Assembly (NCBI RefSeq): GCF_004010195.1
Contig: NC_057753.1
Span: 3,915,866-3,979,865, forward strand
Reading direction: 5' to 3'
Length of the DNA stretch: 64,000 nucleotides
Origin: Chiloscyllium plagiosum
Lineage: Eukaryota
A program made the position numbers and the translations under genes. The stretch's first letter is position 1. Every line of letters starts with the position of its first letter. The notes beneath the pieces were generated by a model. The model saw only the letters and a list, made by a program, of their open reading frames with translations. It did not search any database and was not told the origin of the DNA. Positions 1 to 64,000 of this stretch are shown here, in pieces.

Positions 1-297
1 ATAGAAGATGGTATTAATAGTAACATTAGCAAATTTGCTGATGATACAAAGCTGGGTGGTAGGGTGAAATGTGAGGAGGATGTTAGGAGATTACAGGATG
101 ACCTGGACAGGTTAGGTGATGGTCAGATACATGGCAGATGCAGTTTAATGTGGATAAATGTATGGTTATCCACTTTGGTGGCAAGAACAGGAAGGCAGAT
201 TACTACCTAAATGGAGTCAAGTTAGGTAAAGGGGCAGTACAGAGAGATCTGGGTGTTCTTGTACACCAGTCAATGAAGGTAAGCATGCAGGTACAGC
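1..297 (+). mobile_element. CR1-type LINE ORF2 fragment (RT C-terminal part)
   Basis: Frame 1 reads IEDGINSNISKFADDTKLGG, followed by MQFNVDKC..QRDLGVLVH, typical of CR1 RT. Confidence 0.9.
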
Positions 298-304
298 TAA
301 GAAT

Positions 305-425
305 CTCTGTCATATTTGACTTAAAGATGTGTTTCGGACCACATGTCCACACAGTCACTGATACCAAATAATTCCATCACCATAACGTCACCCATCTCCA
401 CCCAAACCTGGCTGATCTGTTGCAG
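305..425 (+). mobile_element. Degenerate L2-like LINE fragment
   Basis: Similar to 3690-3800 and to the L2-like segment at 14060-14230. Confidence 0.5.
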
Positions 426-780
426 AAGGTTGAGTACAGGAAGCTTTTAAAGTGCTGAATTGAAATTTGGGCTGCTGATCTTCAAGCTTCCCATTGTGGC
501 TCTTTAGAATAGTACAGGAGACAAATGAAAGATAGGTCACAGTGGGATTGATGCGGAGAATAAAAGTGATAACTGCCTGGAAGCTCGCAATCCAGCTGAC
601 AGACTGAACCGAGACTGTTCCACAAAGTGTGCTGACTCTGATCTCCAGCATCTGCAGTCCTCACTTCCTTCTCAGTGGAGAGCAGACTGCATCACGATCA
701 GCGAATACAATAAATGAACTGCAAGAAGTAAATAAACCATTTGGTGTTCTCTTCAATAATCTCGAGAACAGCCCGAATAA

Positions 781-1104
781 AGATTAGATTAGATTACTTA
801 CAGTGTGGAAACAGGCCCTTCTGCCCAACAAGTCCACACCGACCCGCCGAAGAGTAACTCACCCAGACCCATTCCTCGACATTTACCCCTTTACCAAACA
901 CTATGGGGCGATTTAGCAAGGCCAATTCACCTAACCTGCACGTCTTTGGACTGTGGGGAGGAAACCGGAGCAGCCGGAGGAAACCCGTGCAGACACGGGG
1001 AGAATGTGCAAACTCCACACAGACAGTTGCCTGAGGCGGGAATTGAACCCGGGTCCCTGGTGCTGTGAGATAGCAGTGCTAAGCACTGTGCCACCGTGCT
1101 GCCC
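781..1104 (-). mobile_element. HE1/V-SINE-type tRNA-derived SINE
   Basis: Minus strand has tRNA-like head (GGCACGGTGGCACAGTG..GGTTCAATTCC), V-domain core (TGTGTGGAGTTTGCACATTCTCCCCG) and (TCTAA)n tail. Confidence 0.9.
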
Positions 1105-1678
1105 ACAGATACTTCTTTGATGGGTAAATTTTGCTTAATGAAGCAAACTAATTGGCAGAATTTCAAATTCTAGTCCAGATGTCGGGCTCTTTAACATCAA
1201 CAGACAGAAACCCAAACTGTCAGAATATCGATGGTTCAGTTCTGGCTGTGGTCAGCAGCAAGGTGCAATCCCTTGTGCCTCACTGAGCCAGTGCTCAGTC
1301 TCTTCTTAGCATGACCTCACGAGTGTTTGCCTCAGAAGGGACTGTTCTCGCATGCATCAGCTGCTCTTGTCTTTCCAAGTGTTGGGGATTTGGAGATTCT
1401 GGTTGAATTGCTGATGAATGAAGTCCATCTCCTTTTCCTTTCTCTCCCCCTCCCCCCCAAGTCATTGTCCCCGCTGTGCCTTTCTCTTCCTGCCCAGACA
1501 TGGATCGGTGAAGGACGTGACTGAATCAGTTAGGTTTTGACAACACACCTCATGGCCCTCATGGATCACTGTTTGAAATATGTTTTATAGGGCATTGGAA
1601 AGGGACAGCAAGCTCAAGACAAACACCAAGTCCGAGACACTTAATTCATCAGGACCTGAATGTCATCGGATTTTGAAC

Positions 1679-2464
1679 ATGGAAGGTAAAAGCACTTGCA
1701 GCAGTCGGGAGAAACCGTACTCGTGTTCTGTGTGTGGACGAGTCTTCAACCAATCATCTGGCCTGTCAAGACACAAAGTTAGTCACAGCGAACAGAAACC
1801 GTGGAAATGTGGGGACTGTGGGAAAGGGTTCAATTACCCGTATGAACTGGAGACTCATCAGCGAGTTCACACCGGGGAGAGACCATTCACGTGCAGTGAG
1901 TGTGGGAAGGGATTCACTCAGTCCTCCAGCCTTCTGACGCACCAGCGGGTTCACACGCACGAGAGACCTTTTAAATGTCCAGACTGTGGGAAGTGCTTTA
2001 AAAGCTCCTGGGAGCTGATGACCCATCAGCGTGTCCACACTGAGGAGAGACCATTCAGGTGCTCTCACTGTGGGGCTGGATTCAAGTACTCATCTCAACT
2101 CACTGTACATGAGCGCAGTCACACGGGGGAGAGGCCGTTCACCTGCGCGGAGTGTGGGAAGGGATTCACCCAGTCATCGATCCTGTTGAAGCACAAGCGA
2201 GTTCACACTGGGGAGAGGCCGTTCACCTGCACCGAGTGTGGGAAGCAATTCGCTCAGTCTTCCAGCTTGCAGACACACCAGAGAGTTCACACCGGTGAAA
2301 GGCCGTTTGTTTGCCCTGATTGTGGGAAGCGATTCACGACCTTATATAACCTGCTGATACATCAGCGCATTCACACCGGGGAGAGACCGTTCACCTGCTC
2401 AGAGTGTGGCAAGAGATTTATTAACTCATCCCACCTGCTGAGACATCAGCGAGTTCACAAGTAA
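1679..2464 (+). CDS. Tandem C2H2 zinc-finger protein, 9 fingers (ZNF gene 1)
   Basis: Nine CxxC..HxxxH repeats with TGERP-type linkers. ATG in aacATGG context; candidate acceptor ttttatag at 1583-1590. The ORF-track start at 1580 lies in the putative intron. Confidence 0.92.
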
Positions 2465-3331
2465 CTCGAGAGATTGGATTTTGTCGCTCGTCACATCAGG
2501 ACTGAATCACGTTCGTTGGGGTTTGTTTCTGCTGCTGTTAGTAAAGGCCAGCGTCCAGTAATATGTGCCAACATTCTGAATGAAAGTCGAATAGATAAGT
2601 TTCAGCCACGCTGTGTCAAGTATTTTCTAATATCGCTGAAACCCATTCGTTCCTCTTGAAGTGCTCTCTCTTTGTCTGGTTTCCTCCAAAAAGTGCAAGA
2701 TACTTCTTCGTCACTAACATTCAGACGATCTGAACAACTGCCTGTGCCTCCTTTGCGTGAGCCGACTGGAGAAAATGTCTTCTGACGTTTGTCCACCTCC
2801 ATCCCTGGGCGCTCAGCTTTCTCCGGTTTCACTCTCGATGTGCTGTCAGCACTCAGGTTGCCGATTGAGACCCACCACCTGCGCACCTTCGACCCAAATC
2901 TCCAAAAACTGCTGACTATTTCCCCATGTTTGTTGCTGTTGCTAATGGTTCACACTCTGTCTCTTCTGGTTCTGTCCCTCTCACCTTTACATCCATAATC
3001 CACCCGAAAATAAACCCTTAACCCCACCGTCCTTTCAGACCTCTGTCCCTTGTTCACACACTCCCTTTCTTTTCTGAGGCCTTGATGTCACTCAAGAATG
3101 TGTCCTCGATCTTTCCTATTTCCCATCTACGCGCTGTCACTTGGTCACACCACCTGAAAGCACTGTGTTACTTTTCATACGTACACTGAGACCATCCAGC
3201 TCTCCTCACCAACATCCCTCACCATTCTGAAAATGTTACAAAACAGATCAAACTACTAATCCCACATCCAGTGCTGGATGAAATGCAGTTATAAACTGGG
3301 ATGATCAAGGCCATTGACTTTGTTCGCTCCT

Positions 3332-3649
3332 GATTAGATTAGATTCCCTAGTGTGTGGAAACAGGTCCTTCGGCCCAACAAGTCTGCAATGACCTTCCGA
3401 AGAGTAACCCACGGAGTCCCATTCCCCTCTAAATGATGCACCTAATGCTATGGGCAGTTTAGCATGGCCAATCCACCTGACCAGCTTGTCTTTGGACTGT
3501 GGGAGGAAACCGGAGCACCCGGAGAAAACCCACACAGACACGGAGAGGATGTGCAAACTCCACACAGTCAGTTGTCTGAGGCAGGAACTGAACCCGGTTC
3601 CCTGGTGCTGTGAGGCAGCAGTGCTAACCACTGAGCCACCGTGCTGCCC
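3332..3649 (-). mobile_element. HE1/V-SINE-type SINE
   Basis: Same head, core and tail as 781-1104. Confidence 0.9.
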
Positions 3650-3679
3650 ACGGTGATTGAGGCAGAATAGCACAGCTAA

Positions 3680-4130
3680 CAATTTTGGTTATATTTGACT
3701 TTAACATGAGGTTCAGAGTACATGTCCACACAATCACTAATACCAAATAGTTCAATCTCACCCATCTCCATCTCAGCCTAGCTTATCTGCTGCTGATACC
3801 CTCATCCAGTCCCTTGTTACTGGTAGAGTTGGTGATTCCAATGCATTTATCCCACCCTCCTCTGCAAATGCAAAAATCATACAAAATTCTGCTGCCTCCG
3901 TACTTTCCTGCATCAAATCCTGTTCACCGATTTGCACACTTTGGCTCCTGGACGGGCAGTGTCTCAAATTTCAAAATTTGTAACCTCCAGTCACACAATC
4001 CTCAAGAAAGCTGCCCACATTGCATTGTGTCCTCAAGTCTCCCTGATTTTAATCACTCCATCATTGGTACTGTGCATGGGTGGGAAACTCTTGATATTCT
4101 TTTCCTGAACCTTTTCACCTCTCTCCTGAT
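3680..4130 (+). mobile_element. Degenerate L2-like LINE 3' fragment
   Basis: ctgctgctgataccctcatccagtcccttgttac resembles the L2 'ETLIHAFVTSRLDY' region. Confidence 0.55.
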
Positions 4131-4135
4131 TAAAG

Positions 4136-4927
4136 AAGATGCTGCATTTTGGGAAAGCAAATCAGAGCAGGACTTATACACTTAATGGGAAGGTCCAAGG
4201 GAGTGCTGCTGAACAAAGAGACCTTGGAGTGCAGGCTCATAACTCCTTGAAAGTGGAGTCGCAGGTAGATAGGATAGTGAAGGCGGCATTTTGTATGCTT
4301 TCCTTTATTGGTCAGAGCATTGAGTACAGGAGTTGGGAGGTCATGTTGCGGCTGTACAGGACATTGGTTAGGCCACTGTTGGAATATTGCCTGCAATTCT
4401 GGTCCCCTTCCTATCGGAAGGATGTTGTGAAACTTGGAAGGGGTTGCGAAAAGATTTACAAGGATGTTGCCAGGGTTGGAGGATTTGAGCTATAGGGAGA
4501 GGCTGAACAGGCTGGGGCTGTTTTCCCTGGAGCATTGGAGGCTGAGAGGTAATCTTATAGAGATTTATAAAATCATGATTGTCCATTTATCCTATCAATG
4601 CCCAAGTCTTTTCCCAGGGGTGGGGAGTGCAGAACTAGAGGGCATAGGTTTAGAGTGAGAGGGGAAAGATATAAAAGTGATCTAAGAGGCAACCTTTTCA
4701 CACAGATGGTGATGCGTGTATGGAATGAGCTGCCAGAGGAAGTGGTGGAGGCTGGTACAGTTACAATATTTACAAGGCATTTGGATGGGTATATGAATAG
4801 GAGGGGTTTGGAGGGATATGGGCCGGGTGCTGGCAGGTGGGACTAGATTGGGTTGGGATATCTGGTCAGCATGGACTGGTTGGACCGAAGGGTCTGTTTC
4901 CGTGCTGTACATCTCTATGACTCTATG
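4136..4927 (+). mobile_element. CR1/HER1-type LINE 3' fragment
   Basis: LYRTLVRPLLEYCLQFWSP, RLRGNLIEIYK, RVWNELP; ends TACATCTCTATGACTCTATG. Confidence 0.92.
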
Positions 4928-6596
4928 CTTGTTAAAAACAGCCTGTCCAGTTAATAATCTCCATCATGTTGCCTTATCTGACTCTGTCAAATGTTTCTTT
5001 TGAAAAATCTTCTCTGAAGCCCCTTAGGACGTTTTATCACATGAGGCATATTATACAAATACACGTGGTTACTGGTTCACAGCACCAGTTTGTGCACAGT
5101 GAGACTGCACAAACAACAATCTATCAGACAAGTGACTGGTTTTCTTGGTGTTAAGATACACGTGCTTGTCCTGCTGGGGAGGAGCTGTGGAACCCCCTGA
5201 GCTCACAGTGGAGCTGACTGAGTTGTCGAACCGGCAGTGAACCTTGAAGAACCGCTATGTGGGATCTTTCCTCTTCATTCACCGACTCCCAGGTGAAGTT
5301 GCTTGCACGGTAAAACCGGTCGCTTTGAACCTCAATCTCACTGTGATCTTTAGTGAAAAGGTTACAACGTTCTGGTATTCATTTCACATGGTTTCTCACC
5401 CTTAGACCATATCAAAACGATTCACAACTGATGGACATGGAAAAGATAAATGAGAGGCAGAATAAATTTAACTTTACCTTTTTTTAAAAAAAAGTGTGCA
5501 GAAACACAATGACCTGGGAGTGTGTGAACATGATTCTTTGACTGTGACAGGATAAGTTGACCAAGTTGTGTTTTGAAAAAATCTAATAAGTTGCTCATTT
5601 ATTAATGGACACAGGATATACTAAAACATGGAGTTCTCCTGAATCACTAAATTGGCGCATTGGAATATTGTAATAATTTCTGAGCATTAGACTTTCAAAA
5701 AGACGTCAATGCCTTGGGGAGGTTATAGAGGCAATCTCGGAATAATATCAGGGATGTGTGGTTTCTGTTCACTTGAAAAAACTGGAGGAGCTAGGATTGT
5801 TCTCCTCACAACAGGGAATGCAGAGGAGCTGAAACATTGGGAGGAGTTTTTCTAACACCCAGGGAGAAACGATTTGGATGCTCAGGTCGCCCATTGAATA
5901 TCCTTGGCCTTTGACCTGGAAGAGAAAACAGTTTCTTTGTGGTGTGAGATTTCAGATATGGGTGTGACTGAGAAAGCGCTGAGATTCAAAATCCTGCACA
6001 GACCGCACCCTACAAATGTATTCCACTCTGGGCACCACACCTGAAGAAGGATGGACTTTTACTAGCCTGAGAGGATGTATGGAGCAGACTGACTTAAATG
6101 AGAATTGGAAAGAGGGGATTGAGGGAGGGCTGCTAAAATGAGTCAGTGTCATTACAGCATAGAGCAAGGCCAGTTGGCCCATCGGTTGGCATAAGGTAGA
6201 TCCATTGAGTTAACAGTGTGGCCTAAAGATGAGTGTAGGAGCAATGGGGTTTAGTTCATGAGGCACTAATACTGTTACTGGGGCAGAGGAAACTGTTCTG
6301 GTGGAATAGAAGATACGGGAGGGGGTGGTGGGAAATGTAGGCCGCTGAATCACAAGAATATGGTGGCATTCCAAGGCATCAATTTCAGCAGTCACACCAA
6401 AATGTGACAGGAAGGGACAGAGAGCAGCAGGCAGGTGTTTGAACAAAAATCAGCAGGGAGAGAGAGAATGAACAAGAGGTAATAAGGCAAGGCTAATGGT
6501 TCTTTACTCAAACGTGTGCATCATATGTAACAAGAGGAACCAAGTTAATGGGATGAAAACAGATTAATGGATATGAACTTATAGGGGACTCAGTAA

Positions 6597-6926
6597 TTAG
6601 CACTGCTGCCGGGACGCGAGTTCAATTCCAGCCTCGGGTGACTGTCTGTGTGGAGTTTGCACATTCTCCCCGTGTGTGTGTGTGTGTGTGTGGGTTTCCT
6701 CCGGATGCTCCGGTTTCCTCCCACAGTCCAAAGAGGTGCAGGTCAGGTGGATTGGCCGTGCTAAATTGCCCCATAGTGTCCAGTAGATCAAGTGAATCGG
6801 CCATGGGAAATGCAGGGTTACGGAGACACGGTAGAAAGATGGGTCAGGGCAGGATACTCTTTGGAGGGTTGGTATGGACTCGATGGGTCAAATGGCCTGT
6901 TTCCACACTGTAGGGATTCTATGATT
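6597..6926 (+). mobile_element. HE1/V-SINE-type SINE with internal (TG)n expansion
   Basis: V-domain core; (TG)n at ~6672-6692; tail GGCCTGTTTCCACACTGTAGGGATTCTATG. Confidence 0.88.
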
Positions 6927-7337
6927 CATGACGGACACACAGGAGATCAAAGCTGGGAACTATAACATTCAGGAGCCTCTGACCTTTCAGGAGGACAGGC
7001 AGGAAGGCAAGGGGGGCAGGTTGGATTTATTCATACAAGATGGAATTAGCACCTTAAGTAAGAAATGCTTCTGGATTAGATGATGTAGAATCCACATGGA
7101 TGGAGTTAACAAAACACTGATGGGAGTTAGCAATAGATCCCCGAACACTAGCTGTAGAGTAGGACCAAGAATAGATCAGGTGATAACGAGGGCTTTTAAA
7201 AAAGGCAATACATAATCATGGGTAACTTTAATCTTATAAATTGGCTGAGGCAGCTGTGAAGAAAAAAATCATTGAGTGCATTTGGGATAGCTTGTTATCC
7301 ATAATATGTGGATCTAACCGGGGATCATGCTACTTTG

Positions 7338-8079
7338 GAGAGGACTTATACACTTAATGGTAAGGTCCCAGGGAGCGTTGCTGAACAGGTGTGGTGCGGG
7401 TTCATAGCTCCTTGAAAGTGGAGTCACAGGTAGATAGGATAGTGAAGGTGGCGTTTGGTACGTTTTCTTTATTGGTCAGAGTACTGAGTACAGGAGGTGG
7501 GAGGTCATGTTGCAGCTGTACAGGACATTAGTTAGGCCACTGTTGGAATATTGCATGCAGTTCTGGTCTCCTTCCTATCAGAAGGGTGTTGTGAAACTTG
7601 AAAGGGTTCAGAAAAGATTTTCAAGGATGTTGCCAGGGTTGGAGGATTTGAGCTAGAGGGAGAGGTTGAAGAGGCTGGGGCTGCTTTCCCTCGAGTGTCG
7701 GAGGCTGAGGGGTGACCTTATAGAGGTTTATAAAATCATGAGGGGCATGGATAGGGTAAATAGACAAGGTCTTTTCCCTGAGATGGGCAAGTCCAGAACT
7801 AGGGGGTATAGGTTTAGGTTGAGAGGGGAAAGATATAAAAGAGACCTAAGGGGCAACTTTTTCACGCAGAGGGTGGAATGAGCTACCAGAGGAAGTGGTG
7901 GAGGCTGGTACAACTGCAACATTTAAAAGGCATTTGGATGGGTATATGAATAGGAAGGGTTTGGAGGGATGTGGGCCGGGTGCTGGCAGGTGGGACTAGA
8001 CTGAGTTGGAATATCTAGTCGGCATGGACGGGTTGGTCTGAGGGGTCTGTTTCCATGCTGTACATCTCTATGACTCTGT
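7338..8079 (+). mobile_element. CR1/HER1-type LINE 3' fragment
   Basis: Very similar to 4170-4927. Confidence 0.92.
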
Positions 8080-8645
8080 GTGCAACAAGCCGGGTTTTAT
8101 AAGTGATGTCAGACTAATAAATTCCATTCGGGATTGGTGATTATAATTGCTCGAAATTAGCATTTAGTTTGAGAGTGGGAAAGCCGGGACACTAACAGTT
8201 GTGTTGAACTTAAAGATGGATACTCACATGGGAACGAGGAATAGCGCTTATGATGCAGTGTTATTTTCCCTGCCTCTGGGCCAGGAGGCCTAGATACATA
8301 TCCCACCTGTTTCAGAGGTGTGCAACAACATTTCTGACCAGGTTGATCAGAAAATATCTTACATGGGAATGGACACAGAACTGGCTGAAATAGACAGCGA
8401 ATGGAGTTCACCAGAAACAGATAACCATAGGACAGTTAGCTTAATATCAGTCAATAGGAAAACGTTCGAGTCTATTTGAAAGGATGTTATTTACAAATAC
8501 ATGTTATAATCAAACTGAGTCAACATGGCTTCAGGATGAGGAAATTGTGCCGTACAAATGTATTACATTTAAATTTTTTGAAGATATAACAAGCAGGGTA
8601 GATGAAGTAATATGTTTGGACTTGCAACACGTATTCAACGATGTA

Positions 8646-8840
8646 GATCGAAAAGTGTGACGCTGGAAAAGCACAGCAGATCAGGCAGCATCCAAGGAGC
8701 AGCTAACTCGATGTTTTGGGCATGAGCCCTTCATCACCTCTCCTGTTCCTCGGATGCTGCCTGACCTGCTGTGCTTTCCCAGCGTCATGCTTTTCGACCC
8801 TGACTCTCCAGCCTACCTACACAGTCCTCACTTTCTCCAG
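8646..8840. mobile_element. Palindromic Penelope-like terminal fragment (family A), decayed hammerhead motif
   Basis: Inverted arms GCTGGAAAAGCACAGCAG..CTGCTGTGCTTTCCCAGC; minus strand TGATGAAGGGCTCATGCCCAAAACATCG. Confidence 0.75.
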
Positions 8841-9989
8841 GGTACTGCATAAGGCTATTTAATAACGGTCCATTCCGTGGAGGGGGGGGGGGGGGTTAGT
8901 GCATTAGTATCTTTGGAGGATTGTCCAATGAATAGAAAACAAAGCTGGAATGAGGGTGAATCTCTTGGAGCACAGCAATCTGTAATGAGTGGAGCACCAC
9001 AGGGATCATTTATCTAAATGAGGGAAGGCTGCAAAATGCTGCAGCACTGAGTCATTTGGTGGGGGGTGGGGGGGGGGCGGTGGTTCTGGTGCTTGGATAA
9101 CATAAACAAAACTAACATACATGTTCAGCAGGTAGGAAGGAAGGAAAGCAGATGGAATATTAGCATTTATTTCAAAGGGAATGGATTCTAAAAATCAGGA
9201 GGGGTAGCAAAGATTACACAAAGCACTAGTTACACCAGAACAGGAAATACTGTGAACAGCTTTGGTCACCTTATCCAAGGAAAGCTGTACTGGCTTTGCA
9301 GGTAACCCAGAGAAGGTTAATCACAGGTATGGTGAGATTTCTTCTGTTAAATAGTTGACTAGGTTCGGCTGATACTCATTGAGTTTCAGGAAAATGAGAG
9401 GAGACCTTATTGGAACATTGAGGATTCTTAGGGGGCTTTACAAGAGGGGTTTCGAGAGTTCAGTACAAGAGGGCGCAATATCAGAGTAACGGGTGCCCAT
9501 TTAAGACAGAGATGAAGACAAACGTCTTCGCTGGGTACTGAGTCTGCGGAATGCACCTGTAATGACGAGGAATACAAGGCTATCGGCCAAGTGCTGGAAA
9601 ATGGGATCAGAACAGTATGTGTGGTTGTCTTTGACCGAGGAGGAACAGGGCTGTTCATGCTTGGTCATTCAGTATATTCAAGGCGGAGACAGATGGTGTT
9701 TTAAGCAGACGGCAAACTAAGGGTTGTGGGTAAAGACAGGAAAGTGGAGCAGAGAACGATCAGATCAGCCGTGATCCTTGTTGAATGGTGCGGCCAACCT
9801 GATGGGCAGGCTAGCCCACCTCTGCCCCTTACACATGACAGTCCACTTCGAAAATCAAGCATTTACCACCCCATTTCTGGTTACTTGTCACTACATTTTG
9901 TTTTGTATTTGTGTTGCTGCTGCTCCTGTTATTCGTTGAGCTATACATTTTCTGATAGTTCTGTTGTGTGCCACTGCGTTAAATGTCTT

Positions 9990-10570
9990 TTCAGAGTCCA
10001 CGTAAACTACAACATACCATTACCCTCATCAAAGGCCTGTTCCCTCCTCAAAGAATTCCAGGAAGTTAATGCAACGTGACTTTTCCTTGGGAAGTCCATG
10101 CTGCCTCCCTTTAATTAACCCACTTTTGTCCATGTGACTATTCATTCTGTCCTGAATTAATATTTTGAAGGAGTCAGCTGTTAAATTGATCGGTCTGGAA
10201 CTGCTCGGCTTATCCTTCCACCCTTTTTGAAGGGGTGCATGACGTCTGCAATTCTCGAGTCCTCTGGAAGCTACCCGAAGTATAGGAAAGCCAAAATGAT
10301 CATGGTCAGTGCCCCCTGGGGGTGCCACTTTTACTTTCTTCAGAGTGTCTGGGGTGGTTCTCATCCTGTCCCGGCTGCTTTGCAACTTTCAGGGCTGGAC
10401 GTTTATCCGTCGCTTCCTCCTCCAAATTTCAAATACTTCCAGTGACTGAGTTACTTCCTCTGTCATCGCGGCATCGGGGGGACATCGGAGTCCTTCGTAA
10501 TGACTAATGCAAAGTGCTCACTGAACATGTCTGCCGTGCTCTTTGCCACTATGTGTGAATCCCCTTTTTG
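9990..10570 (-). mobile_element. Decayed CR1 ORF2 fragment
   Basis: ORF 10029-10385 contains RPINLT and QHGL..CINFLEFFEE. Confidence 0.75.
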
Positions 10571-11079
10571 GTGCCTTTTTTGTTAAATTCACATGTGCAA
10601 CATGGGAGTCACTGGCTGGCGAGTATTTATTGCCTAACCATAGGAGAATGTGTACAAGGTATGAGCAGGTAGGGAAAGGGGTAGGTTTTGGCTTGTGTGG
10701 GACAAAGGCTCAGCTAGCGTGACATGGATCAGGTAAGAACTTGCAGTAAACAATGAGGTGCTGGAGGCAAGGGTCGTGGGTTAAGGAGGTGAAAAGCATT
10801 CATTATGTAAAGCCAGTTGACAAGGTTAAGACCATTCATTGTATAACTCCAGATGACTTAATCTTTACTGTTGATGCCCACTGAATGTGATGGTCACCCA
10901 ATCAATATAGATTGTTGCCTATTTGGTTGCTGCTCCCTGTCAGTGACGATATAATTCATTAAGAAACTGGTGTTCGAGCGAAGACCGAGAACTCATATCT
11001 CTGTGCACGTGGGCCTGGAATAAAGATGAAGGAAGTAAAGCCGTACTGTGTCTCTGAGTATTTGCTTTGACTGATCCGG

Positions 11080-12380
11080 GGATAGGGAAATGGGACGACA
11101 CATCGATGCCCCTGACAAAGCGGTGTTGAGCTGCCTTCTTGAGTCATTGCGACTCATGCGTATAGTTATACTCACAACACCGTTAGGGAGGGAATTCCAG
11201 CAATGGTGAAGAAACAGCGATACATTTCCAATCCTGGATGCCGAATGGGAGAACTTGCAGGGGGCGGTGTTCCTGTAAAGCTGCCGTCTTTCTCCCTCTC
11301 GTTGGAAGAAGTGGTTGGGGGTTTGCAGTGTGTTGTCGAAGGGTCTTTGGTGAATTATAGACAGTACATATTGCAGCGATGGAGCATTGGTGGTGGAGGG
11401 ACGGGACGCTTATTGGATGAGTTGCCAAGAAAGTGGGCTGCTTTGTCCTGGATGGTGTCAAGCTTGAATGTTCTTAGAGTTGCACTCATCCAGGTAGGTG
11501 GGGAGTATTCCATTACACTGCTGGCCCGTTCCTTGTAAATGGTGAACAGACTTTGGGAAATCAGGACAGGAGTTACATGCTACTAATCTTGGAAATGCTC
11601 TTGTAGCCATTATTTATATGGCAAGTCCAATTGAGCTTCTGGTTGACAGTGGCGGATTCGGTAGTGGTAATGCCATTCAACGTCAAGGGGCAGTGGTTCA
11701 ATTCTCTCTTATTGGAAATGATCATTGCCTGGCATTTCTATGGTGCAAATATTACTTGCCACTGTTCAGCCAAAGCCTGGACATTGGCCAGATCTTGTGT
11801 TTGAGCCTGGACCTCTTTGGTATCTGACGTGTCACGAATGGGACAGAACATTGCGCAGTCATCGGAAAAACATTCCAGTTCTGACCTTGTGACGGAGGGA
11901 AGATCAGTGGAGAAGTAGCCGAAGATGACACAGCCCTGGAGGAACTCCGACAGAGATGTCCGAGAGCTGAGGAGACTTGGAGCTGAGGCGCCTGACCTCT
12001 AATAACCGCAACCATCTTCCTTTGTACCAGGTATGAGTCTTCCCCACCGATTCTCATTGACTGCAGGTTCACTGGGGCTCCTTGATGCCACACTGGGTCA
12101 AATGCAACCTTGACCTAATGGCAGTGATTCTCCCCTCCCCTCTGGAATTCAGCTCTTTTGTAATGTTTTAATCAAATCTGCAATGCGATCAGGGTTAAGT
12201 GACCTGGAGAAACCGAAATTGGGTGTCAGTGAGCAGATTATTACTGAGCATATGCTGCTTGATAGCACTGTTGATGACAGCTTCCATTACTTTAGTGTTC
12301 ATTGATGGGGCAGTAATTGGCCGGGTCGGATTTATCCTGCTTTTTACGGGCAACATATACTTGGGCAATTTCCCATATGG
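11080..12380 (-). mobile_element. Decayed L2/CR1-group LINE RT and 3' region
   Basis: PANYCPI, WHQGA..L.SM.I.G and YLVQRKMVAVI.GQ in minus-strand ORFs. Confidence 0.7.
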
Positions 12381-12829
12381 GCCCTACGCCTCTTTGACCA
12401 ACCTTTAACCAAGCAGGTACCTTACTAAGTGTGGTCAGTCTGAATCTGTGAGGCAAAGCATCAAGGGTTTTCCAATCCATCACCTTCTCCTTTTCCACTC
12501 TTTGTGTCATCAGATTTCAGCAGCACGGATTTGTGAAGAGAGGAGAGAATCTCACACCGTCATACGATACGGTTCAGAGTTTGCTGGAACCGTCAGTTGT
12601 TGGACCATTTCTTGCATTTAATTCAAAGTGTTTATGATTGACATGGGTAAAACAGGAAGAAATGGGAGCAGTAGGTCATTCAGCCCTCTGGGTCTTCTCC
12701 ATCGTTCAATATGTTGATGTCTGATCAGCCATCTCAGTATCCTGTGTCCCACTTTCTCCACGCATCCTTCGATCCCTTTAGCCCCAAGATCTGCACCTGA
12801 CCCCGAACAGCACCATCCCATCCCTGGAG

Positions 12830-13444
12830 CTACTCGTGAACTTGCTGGTGTCTCAGCAGGTTGTACGACTGGGTGAATCCCTTCCCACACACGGAGCAGG
12901 TGAACAGCCTCTCCCCGGTGTGAACCTGCTGGTGCCTCAGCAGGGCAGAGGAGGCAGTGAAGCCCTTCCCGCACTCGGCGCAGGAGAACGGCCTCTCCCC
13001 GGTGTGAACCCGCTGGTGTTGCAGCAGGGCCGACGACTGAGTGAACCCCTTGCCGCACTCGGAGCAGGAGAACGGCCTCTCCCCGGTGTGAACCCGCTGG
13101 TGCTTGGTGAGGTCGGAGGATCGCCTGAACCCAGTCTCGCAGTCGGAGCACCTGAACGGTCTCTCGTCAGTGTGAAGAATTTGATGAGATATCAGCTCCC
13201 TGGAGCATTTGAAGGACTTCCCACAGCCTTGGCAAGCGAACGGTCTCTCCCCCGTGTGGAGCCGCTGGTGCCTCAGCAGGTGAGATGACCGGGGGAATCC
13301 CTTCCCACACACAGAACAAGCGAATGGTCTCTCCCCGGTGTGGACCCGCCGGTGAATTTCAAGGGCGGAGGGGGATTGGAAACCCTCTCCGCAATCTCCG
13401 CACCGCCACGGTTTCCTGCCACGGTGAGCGGCTTTTCCTTTCAT
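12830..13444 (-). CDS. Tandem C2H2 zinc-finger protein, 7 fingers (ZNF gene 2)
   Basis: Seven intact C2H2 repeats. Candidate acceptor ctcattgcacag (AG at 13516-13515); in-frame TGA between acceptor and ATG. Confidence 0.92.
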
Positions 13445-14029
13445 CCTCCGAATTGGGAGACCCAGTCAGATCCTGGTGTCGTCTGTGCTGTCAGCCTCCT
13501 GGCCTTCTAATACACTGTGCAATGAGAACTGGAACAGTAAAAGACGGGTGTGAGGGAGCGGCCACCGAAACACAAAGACATATTGTGAAATGGACTGAAA
13601 TGAATGTAGCCATCTACAGAGATGGAACCGGGGGCGGGAGGTTACAGTGAAAACTGACAGATTGCTGTAAAAAAACGCAACTGATTCATGTCCTTCCAGG
13701 AAGGATACCTGTCACCTGGTCTGGACCCACACAACACTCTGATCTCCCATAATGGAGAGAAAGTGAGGGAGACCGGGGGACTGCGGTGAGACAGATCTTA
13801 AACAGCTGCAACCTGAACAAGAAGATTGACAGAGTCTCCCGAACCCCCAATCCCCTCCACCACCTCAAAAGGACCACGGTAGCAAAAGTTTGTGAAGACC
13901 ACCACAAAACATCCTGACTTGTCTTGAGCAGAAATTTCCTCTGCTTAAACATTGCAAAGACTGAAGCCGTTGACTTTTCAGTCCTCGCTACAAACTCTAC
14001 TCCTTTCCGACGACTCTAGCCCTCTCCCT

Positions 14030-15095
14030 TGTAACGGTGAGCCAGACTGTTCACAACCACCTCACAATGAGCTTCCAATCACATTTTCCATCATCTCGAA
14101 GGCCGCCTATTCATACCTCGGTAACATTACCCGAATCCACCTTCATCTCAGCTCATCTGCTGCCGAAACTCTTAGCCATTCCTTAGTCACTTCAAGACTT
14201 AACCGTCCTAATGCACTGTCAGCTGGCCTCCCACATTCAACCTCACTGTCATCTTGAGGTCATCCAGAACTCTGGTGCGCATATGTTTGCTCACACCCAA
14301 TTCCGTTCACACATCTGTGACGGTGCTGTCAGGTTAAAAAGGTTATTCTGTCTTTGGGTATTTTTTTTGAAGAGAAGTCGTAAAGGCAGAAGTGCTGCAG
14401 AGTCTAGGAAGTAACAAGGAAACAATGGAAGGGGAGCGGCCAGTTCTGGGTTTTTCTAGGATTTTTTTTTAAGTGTAGCAGTCGCAAGATGTTGGAATCC
14501 ACAAGAGTCGCAAGCTTCAGTAAAGAATTCCTCGCACTTTCTCTGAGAGCTCTCTCTCGATGTTCTCTTCTGCCTGTAAGAATCTGAGTTTGAATTTACC
14601 TTCTTGCGGAGAGTTGATGGGATGCTACTGGATTGGAACAGTTAATTAGTAATAGTTACTGTATCGGGTCAGTTAAGTTTTCCAATGTTATTCTAAATTC
14701 CGCTTTTGTTTTGTTTGTGTTTCAACTGTAGTGTTTAAATAAGTTCTGTCTTGCCTAAAGCCGAGTGGTTTGACCAGCTGCATCACACCTTGAAGACCCA
14801 CTTCACATCTACCTTTAAAACTAGAAAAGGTTTGGGTCTGGGCTACCTCCTTAAAATATTTTGAGTGGGTCTGGCCTGGTGTATGACACATCGCACCTGT
14901 GTTCACTGACCTACCTTCTGAAGCACCAAAACTTTAAAATTCTCATTCGTGATTTTCAAATTCCTCCTTGGCGCCTGCTTAGCGGTGTTATCGCCTCCAG
15001 CCGCGCAAATATCCCGTAGCTGTAATGTCACAACCCTCTGAGTTATCCATGGCCTCTTGAGCTTTTCTAAGAGATTTTAAATCGCTCCACCGTTG
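14030..15095 (+). mobile_element. L2-like LINE 3' fragment split by a solo LTR
   Basis: SSSAAETLSHSLVTSRL; L2-like sequence resumes after 14892. Confidence 0.65.
14316..14888. mobile_element. Solo LTR (probably Gypsy)
   Basis: 573 bp TGTGAC...TATGACA flanked by 4-bp TSD CATC (14312-14315 / 14889-14892). Confidence 0.75.
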
Positions 15096-15117
15096 CTGAC
15101 TGGGTCTATATATTGGC

Positions 15118-15291
15118 GAGTTTTGAGAAGATTTGTAGCCCAATTTGAGGTTCTGGATGTAGGTTTGCTCGCTGAGCTGGAAGGTTCCTTTTCAGAAGCT
15201 TCGTCCAGAGGTTCACTGAAGATATTATCCAGTATGGTGACAAAACGTCTGAAAATGAACCTTCAAACTCAGTCAGCAAACCTACATCCAA
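15118..15291. mobile_element. Palindromic Penelope-like terminal fragment (family B)
   Basis: Arms GGATGTAGGTTTGCT..AGCAAACCTACATCC; ttcaCTGAAGA..GGTGACAAAACGTCtgaa at 15212-15253; matches the PLE end at 55560-55632. Confidence 0.75.
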
Positions 15292-15825
15292 GGTCTATAT
15301 ACGCCAAGGCCACAAGCTTTGTCTTTTCCTCCCTTAACCTCTCTGCCTCTGACCTTACTTCCCTCAGAGTCATCCTTAAAACTTACTTTTCTGTCTCAGC
15401 TGTGGTTCCCTGTCTTACAGTGTGGCCCTGTGTCAAAAGTCGCTTTATAACATATCTATGAATGAAATGAATTATTTTATTCTTCAGTAGGTCTCATCTA
15501 AATACAAATTACTCTTGTCGGTTTGGACACTGATCATAATGCCTGGTTCTGTCATAATACATGGATGAGTACCTTGTAACTGTTGACCTAACAGCATTGC
15601 AGGAGCACTTTTACCATGGCATTTGTTCAAACATGGACAACTGGGGATTGGCAATAATTGTTTCTCTCTCGACTGAAACCAGCAGAGTTAATGTTTCACT
15701 CGTGTTTCACTAACACAGGGTGAAATATGGAATAAAATTGGTGCAGAATTTGGTCAATACAAGGTCAGAAGTGGAAAAGAAATCGACAATAGCATAGGAG
15801 AAACAATTCCTGATGGCGAATTTCA

Positions 15826-16065
15826 GGCGGGCACGGTGGCTCAGTGGTTAGCACTGCTGCCTCACGGCGCCAGGGACCTGAGTTCAATCCCAGCCTTGGG
15901 GTGACCCTCTGTGTGGAGTTTGCACATTCTCCCCGGGTCTGCGTGGGTTTCCTCCGGGTGCTCCGGTTTCCTCCCACAGTCCAAAGATGTGCAGGTTAGG
16001 GTGAATTGGCCAGGCTAAACTGTCCAAAGTGTTTGGGGATGTACAGGTTGGAGTGAATTGGCAGC
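15826..16065 (+). mobile_element. HE1/V-SINE-type SINE, 3' truncated
   Basis: Intact tRNA-like head and V core. Confidence 0.9.
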
Positions 16066-16359
16066 ACCTGGTCAGGTAACCTCATTCAGACACAGTCGGC
16101 AGAAATAACAACAGATTACTGAACAGAGCTAAAAGGAGGGGTGGATGTTACACACAGCAGGGGGGGACAGAGATGAACCAGAGCAAAGGATGGGCATGGA
16201 TTCAGGTTAACAGTAAAGAAGCTACACCAGCTCCACAACCATGGAACCTGTCACAGGTAACAGAGAACAGCACAAAAAGCTCTAAATTATAGCTGAATTT
16301 TCAAAACATTCTCACCTTGACAACAATTACTCGGCTGGAGTCTGTCAATAAAACAATAT

Positions 16360-16850
16360 TAGATTAGATTAGATTCCCTACAGTGCGGGGACAGGCATCT
16401 GGCCCAACCAGTCCACACCGACTCTCCAAAGAGTAACCCACCCAGACCCATTGTCGTAACCTACATTTACCCCTGAGTGGGGCACACGTATGGGCCCCAA
16501 CTATGCCTGTCTCTTTGTTGGCTACGTAACACCGACTCTCCAAAGAGTAACCCACCCAGACCCATTGTCGTAACCTACATTTACCCCTGAGTAATGCACC
16601 TAACCTGCCCATCCCTGGGCACTATGGGACAATTTAGCACGGCCAATCCACCCTAACCTGCCCATCCCTGGGCACTATGGGACAATTTAGCACGGCCAAT
16701 CCATCCTAACCTGCACATCCCTGGGCACTATGGGACAATTTAGCACGGCCAATCCACCCTAACCTGCACATCCCTGGGCACTATGGGACAATTTAGCACG
16801 GCCAATCCATCCTAACCCGCACATCCCTGGACACCATGGGACAATTTAGC
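16360..16850 (-). mobile_element. HE1-type SINE 3' half with a 53-bp tandem expansion and an inserted PLE fragment
   Basis: (TCTAA)n tail; 53-bp unit x~4.8 at 16598-16850; 64-bp duplication 16415-16478 / 16529-16592. Confidence 0.85.
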
Positions 16851-16851
16851 A

Positions 16852-18820
16852 GTCGAGCGAGGGAGCCGTGGTTTACTAAGGAAATTGAATCTCTTGTCAA
16901 GGGGAAGAGGAAGGTTTATGTAAAGATGAGACGTGAAGGCTCAGTTAGGGCGCTTGAGAGTTACAGGTTAGCCAGGAAGGACATAAAGAGAGAGAGCTAA
17001 GAAGAGCCAGGAGGGGACATGAGAAGTCTTTGGCAGGTAGGGTCAAGGAAAACCCAAAAGGTATGACAGCAATAAAAGAATGACTGGGGTAAGATTAGGG
17101 CCAGTTAAGGACAGTAGTGGGAAGCTGTATGAGGAGTCTGAAGAGATCGGAGAGGCACTAAATGAATATTTTCCATCAGTTTTCACACAAGAAAAAGACA
17201 TTGTTGCCGAGGAGAATACTAAGATACAAGCCATTAGACGAAAAGAGATTAATGTTCATAAGGAGGAGGTGTTAGCAATTCCGGAAAGTGTGAAAAAACA
17301 GATAAGTCCCCTGGGATGGTGGAATTTACCCAAAGGTTCTCTGGAAAGCTAGGGAGGAGATTGCAAATCCTTTGACTTTGATCTTTATGTCATCATTACC
17401 TACAGGAACAGTGTCAGGAGACTGGAGGATAGCAAATGTCCCCTTGTTCAAGAAGGGGAGTAGAGACAACCCTGGTAATTATAGACCAGTGAGCCTTACT
17501 TCTGTTTTGGGCAAAGTTTTGGAAAGGATTATAAGAGATAGAATTTATAATCATCTAGAAAGGATTAATTTGATTAGGGATAGTCAGCACAGTTTTGTGA
17601 AGGGTAGGTCGTGCCTCAGAAACCTTATTGAGTTCTTTGAGAAGGTGACCAAACAGGTGGATGAGGGTAAAGCAGTTGATCTGGTGTATATGGATTTCAG
17701 CAAGGCGTTCGATAAGGTTCCCCACAGTAGGCTAATGCAGAAAATATAGAGGCATGAGATTGAGGGTGATTTAGCGGTTTGGATCAGTAATTGGCTAGCT
17801 GAAAGAAGGTGGTGGTTGATGGGAAATGTTCATCCTGGAATTCAGTTACTAGTGGGGTACCACAAGGAACTGTTTTGGGTCCACTACGGTTTGTCATTTT
17901 TATAAACGACCTGGATGAGGGCGTAAAGGATGGGTTAGTAAATTTGCGAATGACACTAAGGTCAGTGGAGTTGTGGATAGTGCTGAAGGATGTTGTAGGT
18001 TACAGAGGGACATAGATAAGCTGCAGAGCTGGGCTGAGAGGTGGCAAATGGAGTTTAATGTGGGAAAAGAGTGAGAGGATTAACTTCGGAAGGAACAACA
18101 GCAATAAAAAATACTGGGCTAATGATAAGATTCTTGGTTGTGCAGATGAGCAGAGAGATCTCGGTGTCCATGTACACAGATCCCCGAAACTTGCCACCCA
18201 GGTTGATAGGATTGTTAAGGAGGAATATGGTGTGTTAGCTTTTATTGGCAGAGGGATTGAGTTTTGGAGCCACAAGGTTATGCTGCAGCTGTACAACACT
18301 CTGGTGCGGCCGCACTTGGAGTATTGTGTACATTTCTGGTCACCGTATTACAGGAAGCATGTGGAATTATTGGAAAGGCTGCAGAGGAAATTTACTAGGA
18401 TGTTGCCTGGTCTGGAGGAAAGGCCATATGAGGAAAGGCTAAGGGACTTGAGGCTGTTTTCGTTAGAGTGAAGAAGGTCGAGAGGTGACTTAATAGAGAC
18501 ATACAAGATGATCAGAGGGTTAGATAGGGTGGACAGGGAGAGCCTTTTTCCTCAGATGGTGATGGCTAGCACGAGGGGATATGGTTTTAAGGGGGTGATA
18601 GATATCGGACAGACATCAGATAGTCGTCGGGGTGTGGAACGTACTGCCTGCAACAGTAGTAGACTCGCCGACGTTAAGGGCATTTAAATGGTCACGAGAT
18701 AAACATACGGATGAGAATGGAATGGTGTAGGACAGATAGGCTGCAGATTGGTTCTGCAGGTCGGCACAACATCGAGGGCCGAGGGGCCTGGACTGCGCTA
18801 GAATGTTTTATGTTCTATAC
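16852..18820 (+). mobile_element. CR1 LINE, 5'-truncated, full RT region, frameshifted
   Basis: [41 protein letters not shown]. Confidence 0.95.
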
Positions 18821-19021
18821 TCCTTCATATGAGAGAAACAACATTTACTTCTGACCCCAGTCAAGTCTGCTCCAGAAACTTCAAAGATCTTTCACTCCCT
18901 GCGATTTCTGATTTAAAATAATTCCTCAATTACTCTCAACAAAAAGCAAATCAGATAATCAAACGGTGCAAAAGAGGTCCTTTGACCCATCAAGACTGTA
19001 CCTTCTAAAAATACACTATGA

Positions 19022-19238
19022 GGAGAAAGTGAGGTCTGCAGATGCTGGAGATCAAAGTTGAAACTTTATTGCTGGAACAGCACAGCAGGTCAGGCAGCAT
19101 CCAGGGAACAGGAGAATCGACGTTTCGGGCACAGGCCCTTCTTCAGGAATGAAGAAGGGCCTGTGCCCGAAACGTCGAATCTCCTGTTCCCTGGATGCTG
19201 CCTGACCTGCTGTGCTGTTCCAGCAATAAAGTTTCAAC
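19022..19238. mobile_element. Palindromic Penelope-like element (family A) with hammerhead motifs
   Basis: Near-perfect inverted repeat 19057-19238; TSD AAAAATACACTATGA (19007-19021 / 19239-19253). Confidence 0.85.
19119..19146 (-). ncRNA. Minimal type I hammerhead ribozyme motif
   Basis: CUGAAGA-A-GGGC-CUGU-GCCC-GAAACGUC: intact core, 4-bp stem II, palindromic ACGU stem III. Confidence 0.7.
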
Positions 19239-19599
19239 AAAAATACACTATGACCTACATTAGTCCCATAACTGTAAAGTTATGTCCCTTTGTTATTGAC
19301 CAACGGCCTTCTGTTCAACCTATCCAGTCTGCTAATACTCAGAAATACCTCGATCGGGTCCCCTCTCAAATTTCCTGAGCTAATCCAGTCTCTTTCCATC
19401 GCTAAAATGCTCTATTCCAGACAGCATCCTGGTAAATCTTCTACGCATCCTCCCAAGTGCAACCTCAGTGATCCGAACATCAATTATCCAAAGTTTGGAT
19501 TATCCGAACAAAATCTCAAGGTCCCAAAAACATTTTATGAAATTTAAATTAAAGCACAGAGAGAGCAGGCAGCCAGGGCTGGCAGCAGGAGCAGGGTCG

Positions 19600-19905
19600 C
19601 CAGGGGAAACCCTGACCCTGTTATTACCCCCCACCAGGGGAATCCTGTCCCTGCTATTACCCCATTGCCAGGGGAACCCTGTCCCTGTTTTTACCCCATT
19701 GCCAGGGGAACCCTGTCCCTGCTATTACCCCCTACCAGGGGAACCCTGTCCCTGCTATTACCCCCCACCAGGGGAACCCTGTCCCTGCTATTACCCCCCA
19801 CCAGGGGAACCCTGTCCCTGCTATTACCCCCCGCCAGGGGAACCCTGTCCCCGCTATTACCCCATCGCCAGGGGAACCCTGTCCCTGCTATTCCCCCCGC
19901 CACGG
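19600..19905. repeat. 33-bp minisatellite, 9 copies
   Basis: Unit CCAGGGGAACCCTGTCCCTGCTATTACCCCCCA with variants. Confidence 0.95.
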
Positions 19906-19959
19906 AAACTCTGATTAGTTCTCCAAACAATGAGTTTTTCTAACAAACTCCTCTCCGCC

Positions 19960-20920
19960 CGTCTCGTTCGGATCATCGAGGTTGTTCTGCACATCTTTCT
20001 GATATTGCAGCGACCAGAACTGCACACAGTCCAGTAGCCTCACCAAAGTTCTGCACAGCTCCAACATAATCTTCTTTCTCTTCTAATCTATGCTACAGCT
20101 GGTAAAGACAAGCTTTCCTTTCTGAACGACCCAATTATCCGGTCCTACTCCCTTTCAGGGATCCACAGGTAAGTATTTAGAGGTGCATTCCTCTGAGCTG
20201 CCGAGTGTCCTGCCATTCACTGAGTATTACCTTACTGTGATCCTCATTCTAAAGTGCATCACCTCACAACTGGAACGTAGAACATAGAAAAATACAGCGC
20301 AGTACAGGCCCTTTGGCCCTCGATGTTGCGCCGATCCAAGCCCACCTAACCTACACTAGCCCACTGTCCTCCATATGCCTATCCAATGCCCGTTTATATG
20401 CCCATAAGGAGGGAGAGTCCACCACTGCTACTGGCAGGGCATTCCATGAACTCACGACTCGCTGAGTAAAGATAAATCCTCATGCTACTGATCCACCCAT
20501 CTGACCAATCCGTTTATATCCTCCTATAGCCTAATACCCTCTTCCTCACTGTCAGTCACCCAGCCCATCAATGCGTCATCCACAAACTTACTTATAGTCT
20601 CCCCTACCCACGTTCTCACCTACATCAGTACGAATATCAGGAACAATTAGAGACTGATCCCTGGGGTTTGCCACTGCACACTGGGCTCCAATCACACAAG
20701 CAGCCTTCTCTCTGTCTCCTATCACTGAGCCAACTTGCCAAGTTACCCTGATCCCACAAGCTTGGATCTTCATTATCAGTTTCCCATGTGGGTCCTCATC
20801 AGAGACCTTGCTCAAATCCATATATACTATATCAACTTCCCTTCCCTCACACTAATACTTGGTCACAAACATTCCACCAGATTTGTTTGGCATGGCCTCC
20901 CTCTGACACAGCCATGCTGA
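19960..20920 (-). mobile_element. Decayed CR1 with a nested younger CR1 3' end (~20275-20470)
   Basis: MDLSKVSDEDPHGKL (cf. DFSKAFDKVPH); tail (AGAACAT)n at ~20275. Confidence 0.7.
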
Positions 20921-21782
20921 CTACCCGATCAAAGTTTTACCCTTCACTATTTTCTCCAATAGTCTCCTTCTTATTTATGTTACACACACATGCCTATAAT
21001 TCCCTGGTCCAGCTCTAGCACCCCTTTCAACAATCCTCCATTTGCAGTCACCTGATAACTGATACTTTATTTCCTTTAATCCTTCGTAACCAACGTCCAT
21101 ATACCACCTGTTTGACATCCAAACTCTACAAAGGATATTTATATTTATATCACACATCTTTTATCCCACACTGGAGTCAGAGAAAAATCTCACAGTTGGG
21201 GAAATACACAAAGGAGCATTACGACATCACACATAGGAAAGCAGAACATCAGGCTACGTGTAACTCAGTGATCATGACACACTATGAAGGATATAAATGT
21301 TTCTGAGAGGGTGCAGAAGAGGGTTACCAGAATAGTTGCAAGGATGAGAAATTTTAGCTGCAAGGTTAATTTGGAGATTGTTGAGAGATTTGACACAGTC
21401 ACACAAGGTTATGATTGTCTAAATCAGTCTGGATTAAGATTATTTTCATGATCAGATCATAAAAGAGTTAAAGGACAGGGATTTAAGATGTTCAGCAAGA
21501 CCCATAAGGGAGAAATGAAAAAGATCTTTCTTAGATGACAACAGGCAAACATCTGGAAACTCAATCCTTACCCTTGAATGTCAAATATCCAGGTCCTGAT
21601 AAATCAACCAACACTGTCAGATCTCAAGGTGACAATTGGTTTGAATTTCCCAAATGCAAATCCTCCACTTGCAGTAACCTGAAAAACACATTTACAAAGT
21701 TATTATTCTTTAAGTTCTCTCTTTTCATTTTGCTGTACCAGTTACAAAAGCTATTCTAGTAAAGCTGCAACACTGACATCTC

Positions 21783-22045
21783 TTCACAGCGCCAGGGACC
21801 CGGGTTCAATTCCCGCCTCAGGCGACTCTCTGTGTGGAGTTTGCACATTCTCCCTGTGTCTGCGTGGGTTTCCTCCGGGTGCTCCGGTTTCCTCCCACAG
21901 TCCAAAAATGTGCAGGTTAGGTGAATTGGCTATGCTAAGTTGCCCGTAGTGTTAGGTTAGGGGTATGGGTGGGTTGCGCTTCGGCAGGTCAGTGTGGACT
22001 TGTTGGGCCAAAGGGCCTGTTTCCACATTGTAATGTAATCTAAAA
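21783..22045 (+). mobile_element. HE1/V-SINE-type SINE
   Basis: B-box GGTTCAATTCC, V core, tail. Confidence 0.9.
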
Positions 22046-22409
22046 TCTCATTCCCCAGCTAACATCCTGGTCCACAGATAAATCCATCTGAATAATTTCT
22101 GCTCCATCAGTCTGTACTCCAGCAAAGGATGTTGTGAATAGAAAAACCAATCAGCAGTTATGCAATACCAACTCACCTCCTGACTCCCCAAAACCAGTCC
22201 ATCATCTCCAAGGCCCTGTCCAGGAGTACATTGGTGCGCTCTTTGCTTTCCTGGGTGAGTTAAACGACAAACTTAGGTGAAAAAGCAAGGACAGCTGGGA
22301 CTGCAAGCTGTGAAGGCAGAATCTATACACTGCAGAATAAGATGGACAGGTTAAATGAACTGATGAGGCAGAAATGTTTCAGATGGATTTGTCTTGACTT
22401 TTGTGGGCA

Positions 22410-22490
22410 GGAGAAAGTGAGGTCTGCAGATGCTGGAGATCAAAGTTGAAACTTTATTGCTGGAACAGCACAGCAGGCCAGGCAGCACCC
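22410..22490. mobile_element. Penelope-like terminal fragment (family A)
   Basis: Almost identical to 19022-19100. Confidence 0.8.
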
Positions 22491-22899
22491 ATAAGATGGA
22501 CAGGTTAAATGAACTGATGAGGCATAAATGATTCAGATGGATTTGTCTTGACTTTTGTGGGCAGGACATAGCTGAGGGATTATCCATATTTTGGAGAGAT
22601 GTCAGTGTTGCACCTTTATTGGAACAGCCTGGTACAGTAAAATGAAAAGAGACAGTTTCAATCCTGGGATTAAGAATAATAACTTTGCAAATGTGTGTTT
22701 TCAGGTTTCTGCAAGTGGGGGGGGGGTTTGCATTTGGGAAATTAAATGAGTTGTTAACAAGGTAGTGAACGTGACGCCAGTGAGGAGACCCAACAGCGTC
22801 CAGGACAAAGCTGATTTTTCTTTTTGTTTTTATTTTCTTCTTGGAGCAGCCCCATGCACACCCTCCATCACTGATCCACAGCAGCTGCAGCCTGGCCCA

Positions 22900-23420
22900 T
22901 GGTCCAAGGCAGCAACTTGCCCCGCAGCAAGATGGCGGCCCCGTCGCCACTGCCCCCAATAAAGATGGCGGCCCCGTCGCCACTGCCCCCAATAAAGATG
23001 GCGGACCCGTCGCCACCGCCCACAGTAAAGATGGCGGCCCCGTCGCCACTGCCCCCAATAAAGATGGCGGCCCCGTCGCCACCGCCCACAGTAAAGATGG
23101 CGGCCCCGTCGCCACTGCCCCCAATAAAGATGGCGGCCGCAAGCCCGGGCCTGCAAAGCGCGGCAGGCCGTAAAACCGGAGCGAGCCGGCGCCCGGGGGA
23201 GCACCTCGCTCCCGGTCGGCGGAGCCCCGCGGCTGTCCACGCAGCCTTCCTAGCCCAGTAGCGAGCTCCGCATGCACTCACCGCGGCCCCGGCTGCTCTC
23301 CTCCGCGATGGGAGCCGACCGCCGACGTTTCCGGCCGAGCCCGGGTCGCCGCCGGCAATGCGCATGCGCCAGGCCGGGGGGGCGCACGCCTGCGCAGTGC
23401 CGGACTTGTGAATGCATTCC
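22900..23420 (-). promoter_or_regulatory. CpG island, putative promoter and non-coding exon 1 of ZNF gene 2
   Basis: Dense CpG; NRF1 palindrome TGCGCATGCGC at 23359-23369; minus-strand donor GCG|GTGAGT at 23282/23281. Link to gene 2 is inferred. Confidence 0.7.
22928..23138. repeat. 33-bp tandem repeat carrying 7 YY1 motifs
   Basis: AAGATGGCGG at 22929, 22962, 22995, 23028, 23061, 23094 and 23127. Confidence 0.95.
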
Positions 23421-23614
23421 TCCCCCTGGATTTGGCTTTGGGTCATCATCACATTGGCATGGGTTGTCTCTTGTTGGTGTGTGCGTGGCACCGCTGTTGA
23501 CCTTATGGTGTTTCAAGACAAACATGCAAAGTTATTAGGTCAATTTATACAGCAGCCAGGGGTTTTTACCACTTGCTGTAATGATCCTGACGTGTGGAAA
23601 GTGGGAGAAAGACA

Positions 23615-24100
23615 TAGAATAGAATCCCTGCAGTGTGGAAACAGGCCCAACAAGTCCACACCAATCCTCCGAAGAGTCACCCACCCTATTATCCTCTGAT
23701 TTGTAGATGCCGGTGTTGGACTGGGGTGCACAAAGTTAAAAATCACACAACACCAGGTTATAGTCCAATAGGTTCCAATTAGTGCTACTAGTGTGCTTCC
23801 AATTAAACCTGTTGGACTATAACCTGGTGTTGTGTGATTTTTAACTATTATCCTATATTATCCTGACTAATCTACCGAGCCTACATATGCATGTATCCGA
23901 ACACAATGGGCAATTTAGCACGGCCAATTCACCTTAACCTGCACACCTTTGGGTTGTGGGAGGAAACTAGAGCAAACCTACGCCGACACAGGCTTGGTGG
24001 GGAGAACGTGTAAACTCCACACAGACATTCACCCAAGGCTGGAATCAAACCCGGGTTCCTGGTGCTGTGAGGCAACAGTGCTAACCACTGAGCCAACTAT
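23615..24100 (-). mobile_element. HE1-type SINE interrupted by a PLE palindrome
   Basis: SINE tail 23615-23695 and body 23845-24100. Confidence 0.85.
23696..23845. mobile_element. Palindromic Penelope-like fragment (family C)
   Basis: Arms AGTTAAAAATCACACAACACCAGGTTATAGTCCAA and its reverse complement; TSD CTATTATCCT. Confidence 0.8.
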
Positions 24101-24159
24101 GCCGGCAAGTTGCCAGAAGGAGGATTTTACACGTGCAACTCAGTCACAGCATGCACAGA

Positions 24160-24365
24160 AACACAAATAAAACAAAAAACTGGGGATTCTGCAACAAAAC
24201 CAGAAATTGCTGGAGCAAGTCAGCAGGCTTGGCAGCACCCGTGGAAATGGTGTGGGTCAGTGACAGCAGGTCTGGAGAAGGGTTGCCGGACATGAAATGT
24301 TATCTTTGCTTTCTCTCCACAGACGGTGGCATTTTCCAGCAATTTCTGTTTCTTTTGTATTTCAG
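24160..24365. mobile_element. Decayed Penelope-like palindrome (family D)
   Basis: CAGAAATTGCTGGA..TCCAGCAATTTCTG arms; degenerate CTGGAGAAGGGT..GAAATGTT. Confidence 0.55.
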
Positions 24366-24531
24366 AACATCACACCATGCACATGAAGAAAGTGAACAGG
24401 TGCTTGGGAATACAAAAAGGCTAATGTAATTAATTCCTGTAATGGGGGTTTACTCATAAGGAAAGGTTTGACAGACTCAGCCTGCATCCATTGCACATTA
24501 GAAGAATGAGAGTTGATCTTCTTGAAACATA

Positions 24532-24945
24532 TTGCCAGGGTTGCAGGTTTTGAGCTATAGGGAGAGGCTGAACAGGCTGTGGCTGTTTTTCCTGGAGCTT
24601 CGGAGGCTGAGGGGTGACCTTATAGAGGTTTATAAAATCATGAGGGGCATGAATAGGGTAAATAGACAAACTAGAGGGCAGAGATTTAGGGTGAGAGGGA
24701 AAAGATATAAAAGAGACATAACGGGCAACTTTTCCACACATGTATGGAATGAGCTGCCAGAGGAAGTGGTGGAGGCTGGTACAATTGCAACATTTAAAAG
24801 GCATCTGGATGGGTATATGAATAGGAAATGCCTTAGACGGATATTGGCTGGCAAGTGGGACTAGATTAAGTTGGGATAGCTGGTCGGCATGAACAAGTTT
24901 GACTGAAGGGACTGTTTCCATGCTACAGATCTGAATGACTTGATA
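24532..24945 (+). mobile_element. CR1 3' fragment
   Basis: RLRGDLIEVYKIMRG, VWNELPEEVVEAG. Confidence 0.9.
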
Positions 24946-25057
24946 TGTAATGGTCAGGAGTCTTAACAGGGTGGACACCTTGTGAGAAAGACTGGAACTA
25001 GTTTAAATTTAAAATCTCTCTCATTTAAGAGAAGGATGAGGAGGATTTCCTTTTCCC

Positions 25058-25160
25058 CAGTTCTGAAGAAGGGTCACTGAATTTGAAACATTAACTCTGC
25101 TTTCTCTCTGCAGGTGCTGCAACAAATGCTGAGTTTCTACAACAGTATCTGTTTTTGTTA
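25058..25160 (+). mobile_element. Penelope-like fragment (family D) with decayed hammerhead motif
   Basis: agttCTGAAGA-AGGGTCACTGAATTT-GAAACATTaact; stem I agtt/aact. Confidence 0.6.
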
Positions 25161-25884
25161 CCTTTTCTTTCAATCAGTCTTTGGAAACCTTTTCCACAGA
25201 GACTGGAGGACGTCAATGAATACTATTAAAGCAAATATAGATAGATTTGAGGGAGCAGGCATTAATGTGATTTGAGGTCACAATTAGATCAGCCATGATC
25301 CAACAATATGGTGGGAGGCAGACGTGAAGGGCTGAATGGCTGGAAGTGATATGGTAACATGTTAACAACACCGACATCCCCACATACTCAACTTAATCAC
25401 ATACTTTAGACATATTGCTCGTGCTCTTTGATCACTGACTGAAAATGCTGCAAGTCAGGATTGTGCCAAATGGCTCTGTCGGAGCACCTTCACCAAGCTG
25501 TGGTTAAGAAGATGGTGTTCCACTGTTTGGTAGAACAATCCACTGGGGAGTGGCGTTATCTAAACTTTGTCTTAGATCCAATGCCCACAAACAAATAAGT
25601 TAATGCCTCCACACAAATCTTTGTTTGTAAAATAACATATAGACAAACACTGTCCACGCAAAATAATCAAGTTACTTTCCTCAGACTCTAACAGAAAGCA
25701 AACAGCAAACCTTCCCCAGTCCGCGAAGTGAAGAACGGATTTCAAGTGTCGTATAGGAGCTGGAAATATCAGATGCACATCGAAAGACTTAGAAGAATAA
25801 AAGAAAAGAAGATAATTGCTGAGATGATGTTTCTCCTCATGGAAGAGCCTAGGATTAAAAGGAATTAAGGGGCGCCAAGTTAAG

Positions 25885-26630
25885 ACCATAAAACCATCAA
25901 ACATAGAAGTGGAAGTAAGGCCATTCGGCCCATCGAATCCACTCCCCCATTCAATCATGACTGATGGGCATTTCAACTTCACTTACCCACACTCTCCCTG
26001 TATCCCTTAATTCCTTGCGAGATTAAGAATTTATCAATCTCTGCCTTGAAGACATTTAACGTCCCGGCCTCCACTGCGCTCTGTGGCAATGAATTCCACA
26101 GGCCCGCCACTCTCTGGCTGAAGAAATGTCTCCTCATTTCTGTTCTAAATTGACCCCCTCTAATTCTAAGGCTGTGCCCACGGGTCCTAGTATTCCCGCC
26201 TGACGGAAACAATTTCCCAGCATCCACCCTTTCTAAGCCATGCATTATCTTGTAAGTTTCTATTGGATCTCCCCTCAACCTTCTAAACTCAAATGAATAC
26301 AAAGCCAGGATCCTCAGCCATTCGTCATATGTTGGGCCGACCATTCCAGGGATCATCCGTGTGAATCTCCTCTGGACACGCTCCAGTGCCAGAATGTCCT
26401 TCCTGAGGTGTGGGCCCCAAAACTGGACACAGTGTTCTAAATGGGGCCTGACTAGAGCTTTATAAAGTCTCAGCAGCACATCGCTGCTTTTACATTCCAT
26501 CCCTCTTTAGATAAATGACATTACATTTGCTTTCTTAACCATGGACTCAACCTGCAAGTCAATCTTTAGAGAATCCTACACTAGCACTCCTGGATCTGTT
26601 TGGACTTTGGCTTTATGAATTTTCTCATTT
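25885..26630 (-). mobile_element. CR1 3' fragment
   Basis: 173-aa ORF with LYKALVRPHLEHCVQFW..LWNSLPQ. Confidence 0.92.
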
Positions 26631-26744
26631 TTAAGGCGGAGTTGAAGAATTTGTTTTTCTCTGAGAGGGTTGAGAGTCTTCGGAACTACTTGCCAGTCAA
26701 GGTTCTGGAGCAGAATCTTTGTGTATATTTAAGGTTGAGACAGA

Positions 26745-27920
26745 AACTTAGAAGATAGGAGAAGGCCATTCAGCCCGTTGAACCTGCTCCACTGTTCATC
26801 ACGATCATGGCTGACCCTCCAATTCAAAAGCCTCATCCTGCTTTCTTCCCATTTGATCTCATTCACTCGGAATGCTATACCTCGCCGCCTCTTCGATGTT
26901 TTGGCATCAACTCCTTCCTGTGGTAATGAATTCCACAGGCTCCCCACTCTCTGGGTGAAGAAATGTCTCCTCATCTCCATCTTAAGTGGTCTGCCCTGAA
27001 CCGTTAGACTGTGACCCCTGTTTCTGGATACACCCACCATCGAGAACTCGCTGAGTCTGCCCTGTCTGGACTTGTTAGAATTTTATAAGTCTCTATGGCC
27101 CCTCCCCCCATTCGCCTGAACACCAGCGAAAACAATTCTAACCTAGTCGATCTCTCCCCAGACGTCAGTCCCACCATCCCCAAAACCAGCCTGGTAAACG
27201 TCAGCTTACTGAGACCAAAGTGCCCACAGTATTCTAGGTGTGGCCTCACCAAGGCACTGTACAGCTGCAACAACACATCTCTGTTCCTGTACTTGAAACC
27301 TCTCACAGTGAAGGCCAACGTACCATTTGCCTTCTTTCCCGCCTGCTGCACCTGCGTGCTTACCTTCAGCGGCTGGTGCACACGGACATCCAGGTCTCGC
27401 TGTACTCTCCCCTCTCCCAACTTACAGCCGTTCAGGTAGTAATCTGCCTCCTCGTGCTTGCTTCCAAAGCAAATCACCTCACATTTATCCAAATTATCCC
27501 GCATCAGCCAGTGATTTGCCCACTCACCTAACCTGTCCAGGGTTAGGGTGAGGGTTAGGGTGAGGGTGAGGGTTAGGGTTGCTGAAGAGATCTCTGCAAC
27601 CCTGTTAAAGTTCACCGCCCCCACCCCCCCACTCCAACTTGGCATCTGTAAACTTTTGACACGTGACATTTTGTTCCCTCATCCAAGATCATTAATGTAC
27701 ATTGTGAATAGCTGGGGTCCGAGCACCGATCCCTGGTTACTAGTTACTACCCTGTCAATTTGTAAAGGACCCTTATTATCTGCTCTTTGTTTCCTGTTTG
27801 CCAACCAGTTTTCTATCCTGCTCAATACACTTCCCCCACTCCCGTGCACTTTAATCTTGCACAATCATCTCTTACGCAGGACTTTGTCAAATGCTTTCTG
27901 TAAGTTCCAATGTACCACCA
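26745..27920 (-). mobile_element. CR1 RT/3' fragment
   Basis: QGSVLGPQLFTMYINDL, LDRLGEWA, LVRPHLEYC. Confidence 0.9.
27540..27580 (+). repeat. Interstitial telomere-like repeat (TTAGGG/TGAGGG)
   Basis: GGGTTAGGGTGAGGGTTAGGGTGAGGGTGAGGGTTAGGGTT. Confidence 0.85.
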
Positions 27921-28069
27921 TCTGGCTCCCCCAGAGATAGATTCTTGACTAGTAGGGGAATCAAGGATTCCATGGAAAATACTAGAAAGTGGATGTGAGG
28001 GATGTCAAGTTAGCGATGGCCTCACTGGATGGCAGAACTGGCTTGAGGGACGAATAAACTGAGTACTTA

Positions 28070-28328
28070 GTGCCAGGGTTCGATTCCAGCCTCAGATGAC
28101 TGTCTGTGTGGAGTTTGCACATTCTCCCAGTGTCTGCGTGGGTTACCTCCTGGAGCTCCGGTTTCCTCCCACAGTCCAAAGATGTGCAGGTCAGGGTGGA
28201 TTGGCCATGTTAAATAACCCACAGTGTTAGGTGCTTTAGTCAGGGGTAAATGGGTCTGGGTGGGTTACTCTTCAAAGGGTCGGTGTGGGCCAAATGGCCT
28301 GTTTCCATACTGTGGGGAATCTAATCAA
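28070..28328 (+). mobile_element. HE1/V-SINE-type SINE
   Basis: B-box, V core, tail. Confidence 0.88.
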
Positions 28329-29129
28329 AAGAATCTACTGTTACTATTCCTTATGGTCTGATAGAAAATCCAAATAGGAGGCAAGGTACCTGATATAAAT
28401 TATCTAAAACCATGATGGTGCAGTAACATATAGAAACACAGGAAATAGGAGGAGTAGGACACTTGACCACATAAACCTGCTCCATGATTCATAATCATCA
28501 TGGCTGATCATGGAGCTCAATACCTTAACCCAGCTCTGCCCCCATATCCTTTAATCTCTCGTCACAAGAACTATATCTACCCTCTTCTTGAAAGAACAGA
28601 ATGTTCTGGCCTCAACCATTTTCTGTTCATTACTTTCTGGGTGATGCAATTGCTCCTCACCCTAGTCCTAAAAGGTTAACCCTTATGCTTAAACTCTGAC
28701 TTCTGGATTTAGACTCCCCCACCACCAGTCACACTCTTCCTACATCTAACCTGTCTCGCCCTTTTAACTTTTTTTTAGGTTTCTATGAGATCTCCCCCCT
28801 TTCATTCTTCTGAACTCTAATGAATGCAGCACTAACCGACTCAACCTCTCTCAGAGTCTTACAGCATGGGAAACACACCCTTCAGTCTAACCAGTCCGTG
28901 CCAACCACATTCCCGAACTAAACTAATCCCACTTGCCTGCGCTTGGCCCATATCCCTCCAAACCTTTCCTGTTCACGAGCTTATCTGAATGTCTTTTGAA
29001 CTGTTGTAACTGTACCTGCTGACACCACTTTCTCGAGCAGTTCAGTCCAAACATGAACCACTCTGTGTTCAAAAAAATGCCTTTCATGTCCTTACCAAAT
29101 CTTTCTCCTGTCACCTTAAAAAATATGCC

Positions 29130-29310
29130 TCATTCCTTCCCCCCAATTTATCTCTCCACCCTGGAGGCTTCCTGTCTCTATTCCTGATGAAGGGCTTTTG
29201 CCCAAAATGTCGATTTTCCTGCTCCTCGGATGCTACCTAACCTGCTGTGCTTTTCCAGCACCACTCTACTGTTGACTCTAATCTCCAGCATCTGCAATAC
29301 CCCACCTCTA
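29130..29310 (+). mobile_element. Penelope-like terminal fragment (family A), decayed hammerhead
   Basis: CTGATGA-AGGGC-TTTT-GCCC-AAAATGTC from 29184; flanked by CCTTA(A/G)AAATATGCC-like duplication. Confidence 0.75.
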
Positions 29311-29524
29311 CCTTAGAAATATGCCCCCTAGTTTTCAACTCTGCCACTGTAGGGAAAAGACCATTCATGATTATCTGTGTCCCTCGTGATTTTATAAACC
29401 TCAGTAAGGTTGCCCCTCAATATCTTACGTATCTGTGAAAAAGTCCCATTTTTATATCTCAAGCCATCCATTCCCAGCAACATCCTGGTAAATATTTTCT
29501 GAATTCCCCCCCGCCAGAATAATA

Positions 29525-29985
29525 AATCATAGAATCCCTAGTGTGGAAACAGGCTCTTCAGCCTGAAGAAGGGCTTATACCCGAAACGTCGATTCTCCTG
29601 TTCCCTGGATGCTGCCTGACCTGCTGCGCTTTTCCAGCAACACATTTTCAGCTCTGATCTCCAGCATCTGCAGCCCTCACTTTCTCCTCTTCAGCCCAAC
29701 AAGTCCACACCGACTCTCTGAAGAGTAAACCCACCCAGACCTATTCCCCTAGCCTATATTTACCCCTGACTAATGCACCTAACCTACACATCCCCAAACA
29801 CTATGGGGCAATTTAGCATGGCCAATTCACGTAACCTGCACATCTTTGGACTGTTGGAGGAAACCAGAGCACCCGGAGGAAACCCACGCAGACATAGGGA
29901 GAATGTGCAAACTCCACACAGACAGTTGCCCAAGGCTGGAATCGAACCTGGGTCCCTGGTGCTGTGAGGCAGCAGTGCTAACCAG
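29525..29985 (-). mobile_element. HE1-type SINE interrupted by a PLE fragment
   Basis: SINE tail and body separated by 29563-29686; TSD CTCTTCAGCC. Confidence 0.88.
29563..29590 (+). ncRNA. Minimal hammerhead ribozyme motif (PLE family A)
   Basis: CUGAAGA-A-GGG-CUUAUA-CCC-GAAACGUC; core intact. Confidence 0.6.
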
Positions 29986-31039
29986 GAGACTAGAACTCAC
30001 ATAGTACTCCCGAACAGGCCTCAACAATGTCCTGCACAATCTCAACATGATATCTCAACTCCTCTACTCAAAGGTCTGAGCAATGAATGCAAGCATACCT
30101 TCTTAACTGTCCTGTTACCTGTGACACAAATTCCAAAGAATTATGTACCTGAACCCCTAGGTCTCTCTGTTGAACAATTCTACCCCCAGGGCCCTACCAT
30201 TAATTGTATAAATCCTGTCTTTGTCTGTTGCTATGGTTCTGGAGTTATATCAGGCAAAGATGGCAGATCTTCTTCCCAAAAGACATTACTGAAGTAGATG
30301 TGTTCCTCACAGCAAAATAAGCGACTATTACTGAGACTTGATTTCAATTCCTGTTTTAATTATTTGAACTGAAAGCCCAGCAGCTATGACTGCAGGATTT
30401 GAACCCAAATCATTGGTCTTGACCTCTGGAATACCAATCTAGCTTGACATTAACAGTATACAACCATTTCCCAAACCCCACACTTTGCCATCCTACCCGA
30501 GAGTCTTAAGCTGCCCTGCCACTGTCGTCTTGAAAACAAACGTAAAGCCACAGGAATACACTAACCGAGTGATGACAAACCAATTTCTTAAACTCAACTA
30601 ACTCAAGTCCAAAACCAGCGACTCCAATCTGGTCTGTGACAAATGATCGGTCAGCACTATCCAGCTTGTCACTGTGGGTGGGTGAAAACCCTTCCGTGTA
30701 TCTCACTGAGGTGGGCAGCCTCAGTGTTAAAGGCCTGGCGGAGTTAAAGGGTAGTGTGCAGTGGGAGGATCCCATGCAAAGTCTGAACCTCTGCATGAAA
30801 GCTGATGCATTCTGGTTAACCCTGTGCATTTTCACACTTCACAACTGCCCCCTCTTCAAAACATGGAGGGGAAGGCGAATAATTTGGCGTTTCACATTCA
30901 CAACAGAACCCGTTTACGCTCTGTACACCGTTCCACCATTACACTCACAGCGACTGCACATTGAAGACAGAGGTGTGGAGGCATTGGAGGGAAGTGAATC
31001 TGTGGCATTCTTGATTGCAAAGAGCGGTTGAGGCTGGGT

Positions 31040-31330
31040 TTTTCTTGTTCATTCACAGGATGAGGGCGTCACCAGCATTTATTGCCCATCCCGAATTGCC
31101 CAGAGGGCAGTTAAGAGTCAACCACATTGCTGTGGGTCTGGAGTCACATGTAGGCCCAGACCAGATAAGGATGGCAGTTTCCTTCCCTGGAAGAGATTAA
31201 TGAACCAGATGGGGTTTTTCCAGCAATTGAGAATGGATTCATGGCTGTGGCAGGATTCAATCCTGGGTCCCTAGAACATTATCTGGGCCTCTGGATTAAC
31301 AATCCAGCGATAATACCACTAGGCCATCAC
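31040..31330 (-). mobile_element. Deu-SINE (SacSINE1-like) element
   Basis: CAGAGGGCAGTTAAGAGTCAACCACATTGCTGTGGGTCTGGAGTCACATGTAGGC..GAACCAGATGGGGTTTT with a tRNA-like head at the right end. Family assigned from memory of the consensus. Confidence 0.7.
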
Positions 31331-32399
31331 CAAGGCCAAGTGGTATCGTCAAAGCTGAGATGGAGATATTTTGAAATCCATAAGGGAATCGAGGATTCTG
31401 GGAAAAGGCAAGAAAGTGAAGTTGAGGATCATCTGATCAGCTGTGATCTTCCTGAATGGTGGAGCGACTCAATGGGCTGAATGATCTATCCCTGCTCCTA
31501 TGTCTCATGGACCCATTATTAAATTCTGCTCCACTTCAGTCACGACATTCTCCTACTTTCTGCACCCTCAACTCAATGGGATGCCTTTGCTTCGGAGACA
31601 GGGAGGACTGCAGGTGCTGGAAGTTAGAGAGCATCTGAGGGACAGGAAAGTCAATGTTTTGTCTGACCTGCCATGCCCTTCCAGCTTCAGATCAATACCT
31701 TTGCTTCACTGGTTTGGGCCTCTCCCTTCAATACTGACACACTTCCCCAACTTGCCTGTCCCTCCCACACACACAATTACCATGACAACAGCCCTCACCA
31801 AAGTGTTCCAAATGACAACTGTTTAATTGTTTCTATAGGCTGTCCACATCACTTGGGAGTCAACATTAGTAGGCTCCACACCTCTCCTTGCCTCTGGAGT
31901 TCATGAGCGTCTCTGCAAAGCTCCATTCTTGACGCCTGACCTCCCCTCTTCCTTTGCACACTTCCTTCTGCCCCTTCGTCTCCATGTCAGCCTTCTCTCA
32001 GTGCTGCTGCTGCTGTTACTCTCAGTATCCAAAGGCCAGAGTCATTGTTACTAGTGTCAAGAGCAGAACGGGGCTGACTCAGTTCAGTTAGGGCTGAGGC
32101 TGGCTCTCAGGCTGGACCCTATCAATTCTGGCAGCTCACTCAGGCTCATGTGTCAATCCTGCCATCGCAACAATCAATTTGGAACATCTTCGCTGCACTG
32201 TAGCAAGAACATTCTCCCTCAGATAAGGGACTAAAATTGCACACTATTCAGTTTGCAGCCTTCATAGTGCCCTGTCTAACTGCAGCAAGACATCCTTGTT
32301 CCTGTACTCAAACCATCTTGTTATGAAGGTCAACATACAGTCTATCTTCATTACCACCTGATACATCTAAGCACTCCCTTTCAGTGAATTGTGTACAAG

Positions 32400-33285
32400 G
32401 ACTCGTTGAGGATTCACATGGGGTCCAGGTTGTATTAGCTAGATGGATAGAGAACTGCCTGGGTAGCATAAGACATAGACTAGGAGGGCAAGGGAGTTCC
32501 TCAAAATGGAGAACTGTGACCAATGGTGTTCCACAGGGATCCATGTGGGGACCACTCTTGTTTGTGATATACATTAATGATCTGGGGGAAGGTATGGGTG
32601 GTCTAATTAGCAAGATTGGTGAAGTAGCAGATAGTGAAAGGGACTGTCAGAGAATGCAACAGGACAGATTGGAGAGTTAGGCAGATGCCATTCATTCCGG
32701 CCAAATGCGAGATGATGCACTTCGGAAGATCCAGTTCAAGAGTGAACTATGCAGTAAATGGAAAAGCCCTGGGGAAAGTTGGTGTACAGAGAGATCTGGG
32801 TGTTCAGGTCCATTGTTCCCTGAAGGTGGCAACGCAGGTTGATAGAGTGGTCAAGAAGGCATAGAGCGGTCAAGAAGGCATAGAGCATGCTTTCCTTCAT
32901 CGGACGGGGTATTGAGTACAAGAGTTGGCAGGTCATGTTGACAGGTATAGACAGGATGGATAGCAAGAATATTTTTCCCAGAGTGGGGGACTCAATTACT
33001 CGGAGCCGTGAGTTCAAAGTGAGAGGGAAAAAGTTTTAGGGAGATATATGTGGAAAATTCTTTGTGCAGAGGGTGGTGGGTGCCTGAAACGCATTACCTG
33101 CGGAGGTGCTAGAGGCGGGCACAGTAGCATCATTTAAGATGTATCCAGACAGATACATGAATGGGCAGGGAGCAGTGGGATAGAAATACTTAGAAAATAG
33201 GCGACAGGTTTAGATAGAGGATCTGGATCGGTGCAGGCTCGGAGGGCTGAAAGGTACTGTTCCTGTGCTGTAATTTTCTTTGTTC
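32400..33285 (+). mobile_element. CR1 RT/3' fragment with deletions
   Basis: GVPQGSMWGPLLFVIYINDL, QRDLGVQVH. Confidence 0.9.
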
Positions 33286-33929
33286 TTTGTTGAACCCCAA
33301 GGTTCCGCTACTCCTGAACGCCCCTTACAAATTGTACCGTCAAGCCTGTATTGTCTCTTCATGTATCTTCTACCAAAGTGCAACAGCTCTCGTTTCTCTG
33401 CTTTGAAATTCCTCTGCCAAGTCCTGCCCATTTGGCCAACCTGTTGGTGTCCTTTCTGATGTCGCTCAGCATGTGGAGAGAGAGAACCGAGTTAATATTT
33501 CAAGTCCCGTGATCCCTCTTCAGAACTGAAGATTCGTTTCAGATTTCCAGTGCCCACAATCCTTTGTTTTATGACCAAAAGATTCAGGTTCAGCTGCTCG
33601 ACAGGAGCGACGTGAGAGGCTGTTTAGCCCAATTGGCAAGTGGAAAGGGAGGGGAGTGGCAGAGACAGTCAATCAGGTTATCCCAGTTTCAGTGATGAAG
33701 AATCGTCACGAGCTCCTCATTCTTGTTGGAGTGAACTTAAAGGAGACTGGGAGATGGAGTACCTTTCCCAGAGGAACAAAGCTTTGTTAGAGACTTAAAA
33801 AGAGTCAGCATATTTTGTGTTCCCGAAAACACAATTTAACTAACTAGAATTTAACACATATAACTCGGCTGGACTTTATTAACATCTACAGAAAACAGAA
33901 CCCAATGTTTGTCTGGATGTGACAAAAAG

Positions 33930-34905
33930 GTTGTGAACTCGCTGATGTGTCAGCAGTTTATGAGAGTAGACAATAGGTGCAGGAGTAGGCCATTCTGCCC
34001 TTCGAGCCTGCACCACCATTCATTACTATCATGGCTGATCATCCTCAATCAGTATCCTGTTCCTGCCTTATCTCCATAACCCTTGATTCCACTATCCTTG
34101 AGAGCTCTATCCAACTCTTTCTTAAACGAATCCAGAGACTGGGCCTCCACTGCCCTCTGGGGCAGAGCATTCCACACTCCCACCACTCTCTGGGTGAAGA
34201 AGTTTCTCTTCATCTCTGTCCTAAATGGCCTACCCCTTATTTTTAAGCTGTCCCCTCTGGTTCGGGACTCAGCCATCAGCGGAAACGTTTCCTGCCTCCA
34301 GAGTGTTCAATCCTTTAATAATCTTATACGTCTCAATCAGATCCTCTCTCAGTCTTCTAAACTCAAGGGTATACAAGCCCAGTCGCTCCAGTCTTTCAGC
34401 GTAAGGTAGTCCTGCCATTCCAGGAATTGACCTCGTGAACCTACGCTGAACTCCCTCAATAGCCAGAATGTCTTTCCTCAAATTTGGAGACCAGAACTGC
34501 ACACAATATTCCAGGTGTGGTCTCACCAGGGCCCTGTACAGCTGCAGAAGAACCTCTTTGCTTCTATACTCAATCCCTCGTTATGAATCCCTTCTCAATT
34601 TGGAGCATGGGAACAGCCTCTTCCCACTGCCGTGTGGAGTGAATTGAGATGATCACCCGAATCCTGTCTCACAGCGAGTGGTCTCTCCCCTGTGTGAACA
34701 CACCGATGGTGCATCAGTTTCCTTGAACTTTAATAATGCTTTTTACAATCTGGGCACGTAAAAGGTCTATCCCCAGTGTGAGGTTATTGGTGTGGGAGCA
34801 GGATAGGAGAATCAGTGAATCCATTTGCACACACCGAGCAGGTAAACAGACTCTTACCTATCAGCAAGTGAGATGACTCGGTAAATTCCTTCCCAAACTC
34901 AAAGA
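33930..34905 (-). pseudogene. C2H2 ZNF pseudogene disrupted by a CR1 insertion
   Basis: Minus strand reads FTCSVCANGFTDSPILLPHQ*, PFTCPDCKKHY*SSRKLMHH, then LLTHQRVH after the insert. Followed by sequence resembling the gene 1 3' UTR (33865-33930). Confidence 0.8.
33964..34580 (-). mobile_element. CR1 3' fragment inserted in the ZNF pseudogene
   Basis: RPHLEYCVQFWSP; candidate TSD TTATGA at both ends. Confidence 0.92.
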
Positions 34906-37439
34906 CAACGATATTACAATTCGAAATAAACTGTTGCTCACCTAGCACTAAATGATGGATTTGCAATCTGATAATTTAGCAACAGCATAGGAGTTGAAAG
35001 AGATGGCGGTGAGGCTTGGCTTGGTATTGTCAGTGTGCATCCGAAATCTAATAGTCTGGTTTTGGAGAATGTCGCCCAGTGGCACTGTGTAGATAGAAAG
35101 AAGGGGAGTTATTATTCATTTGGGGGAAATATGCATTCGCAAGCCCCTTGCTGTAAGTCTACAGTAGTGAGTAGGTTCTTTCCTGATTTAATATTTTATT
35201 GAGATCTGTCTCTTGATTAAAATTTAAAAATATAAACCATAAGTACTGAAGCTCTTTTTTTAGAGCAAAAAGATGGTGCTATTTTCTGGGCCTGTAGATT
35301 GTGAAGGAGCAAAGATGGCCTTTTGTGGAGTGATGTGCTCTTCCTGTCAGATGTGGGAGTTTAGGGAGCGTTTCCATGTTACTGATGATTATGTCTGCAG
35401 TTAGTGTTTTTGGTTGCAAATCCTATCAAATCGCATGGATCAGTTGAACCTGCAGTTTGAGGCAATGAGGCATTTACAAGAGCTGGGGGTGTGATGAATG
35501 GCAGTTATAGGAAGGGAGAAAAGCCACAGATACAGTAAGGTAGATGGGTTAACTCCAGGAAAGGTAGGAGGGGTAGGCAGGTAGCGCTGGAATCTCATGT
35601 GGCTATCTCCATCTCAAACACGTATGCTGTTTTGGAAAATGTAGGGGATGATGGACTGTCAAGGAATATAGCACGAACAGCCAAGTTTCTGGTATGGAGA
35701 AAGGCTCTAATGTAATGAGGTGTACGTCAGGTTCCAAGCGTCAATTGAGATAGGGACTCGCTAGTCAGAGGCAGAAACAGATGTTTCTGCAGTCAGCAGT
35801 GAAAAATCAGAATGGTGTGTTGCCTCCCTGGTGCCTGGATCAAGGATGTCTCAGAGAGGGTGCAGAGTGTTCTCAAAGGGGAGAGGGCATTGTCCACATT
35901 GGAACCAACAATATAGGAAGGGAAAAGGATGAGATTCTGAAGGAGAATATAGAGAGTTAGGTAAGAATTTAAAAAGGTCCTCGAGAGTAGTAATATCTGG
36001 ATTACCACGAGCTCGTGAGGGCAGGAATAGGAGGATAGAGCAGATGAATGCGTGACTGAGGAACTGTGCAGGGAAGAAGTGTTCACATTTTTGGATCTTT
36101 GGAATCTCTTCTGTGTAGGATTGACCTGTACAAGAAGGACGGATTGCACCTGAATTGGAAGGAGACTAATATACTGGCAGGGAAATTTGCCAGAGCTGTT
36201 CAGGAGAATTTAAACTAGGAAGGTAGGGGGACCCAGAGAGATAGTGAGGAAAGAATCAATCTGTTGGGAAAGGGAATGAGTCCAATAGACTGGGCAGTCA
36301 GGAACAAGGTCGGACTGTTAAATTAAACTGCAATTATTTCAATGCAAGAGGCCTAACAGGAAAGACAGATGAACTCAGTGCATTGTTAGGAACATGGGAC
36401 TGGGATATCATGGCAATTACAGAGACATGTCTCAGGGATGGACAGGAGTAGCAGCTTAATGTTCCAAGATACAAATGTTACAGGAAGGACAGAAAAGGGG
36501 TGGCGAGGAGGGGGAGTGGCATTTTTGACAAGGGATAGCATTACAGCTGTACTTAGGGACAATATTCCTGGGAATACTTTCAGGGACATTATTTGGGTGG
36601 AACTGAGAAATAAAAAAAGGATTATCACCTTACTGGGATTGTATTATACACCCCCTAATAGTCAGCGCAAAATTGAGAAACAAATTTGTAAGGAGATTTA
36701 GTTATCTGTAAGAATAATAGGGTGATTATGATCGGGGATTTTAACTTTCCAAACACAGACTGGGACTGCCAAAATGTTAAGAGTTTAGATGGAGAGGAAT
36801 TTAAGTGTGTACAAGAACATTTTCTGATACAGTATGTGGATGTTCATTCTAGAGAAGGTGCAAAACATGACCTACTCTTGGGAAATAAGGCAGGGCAGGT
36901 GACTGAGGTGTCAGTGGGGGAAACTTTGGGGCCAGCGACCATAATTCTATTAGTTTTAAAATAGTGATGGAAAAGGATAGACCAGATTTAGAAGTTGAAG
37001 TTCTACATTGGAGAAAGGCCAATTTTGACGTTATTAAGGAAGAACTTTCAAAAGCTGATTGGGGGAGCAGATGTTCACAGGTAAAGGGACGGCTGGAAAA
37101 TAGGAAGCCTTCAGAAATGAAATAACGAGATTCCAGAGACAGTATATTCCTGTCAGAGTGAAAGGAAAGGCTGGTAGGTATAGGGAATGCTGGATAACTA
37201 GAGAAATTGAAGGATTGGTTAAGAAAAAAAAGGAAGCATATGTCAGATACAGACACCAGAGATCGAATGAATCCTTAAAAGAGTATAAAGGCAGTAGGAG
37301 TATACTTGAGAGACAAATCAGGAGGGCAAAAAGGGGGCATTAGATAGCTTTGACAAATAGAATTAAGGAGAATCCAAAGGGTTTTACAAATACATTAAGG
37401 ACAAAAGGGTAGCTAGGGAGAGAATAGGGCCCCTTAAAG

Positions 37440-37518
37440 GGCTTATGCCCAAAACGTCGATTCTCCTGTTCCTTGGATGCTGCCTGACCTGCTGCGCTTT
37501 TCCAGCATCACATTTTCA
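37440..37518 (+). mobile_element. Penelope-like fragment (family A) nested in CR1
   Basis: GGGCTTATGCCCAAAACGTCGATTCTCC..; TSD CCCCTTAAAG. Confidence 0.8.
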
Positions 37519-37741
37519 CCCCTTAAAGATCAGCAAGGAGTCCTTTGTGTGGAAACGCAGGAGATGGGCGAGATACTGAACGAGTATTTTGCATCAGTGT
37601 TAACTGTGGAGAAGGATGTTGAAGATATAGAATGTGGGGAAATAGGTGGTGACATCTTGAAAAATGGACATGTCACAGAGGTGGTGGTGCTGGATGTCTT
37701 GAAACGCATAGAAGTGGATAAATCCCCAGGACCTCATCAGG

Positions 37742-37992
37742 CGCCTCGGGCGACTGACTCTGTGGATTTTGCACGTTCTCCCAGTGTCTGCGTAGGTTTC
37801 CTCCGGGTGCTCCGGTTTCCTCCCACGGTCCAAAGATGTGCAGGTCAGGTGAATTGGCCATGCTAAATTGCCGGTAGTGTTAGGTAGGGGTTAAATGTAG
37901 GGGTATGGGTGGGTTGCGCTTCGGCGGGTCGGTGTGGACTTGTTGGGCCGAAGGGCCTGTTTTCACGCTGTAATGTAATGTAATCTAATCTA
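37742..37992 (+). mobile_element. 5'-truncated HE1-type SINE nested in CR1
   Basis: V core and (TAATG/TAATC)n tail. Confidence 0.88.
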
Positions 37993-39792
37993 GGTGTAAC
38001 CTAGAACTGAGTGGGAAGCTGGAGAAGTGATTGGTGTGCCCCTTGCTGAGGTATTTGGATCGTTGATACTCACTGGTGAGGTGCTGGAAAACTGGAAGTT
38101 GGAAAATGTGGTGCCATTATTTAAAAAAGGTGGTAAAGACAAGCCAGGGAACTATAGACCAGTGAGCCTGATATCAGTGGTGGGCAAGTTGTTGGAGGGA
38201 ATCCTGAGGGACAGGATGTACATGTATTTGGAAAGGCAAGGACTGATTCGGGATAGTCAACATGGCTTTGTGGGTGGGAAATCATGTCTCACAAACTTGA
38301 TTGAGTTTTTTTGAAGAAGTAATAAAGAGGATTGATGAGGGCAGAGCAGTAGATGTGATCTATATGGACTTCAGTAAGGCATTCGACAAGGTTCCCCATG
38401 GGAGACTGGTTAGCAAGGTTAGATCTCATGGAATACAAGAGGACAACTGGATACAGAATTTGCTCGAAGGTAAAAGACAGAGGGTGGTGGTGGAGGGTTG
38501 CCTTTCATACTGGAGGCCTGTGACCAGTGGAGTGCATCAAGGATCGGTGTTGGGTCCAATACTTTTCATCTTTTATGTAAATGATTTGCATGTGAACATA
38601 GGAGGAATAGTTAGTAAGTTTGCAGATGACACCAAAATTGAAGATGTGCTGGATAGCGAAAATGGTTACCTCACAGTACGATGGGACTCTTGATCAGATG
38701 GACCTATGGGCCGAGAAGTGGCAGTTGGAGTTTAATTTAGATAAATGCGAGATGCTGCATTTTGGGACAGCAAATCAGAACATGACTTATACACTACGTG
38801 GTAAGGTCCTGGGGAGTGTCGCTGAACAAGTGACCTTGGAGTTCAGGCTCATAGTTCCTTGAATGTTGAGTTACAGGTAGGTAGGATAGTGAAGAAGCGG
38901 TTTGGTATGCTTTCCTTTATTGGTCAGAGTATTGAGTATAGGAGTTGGGAGCTCATGTTGCGGCTGCTGCACAGGACATTGGTTAGGCCACTTTTGGAAT
39001 ACTGCGTGCAATTCTGGTCTCCTTCATATCGGAAAAATGTTGTGAAACTTGAAAGGGTTCAGAAAAGATTTACAAGGACGTTGCCAGGGTTAGAGGATGT
39101 GAGCTATAGGGAGAGGTTGAATAGGCTGGGGCTGTATTCCCTGGAGCGTTGGAGGCTGAGGGGTGACCTTAAAGAGGTGTATAAAATCATGAGGGGCAAG
39201 GATAGAGTAAATAGATATGTTTTTTTTTCCTGGAGTGGGGGAGTCCAAAACTAGAGGGCATAGGCTTAGGGTGAGAAGGGAAAGAAAAAAAAAGTGATCT
39301 AAGGGGCAACGTTTTCACACAGAGGGTGGTATGTGTATGGATGAGTTGCCAGAGGAAGTGGTGGAGGCTTGCAAAATTACAGCATTTAGAAGGCATCTGG
39401 GTGGATATATGAATAGGAAGGGTTTAGTGGGATGTGGGCCAAATGCAGGCAAATGGGACTAGATTAGGTTGGGATATCTAGTTGGCATGGAGTTAGACCA
39501 AAGGGTCTGTTTCCATTCCTTGCATCTCTACGACTCCCAGGGTCACCACAAAAGTTAGTAATTTAGTTAAACATGCAGAGTTCCTGCTTTACCTTACTAA
39601 TGGGATCCAGTTAACAGAAAACACAAACCAGGTTCCTGTACTTAAGAACTATATTACAAATAAAGTAAATACTAATCACAAGTGAACAGCCATGAAGTGG
39701 TGCAGATTCAATGGGCTGAAGGGCTTTTTCCTATGCTGTAAATCACGGTGACTAAAATTATCAGCTTGTGCCTCTACTATCTAAAACTCAAA

Positions 39793-40103
39793 TGTGGCTC
39801 AGTGGTTAGCACTGCTGCCTCACAGCACCAGGGACTTGGGTTCAATTCCAGCCTCGGGCGACTGACTGTGTGGAGTTTGCACATTCTCCCCTGTGTCTGT
39901 GTGGGTTCCCTCTGGGTGCTCCGGTTTCATCCCACAGTCCAAAGATGTGCAGGTCAGGGTGAATTGGCCATGCTAAATTGCCCCATAGTGTTAGGTGCAT
40001 TAGTCAGGGGTAGGGGAATGGGTCTGGGTGGGTTACTCTTCGGAGGGTCGGTCTGGACCGGTTGGGCCGAAGGGCCTGTTTCCACACTGTAGGGAATCTA
40101 ATC
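39793..40103 (+). mobile_element. HE1/V-SINE-type SINE
   Basis: Head, core and tail present. Confidence 0.9.
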
Positions 40104-40376
40104 AAACCCTTACAGACACAAACAAAAAGTACATTATGTTTATGGGTGGAGGTAAACAAAGTGGGTAACATAGTTCAAAGCTTCAGATCACAGGTTACTT
40201 CACACATTCTCTTTCTGGCTTGCTAGGCCTTCCTGTCTGTCAATCTCTTTTCTCCGTGTTGCTTTCCTTCTTCAGAGGAAGCAAAGGCAAATGGTAGAGT
40301 CATGACAAAATCTCTTCAGTATGAGTTAAGGCAACAGCTTGCAGCATGTGGTGGGAGAAAAACTGGCTTTTTCAGG

Positions 40377-40570
40377 ATTTGGAGATGCCAGTGTTGGACT
40401 GGGGTGTACTAAGTTAAAAATCACACAACACCAGGTTATAGTCCAACAGGTTTAATTGGAAGCACACTAGCTTTCAGAGTGACCACCCGATGAAGGAGCG
40501 TCGCTCCGAAAGCTAGTGCTTCCAATTAAACCTGTTGGACTATAACCTGGTGTTGTGTGATTTTTAACTT
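40377..40570. mobile_element. Palindromic Penelope-like fragment (family C) with hammerhead-like motif
   Basis: cacCCGATGA-A-GGAGC-GTC-GCTCC-GAAAGCTAgtg at 40484-40518; TSD CTTTTTCAGG. Confidence 0.8.
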
Positions 40571-41160
40571 TTTCAGGTATTTTTTACAGTACAGAGTCCT
40601 TCCAGTAGCCCACTGATCTGTCTCTATATCCTGTACAAGCTGTCCTTGAACCAATTGCAGAGTTACCATCAGGCTGATGACCTTTGACATCCATGATTGA
40701 ACAATCCAATCAGCTGACAAAGGCCAGCGAAATCTCGCTCTGCGCATTCTCATAACCCAGTGTCCTGCCATCCATAAATATCTGCCTTCACAGTCTGAAC
40801 ATAGCAGCATTGTCAATAAGCGCAAAATGACATTCAGTCATTTGTTTCTGTAAATTCATCAATTCCTTCCACAGTCCTTGGTTTCGAAACATTTTTCCGT
40901 ATTCATCCACAATCAAAAATACAGAAAATAACAATGATACTTTTTTTTTTTGACAGAGGGGGCAAGGATCAAATCGCTGGGAGACACCAACGACATCCAT
41001 ATGGGAGCAGAAGAGTAGCTGCTGCAGGAGACTCTCCGTCAACAGTTAGCTCAGTAAGAATGGGACCTAGAGACTGCACACCCAGGCAACGAGGCGAGAT
41101 GCATTGGAGCAGGGCGGTGTGGTCAACTTTGTCATCAACAGCAAGATCAAATCACTGCAG

Positions 41161-42030
41161 TTACTTGTGAGCTCGTTGATGCCTCAGCAGGTTGGACGAC
41201 TGAGTAAACCCCTTTCCGCACTCTGAGCAGGTGAACGGCCTCTCGCTAATGTGAACCCGCTGGTGACTTAGCAGGTGAGACGGCCGAGTGAATCTCTTCC
41301 CACACTTGGAGCAGGGGAACGGTCTCTCCCCGGTATGAATTCGCTGGTGATTGAACAGGGTCGAAGATTGAGTGAAACCCTTCCCGCACTCTGAACAAGT
41401 GAAAGGCCTCTCTCCGGTGTGGCAGCGCCGGTGGACAGTGAGATCAGATGAGTGCTTGAACCCGATGCTGCACTGAGAGCACCTGAATGGCTTCTCATCA
41501 GTGTGAATACGTTGATGGGACATGAGTTCCCCAGAACTTTTATAGCACTTCCCACAGTCCAAGCACTTAAAGGGTCTCTCGCCAGTGTGAACCCGCTGAT
41601 GCCTCAGCAGGTGTGAATGTTGAGTGAATCCCTTCTCACACTCGGGGCAGGTAAACGGCCTTTTCCCAGTGTGAGATCGCTGGTGAGTCAGCAAGTTGGA
41701 TGACTGAGTGAATCTCTTCCCACACTCAGGACAGGTGAATGGTCTCGCCCCAGTATGAACTCGCTGGTGCTCCAGCAGATTGGCTGACTGAGTAAAGCCC
41801 TTCCCGCACGTGGAACAGATGAACGGTCGCTCCCCTGTGTGACCACGCCGATGGATTTCTAGCACTGACGGTGAAATGAATCCCTTCCCACAGTCCACAC
41901 ATTTCCATGGCTTCTCTCTTTTCGAACTGCATTTGTGTCGTGATAGGCCAGATGATTGGGTAAAGCTTCGTTCACACACAGAACATGCGTACGGTTTTTC
42001 CCTGATGTGAACACTGTTCTTTTCTTCCAT
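41161..42030 (-). CDS. Tandem C2H2 zinc-finger protein, 10 fingers with the first degenerate (ZNF gene 3)
   Basis: aacATGG start with an in-frame TAG six codons upstream. Finger 1 lacks the last His (HKCSS). Candidate acceptor ttttatgtcag at ~42240. Confidence 0.92.
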
Positions 42031-42507
42031 GTTCAAAATCCAGTGCTATTTAGAAACAAAAAAACTGAAATTGATGGAAAAAACTTAGATCTGGCAGCAT
42101 CTGTGGAGAGAAAGCAGAGTTCATATTTCAGGTCCTGTGACCCTTCTTCGGAACAGATATTCAGGTTGAGATAAAATGTTCAGAACCTGGTGAGTTGTTT
42201 CCTGACTGCAAATCCCCCTTTGCTCAGACCTTGGTGATACTGACATAAAACAGAGGAAAGGCATATGAGAAGCAAAAACTAACAAGGCAGAAAGGTACAT
42301 TATGAAATTGAGCTAAATGAATCAGGTAGTTTGCACTAGAAAAAGTTACTGATTGTCATCAAAACCCAACCAGTTCATTAATGTCTTTCAGAAGAAGGAA
42401 CCCTGCTGCCTGGTGAGAAACTGCAGAAGATTCTGGTGTCTACAAGTAAACATGGTCCAGAAGTGTTGACAAAATCTCGCAAACCGTCAACCTCTGCCAA
42501 GTAGAAA

Positions 42508-43100
42508 TGAGTACAGGAGTTGGGAGGTCATGTTCCGGCCGTACAGGACATTGGTTAGGCCACTTTTGGAATATTTCCTGCAATTCTGGTCTCCTTCCTA
42601 CTGGAAGGATGTTGTGAAACTTGAAAGGGTTCAGAAAAGATTTACAAGGATGTTGCCAGGGTTGGAGGGTTTGAGCTACAGGGAGAGGCTGAACAGGCTG
42701 GAGCGTCAGAGGCTGAGGGGTGACCTTATAGAGGTTTATAAAATCATGAGGGGCATGGATAGGATAAATAGACAAAGTCTTTTCGCTGGGGTGGTGGAAT
42801 TCAGAACCCATGCATAGGTTTATGGTGAGAGGGGAAGATATAAAAGAGACCTAAGGGGTCTCTTTTTCACACAGAGAGTGGTACGTGTATGGAATGAGCT
42901 GCCAGAGGAAGTGGTGGAGGCTGGTACAATTGCAACATTTAAAAGGCATCTAGATAGTAATACGAATAGGAAGGGTTTGGAGAGATATGGGCCGGGTGCT
43001 GGCAGGTGGGACTATATTGGGTTGGGATATCTGGTCGGCATGGACGGGTTGGACTGAACGGTCTGTTTCCGTGCTGTACATCTCTATGACTCTCTGACTC
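42508..43100 (+). mobile_element. CR1 3' fragment
   Basis: RTLVRPLLEY.LQFWSP; standard tail. Confidence 0.92.
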
Positions 43101-43305
43101 TAGAAAGGCCAGGCCAACAGCTGTAGATTTACACCATCACCATCACCCTGCCTGTCTGACATTCAGTACTGGATGGATAGAAATTTCGTTAATTAAATAT
43201 TTGGAAGACAGGAGTAATTCTCTTCAGTCCCCAGTACAAACTACACTCCCTTCCTGACGACTGCCTGAGGTTAAGCCAGAGTATTCAAAACCAGGTAGAC
43301 TAAAT

Positions 43306-43572
43306 ATGGGTGGCACAGTGGTTCGTACCACAGTCTCACAGCACCAGAGACCCAGGTTCGATCCCAACCTCGGGCGACCGTCTGTGTGTACATTCTGCCC
43401 CCATGTCTGCATGGGTTTCCTCCCACAATCCAAAGATGTGCAGGTTAGGGGTGAATTGGCCACGCTATATTGTCCGTAGTGTTCAGGGATGTGTAGTTTA
43501 GGGTGAATTGGCCACACTATATCGCCCATTGTGTTCAGAGATGTGTGAATTGGCCACACAATATTGCCCATA
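43306..43572 (+). mobile_element. HE1-type SINE 5' part grading into the tandem array
   Basis: tRNA-like head, V core, then degenerate copies of the 52-bp unit. Confidence 0.85.
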
Positions 43573-46500
43573 GTGTTCAGGGATGTGTAGGTTAGGGTGA
43601 ATTGGCTATGCTATATTGCCCACAGTGTTCAGGGATGTGTAGGTTAGGGTGAATTGGCTATGCTATATTGCCCACAGTGTTCAGGGATGTGTAGGTTAGG
43701 GTGAATTGGCTATGCTATATTGCCCACAGTGTTCAGGGATGTGTAGGTTAGGGTGAATTGGCTATGCTATATTGCCCACAGTGTTCAGGGATGTGTAGGT
43801 TAGGGTGAATTGGCTATGCTATATTGCCCACAGTGTTCAGGGATGTGTAGGTTAGGGTGAATTGGCTATGCTATATTGCCCACAGTGTTCAGGGATGTGT
43901 AGGTTAGGGTGAATTGGCTATGCTATATTGCCCACAGTGTTCAGGGATGTGTAGGTTAGGGTGAATTGGCTATGCTATATTGCCCACAGTGTTCAGGGAT
44001 GTGTAGGTTAGGGTGAATTGGCTATGCTATATTGCCCACAGTGTTCAGGGATGTGTAGGTTAGGGTGAATTGGCTATGCTATATTGCCCACAGTGTTCAG
44101 GGATGTGTAGGTTAGGGTGAATTGGCTATGCTATATTGCCCACAGTGTTCAGGGATGTGTAGGTTAGGGTGAATTGGCTATGCTATATTGCCCACAGTGT
44201 TCAGGGATGTGTAGGTTAGGGTGAATTGGCTATGCTATATTGCCCACAGTGTTCAGGGATGTGTAGGTTAGGGTGAATTGGCTATGCTATATTGCCCACA
44301 GTGTTCAGGGATGTGTAGGTTAGGGTGAATTGGCTATGCTATATTGCCCACAGTGTTCAGGGATGTGTAGGTTAGGGTGAATTGGCTATGCTATATTGCC
44401 CACAGTGTTCAGGGATGTGTAGGTTAGGGTGAATTGGCTATGCTATATTGCCCACAGTGTTCAGGGATGTGTAGGTTAGGGTGAATTGGCTATGCTATAT
44501 TGCCCACAGTGTTCAGGGATGTGTAGGTTAGGGTGAATTGGCTATGCTATATTGCCCACAGTGTTCAGGGATGTGTAGGTTAGGGTGAATTGGCTATGCT
44601 ATATTGCCCACAGTGTTCAGGGATGTGTAGGTTAGGGTGAATTGGCTATGCTATATTGCCCACAGTGTTCAGGGATGTGTAGGTTAGGGTGAATTGGCTA
44701 TGCTATATTGCCCACAGTGTTCAGGGATGTGTAGGTTAGGGTGAATTGGCTATGCTATATTGCCCACAGTGTTCAGGGATGTGTAGGTTAGGGTGAATTG
44801 GCTATGCTATATTGCCCACAGTGTTCAGGGATGTGTAGGTTAGGGTGAATTGGCTATGCTATATTGCCCACAGTGTTCAGGGATGTGTAGGTTAGGGTGA
44901 ATTGGCTATGCTATATTGCCCACAGTGTTCAGGGATGTGTAGGTTAGGGTGAATTGGCTATGCTATATTGCCCACAGTGTTCAGGGATGTGTAGGTTAGG
45001 GTGAATTGGCTATGCTATATTGCCCACAGTGTTCAGGGATGTGTAGGTTAGGGTGAATTGGCTATGCTATATTGCCCACAGTGTTCAGGGATGTGTAGGT
45101 TAGGGTGAATTGGCTATGCTATATTGCCCACAGTGTTCAGGGATGTGTAGGTTAGGGTGAATTGGCTATGCTATATTGCCCACAGTGTTCAGGGATGTGT
45201 AGGTTAGGGTGAATTGGCTATGCTATATTGCCCACAGTGTTCAGGGATGTGTAGGTTAGGGTGAATTGGCTATGCTATATTGCCCACAGTGTTCAGGGAT
45301 GTGTAGGTTAGGGTGAATTGGCTATGCTATATTGCCCACAGTGTTCAGGGATGTGTAGGTTAGGGTGAATTGGCTATGCTATATTGCCCACAGTGTTCAG
45401 GGATGTGTAGGTTAGGGTGAATTGGCTATGCTATATTGCCCACAGTGTTCAGGGATGTGTAGGTTAGGGTGAATTGGCTATGCTATATTGCCCACAGTGT
45501 TCAGGGATGTGTAGGTTAGGGTGAATTGGCTATGCTATATTGCCCACAGTGTTCAGGGATGTGTAGGTTAGGGTGAATTGGCTATGCTATATTGCCCACA
45601 GTGTTCAGGGATGTGTAGGTTAGGGTGAATTGGCTATGCTATATTGCCCACAGTGTTCAGGGATGTGTAGGTTAGGGTGAATTGGCTATGCTATATTGCC
45701 CACAGTGTTCAGGGATGTGTAGGTTAGGGTGAATTGGCTATGCTATATTGCCCACAGTGTTCAGGGATGTGTAGGTTAGGGTGAATTGGCTATGCTATAT
45801 TGCCCACAGTGTTCAGGGATGTGTAGGTTAGGGTGAATTGGCTATGCTATATTGCCCACAGTGTTCAGGGATGTGTAGGTTAGGGTGAATTGGCTATGCT
45901 ATATTGCCCACAGTGTTCAGGGATGTGTAGGTTAGGGTGAATTGGCTATGCTATATTGCCCACAGTGTTCAGGGATGTGTAGGTTAGGGTGAATTGGCTA
46001 TGCTATATTGCCCACAGTGTTCAGGGATGTGTAGGTTAGGGTGAATTGGCTATGCTATATTGCCCACAGTGTTCAGGGATGTGTAGGTTAGGGTGAATTG
46101 GCTATGCTATATTGCCCACAGTGTTCAGGGATGTGTAGGTTAGGGTGAATTGGCTATGCTATATTGCCCACAGTGTTCAGGGATGTGTAGGTTAGGGTGA
46201 ATTGGCTATGCTATATTGCCCACAGTGTTCAGGGATGTGTAGGTTAGGGTGAATTGGCTATGCTATATTGCCCACAGTGTTCAGGGATGTGTAGGTTAGG
46301 GTGAATTGGCTATGCTATATTGCCCACAGTGTTCAGGGATGTGTAGGTTAGGGTGAATTGGCTATGCTATATTGCCCACAGTGTTCAGGGATGTGTAGGT
46401 TAGGGTGAATTGGCTATGCTATATTGCCCACAGTGTTCAGGGATGTGTAGGTTAGGGTGAATTGGCTATGCTATATTGCCCACAGTGTTCAGGGATGTGT

Positions 46501-46685
46501 AGGTTAGGGTGAATTGGCTATGCTATATTGCCCACAGTGTTCAGGGATGTGTAGGTTAGGGTGAATTGGCTATGCTATATTGCCCACAGTGTTCAGGGAT
46601 GTGTAGGTTAGGGTGAATTGGCTATGCTATATTGCCCACAGTGTTCAGGGATGTGTAGGTTAGGGTGAATTGGCTATGCTATATT
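43573..46685 (+). repeat. 52-bp tandem array, ~60 apparently identical copies
   Basis: Unit GTGTTCAGGGATGTGTAGGTTAGGGTGAATTGGCTATGCTATATTGCCCACA; 59 full units plus a partial one. Confidence 0.97.
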
Positions 46686-46689
46686 CTCC

Positions 46690-47430
46690 CACCTGGTGGT
46701 CATCCAAGGCGTTGCCCCTCACAAACATGGCGGCCACGCTGGCAACCCGCCGCCCCCAACAAAGATGGCGACCGCCGCCTGCCTTGGAGTGGAGTGGGGC
46801 GGGGCGGGGCGGGGGGTGGTGCCTACCGCGGGGAGGGCGCACCCGATCCCTGCTCATCGCGAACGGAGGACCGGGAGGTAACGGTTTCCGTCTTTTCTTT
46901 GCCAGGCGTTTGGTGAACCCTGATCCGCGACCTGCTCCAACCCCCCTCCCGTCGCCGCCCGGTTCTCACCGTCTGGGGCTGCGGGCGAACGGCTTTAATC
47001 GGCATCAGCTTGGAGTCGCGTTCCGAGGCAAGATGGCGACCGCGCGTGCGCCCTACCTGGCAGGGCGACCGCGCGTGCGCCCCACCTCGCGACGGCGACT
47101 CCAACCAGTGGCGAGCGCGGCCGGCCCGGCCTGCCTGCCAGCCAGCCAATGGGAGTGAGCGGAGGCCGGGGCTGCAGCGGGACGTCCCTGACCGACAGCG
47201 ACCCCGGCCAATGGCGAGCGCGTCGCGGGCGGGCGGGCGGCCGTCCGGCCGGCCAATGGAAGTGAAAGGAGGGCGGGGCTGCATGTGGACTGTCCAGATC
47301 GACAGCGACCGGAACCAATGGCGTGCGCGTCGCACGCAGCCCGCCATCCAATGGAAGTGAAAGGGGGGCTGGGAGGAGCTGGGCTGCATCTGGACGTCCA
47401 GGATTGGCTGAGAGTGTTCCTCATTGGGAA
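46690..47430 (-). promoter_or_regulatory. CpG island, putative promoter and exon 1 of ZNF gene 3
   Basis: YY1-like motifs at 46724, 46762 and 47029; GC boxes ~46796-46815; CCAAT at 47146, 47208, 47253, 47315, 47348; minus-strand donor ACG|GTGAGA at ~46970. Gene link is inferred. Confidence 0.7.
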
Positions 47431-47599
47431 GGTGCAGTGAGTGTGTTGCAGATCCCAGAGAGTCTATGTGCTCATCTTCAGATGGGAGTCTCTCCTCATA
47501 GTCCCTCTGGGCAGCAAACATCTCTCCCTGGGTGGAGACAAACTGCACCAGGCACTTCCACAACTCTCTTCATTTACTTCCTTTGCTTTCAGAATTAAA

Positions 47600-48110
47600 A
47601 TTAGAATGAATTAGATCCACACTGGCCCTCCGAAGAGCAACCCACCCAGGCCCATTCGCCTACACCAAACACTACGGGCAATTCAGCACGGCCAATTCAC
47701 CCTAAGTTGCACATTTTTGGACTGTGGGAGGAAACCAGAGCACACCCACACAGACACGGGGAGAATGTGCAAACTCCACACAGACAGTTGCCTGAGGCGG
47801 GAATTGAACCCGGGGCTGTAAGGCAGCAGTGCTAACCACTGTGCCACCGTGCTGCCCAATTAGATTCCCTACAGTGTGGGAACAGGACCTTCGACCCAGC
47901 AAGTCCACACCGACCCTCCGAAGAGCAACCCACCCGATCCATTCTCCTATTACTCTACGTTTACCCCTGACTGATGCACCTAACCTACACACCCTTGAAT
48001 ACTATGGAGAATTTAGCACGGTCAATTCACCCTAACCTGCACATCTATGGACCGTGGGAGGAAACTGGAACACCCAGAGGAATCCCACGCAGACTCGGGG
48101 AGAATGTGTA
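47600..48110 (-). mobile_element. Two adjacent HE1-type SINEs
   Basis: 47600-47857 includes the head; 47858-48110 is 5' truncated. Confidence 0.88.
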
Positions 48111-48282
48111 GGGTTCATCCCGATTTCATCGGGAAGTGCTGAACGTTGAGCGATCATCAGTAAATACCCTACTTCTGACCTTATGATAGAGGGAAGCTTA
48201 TTAATGCAGTAGTTGTCAATGGCTTAGACTAGGACACCACCATGAGGAACTCCTGTGTACAGATGCCCAAGAGTTGAGATGA

Positions 48283-48915
48283 AAGCTGATTGGAGGCAGA
48301 TGTTTGCAGGTAAAGTGACAGCTGGAAAATGGGAAGCCTTCAGAAATGAGATAACAAGAATCCAGAGAAAGTATATTCCTGCCAGGGTGACAGGAAAGGC
48401 TGGTAGGTATAGGGAATGCTGGATGACTAAAGAAATTAAGGGTTTGGTTAAGAAAAAGAAGGAAGCATATGTAAGGTATAGACAGGATAGATCGAGTGAA
48501 TCCTTAAAAGAGTATAAAGGAAGTAGGAGTATACTTAAGAGAGAAATCAGGAGTGAAAAAGGGACCTGAGATAGATTTAAGGATTAAGGGGAATCCAAAG
48601 GGTTTTTACAAATATATTAAGGACAAAAGGGGAGGGTTTGGTTAAGAAAAAGAAGGAAGCATATGTCAGGTACAGTCAGGATAGATCAAGTGAATCCTTA
48701 GAAGAGTATAAAGCAAGTAGGAATATACTTAAGAGGGAAATCAGGAGGGCAAAACGGGGATATGAGATAGCTTTGGCAAATAGAATTAAGGAGAATCCAA
48801 AGGTGTTTTACGAATATATTAAGGACAAAAGGGTAACTAGGGAGAGAATAGTGCCCCTCAAAGATCAGCAAGGCGGCCTTTATGTGGAGCCACAGAAAAT
48901 CGGGGAGATACTAAA
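48283..48915 (+). mobile_element. CR1 ORF2 middle fragment with ~190-bp internal duplication
   Basis: WEAFRNEITRIQ; KKKKEAYVRY occurs twice. Confidence 0.9.
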
Positions 48916-49415
48916 NNNNNNNNNNNNNNNNNNNNNNNNNNNNNNNNNNNNNNNNNNNNNNNNNNNNNNNNNNNNNNNNNNNNNNNNNNNNNNNNNNNNN
49001 NNNNNNNNNNNNNNNNNNNNNNNNNNNNNNNNNNNNNNNNNNNNNNNNNNNNNNNNNNNNNNNNNNNNNNNNNNNNNNNNNNNNNNNNNNNNNNNNNNNN
49101 NNNNNNNNNNNNNNNNNNNNNNNNNNNNNNNNNNNNNNNNNNNNNNNNNNNNNNNNNNNNNNNNNNNNNNNNNNNNNNNNNNNNNNNNNNNNNNNNNNNN
49201 NNNNNNNNNNNNNNNNNNNNNNNNNNNNNNNNNNNNNNNNNNNNNNNNNNNNNNNNNNNNNNNNNNNNNNNNNNNNNNNNNNNNNNNNNNNNNNNNNNNN
49301 NNNNNNNNNNNNNNNNNNNNNNNNNNNNNNNNNNNNNNNNNNNNNNNNNNNNNNNNNNNNNNNNNNNNNNNNNNNNNNNNNNNNNNNNNNNNNNNNNNNN
49401 NNNNNNNNNNNNNNN
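48916..49415. other. Assembly gap (500 N)
   Basis: Run of n characters. Confidence 0.99.
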
Positions 49416-51790
49416 CTGATAAAAGCATCTACCTCGTATCTCTCTAAACCTTTCCTATTTGTACACCTATCCAGATGCCTTTTAAATGCTGTAATTGTAC
49501 CAGCCTCCACCACTTCCTCTTGTGGCTTGTTCCATACACGCACCACCCTCTGCGTGGAAAAACTTGCCCTTGGGTCTCTTTTAAATCTTTCTCCTCTCGC
49601 CAAAAACATATTCCCTCCAGTTTTGGACTCCCCTACCCCAGGGAAAAGACCTTGGCTATTCAACCTATCCCTGCACTTCATGATTTTATGAACCTCGATG
49701 AAGTTACCCCTCAGCCTCCAACGCTCCAGGGAAAACAGCTCCTGCCTGCTCAGTCTCTCCATATAACTGCAACCCTACAACTCTGGCAAAAGCCTTGTAA
49801 ATATTTTCTAAACCCTTTTTAAGTTTCATAATATCTTTCCTGTAAAAGGGAGACTAAAATTGCATGCAGTATTCCAAAAGTGGCCTAATCAATGTCCTGT
49901 ACAGCTGCAATGTGACCCCACAACACCTATACTCAATGCAGTGACCAATAAAGGAAAACTTACCAAATGCCTTCTTCACCATCTTATCTACTCCATTTGC
50001 AAGGAGCTATGAACCTGCACTCCAAGATCTCTTTGTTCAAAAACATTCCCCAGGAGCTTACCATTAGGTGGTTAAGACCTGCTCTAATTTGCCTTTCCAA
50101 AATGCAGCACCTTGCATCTATCTAAATTCAACTCCATCTACACTCCTCAGCCCATTGGCGCATTTGATCAAGATCCCATTGTACTCTGAGGTAACCTTCT
50201 TCAATGTCCACTTCACCTCCAATTTTAGTGCCCTCTGAAACCTTACTAACCACCCCTCCTATATTCACATCCCAAATATTTATATAAATGATGAAAAGCA
50301 ATGGACCCAGCATTGATCCTTGTGACACACCAGTGGTCACAGGCCTCCAGTCTGAAAAGCAACCCTCCCCAACTACCACTCTCTGCCTCCCACCTTCATA
50401 CTAGTTCTGTATCCAAATAGCTAGTTCTCCCAGTATTCCATGAGATCTAACCTGCTAACCAGTCTACTGTGAGGAACCTTTTTGAATGCCTTACTGAAGT
50501 CCATATAGATCACATCTACCGCTCTGCCCTCATCAATTCTTTTTGTTACTTCTTCAAACAACTCAATCAAGATTTGAGACATGACTTCCCCCCCCACACA
50601 CAGCCATGTTGACTATCCCTAATCAGTCCTTGCCTTTCCAATTACACGTAAATGCTGTCCCTCAGGATTCCTTCCAATAACTTGCCCACCACCAACGTTA
50701 GTCTCACTAGTCTATAGTTCCTTGGCTTGTCCTTACCATCCTTCTTAAACAGTGGCACCACGTTTGCCAACCTCCAGTCTTCCGGCACCTCACCTGTGAC
50801 TATCGCTGATACAAATATCTCAGCAAGAGGCCCAGCAATCACTTCCCTAGCTTCCCACAGAGTTCTCGGGTACACCCGATCAGGTCCTGGGGACTTATCC
50901 AACGTTATGCATCTTCTCCTCAGTTATATGGACATTTTTCAAAATATTGCTATTTATTTCCCCATGTTCTCCATCTTCCATATCCCTCACCACAGGAAAC
51001 ACTGATGCAAAATACTCAGTTAGTATCTCTTCCATCTCCTGTGGTTCCACACATAGGCAGGCTTGCTGATCATTACTGTGACCCTATTCTCTCCCAGTTC
51101 ACCTTTTGTGGTTAATGTATTTGTAGAATCCCTTTGGATTCTCCTTAACTCTATTTGCCAAAGTTGTCTCATGTCCCCTTTTTTTGCACTCCTGATGTTT
51201 TCCTTAGGTGTACTTGCACTGCCTTTTACACGGTTCTAGGGATTCACTCGATCTCTGCTGTCTAAACAGTTGGTTCTGATGTAACGCGATCGTTCCATTC
51301 TCGTGCAATCTTGTATTATAAGATGATTGTTTAAATGGTTCTATTTAAACTAACGGAGCCAGAATCATGTTACAGACAAAACAGGGAAGGAAACTTTGCG
51401 TTCTCCAAACTACAGTCTAAATTCTTCATTGGCGTTAAAGCCAATTTGCGTTGAAGAAACATATGTTTTTGCAGAACCGACTGACCAAACCCTCAACTTC
51501 TCTAGTCATCCAGCATTCCGTACACCCACCAGCTCTTCCTTTCACTCTAACAGGAACGTAATGTCTCTGGACTCTCGTTATTTCATTTCTGAAGGCTTCC
51601 CATTTTCCAGCCGTCCCTTTACCTGCAAACATCTGTCCCTAGTCAGCTTTTGAAAGTTCTTGCCAAATACAATGAAATTGGCCTCCCTCCAACTTAGCAC
51701 TTTAACTTTTCGTTCCAGTCTAGCCTTTTTCCATCACTACTTTGAAACTAATAGGATTATGGTCACTGGCCCTCAAGTGCTCCCCCACTG
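49416..51790 (-). mobile_element. CR1 ORF2, long 5'-truncated copy
   Basis: DKSPGPD, WRLANVVPLFKK, GVSQGSMLGPLLF, VWNKPQEEVVEAG. Confidence 0.93.
51267..51483. mobile_element. MITE (Tc1/mariner-pogo/Tigger-like) nested in CR1
   Basis: Terminal inverted repeats CAGTTGGTTCTG / CAGAACCGACTG. Confidence 0.65.
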
Positions 51791-51799
51791 ACAGCTGCC

Positions 51800-52396
51800 T
51801 TAGAGTCATAGAGATGTACAGCACGGAAACAGACCCTTCAGTCCAACCCGTCCATGCTGACCAGATATCCCAACCCAATCTATTCCCACCTGCCAGCACC
51901 CGGCCCATATCCCTCCAAACCCTTTCTTATCATGTACCCATCCAAATGCCTTTTAAATGTTGCAATTGTACCAGCCTCCACCACTTCCTCTGGCAGCTCA
52001 TTCCATACACGTACAACCCTGTGAGTGAAAAAGTTGCCCCTTAGGTCTTTTTTATATCTTTCCCTTCTCACCTTAAACCTATGCCCTCTAGTTCTGAACC
52101 CCCTGACCCCAGGGAAAAGACTATGTCTATTTATCCTATCCGTGCCCCTCATAATTTTATAAACCTCTATAAGGTCACCCCTCAGCCTCCGACACTCCAG
52201 GGAAAACAGCCCCAGCCTATTCAGCCTCTCCCTGTAGCTCAAATCCTCCAACCCTGGCAACATCCTTCTAAATCTTTTCTGAACCCTTTCAAGTTTCACA
52301 ACATCTTTCTGATAGGAAGGATACCAGAATTGCACGCAATATTCCAACAGCGGCCTAACCAATGTCCTGTACAGCTGCAACATGACCTCCCAACTC
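51800..52396 (-). mobile_element. Young CR1 3' fragment
   Basis: Uninterrupted WEVMLQLYRTLVRPLLEYC..GYGPGAGRWE. Confidence 0.95.
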
Positions 52397-52399
52397 AAA

Positions 52400-52790
52400 T
52401 CTATCATTTCTCGAGCCATTGTGGTAAATCTCGTCGGCCTGCTTTCAGGGACCCTGCCACCATTCACAAGCTGTAGCAATCTCTGGTTTGTAGAGACCCA
52501 GATACACGGTGTCCCTGTGTGTGGTGACATCTCACAGCAGCGATTTCCAAATGACATCACACGCACTGCTCCCGAGGGATTTCCTCAAACTGGGAGATTT
52601 ACCTTCGACTCCGGTCCTTCTAATACCCTTCCAGCAAGTTACAGCGGGAGGTTATGAAATTGAAACCGGTGAGATGGCTTCCCGGGTGAGTATTTTTGAG
52701 AACTTAGCTCGTGAAGCTTTTCCCCGGTTACCCGTTACCGGAGCGAGGTTCTGTGAATCTATGGCTGGTGACATACCTTTACCATGGGTC
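52400..52790 (+). promoter_or_regulatory. Candidate promoter / non-coding exon 1 of ZNF gene 4
   Basis: Non-repeat, CpG-retaining island between CR1s; TGACATCA; consensus donor CGG|GTGAGT at 52685/52686. Confidence 0.4.
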
Positions 52791-52899
52791 TGAATCCATA
52801 ACCCTCCATAACTGCACCCCCAAAGCCCCGATCATTTCTCTGCCATTGACGATTTAATTCCTCTCTCTCTAGCAATGTCTCTGTAGTCTAGTGTTTAAA

Positions 52900-55090
52900 G
52901 TCGTGTAGTCACACAGCACGGAAACAGACCCTTCGGTCCAACCAGTCCACGCTGGCCGTAATCCCGAACTAAACTCGTCCCACCTGTCTGCGCTTGGCCC
53001 ATAAACCTCCAAACCTTTCCTATTCACGTACTTATCTAAATGTCTTTTAAACATTCTAAGTGTTACCGCTTTCTCTGGAAGTTCATTCCACACACGAACC
53101 ACTGTGTGCAAAATAAAGAATTGCCACTCCCCCACCCCGTCTTTTTAAATCTTTCTCCTCTTGCTTTATGCCCTCTCGTCTTGAAATATCCCATATGAGG
53201 GAAAAGACTTCCGCCATCTACCTGATCTATACCCCTCGTTATTTTCTAAGCCTCTCTAAGATCACCTCTGAACCTCCGAGGCTGCAGTGAAAGACATCCC
53301 AGCCTCTTCTTATAACTGAAACCCTCCTTATAACTGAAACCATCCTGGTCAATCTATTCTGAACCCTCTCCAGCTTAATAATAGCCTTCCTATAATAGGG
53401 AGACCCAATACCCCAGAAGAGTGCTGGGGTAGCATGTTGGCTCAGTGGTTAGCACTGCTGCCTCACAGCACCAGCGACCTGGGTTTGATTCCAGCCTCAG
53501 GCGACTGTATCTGGGTGGAGTTTGCACATTCTCTCTGCGTCTGCGTGGGTTTCCTCCAAGTGCTCCGGTTTCCTCCCACAGTCCAAGGATGTGCAGGTTA
53601 GGGTGAATTGGCCATACTGTCCAGGGATGTGTAGGTTAGGTGCGTGAGTCAGGGTACTAAGGTAGGGGAATGGGTCTGGGTTGGTTACTCTTTGGAGGGT
53701 CGAAGGGCCTGTTTCCACACTGTAGGGATTCTATGATTAACTCATGAACATCCTGTACTCGGTGAGCAATGAAGTATGCTCAACGTCTTCTTAACCACTC
53801 TATTTATACATGATGCAAACTTCAAACAATTATGAATCTGAACCCCTAGATCTCTGTGTTCTACAATACTGCCGAAGGTGCTACTTATAATTACATAGTC
53901 TTGCCTCTGTTTTACCAAATGCAATACCTCGCAATTGTGTAGCTCGGTGGTTAGCACTGCTGCCTCACGGCGCCAGGGAGCCGGTTTCGATTCCAGTCTC
54001 GGCGAGACTGTGTGGAGTTTGCACATTCTCCCCGTGTCTGCGTGGGTTTCCTCCGGGTGCTCCGGTTTCCTCCCACAATCCAAAGGTGTGCAGGTCAGGG
54101 TGAATTAGCCACGCTAAATTGCCCACAGTGTTCAGGGATGTGCAGGCTAGGTGCCTTAATCAGGGGAAATGTAAATTAATTAGGTAGGGAAATGAGTCAG
54201 GGTGGGTTACTCTTCTGAGGGTCAGTGTGGACTGGTTGGGCCGAAGTATTCTAGGATTCGAAACTCCATCTGCCACTCTTCAGCCCGTTGACCTCTTCCT
54301 AATCTTAAATAACCTTCCTCACTGTCCAGTCTACTTCCAATCTTGGTGTTATCCACGAAACATGCTTTCTACTTTCTCATCTAAATCATTTATATAAATG
54401 ACAAATAAAAGTGGACCCAGCTCTGATCTCTGTGGGATCCTGCTGATCATAGGCCTCCAGTCCAAAAACACAACCCTCCATCACCTCTCCTGCCGTTTGG
54501 CCAATTTTGTATCCAATTAGCAAGCTCCCCCTGAATCCCATGTGACCTAACTTTACTGATTGGTCTACCACGTGGAACCATGTGTAAGCTTTCCTGAAGT
54601 CCAAGTAAACAGTGCTGTCATTGAGTCTTTTGAGAAAGTAACCAAAAAGATTAATCAAGTTTGTGAACCACTATTTCCCTCGCACAAAACAATGCCGAAT
54701 ATCCCTAATTGTTCCTTATCTCCAAATGCATATAAATCCGATCTTTCAGAATCATTTTCAACAACTTACCCACTGCTAATGTCAGACTCACACGTCGACA
54801 GTTCCCAGGCTTCTCTTTACACTGAGTCATTGAGACGTCCAGCATGGAAACAGACCCTTCGGTCCAACCCGTCCATGCCGACCAGATATCCCAACCCAAT
54901 CTAGTCCCACCTGCCAGCACCTGGCCCATATCCGTCCATAGCCTCTGACTCTCCAAGGAAACCCGCCCCAGCCTATTCAGCCTCTCCCTGCATCTCAAAC
55001 CCTCTAATCCTGGCAACATCCTTGTAAATCTTTTCTGAACTCTTTCAAATTTCACAACATCTTTGATAGAAAGGAGACCAGAATTGCACA
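52900..55090 (-). mobile_element. Stack of CR1 fragments with two nested + strand HE1-type SINEs (53428-53737, 53940-54245)
   Basis: VRVWNELP, VYLDFRKA, KRFTRMLPGLEGL; SINE heads and cores. Confidence 0.85.
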
Positions 55091-55189
55091 ATTTCACTGT
55101 TACTTCTGCCTACAGTGTTTAAATGAGACTGTGTGCAGCTGTACTACCAGCTACGCACAGGTCGAAGGATTTTGTGTAATCTCAGGACG

Positions 55190-55500
55190 AGAGAGACGTT
55201 GTTATGTGGTGGACAGCCTGGAATCTGTTAGGATGGAGATAACAAAGAAATGGATGAGAGTTTTCGCAGCCAGTGAGCTGAGACTAGGGTGGATTTGGGT
55301 GGTTTTACTGAGGTGGAAGTCGGTGGTCTTGGTGACAATGGGGATATGTGGTGGGAAATATTTCACTCGAGTTGTGAACAGCCTGTTCAGTTCCACACCA
55401 TTACCAGAGAGGGGGCTGGAGTCAGTGGGGGGGGAGTTAAGACAGTGCCTTCAGTCTTCATAAACACTTAAACAGAGAAAGTTTCTGCTCATCCGTTACT
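55190..55500 (-). mobile_element. Decayed L2-like fragment
   Basis: SLSSLAAKTLIHFFVISILTDS. Confidence 0.6.
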
Positions 55501-55556
55501 GGGTGTCAAACAAGTCGGGATAGTGTGTGACTGAAAGGTGATAGTGTTCACATACG

Positions 55557-56128
55557 TATATGTAAGTTAGCTCGCTGAGCTGGAAGGTTTGTTTTCAGAC
55601 GTTTCGTCACCATGACTAGGTAAGGTCATCAGGGAGAGTCTCTGGTGAAGCACTGGTGGTATGTCCTGCCTCTCTGTTTATAGGTCTTGGTTTCTCAAGG
55701 TGGGTGTTGTCATTTCCAGTTCTTTTTCTCAGGGGGAGGTAGATAGGGTCTGTATCGATGTGTTTATTGATGGAGTTTTGGTTAGAATGCCAGGCCTCTA
55801 AGAATTCTTGTTTGGCCTGTCCTAGGATATGTGTGTTGTCCCAGTCAAAGTGGTGTCCTCCTTTGTCTGTATGTATAGAAACTAGTGACAGTGTGTCGAC
55901 TTTTGGTGTTCATGTATCCCTGGTGGCAAGTGTCCTGCTAGTTTTTTTTTACAGTTCCTCTATGGTATCTTGTAAATGACATTAGTTTTGCTGGTAGTAT
56001 CTAACGGAACCTTTCGGTTCATTAGTCACTGTTTAAGTGTGTTGGTAGGTGTGTGGGCTACCACATACACCTGGTACCCTGGACCTCTAGGTAATGGAGG
56101 TTTGGTAGTGGTTTCAGAGATGCTGTTA
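55557..56128 (-). mobile_element. Penelope-like element 3' part: GIY-YIG endonuclease remnant and terminal hammerhead
   Basis: Minus strand: ISETT..VAHTPTNTLKQ, TNVIYKIP, IHEH, HHFDWDNTHILGQAKQ, EFLEAWHSNQNSINKHIDTDPIY. Confidence 0.85.
55598..55632 (-). ncRNA. Minimal hammerhead ribozyme motif (PLE family B)
   Basis: CUGAUGA-CCUUACC-UAGUCAU-GGUGAC-GAAACGUC. Confidence 0.6.
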
Positions 56129-56623
56129 AAGTTCTGATCGGGTTAAAGTCCTATACCTCTCCTTTACCACGTGCCTCTCTCTTCCTGCTTTTTCTCCCAT
56201 AGAGGCCAGAGTCTCAGGTAGGTGTGGATTGGATGCAGATGTTGTGCTAAAGTTGTTGATAATACAAAATCCCTCGCTCTGTCTCTCCCAAATTACTTTG
56301 GCTTCCTCCACCACCACCACCTGAAAAGCAGTCTGAATTTCCTGTAGGACCAGAGCTGGTGGCAACTGAAGGGAACCAGCTGGATTCTTGTGACAGTGTG
56401 GCAGCTTTCATGGTGACTTTCTCCCAGTGCTCCTCCCCCACAAAATTACTAGCTTCATTTGCTCAATTTCCCAACTTTGTTTTGTGTGCCTTCTCTGATA
56501 TTTCTTTTCCCCCCTGTTTTAAACCGTTTTCACAGGATATTAGAGGCTTCGGATTTGCAGTCAGAAAACTCAAACCGATGTGGTGATCGAGTCACCCAAT
56601 TCGGCGTAACTGGCATTTCGAAC

Positions 56624-57283
56624 ATGGAAGGAAACGGCGCCATTTCCGACGTAGAGAAACCGCACACGTGTTCCGTGTGTGGGAAAAGCTTTGCTGATTC
56701 GTCTTACCTGTCAGCACACCAGCGCGTTCACACTGGGGAGAAACCATTCAACTGCCCCCAGTGTGGAAAGGGATTCACTTGGTCCTCCAGCCTGCTGAGG
56801 CATCTGCGAATCCATAGCGGAGTGAAGCCGTTCACCTGCTCGGAGTGTGGGAGAGGGTTCGCTCAGTCATCCCACCTGCTGACCCACCAGCGAGTGCACA
56901 CCGGAGAGAGACCGTTCATCTGCTCAGTGTGTGGGAAGGGGTTCGCTCAGTCAACCCACCTGCTGATACACGAGCGGGTGCACACCGGAGAGAGACCGTT
57001 CATCTGTTCGGAGTGCGGAAAAGGATTCACGCATTCTTCCAAGCTGCTGGAACACCAGCGAATCCACACCGGGGAGAAACCATTCACCTGCTCTGGCTGT
57101 GGGAAGGGATTCACTCAGTCGACCCACTTGCTGATACACCAGCGCGTTCACACCGGGGAGAGACCGTTCACTTGCTCCGTGTGTGGGAAGGGATTCACTC
57201 GGACGTCCAAACTGTTAATACACCAGCGGGTTCACAAAGAACCACAGTTGAACGACTTTGCACTTCCTCAGACCAAGACATGA
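56624..57283 (+). CDS. Tandem C2H2 zinc-finger protein, 7 fingers (ZNF gene 4)
   Basis: Seven intact fingers; aacATGG start; candidate acceptor ttttcacag ending at 56535. Confidence 0.92.
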
Positions 57284-57822
57284 ACCGTGGCCGTTGGGTG
57301 ATTTGGCCCGACTCTGCTGTATCAGAGGTGCTGGTGCTGCGGTGGGAATGTTGAGAACAAGTAGGTATTTCTCGGTTAGCTTTTGGAAATGATGCCAACT
57401 CGCTGTACCTCAACGCATTAACACTGGACGCAGACTGTCCACCTACGCGGTTTGGGAATTGGGATTTTCTGGTTCATCAGGACTGGGTAAACACCAATGT
57501 AACTGCAGGGGTCAGAGTTTGCTATCGACATTCAAATCCAAGCCCCTGCTTCCTGGGGTCTGTATTCTGATGATGTTTGGAAACACCACCAAGTTCGGTC
57601 GTCTGTTTGGACCAAAATAAGGTAAATCAGTTTCTGGTTCGAACTGTGGTGCATCAAGCCGTTATCGTGACCTCGAAGGCAGACGAGTTTCTTCAGAAGG
57701 GCTCTCTGTCTCCCACTGTGTTCTCCATCCTCACCTCCAAAATTTCTTTGTCACTGAAAATGAGACGATCAGTATGCTTCACACAAGCAGTTGGGCGAAG
57801 CTGCGTCCAGAGGGAGGTAGGG

Positions 57823-57848
57823 TGTGTGTGTGTGTGTGTGTGTGTGTG
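57823..57848. repeat. (GT)n microsatellite
   Basis: About 13 GT units. Confidence 0.95.
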
Positions 57849-58662
57849 GAAGTTCAGTGCTTTGAATTCTGTGCACAGGGGAAGAGAGATTTTATTTTGT
57901 TGTTTTTTTTTTCTTGAATACGGTTCGTGGGTCATTTCTCAGCATTGCGATTTGTAAGGGTGGTACTGCTCAGATTCAACCGAGCAGAGAGGAAGGATTC
58001 CTAGATTACCAGCTGCACTTTTAGGGAGCTGATAACTGGGAAAATGAAGAAAAGCAGGCCAGCACAGGAAAGGGGCGAATTGATTCGTTTCTGGTATTTC
58101 TTATGGAAGAAGATATTAAATGAGCAACACAGTAATAAGTGAAAAAGTCAAGGCTAATCTAATAAAGGAATATAAGCAAGCAAAGTACAGGAATGAAATT
58201 GTAGATAGCATAACTTAACAGTGTTCATACATAAGCAGAACGATTATAGTTACTGGAAGAAATCAGACCTCGCACACATGATATGCTTCTCCTGTGCTAG
58301 GCGGCAAATCAGTTGTCCCTGTTGACCCCATGTGCAGAAGTGGTGGCTAGTTGCTGATTTCAGAGCTGCAGCTGCAGAGAACTTCCTGTGGATAGCACGC
58401 CCACTGTGGTGGTCACATCATAGGTGAAAATTGAACAGGCCAGGGCACGGATGATCGCCAGGCGGTAAGGAAGGAAGGGAGGGAGGGAGTGCGTTGTGAC
58501 CTCCTAAGGAGATACTGTTTTGCACACTGTTCAGGAAGATCACTACAGGGAAGAGCGGGCGTAGCCAGTTTCATGGTGCCATGCATGGGTCTGCTGTCTA
58601 AGAGGAGGGGAAACAGTGGTAGCATTATAGGGATTCATAGGGTCATACAGGACAGAAACTAA

Positions 58663-58947
58663 GGGCGGGCATGGTGGCTCAGTAGTTAACACTGGTGCCT
58701 CACAACACCAGGGACCCAGGTTCGATTCCAGCCTCAGGGGGGGGACTGTCTGTGTGGAGTTTGTACATTTCCCCCCGTGTCTACGTGGGTTTCCTCCGGG
58801 TGCTCCGATTTGTTTTAAATTGCCCACGGTGTTGGTGCATTAGTCAGAGGGAAATGGGTCTGGGTGGGTTACTGTTCGGGGGGGTCAGTGGGGACGTGTT
58901 GGGCCGAAGGGCCTGTTTCCACTCTGTAGGGGAATCTAATCTAATCA
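58663..58947 (+). mobile_element. HE1/V-SINE-type SINE
   Basis: Head, core and tail. Confidence 0.88.
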
Positions 58948-59750
58948 AACCCTTCAGTCCGACTCATCCATGTCAAGCAGGTTTCCCAAACTAAACTCGT
59001 CCCATTTTCCCCGCACTTAGCCCATATCCCCCTCAGCTTTTCCTATTCACATACCTGTCCACATGTCTTTTAAATGTTGTAACAGCACCCGCATCTACCA
59101 CTTTCTCCCTGGCAATTCATTCCATACACGTAGCACCCTCTGTGTGAAAATGTTACCTCTCTGCTCCCTTTTAAATCTTTCCCTTCTCACCTTAAACCAA
59201 TACCCTCTGGTTTTCAACTCTCCTACCCTAGGGATTACTATCTTTACTATTCATCTTACCTATGCCTCTCATGACGTTATAAATGTCTGTAAGGTCACCC
59301 CTCAGCCTCTTACACTCCAGGGGAAAATGCCCCAGTCTATCCGGCCTCTCCTTATAACTCACGCCCTCCTGGTGACATCCTTGTAAATCTTTTCTGCACC
59401 CTTTCCAATTTAGTAGCATCCTCCCTGTAGCAGGGTGACTGGAACTGGAAGCAGTACTCCAAAAGTGGCCTGTCAGATGTCCCGTACAGCTGCAGCGTGA
59501 CATCCCAACTCCTCTGCTCAGTGCTCTGACCAATAAAGGCAAACGTGCCAAAAGTCTAGTTCGTCCTCCTGTCCACCTGTGAGATCAGTTCAAGGAACTA
59601 TATGTACCTGAACTCAGAGATTTTGCTGTTCAACAACACTCCCCAGGGTGCTAGCATATAACTGTGTAAGTCCTGGCCTGGTTTGCCTTGCCAAAATGCA
59701 AAACCTCACATTTATCTACATTAAATGGCATCTGCCACTGTTTGGCCCAC
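58948..59750 (-). mobile_element. CR1 3' fragment
   Basis: RLRGDLTDIYNVMRG. Confidence 0.88.
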
Positions 59751-59752
59751 AG

Positions 59753-59970
59753 TGGGGTGGATGGTATAGTGGCATTACCGCTGCACTGTTTATCCAGAGA
59801 CCTAGGTAATGTGCTGGGGGCCTGCGTTTGAATCCTGTCACAGCCTGGTAGAATCTGAATTTTTTAAAAAGATCTGCAATCCAGAGTCGAAGAACCCATT
59901 GTCCATTATTGGGAAAACCAGTCTGATCCAGTCATGCCCTTTTGGGATGGAAACAGCCACCCTGTCTAAA
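59753..59970 (+). mobile_element. Deu-SINE-like element, partial
   Basis: Reverse-complement similarity to 31160-31330. Confidence 0.6.
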
Positions 59971-60430
59971 TACTCTTCCCAGTTATTAGCAGGTCATCCA
60001 AAGACATGGTGACCTGGGGCATCAATTGTAGCATGTTTCGTGAAGGACAGCTTGCAAGTCCTCTGTGTGAGGGACTTATCCAGTTGCAAGAATTGATTTC
60101 CCATTTGTTTAAAGTTCCCACAAAGGCAAACTGACCCATTGGGCTTCACAAATGGTACCATCGGTGCTGCCCATTTCTCAAACTCTCCTAATTTGATGAT
60201 TCCTTCGCTTTCCAGCCGCCTGATTTCTGCCTCTTCTTTTGCCCCAAAGGCCAATAGCACTGGGAGGGCCTTGCTAAATGGTGGAATTACTTCCTGGTCA
60301 ATGTGCATGGTGGCCTTGGCTCCTCTGATAGTCCCTAAACCTTCCTGAAAAACTTCGGCGGTATTTAATTCGGACTTGCCTCAGGCAGCCATTTTCTCAC
60401 TGAAAAATGTTGAGCCAATCAAAGTGAATC

Positions 60431-60817
60431 GGAGGCTGAGGGGTGACCTTATAGAGGTTTACAAAATTATGAGGGGTATGGGTAGGGTAAATAGGCGAGG
60501 TCTTTTCCCTGGGATGGGGGAGTCCAGTACTAGAGGGTATAGGTTTAGGGTGAGAGGGGAAAGATATAAAAGAGACCTAAGGGGCAACATTTTCACACAG
60601 AGGGTGGTACGGGTATTGAATGAGCTGCCAGAGGAAGTGGTGGAGGCTGGTACAATTGCAACATTTAAGAGCCATTTGGATGGGTATATGAATAGGAAGG
60701 GTTTGGAGGGATATGGGCCGGGTGCTGGCAGGTGGGACTAGATTGAGTTGGGATATCTGGTCACATGGACGGGTTGGACCGAAGGGTATGTTTCCGTGCT
60801 GTACATCTCTATGACTC
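60431..60817 (+). mobile_element. CR1 3' fragment nested in Gypsy
   Basis: RLRGDLIEVYK; TSD TGAATC. Confidence 0.93.
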
Positions 60818-61528
60818 TGAATCTTTCTCTGCTTGGGCCTGTCAGAGCGGTGACAGGGAATGAAGACTCTGGGAGCAGGCAGGACCTGGGCAAGTGGAAG
60901 TTTATTCCTACAGAAACCAGTTAAAGCAGAGAGAGGGCCAAAGGATCTTTTCTGAATCTGGCCTTGACGTACCAATGCAGTTCATCGTTTAATCTTTGGC
61001 TCAGATCAGAGGATAGATCAATGGCGCACTCAAACTCGTACAGTAAAAAGCAGTATTTTTATACATTTCTGTATTACAATGATCACATACAAGATGGTCG
61101 CAGCCATTCCCTCCCGATCCACTAAAACACCTCGTCAATGATGAGCATCCCCGTGGTCCGCCTCAGGTTCCCATTACCTCACGGTGTTTACCATGTACTA
61201 TAAATCCCCTCGTCCTTGGGATCTTTCTATGCATCCTATTCACTCACATTCCAAAGTCACTGGTTGTACTCCCTCAGATCTGTTTCAGGCTGGCTTACCA
61301 ATTAAAGACAGTTTGAATTCTTTTATTCACTGCATTCCTTTCAATTACTCCCTTCACGTTTCCCATTGTTCTAATCATATATGTAAAAATATGCAAGACA
61401 GTTAATTGTAACCAATTGCTATTTCTATTCTGAGGTTAGTGAAGGTTAGGTATACCGATTTCTACTGTTAGTCCTCCGCAGTTATTGGCCGTGAACAATC
61501 TAGTTTGTCCAAGGTGAATGAGAGAGTA

Positions 61529-61844
61529 CAGGTACACAATCCTTGATCTGAAATCCATGTCTTTCTCGCGAAGTTTCTTTCTCCGTAACAATGTTGATTG
61601 GCGTGCAAACTGTTAACCCAACTCTACACCCACGCGACCTGCGTCACTCAGCTGTGACATGGCTTGGCGTGGCCCAGCTCTGGCAGACCTCAATTCTGTC
61701 TCAGGGCCTGTAGTACTCACAGGTGCATCTGCTGTTCAGTAAGATTTATTTCATTTCACCGTTGAACTGTCACTTATTCCGAAATCCAAAAAATTGCGAA
61801 AACCAACTAGCCCTGAGGGTTTCGGATAAAAGATTATGTATCTG
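61529..61844. mobile_element. MITE (pogo/Tigger-like)
   Basis: Imperfect TIRs CAGGTACACAATCCTTGATCTGAAA / TTTCGGATAAAAGATTATGTATCTG; TA on both sides. Confidence 0.75.
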
Positions 61845-62094
61845 TACTTCCTAAAGTTAACTAACTTTCACACACAAGCAGAAAGGTTTTGGTTATATGC
61901 ATCTATATTTATGTTGGAGAATCTCCAACTGGAAACTCTTGCTTAATATTGCAGAGTAATTGGGAAGCAATGGTTTATTATGAAACAGCTAACTGTTGTT
62001 CTGGTAGTTATTTAGGGATTTAGAATTTTATATCTTGCACCTGGTATTTATTCCTTTAGTGGCACAATCACCCTTTCATTAATGAACTGATTTT

Positions 62095-62445
62095 ATAGAG
62101 ACATACAAGATGATCAGAGGATTAGAGAGGGTAGACAGTGACAGTCTTTTTCCTAGGATGATGACGTCAGCGTGTACGAGGGGGCATAACTACAAATTGA
62201 GGGGTGGTAGATTTAAGACAGATATCAGAGAGTGGTACTTTACTCTGAGAGTGGTAAGGGTGTGGAATGCCCTTCCTGCTAATGTAGTCACCTCAGCCAC
62301 AAAAGGGAGATTTAAACAATCCTTAGATAAGCACATGGATGATGATGGGATAGTGGAGGGGACGAGCTGAGAATAGTTCACAGGTCGGTGCAACATCGAG
62401 GGCCGGAGGGCCTGTTCTGCGCTGTATTGTTCTATGTTCTATGTC
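62095..62445 (+). mobile_element. CR1 3' fragment (second subfamily)
   Basis: RVVRVWNALP; (GTTCTAT)n tail. Confidence 0.9.
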
Positions 62446-62519
62446 TCAGGTGTGTTTTTATTGTAACTGCACAGGATGGTTGCTGCTCAGGGTCCCCTTT
62501 ACTGGCTTTGGAGTAGTTT

Positions 62520-62830
62520 TCATAGAATCCCTACAGTGTGGAAACAGGCCCTTCGGCCCAACAAGTCCACACTGACCCGCTGAAGAGTATCCCACCCAAA
62601 CCCATACCCCATTACTCCGCATTTTCCCCTGACTAATGCACCTAACCTACACATCCCTGTACACTACGGGCAATTTAGGACGGCCAATCCACCCTAACCT
62701 GCACATCCTTGGATTGTGGGAGGAAACCCACGGGAGAATGTGCAAACTCCTCATGGACAGTCACCCGAGGCTGGAATCGAACCAGAGTCCCTGGCGCTGT
62801 GAGGCAGCAGCGCTAATCACTGAGCCACCG
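62520..62830 (-). mobile_element. HE1/V-SINE-type SINE
   Basis: Tail, core and head on the minus strand. Confidence 0.88.
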
Positions 62831-64000
62831 TATCATGTTGGTTCTGTAATCAGTGACTGAGCTGGGTCAGTATCAACCTCCATTCGAACCAGGTGACCAT
62901 TTAACCAGATTTTTGTTGTGATTGCTCCTGACTTGCATGTTGCTCAATAGTTTCACTGTTCCAAGCCAGATGTAGGTGGGCCATCCAGCATGTGCACTTT
63001 CCTGGGTACTGGCTGCCTATGAGTTCTCTTATGCAATTCAGGCCAAGTGGTACTCTTTTGCTGTCTCAAGTCTATATACCAGCAACATTTACAACGGCCT
63101 GCAGACCTGGATCCCGAAGAAAAGGTTAACCATTTGGTCAAGGCTTGGCTTTGTTTTGGAGGTTTTGCTGTGGGCTGACCTGGGGTTGCTCTGTTCAGGA
63201 TATATCCAGATGCTGCACAATCACCTTCACTCAAGTGGTTAGCACCCAAGCTCCGCACCCCCCCCGAGGGTGGGGTGTCCACTTTCATCAGCAAACACAG
63301 TGCCTCATACGGCCCCTGCGTTTTTGAATGACAAAGCCAGCTGTAGTGCCTGCTTGAAGTCCACTTGGGCCTGTAGGTGGATTGTAATGGTTGCATCGTT
63401 AATTCCACATACCAAACAGTGCCTCAGCAGTTTGTGAGGGGTTAAACCAAGGTCACATGCCTTTTAACCTCGTCAGAAATCCCGACATGGATTCCTGTCA
63501 TTCTCTAGTAAAACCACTGAGTGAAACTGAAGGCCTCTCAGAATTAGGGGAGTGGGGTCTGAATATTCCTGAACTAAATCTGTCAACTCTTAAAAGATTT
63601 TAGTATCTAGTGCCTCAGGAAATGGTAGGCTCCTAACAACCACGAGCTGTCAGGAATTACTCGTTGCTTGTCATCTGCCCCAAATGTCATTTGTCCAGAA
63701 AAGAAAATCGCATTTGTTCCATATATTGGGCCCAGACTTTGACAGCAGTGTCGAACAAATCAAGTTTCCCAAATAATGGCATGTTACCAGAAACACTGGT
63801 CCCAATCTAAAGACAACTGTTGTGAGCGAATGTCTGCAGGAGCAAACCCCAGTCTCGTTGCCACTGAGAAACCTCCACAGAGACCAGTATCCCGTCACCA
63901 AGTCACCCTTTCTTTACACGTGCATAGTACTTGACACCAGAGCCTTAGGGACTTGGCTGTGTACTGTTGAGAATGCGTATAGGGTATGAGCAGGCAGGGA

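Follow-up and report, generated by a model that had tools for sequence, protein, structure and literature searches.

The 64-kb window (the whole stretch of 64,000 nucleotides that was analysed, with 63.5 kb of called bases) contains 16 repeat insertions and 13 hammerhead-like cores. These short and mostly damaged insertions, which carry minimal type I hammerhead motifs, are very probably the 5'-truncated ends of Penelope-like retrotransposons (PLEs) whose reverse transcription stopped early. Family B is of Penelope origin, as demonstrated by the GIY-YIG remnant that adjoins its motif, and for families A, C and D we infer the same origin from the insertion anatomy, i.e., target-site duplications, two discrete 3' ends and inverted arms. 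An earlier note on this DNA had already placed minimal type I hammerheads on short PLE ends, and it is on these two lines of evidence that the proposal now stands.

Repeat families and their insertions

All 12 positions named in the earlier note hold a copy of the repeat assigned to them. Four additional family members (636, 22410, 23698 and 31594) were found, and six of the insertions listed below are head-to-head inverted pairs, a form absent from that note.

636..673, plus strand: family A, the tail alone with no hammerhead (blastn match of 92% across 38 nt; nhmmer E 5e-7); no duplication of at least 9 nt.
8648..8838, no single strand: family A, head-to-head; minus arm 8737-8648 with core changes C3>G and G12>A and the short 3' end; plus arm 8739-8838, starting 4 nt past the predicted cut, with the long 3' end; no duplication found.
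15113..15291, no single strand: family B, head-to-head; plus-arm core 15216 (G12>A) with 4-bp stem I, predicted cut after 15249; tail of 41 nt on the minus arm; 10-nt duplication 15103-15112 / 15292-15301.
19022..19238, no single strand: family A, head-to-head, arms identical at 88/89; minus arm with the sole fully intact hammerhead (core from 19146, predicted cut after 19119) and a 35-nt tail; 15-nt duplication 19007-19021 / 19239-19253.
22410..22491, minus strand: family A fragment starting 16 nt past the cut site; flanking duplication of at least 60 nt.
23698..23844, no single strand: family C, head-to-head without core; 38-nt tail on one arm; 12-nt duplication.
24158..24369, no single strand: family D, head-to-head; decayed plus-strand core 24272 (A6>G); minus-arm tail of 29 nt; 14-nt duplication with 1 mismatch.
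25056..25165, plus strand: family D copy; core 25063, 4-bp stem I, broken stem III palindrome, three G-U pairs in stem II.
29130..29316, plus strand: family A copy; core 29184 (G12>A, C15.2>U) preceded by about 50 nt; 3' end of the long type; duplication of at least 9 nt.
29563..29688, plus strand: family A copy; intact core, target DNA in place of the 5' strand of stem I, predicted cut after 29590; 10-nt duplication.
31594..31695, no strand assigned: A-like, decayed and rearranged (nhmmer E 8.5e-5); 13-nt duplication with 1 mismatch.
33457..33530, minus strand: family D copy; core 33523 free of deviations, AUAU palindrome, stem I of 4 bp and a weak stem II.
37437..37518, plus strand: family A copy whose 5' truncation reaches stem II, so that CUGANGA is absent; 3' end of the short type; within a decayed LINE-like stretch; 10-nt duplication.
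40377..40567, no single strand: family C, head-to-head; plus-arm core 40487 (U4>C), predicted cut after 40515; minus-arm tail of 37 nt; 10-nt duplication.
42046..42157, minus strand: family D copy; core 42151 (U4>C, N17=G), directly upstream of a same-strand zinc-finger reading frame.
55560..56124, minus strand: family B, 5'-truncated Penelope/Poseidon-type element; decayed GIY-YIG C-terminus 56124-55631 (frameshift, stops), then the hammerhead (core from 55632, predicted cut after 55598; stems I and II each with a broken first pair).

The repeats had been described as four unrelated ones, but A and D are related, so that we count three lineages. In nhmmer searches of the window, A copies are detected by the D profile (E 8e-6 to 5e-5) and one tail-only D arm by the A profile (E 2e-4); the B and C profiles detect no other family. 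Pairwise tests restricted to the tails gave a modest signal in the same direction, with p<0.05 for 6 of 9 A-D pairs and for 1 of the 28 remaining cross-family pairs. The unit size of about 100-200 bp given previously does not apply to the B copy at 55598, which reaches about 560 bp (55560-56124) with its GIY-YIG remnant.

The hammerhead motif, its core and its folding

The descriptor used for the search consisted of CUGANGA, an optional bulged base, stem II, GAAA, a loop-less palindromic stem III, UH and stem I. It matched the window 2, 6 and 11 times when 0, 1 and 2 core deviations were allowed, compared with means of 0.01, 0.19 and 2.54 in 100 dinucleotide shuffles, none of which reached the real count at any level. 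Thus, the search that the earlier note had proposed bears out its motif, and a chance origin is rejected (6 matches vs 0.19 per shuffle). One of the six matches (55390) and three of the 11 (55390, 19036 and 22424) lie away from the family cores and are probably due to chance. An Rfam scan of the window with a limit of E<=1 returned nine rows, all of them sub-threshold miRNA and tmRNA matches and none a hammerhead family.

Most of the cores are damaged. Four of the 13 (19146, 29563, 33523 and 55632) lack any core deviation, eight have one to three and the copy at 37440 has lost the 5' core, CUGANGA being entirely absent; counting the stems as well, 12 of the 13 copies are defective. The sequence GAAACGUC, formerly given as common to the A copies, is intact solely at 19119 (both arms) and 29563; the copies at 8737, 29184 and 37440 carry G12>A. 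Likewise, the uuca/ugaa stem I ascribed to B forms at 15216 but only two of its four pairs do so at 55632, the C core reads CCGAUGA (U4>C) and not CUGANGA, and the ACGU palindrome is kept in none of the four D copies. The loop-less stem III palindrome is ACGU in A and B, AGCU in C and AUAU in two D copies, and it is broken in 4 of the 13. The bulged base after A9 and the G10.1-C11.1 pair are present in A (6/6) and C; the pair is G-U in D (4/4) and broken in B (2/2).

Covariation, suggested before as a check, is found in stem I between families. Because the MAFFT alignment of B and C with A/D was wrong, pairs between families were scored on columns anchored at the core. Of 16 possible Watson-Crick pairs, the four family representatives, of which A and D are not independent, form 14, which ranks first among 24 permutations (mean 5.25). 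In A this stem is a weak one, with two pairs, a U-U and one further pair. In 29 of 46 non-shark metagenome loci with an A/D-type core, stem I covariation was equalled in 0 of 500 shuffles and was the best of 7 registers. A covariance model was made from 29 of 47 non-shark matches, near-duplicates and flank-poor matches having been excluded by eye. This model recovers A (E 1e-11 to 0.03), although these matches are not independent because the model derives from an A/D pattern, as well as one D copy (E 0.008), but it reaches 15216 only at E 2 and recovers neither C nor 55632.

The solo copies are predicted to be inert, with core defects in 9 of 13, broken or weak stems in three more and the intact one within a long hairpin. 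In fact, the insertion 19022..19238 folds into a near-perfect hairpin (z -24) in which the hammerhead stems have a probability of 0.0, and the best hammerhead (19146, minus strand) is therefore predicted to be buried; the hairpin of 40377..40567 has a z of -19. When two copies of the 19146 motif were cofolded, they paired through the stem III palindrome region, with low specificity. Single-strand folding of six short motifs never gave the hammerhead as the minimum-energy structure, which is expected for the class and uninformative. The tails share no common stem-loop, and a clean 5-bp one is found solely in C.

Insertion anatomy and the origin of the copies

Target duplications of at least 9 nt flank 10 of the 16 insertions, compared with 2 of 150 random positions, and are absent from the other six. 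The copies at 29184 and 29563 are separate insertions, each with its own duplication. When contigs were placed on the stretch, no empty-site joint appeared among the 15 joints listed of 1031. The inverted insertions, in which all four families are represented, have a one-sided overhang of 29-41 nt in 6 of 6 cases, and the 3' ends of A form two clusters at about +60 and +95-97, i.e., two discrete ends about 35 nt apart. The 5' ends of seven A arms are scattered around the cut site, the outermost at -36 or beyond on one side and at +39 on the other, these being local-alignment estimates on a reference that reached only about -37. Five of eight aligned A arms begin upstream of the predicted cut site, and since most arms thus extend 5' past it, the template was likely uncleaved RNA.

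Going by published work on PLEs, the protein of the element would nick its target and begin reverse transcription at one of two positions downstream of the ribozyme (PMC11167929). A single start would yield a single-arm copy, and starts on both target strands would yield two arms head to head, one with the long end and the other with the short, uncleaved RNA being the likely template in this scheme. Two motifs of a full tandem element would pair via the 4-nt palindrome and cleave slowly, perhaps with the aid of protein (PMC4209133, PMC11167929).

It is conceivable, albeit unlikely, that the stem III palindrome acts beyond cleavage, mainly as an RNA-pairing device for insertion that holds two uncleaved RNAs for a dimeric PLE protein. 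Priming would then use the long start site for one strand of the target and the short site for the opposite strand; with the polymerases arrested at the paired ribozymes or close to them, the two cDNAs would be joined in head-to-head orientation. Such pairing would account for the location of the junctions around the ribozyme and for the combination of a long with a short end in 6 of 6 inverted insertions, an outcome expected in 1 of 64 cases if the sites were independent and equal. Against it, the one-sided tail has already been described, with self-priming proposed instead (PMC3846280), and ribozyme core mutants left insertion in vitro unchanged (PMC11167929). Among the papers listed for Penelope and twin priming, none deals with such a role, to judge from titles and the opening lines of abstracts. 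If it were true, the many minimal palindromic shark insertions would make the PLE insertion mechanism testable by sequence alone.

Family A is very abundant in the source species and in a related species, with 146,330, 102,072 and 123,649 contig pieces in the runs X1, X5 and X13, respectively, which are not copy numbers. G12 is the majority base across the family; at the 29184 copy, G12 is found in 71% and C15.2 in 69% of the X1 depth, and at 29579 the stem II G is found in 98% of depth.

This abundance would also suit a different origin, namely that A, and perhaps C and D, are self-standing non-autonomous units of about 130 nt, solo pseudo-LTRs or non-LTR-retrozyme-like elements, with transcripts of tandem masters cut by dimeric hammerheads and mobilized by a PLE protein in trans, the copies in the window being their monomer offspring. 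Over the 25 nt that precede the A core the depth drops about ten-fold, and most 5' loose ends accumulate there, immediately before stem I. A discrete SINE-like unit would show the same pattern, although subfamily divergence in the region preceding the core confounds the drop. A head-to-tail-type joint (29688 to 29180), whose intervening letters are not known, occurs in 30, 7 and 27 contigs of X1, X5 and X13, and retrozymes, derived by the authors from pseudo-LTRs, are reported in one chondrichthyan (Li et al. 2026). We nevertheless consider this origin improbable: a cleavage product should begin at +1, whereas the A arms have scattered 5' ends and most of them start upstream of +1, and none of the 20 tandem-repeat rows of the window overlaps a hammerhead. 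A retrozyme array is rejected, as the window lacks consecutive tandem units with complete hammerheads. Thus, where the earlier note had left the choice between truncated and non-autonomous elements, the scattered 5' ends and the lack of a hammerhead-bearing tandem array in the window favour truncation. The window does carry a 52-bp repeat array.

Even less probable is that one copy or more has been domesticated as a ribozyme regulating the neighbouring zinc-finger genes. RNA run X21, with 5273 reads placed on the stretch, covers family A in both orientations, and the D copy at 42046-42157 immediately precedes, in sense orientation, the start codon of a zinc-finger frame. We have rejected this possibility because that D copy carries U4>C and G at position 17 and the intact A copy is sequestered in its predicted fold; moreover, read ends in X21 pile up at 29371 only and not at 29590 or 29211, which is weak evidence in a fragmented poly(A) library. 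Finally, the near-perfect hairpins (z -24 and -19) and the Rfam miRNA matches at 15171, 19087, 23747 and 40443 might recall MITE-like DNA elements or miRNA-type hairpin genes with an incidental hammerhead likeness, a reading that is largely refuted and hardly credible, given that every Rfam score is far under its gathering threshold, that the arms differ by 29-41 nt and form no symmetric terminal inverted repeats, that junctions vary between copies and duplications from 9 to 15 nt, and that the same sequences also occur as single arms.

Protein links and relation to known systems

The truncated PLE ends preferred here are best connected to a parent in family B, which is Poseidon-like. Its remnant (56124-55631) matches the RT-bearing shark protein P0003 (tblastn E 3e-31), the RT part having been truncated away, and a Pfam scan of the 97-aa remnant gave no match. 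The C-termini of P0001 and P0003 (TDDVT and TEDVT) are compatible with the hammerhead core read in frame, and P0006 has Pfam RVT_1 above the cut-off together with a weak GIY-YIG match. No RT or endonuclease remnant was found adjoining A, C or D copies in the window, which also contains no full-length master copy in partial tandem, and the 40-aa frame of the A tail gave no candidate when used as a protein query. On indirect grounds, A and D are likely Neptune-like. A core of the A/D type occurs in 46 metagenome loci, eight of which have PLE protein matches, upstream on the same strand in 7 of 8, with a Pfam GIY-YIG match in 3 of 5 scanned frames; viral contigs contain 0 cases of the pattern. 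When open frames of 18 among the 46 loci were compared with the window by tblastn, one 17-residue match was obtained, at 16475, away from the hammerheads; a further search added weak rows.

Minimal hammerheads in the pseudo-LTRs of metazoan PLEs were described by Cervera and de la Peña (2014; PMC4209133), and a review (PMC6765202) also attributes dimer cleavage of such motifs to Lünse et al. The shark motifs share with them the type I topology, the lack of loop 3, the palindromic 15.2-16.2 and the additional base that separates 9 from 10.1; A and C also have the G10.1-C11.1 pair. Common to both are, further, the presence of several covarying families in one genome, the prevalence of single copies of truncated elements and nearby opposite-strand pairs. 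Sharks are not mentioned in the passages of PMC4209133 considered here. Stem II has 7-8 bp in schistosome motifs, compared with 4 bp in A, and the load of 4,000-9,000 motifs called remarkable there is one that family A alone appears to exceed, its figures being contig pieces and not copy numbers.

Inverted 5'-truncated copies with one-sided 30-40-bp tails and 8-10-bp duplications are known from EN+ PLEs (PMC3846280; bioRxiv 10.1101/2021.04.23.441226; PMC11167929). The present insertions resemble them in their head-to-head arms, single-end tail and variable duplications and, in B, in the hammerhead at the end of the GIY-YIG frame, but here both arms are reduced to 50-130 nt, and the whole insertion is a 150-220-nt hairpin without coding sequence. 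Non-LTR retrozymes (bioRxiv 10.64898/2026.07.22.740005), reported in one chondrichthyan, are likewise short, non-coding and pseudo-LTR-related with a type I hammerhead, but they form tandem arrays with a complete ribozyme per unit, whereas the head-to-tail joint is found in only a small minority of A contigs.

The motif, the dimer model, the tail and the inverted ends are therefore already published. We found no paper on these shark repeat families in the literature outside Repbase and the subscription journals, and what is added is the extension of a published ribozyme class to them. Their main value lies in a large natural data set of PLE insertion junctions, the steps after priming being still unproven, and they are of use in repeat annotation because the palindromic copies mimic miRNA hairpins. 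The density of 16 insertions in 63.5 kb, with more than 100,000 A contig pieces, suggests one of the largest hammerhead-motif loads among vertebrates, nearly all of it likely inert.

Repeat families and their hammerhead motifs

Each site named in the earlier note carried the repeat stated for it, and a search with profiles made from the copies gave 16 insertions in the window (eight A, two B, two C and four D). These had been taken for four unrelated repeats, but they form three lineages: A and D have their tail past the cut site in common and match each other reciprocally by profile, and neither the B nor the C profile matched another family in the profile search of the window. The suggested descriptor check gave 2, 6 and 11 minimal-hammerhead hits at 0, 1 and 2 deviations, above the shuffle means of 0.01, 0.19 and 2.54, and the real count was reached in 0 of 100 shuffles. 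The stem rules of this descriptor were relaxed after inspection of the copies, with the shuffles scored under the same rules; stricter earlier rules gave 1, 3 and 4 hits. Rfam returned no hammerhead match in the window, and its weak miRNA matches fall on palindromic insertions.

Stem I differs from family to family yet keeps its pairing: of 16 pairs, 14 are Watson-Crick, a score that ranks first among 24 permutations (mean 5.25) in a small test where A and D are kin. For stem III the palindrome reads ACGU in families A and B, and AGCU in family C. In 29 non-shark loci that carry the A/D core, covariation of stem I goes beyond that of 500 shuffles and of slid registers, although pairing holds in only 56% of its cells; the search pattern itself set three of the stem II pairs, which are therefore uninformative. 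In 15 of these 29 aligned motifs stem I starts with an unpaired position, often A-A or A-G, and the next pairs hold (metagenome loci L005, L009, L014, L016, L026, L029, L046 and others).

The system works like the minimal hammerhead of Penelope-like elements (PLEs): by sequence and structure the A-D motifs are members of that class, as candidate ribozymes. The earlier note was right in what it saw and in its reading of minimal hammerheads on PLE ends, a known kind. Non-LTR retrozymes were set aside, the feature that defines membership being absent from the window. Cervera and de la Peña (2014; PMC4209133) describe several covarying hammerhead families per genome, solo copies left by truncated elements and pairs that lie near each other on opposite strands. 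Families A-D were not found described in listings of, and some passages from, the shark Penelope/hammerhead literature; Repbase, subscription papers or supplements may list them.

The core is free of deviations in 4 of 13 core-anchored copies, namely 19146(-), 29563(+), 33523(-) and 55632(-). Target DNA replaces the 5' strand of stem I in 29563(+), the first pairs of stems I and II are broken in 55632(-), and stem II is weak in 33523(-). The 19146(-) copy is complete, but it lies inside a hairpin whose arms are identical at 88 of 89 positions, and its hammerhead stems have a predicted probability of 0.0 within the whole insertion (for stem II, 0.98 in the isolated motif vs 0.0). CpG-site transitions, seen in the sequence, account for many defects. 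The family A majority keeps the intact bases, with G12, described as the general base of the hammerhead, at 71% and C15.2 at 69% of the summed depth in sequencing run X1. Core positions are given in hammerhead numbering.

Anatomy of the insertions and their probable parent elements

Target-site duplications of at least 9 nt flank 10 of the 16 insertions, vs 2 of 150 random positions. Six insertions, representing all four families, are head-to-head pairs:

8648-8838, both strands, family A
15113-15291, both strands, family B
19022-19238, both strands, family A
23698-23844, both strands, family C
24158-24369, both strands, family D
40377-40567, both strands, family C

Their one-sided overhangs measure 41, 41, 35, 38, 29 and 37 nt, the first after 7 flank bases were taken off by eye. 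Relative to the cut site, the 3' ends of A arms lie at about +60 or at +95-97. A tail, an inverted copy and a duplication of this kind are all part of the published PLE anatomy (PMC3846280; bioRxiv 10.1101/2021.04.23.441226; PMC11167929).

Family B belongs to the EN+ PLEs. Its 55598 copy runs upstream into the decayed remains of a GIY-YIG C-terminus, which matches the RT-bearing database protein P0003 at E 3e-31, and the C-terminal peptides of P0001 and P0003 are compatible with in-frame reading of the hammerhead core. The linker zinc finger is reported as a Neptune feature; by eye, no extra cysteine cluster was seen before the endonuclease of P0003 and P0006, which points to a parent of Penelope/Poseidon type. 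Four predicted host-gene isoforms (P0001, P0002, P0004 and P0007, of which three carry a shark annotation) share a terminal peptide that is the C-terminus of the PLE endonuclease, which suggests that family B remnants were exonised or mis-annotated there.

No coding remnant was found in the window next to A, C or D copies, for which we infer EN+ PLE membership from anatomy. As a metagenome proxy, PLE protein hits occur at 8 of 46 loci with an A/D core, and at seven of these eight the hit lies upstream of the motif and on its strand. The A/D parent is likely Neptune-like, because some frames at these loci show, by eye, a cysteine cluster before GIY-YIG.

Two unusual duplications were observed. 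At 22337-22570, an 82-nt family A fragment is flanked by a duplication whose copies measure 60 nt or more (by eye, about 76), much longer than the usual 9-15 nt. At 16414-16590, between two copies of a duplication of about 63 nt inside a SINE-like repeat, some 50 nt encode the PLE RT-like motif GTRMGPNYACLFVGY (16475-16525; tblastn E 0.001), a patch that looks templated from PLE RNA.

Proposed mechanism and genome-wide view of family A

For an anole Poseidon element, Frangieh et al. (PMC11167929) report nicking and extension of both target strands, two reverse-transcription start sites that define the tail, uncleaved RNA as the main template and ribozyme cleavage only with protein present. The window fits this mechanism in its two 3'-end classes and in the five of eight aligned A arms that begin upstream of the predicted cut site, a count biased because hammerheads were how the copies came to notice. 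Early stops of one or two cDNAs would leave single-arm or head-to-head relics. Motifs in a tandem parent element would act as dimers and cleave slowly (PMC4209133). The sole same-strand neighbours in the window, 29184 and 29563, are predicted to make a poor dimer, since 29184 lacks G12 and 29563 lacks stem I.

Contig pieces placed on 29030-29760 number 146,330 (X1), 102,072 (X5) and 123,649 (X13, organism B). Most of them fall on the two A copies and some on a SINE-like repeat, and the counts do not give copy numbers. At the A core the summed depth is 3.6 million; in the two 25-nt bins that come next upstream it drops to 0.36 and then 0.043 million. Among the matches listed, loose ends are most frequent immediately upstream of the core and at the long type of 3' end. 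That family A is a non-autonomous unit, as the earlier note allowed, seems to us unlikely. Joints from 29688 back to 29180 occur in 30, 7 and 27 contigs of X1, X5 and X13 among the matches listed, and therefore head-to-tail A pairs probably exist as a small minority. In the RNA run X21, of which about 2% was read, 5273 reads fall on 29030-29760 in both orientations, and no pile-up of ends at the predicted A cut was seen among the matches listed.

Genomic setting and possible splice signals in family D

The sequence is of vertebrate type, and the window holds C2H2 zinc-finger frames along with numerous LINE-like fragments; its one PLE remnant has its closest named proteins in Stegostoma and Chiloscyllium, which marks the DNA as shark-like. 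The four zinc-finger reading frames, two per strand, are at 1577-2464, 12830-13465, 41161-42045 and 56453-57283. A hammerhead-free array of a 52-bp unit (43435-46685; 62.7 copies, 98% identity) is related to 53-bp repeats at 16599-16851, and two different GC-rich 33-bp minisatellites lie at 19598-19913 and 22929-23138.

The D copy at 42046-42157(-), whose ribozyme has U4>C and G17, lies in sense between a motif that also occurs at the zinc-finger paralogue at 56453 and the start codon at about 42030. A splice acceptor could come from the tail of this D copy, which is rich in pyrimidines and has AG at its end. By eye, the predicted cut site of D copies, including 25085-25115, overlaps a TTAAC that resembles a branch point; a pyrimidine tract comes next, with CAG some 20 nt further on. 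The D parent element could undergo either splicing or cleavage.
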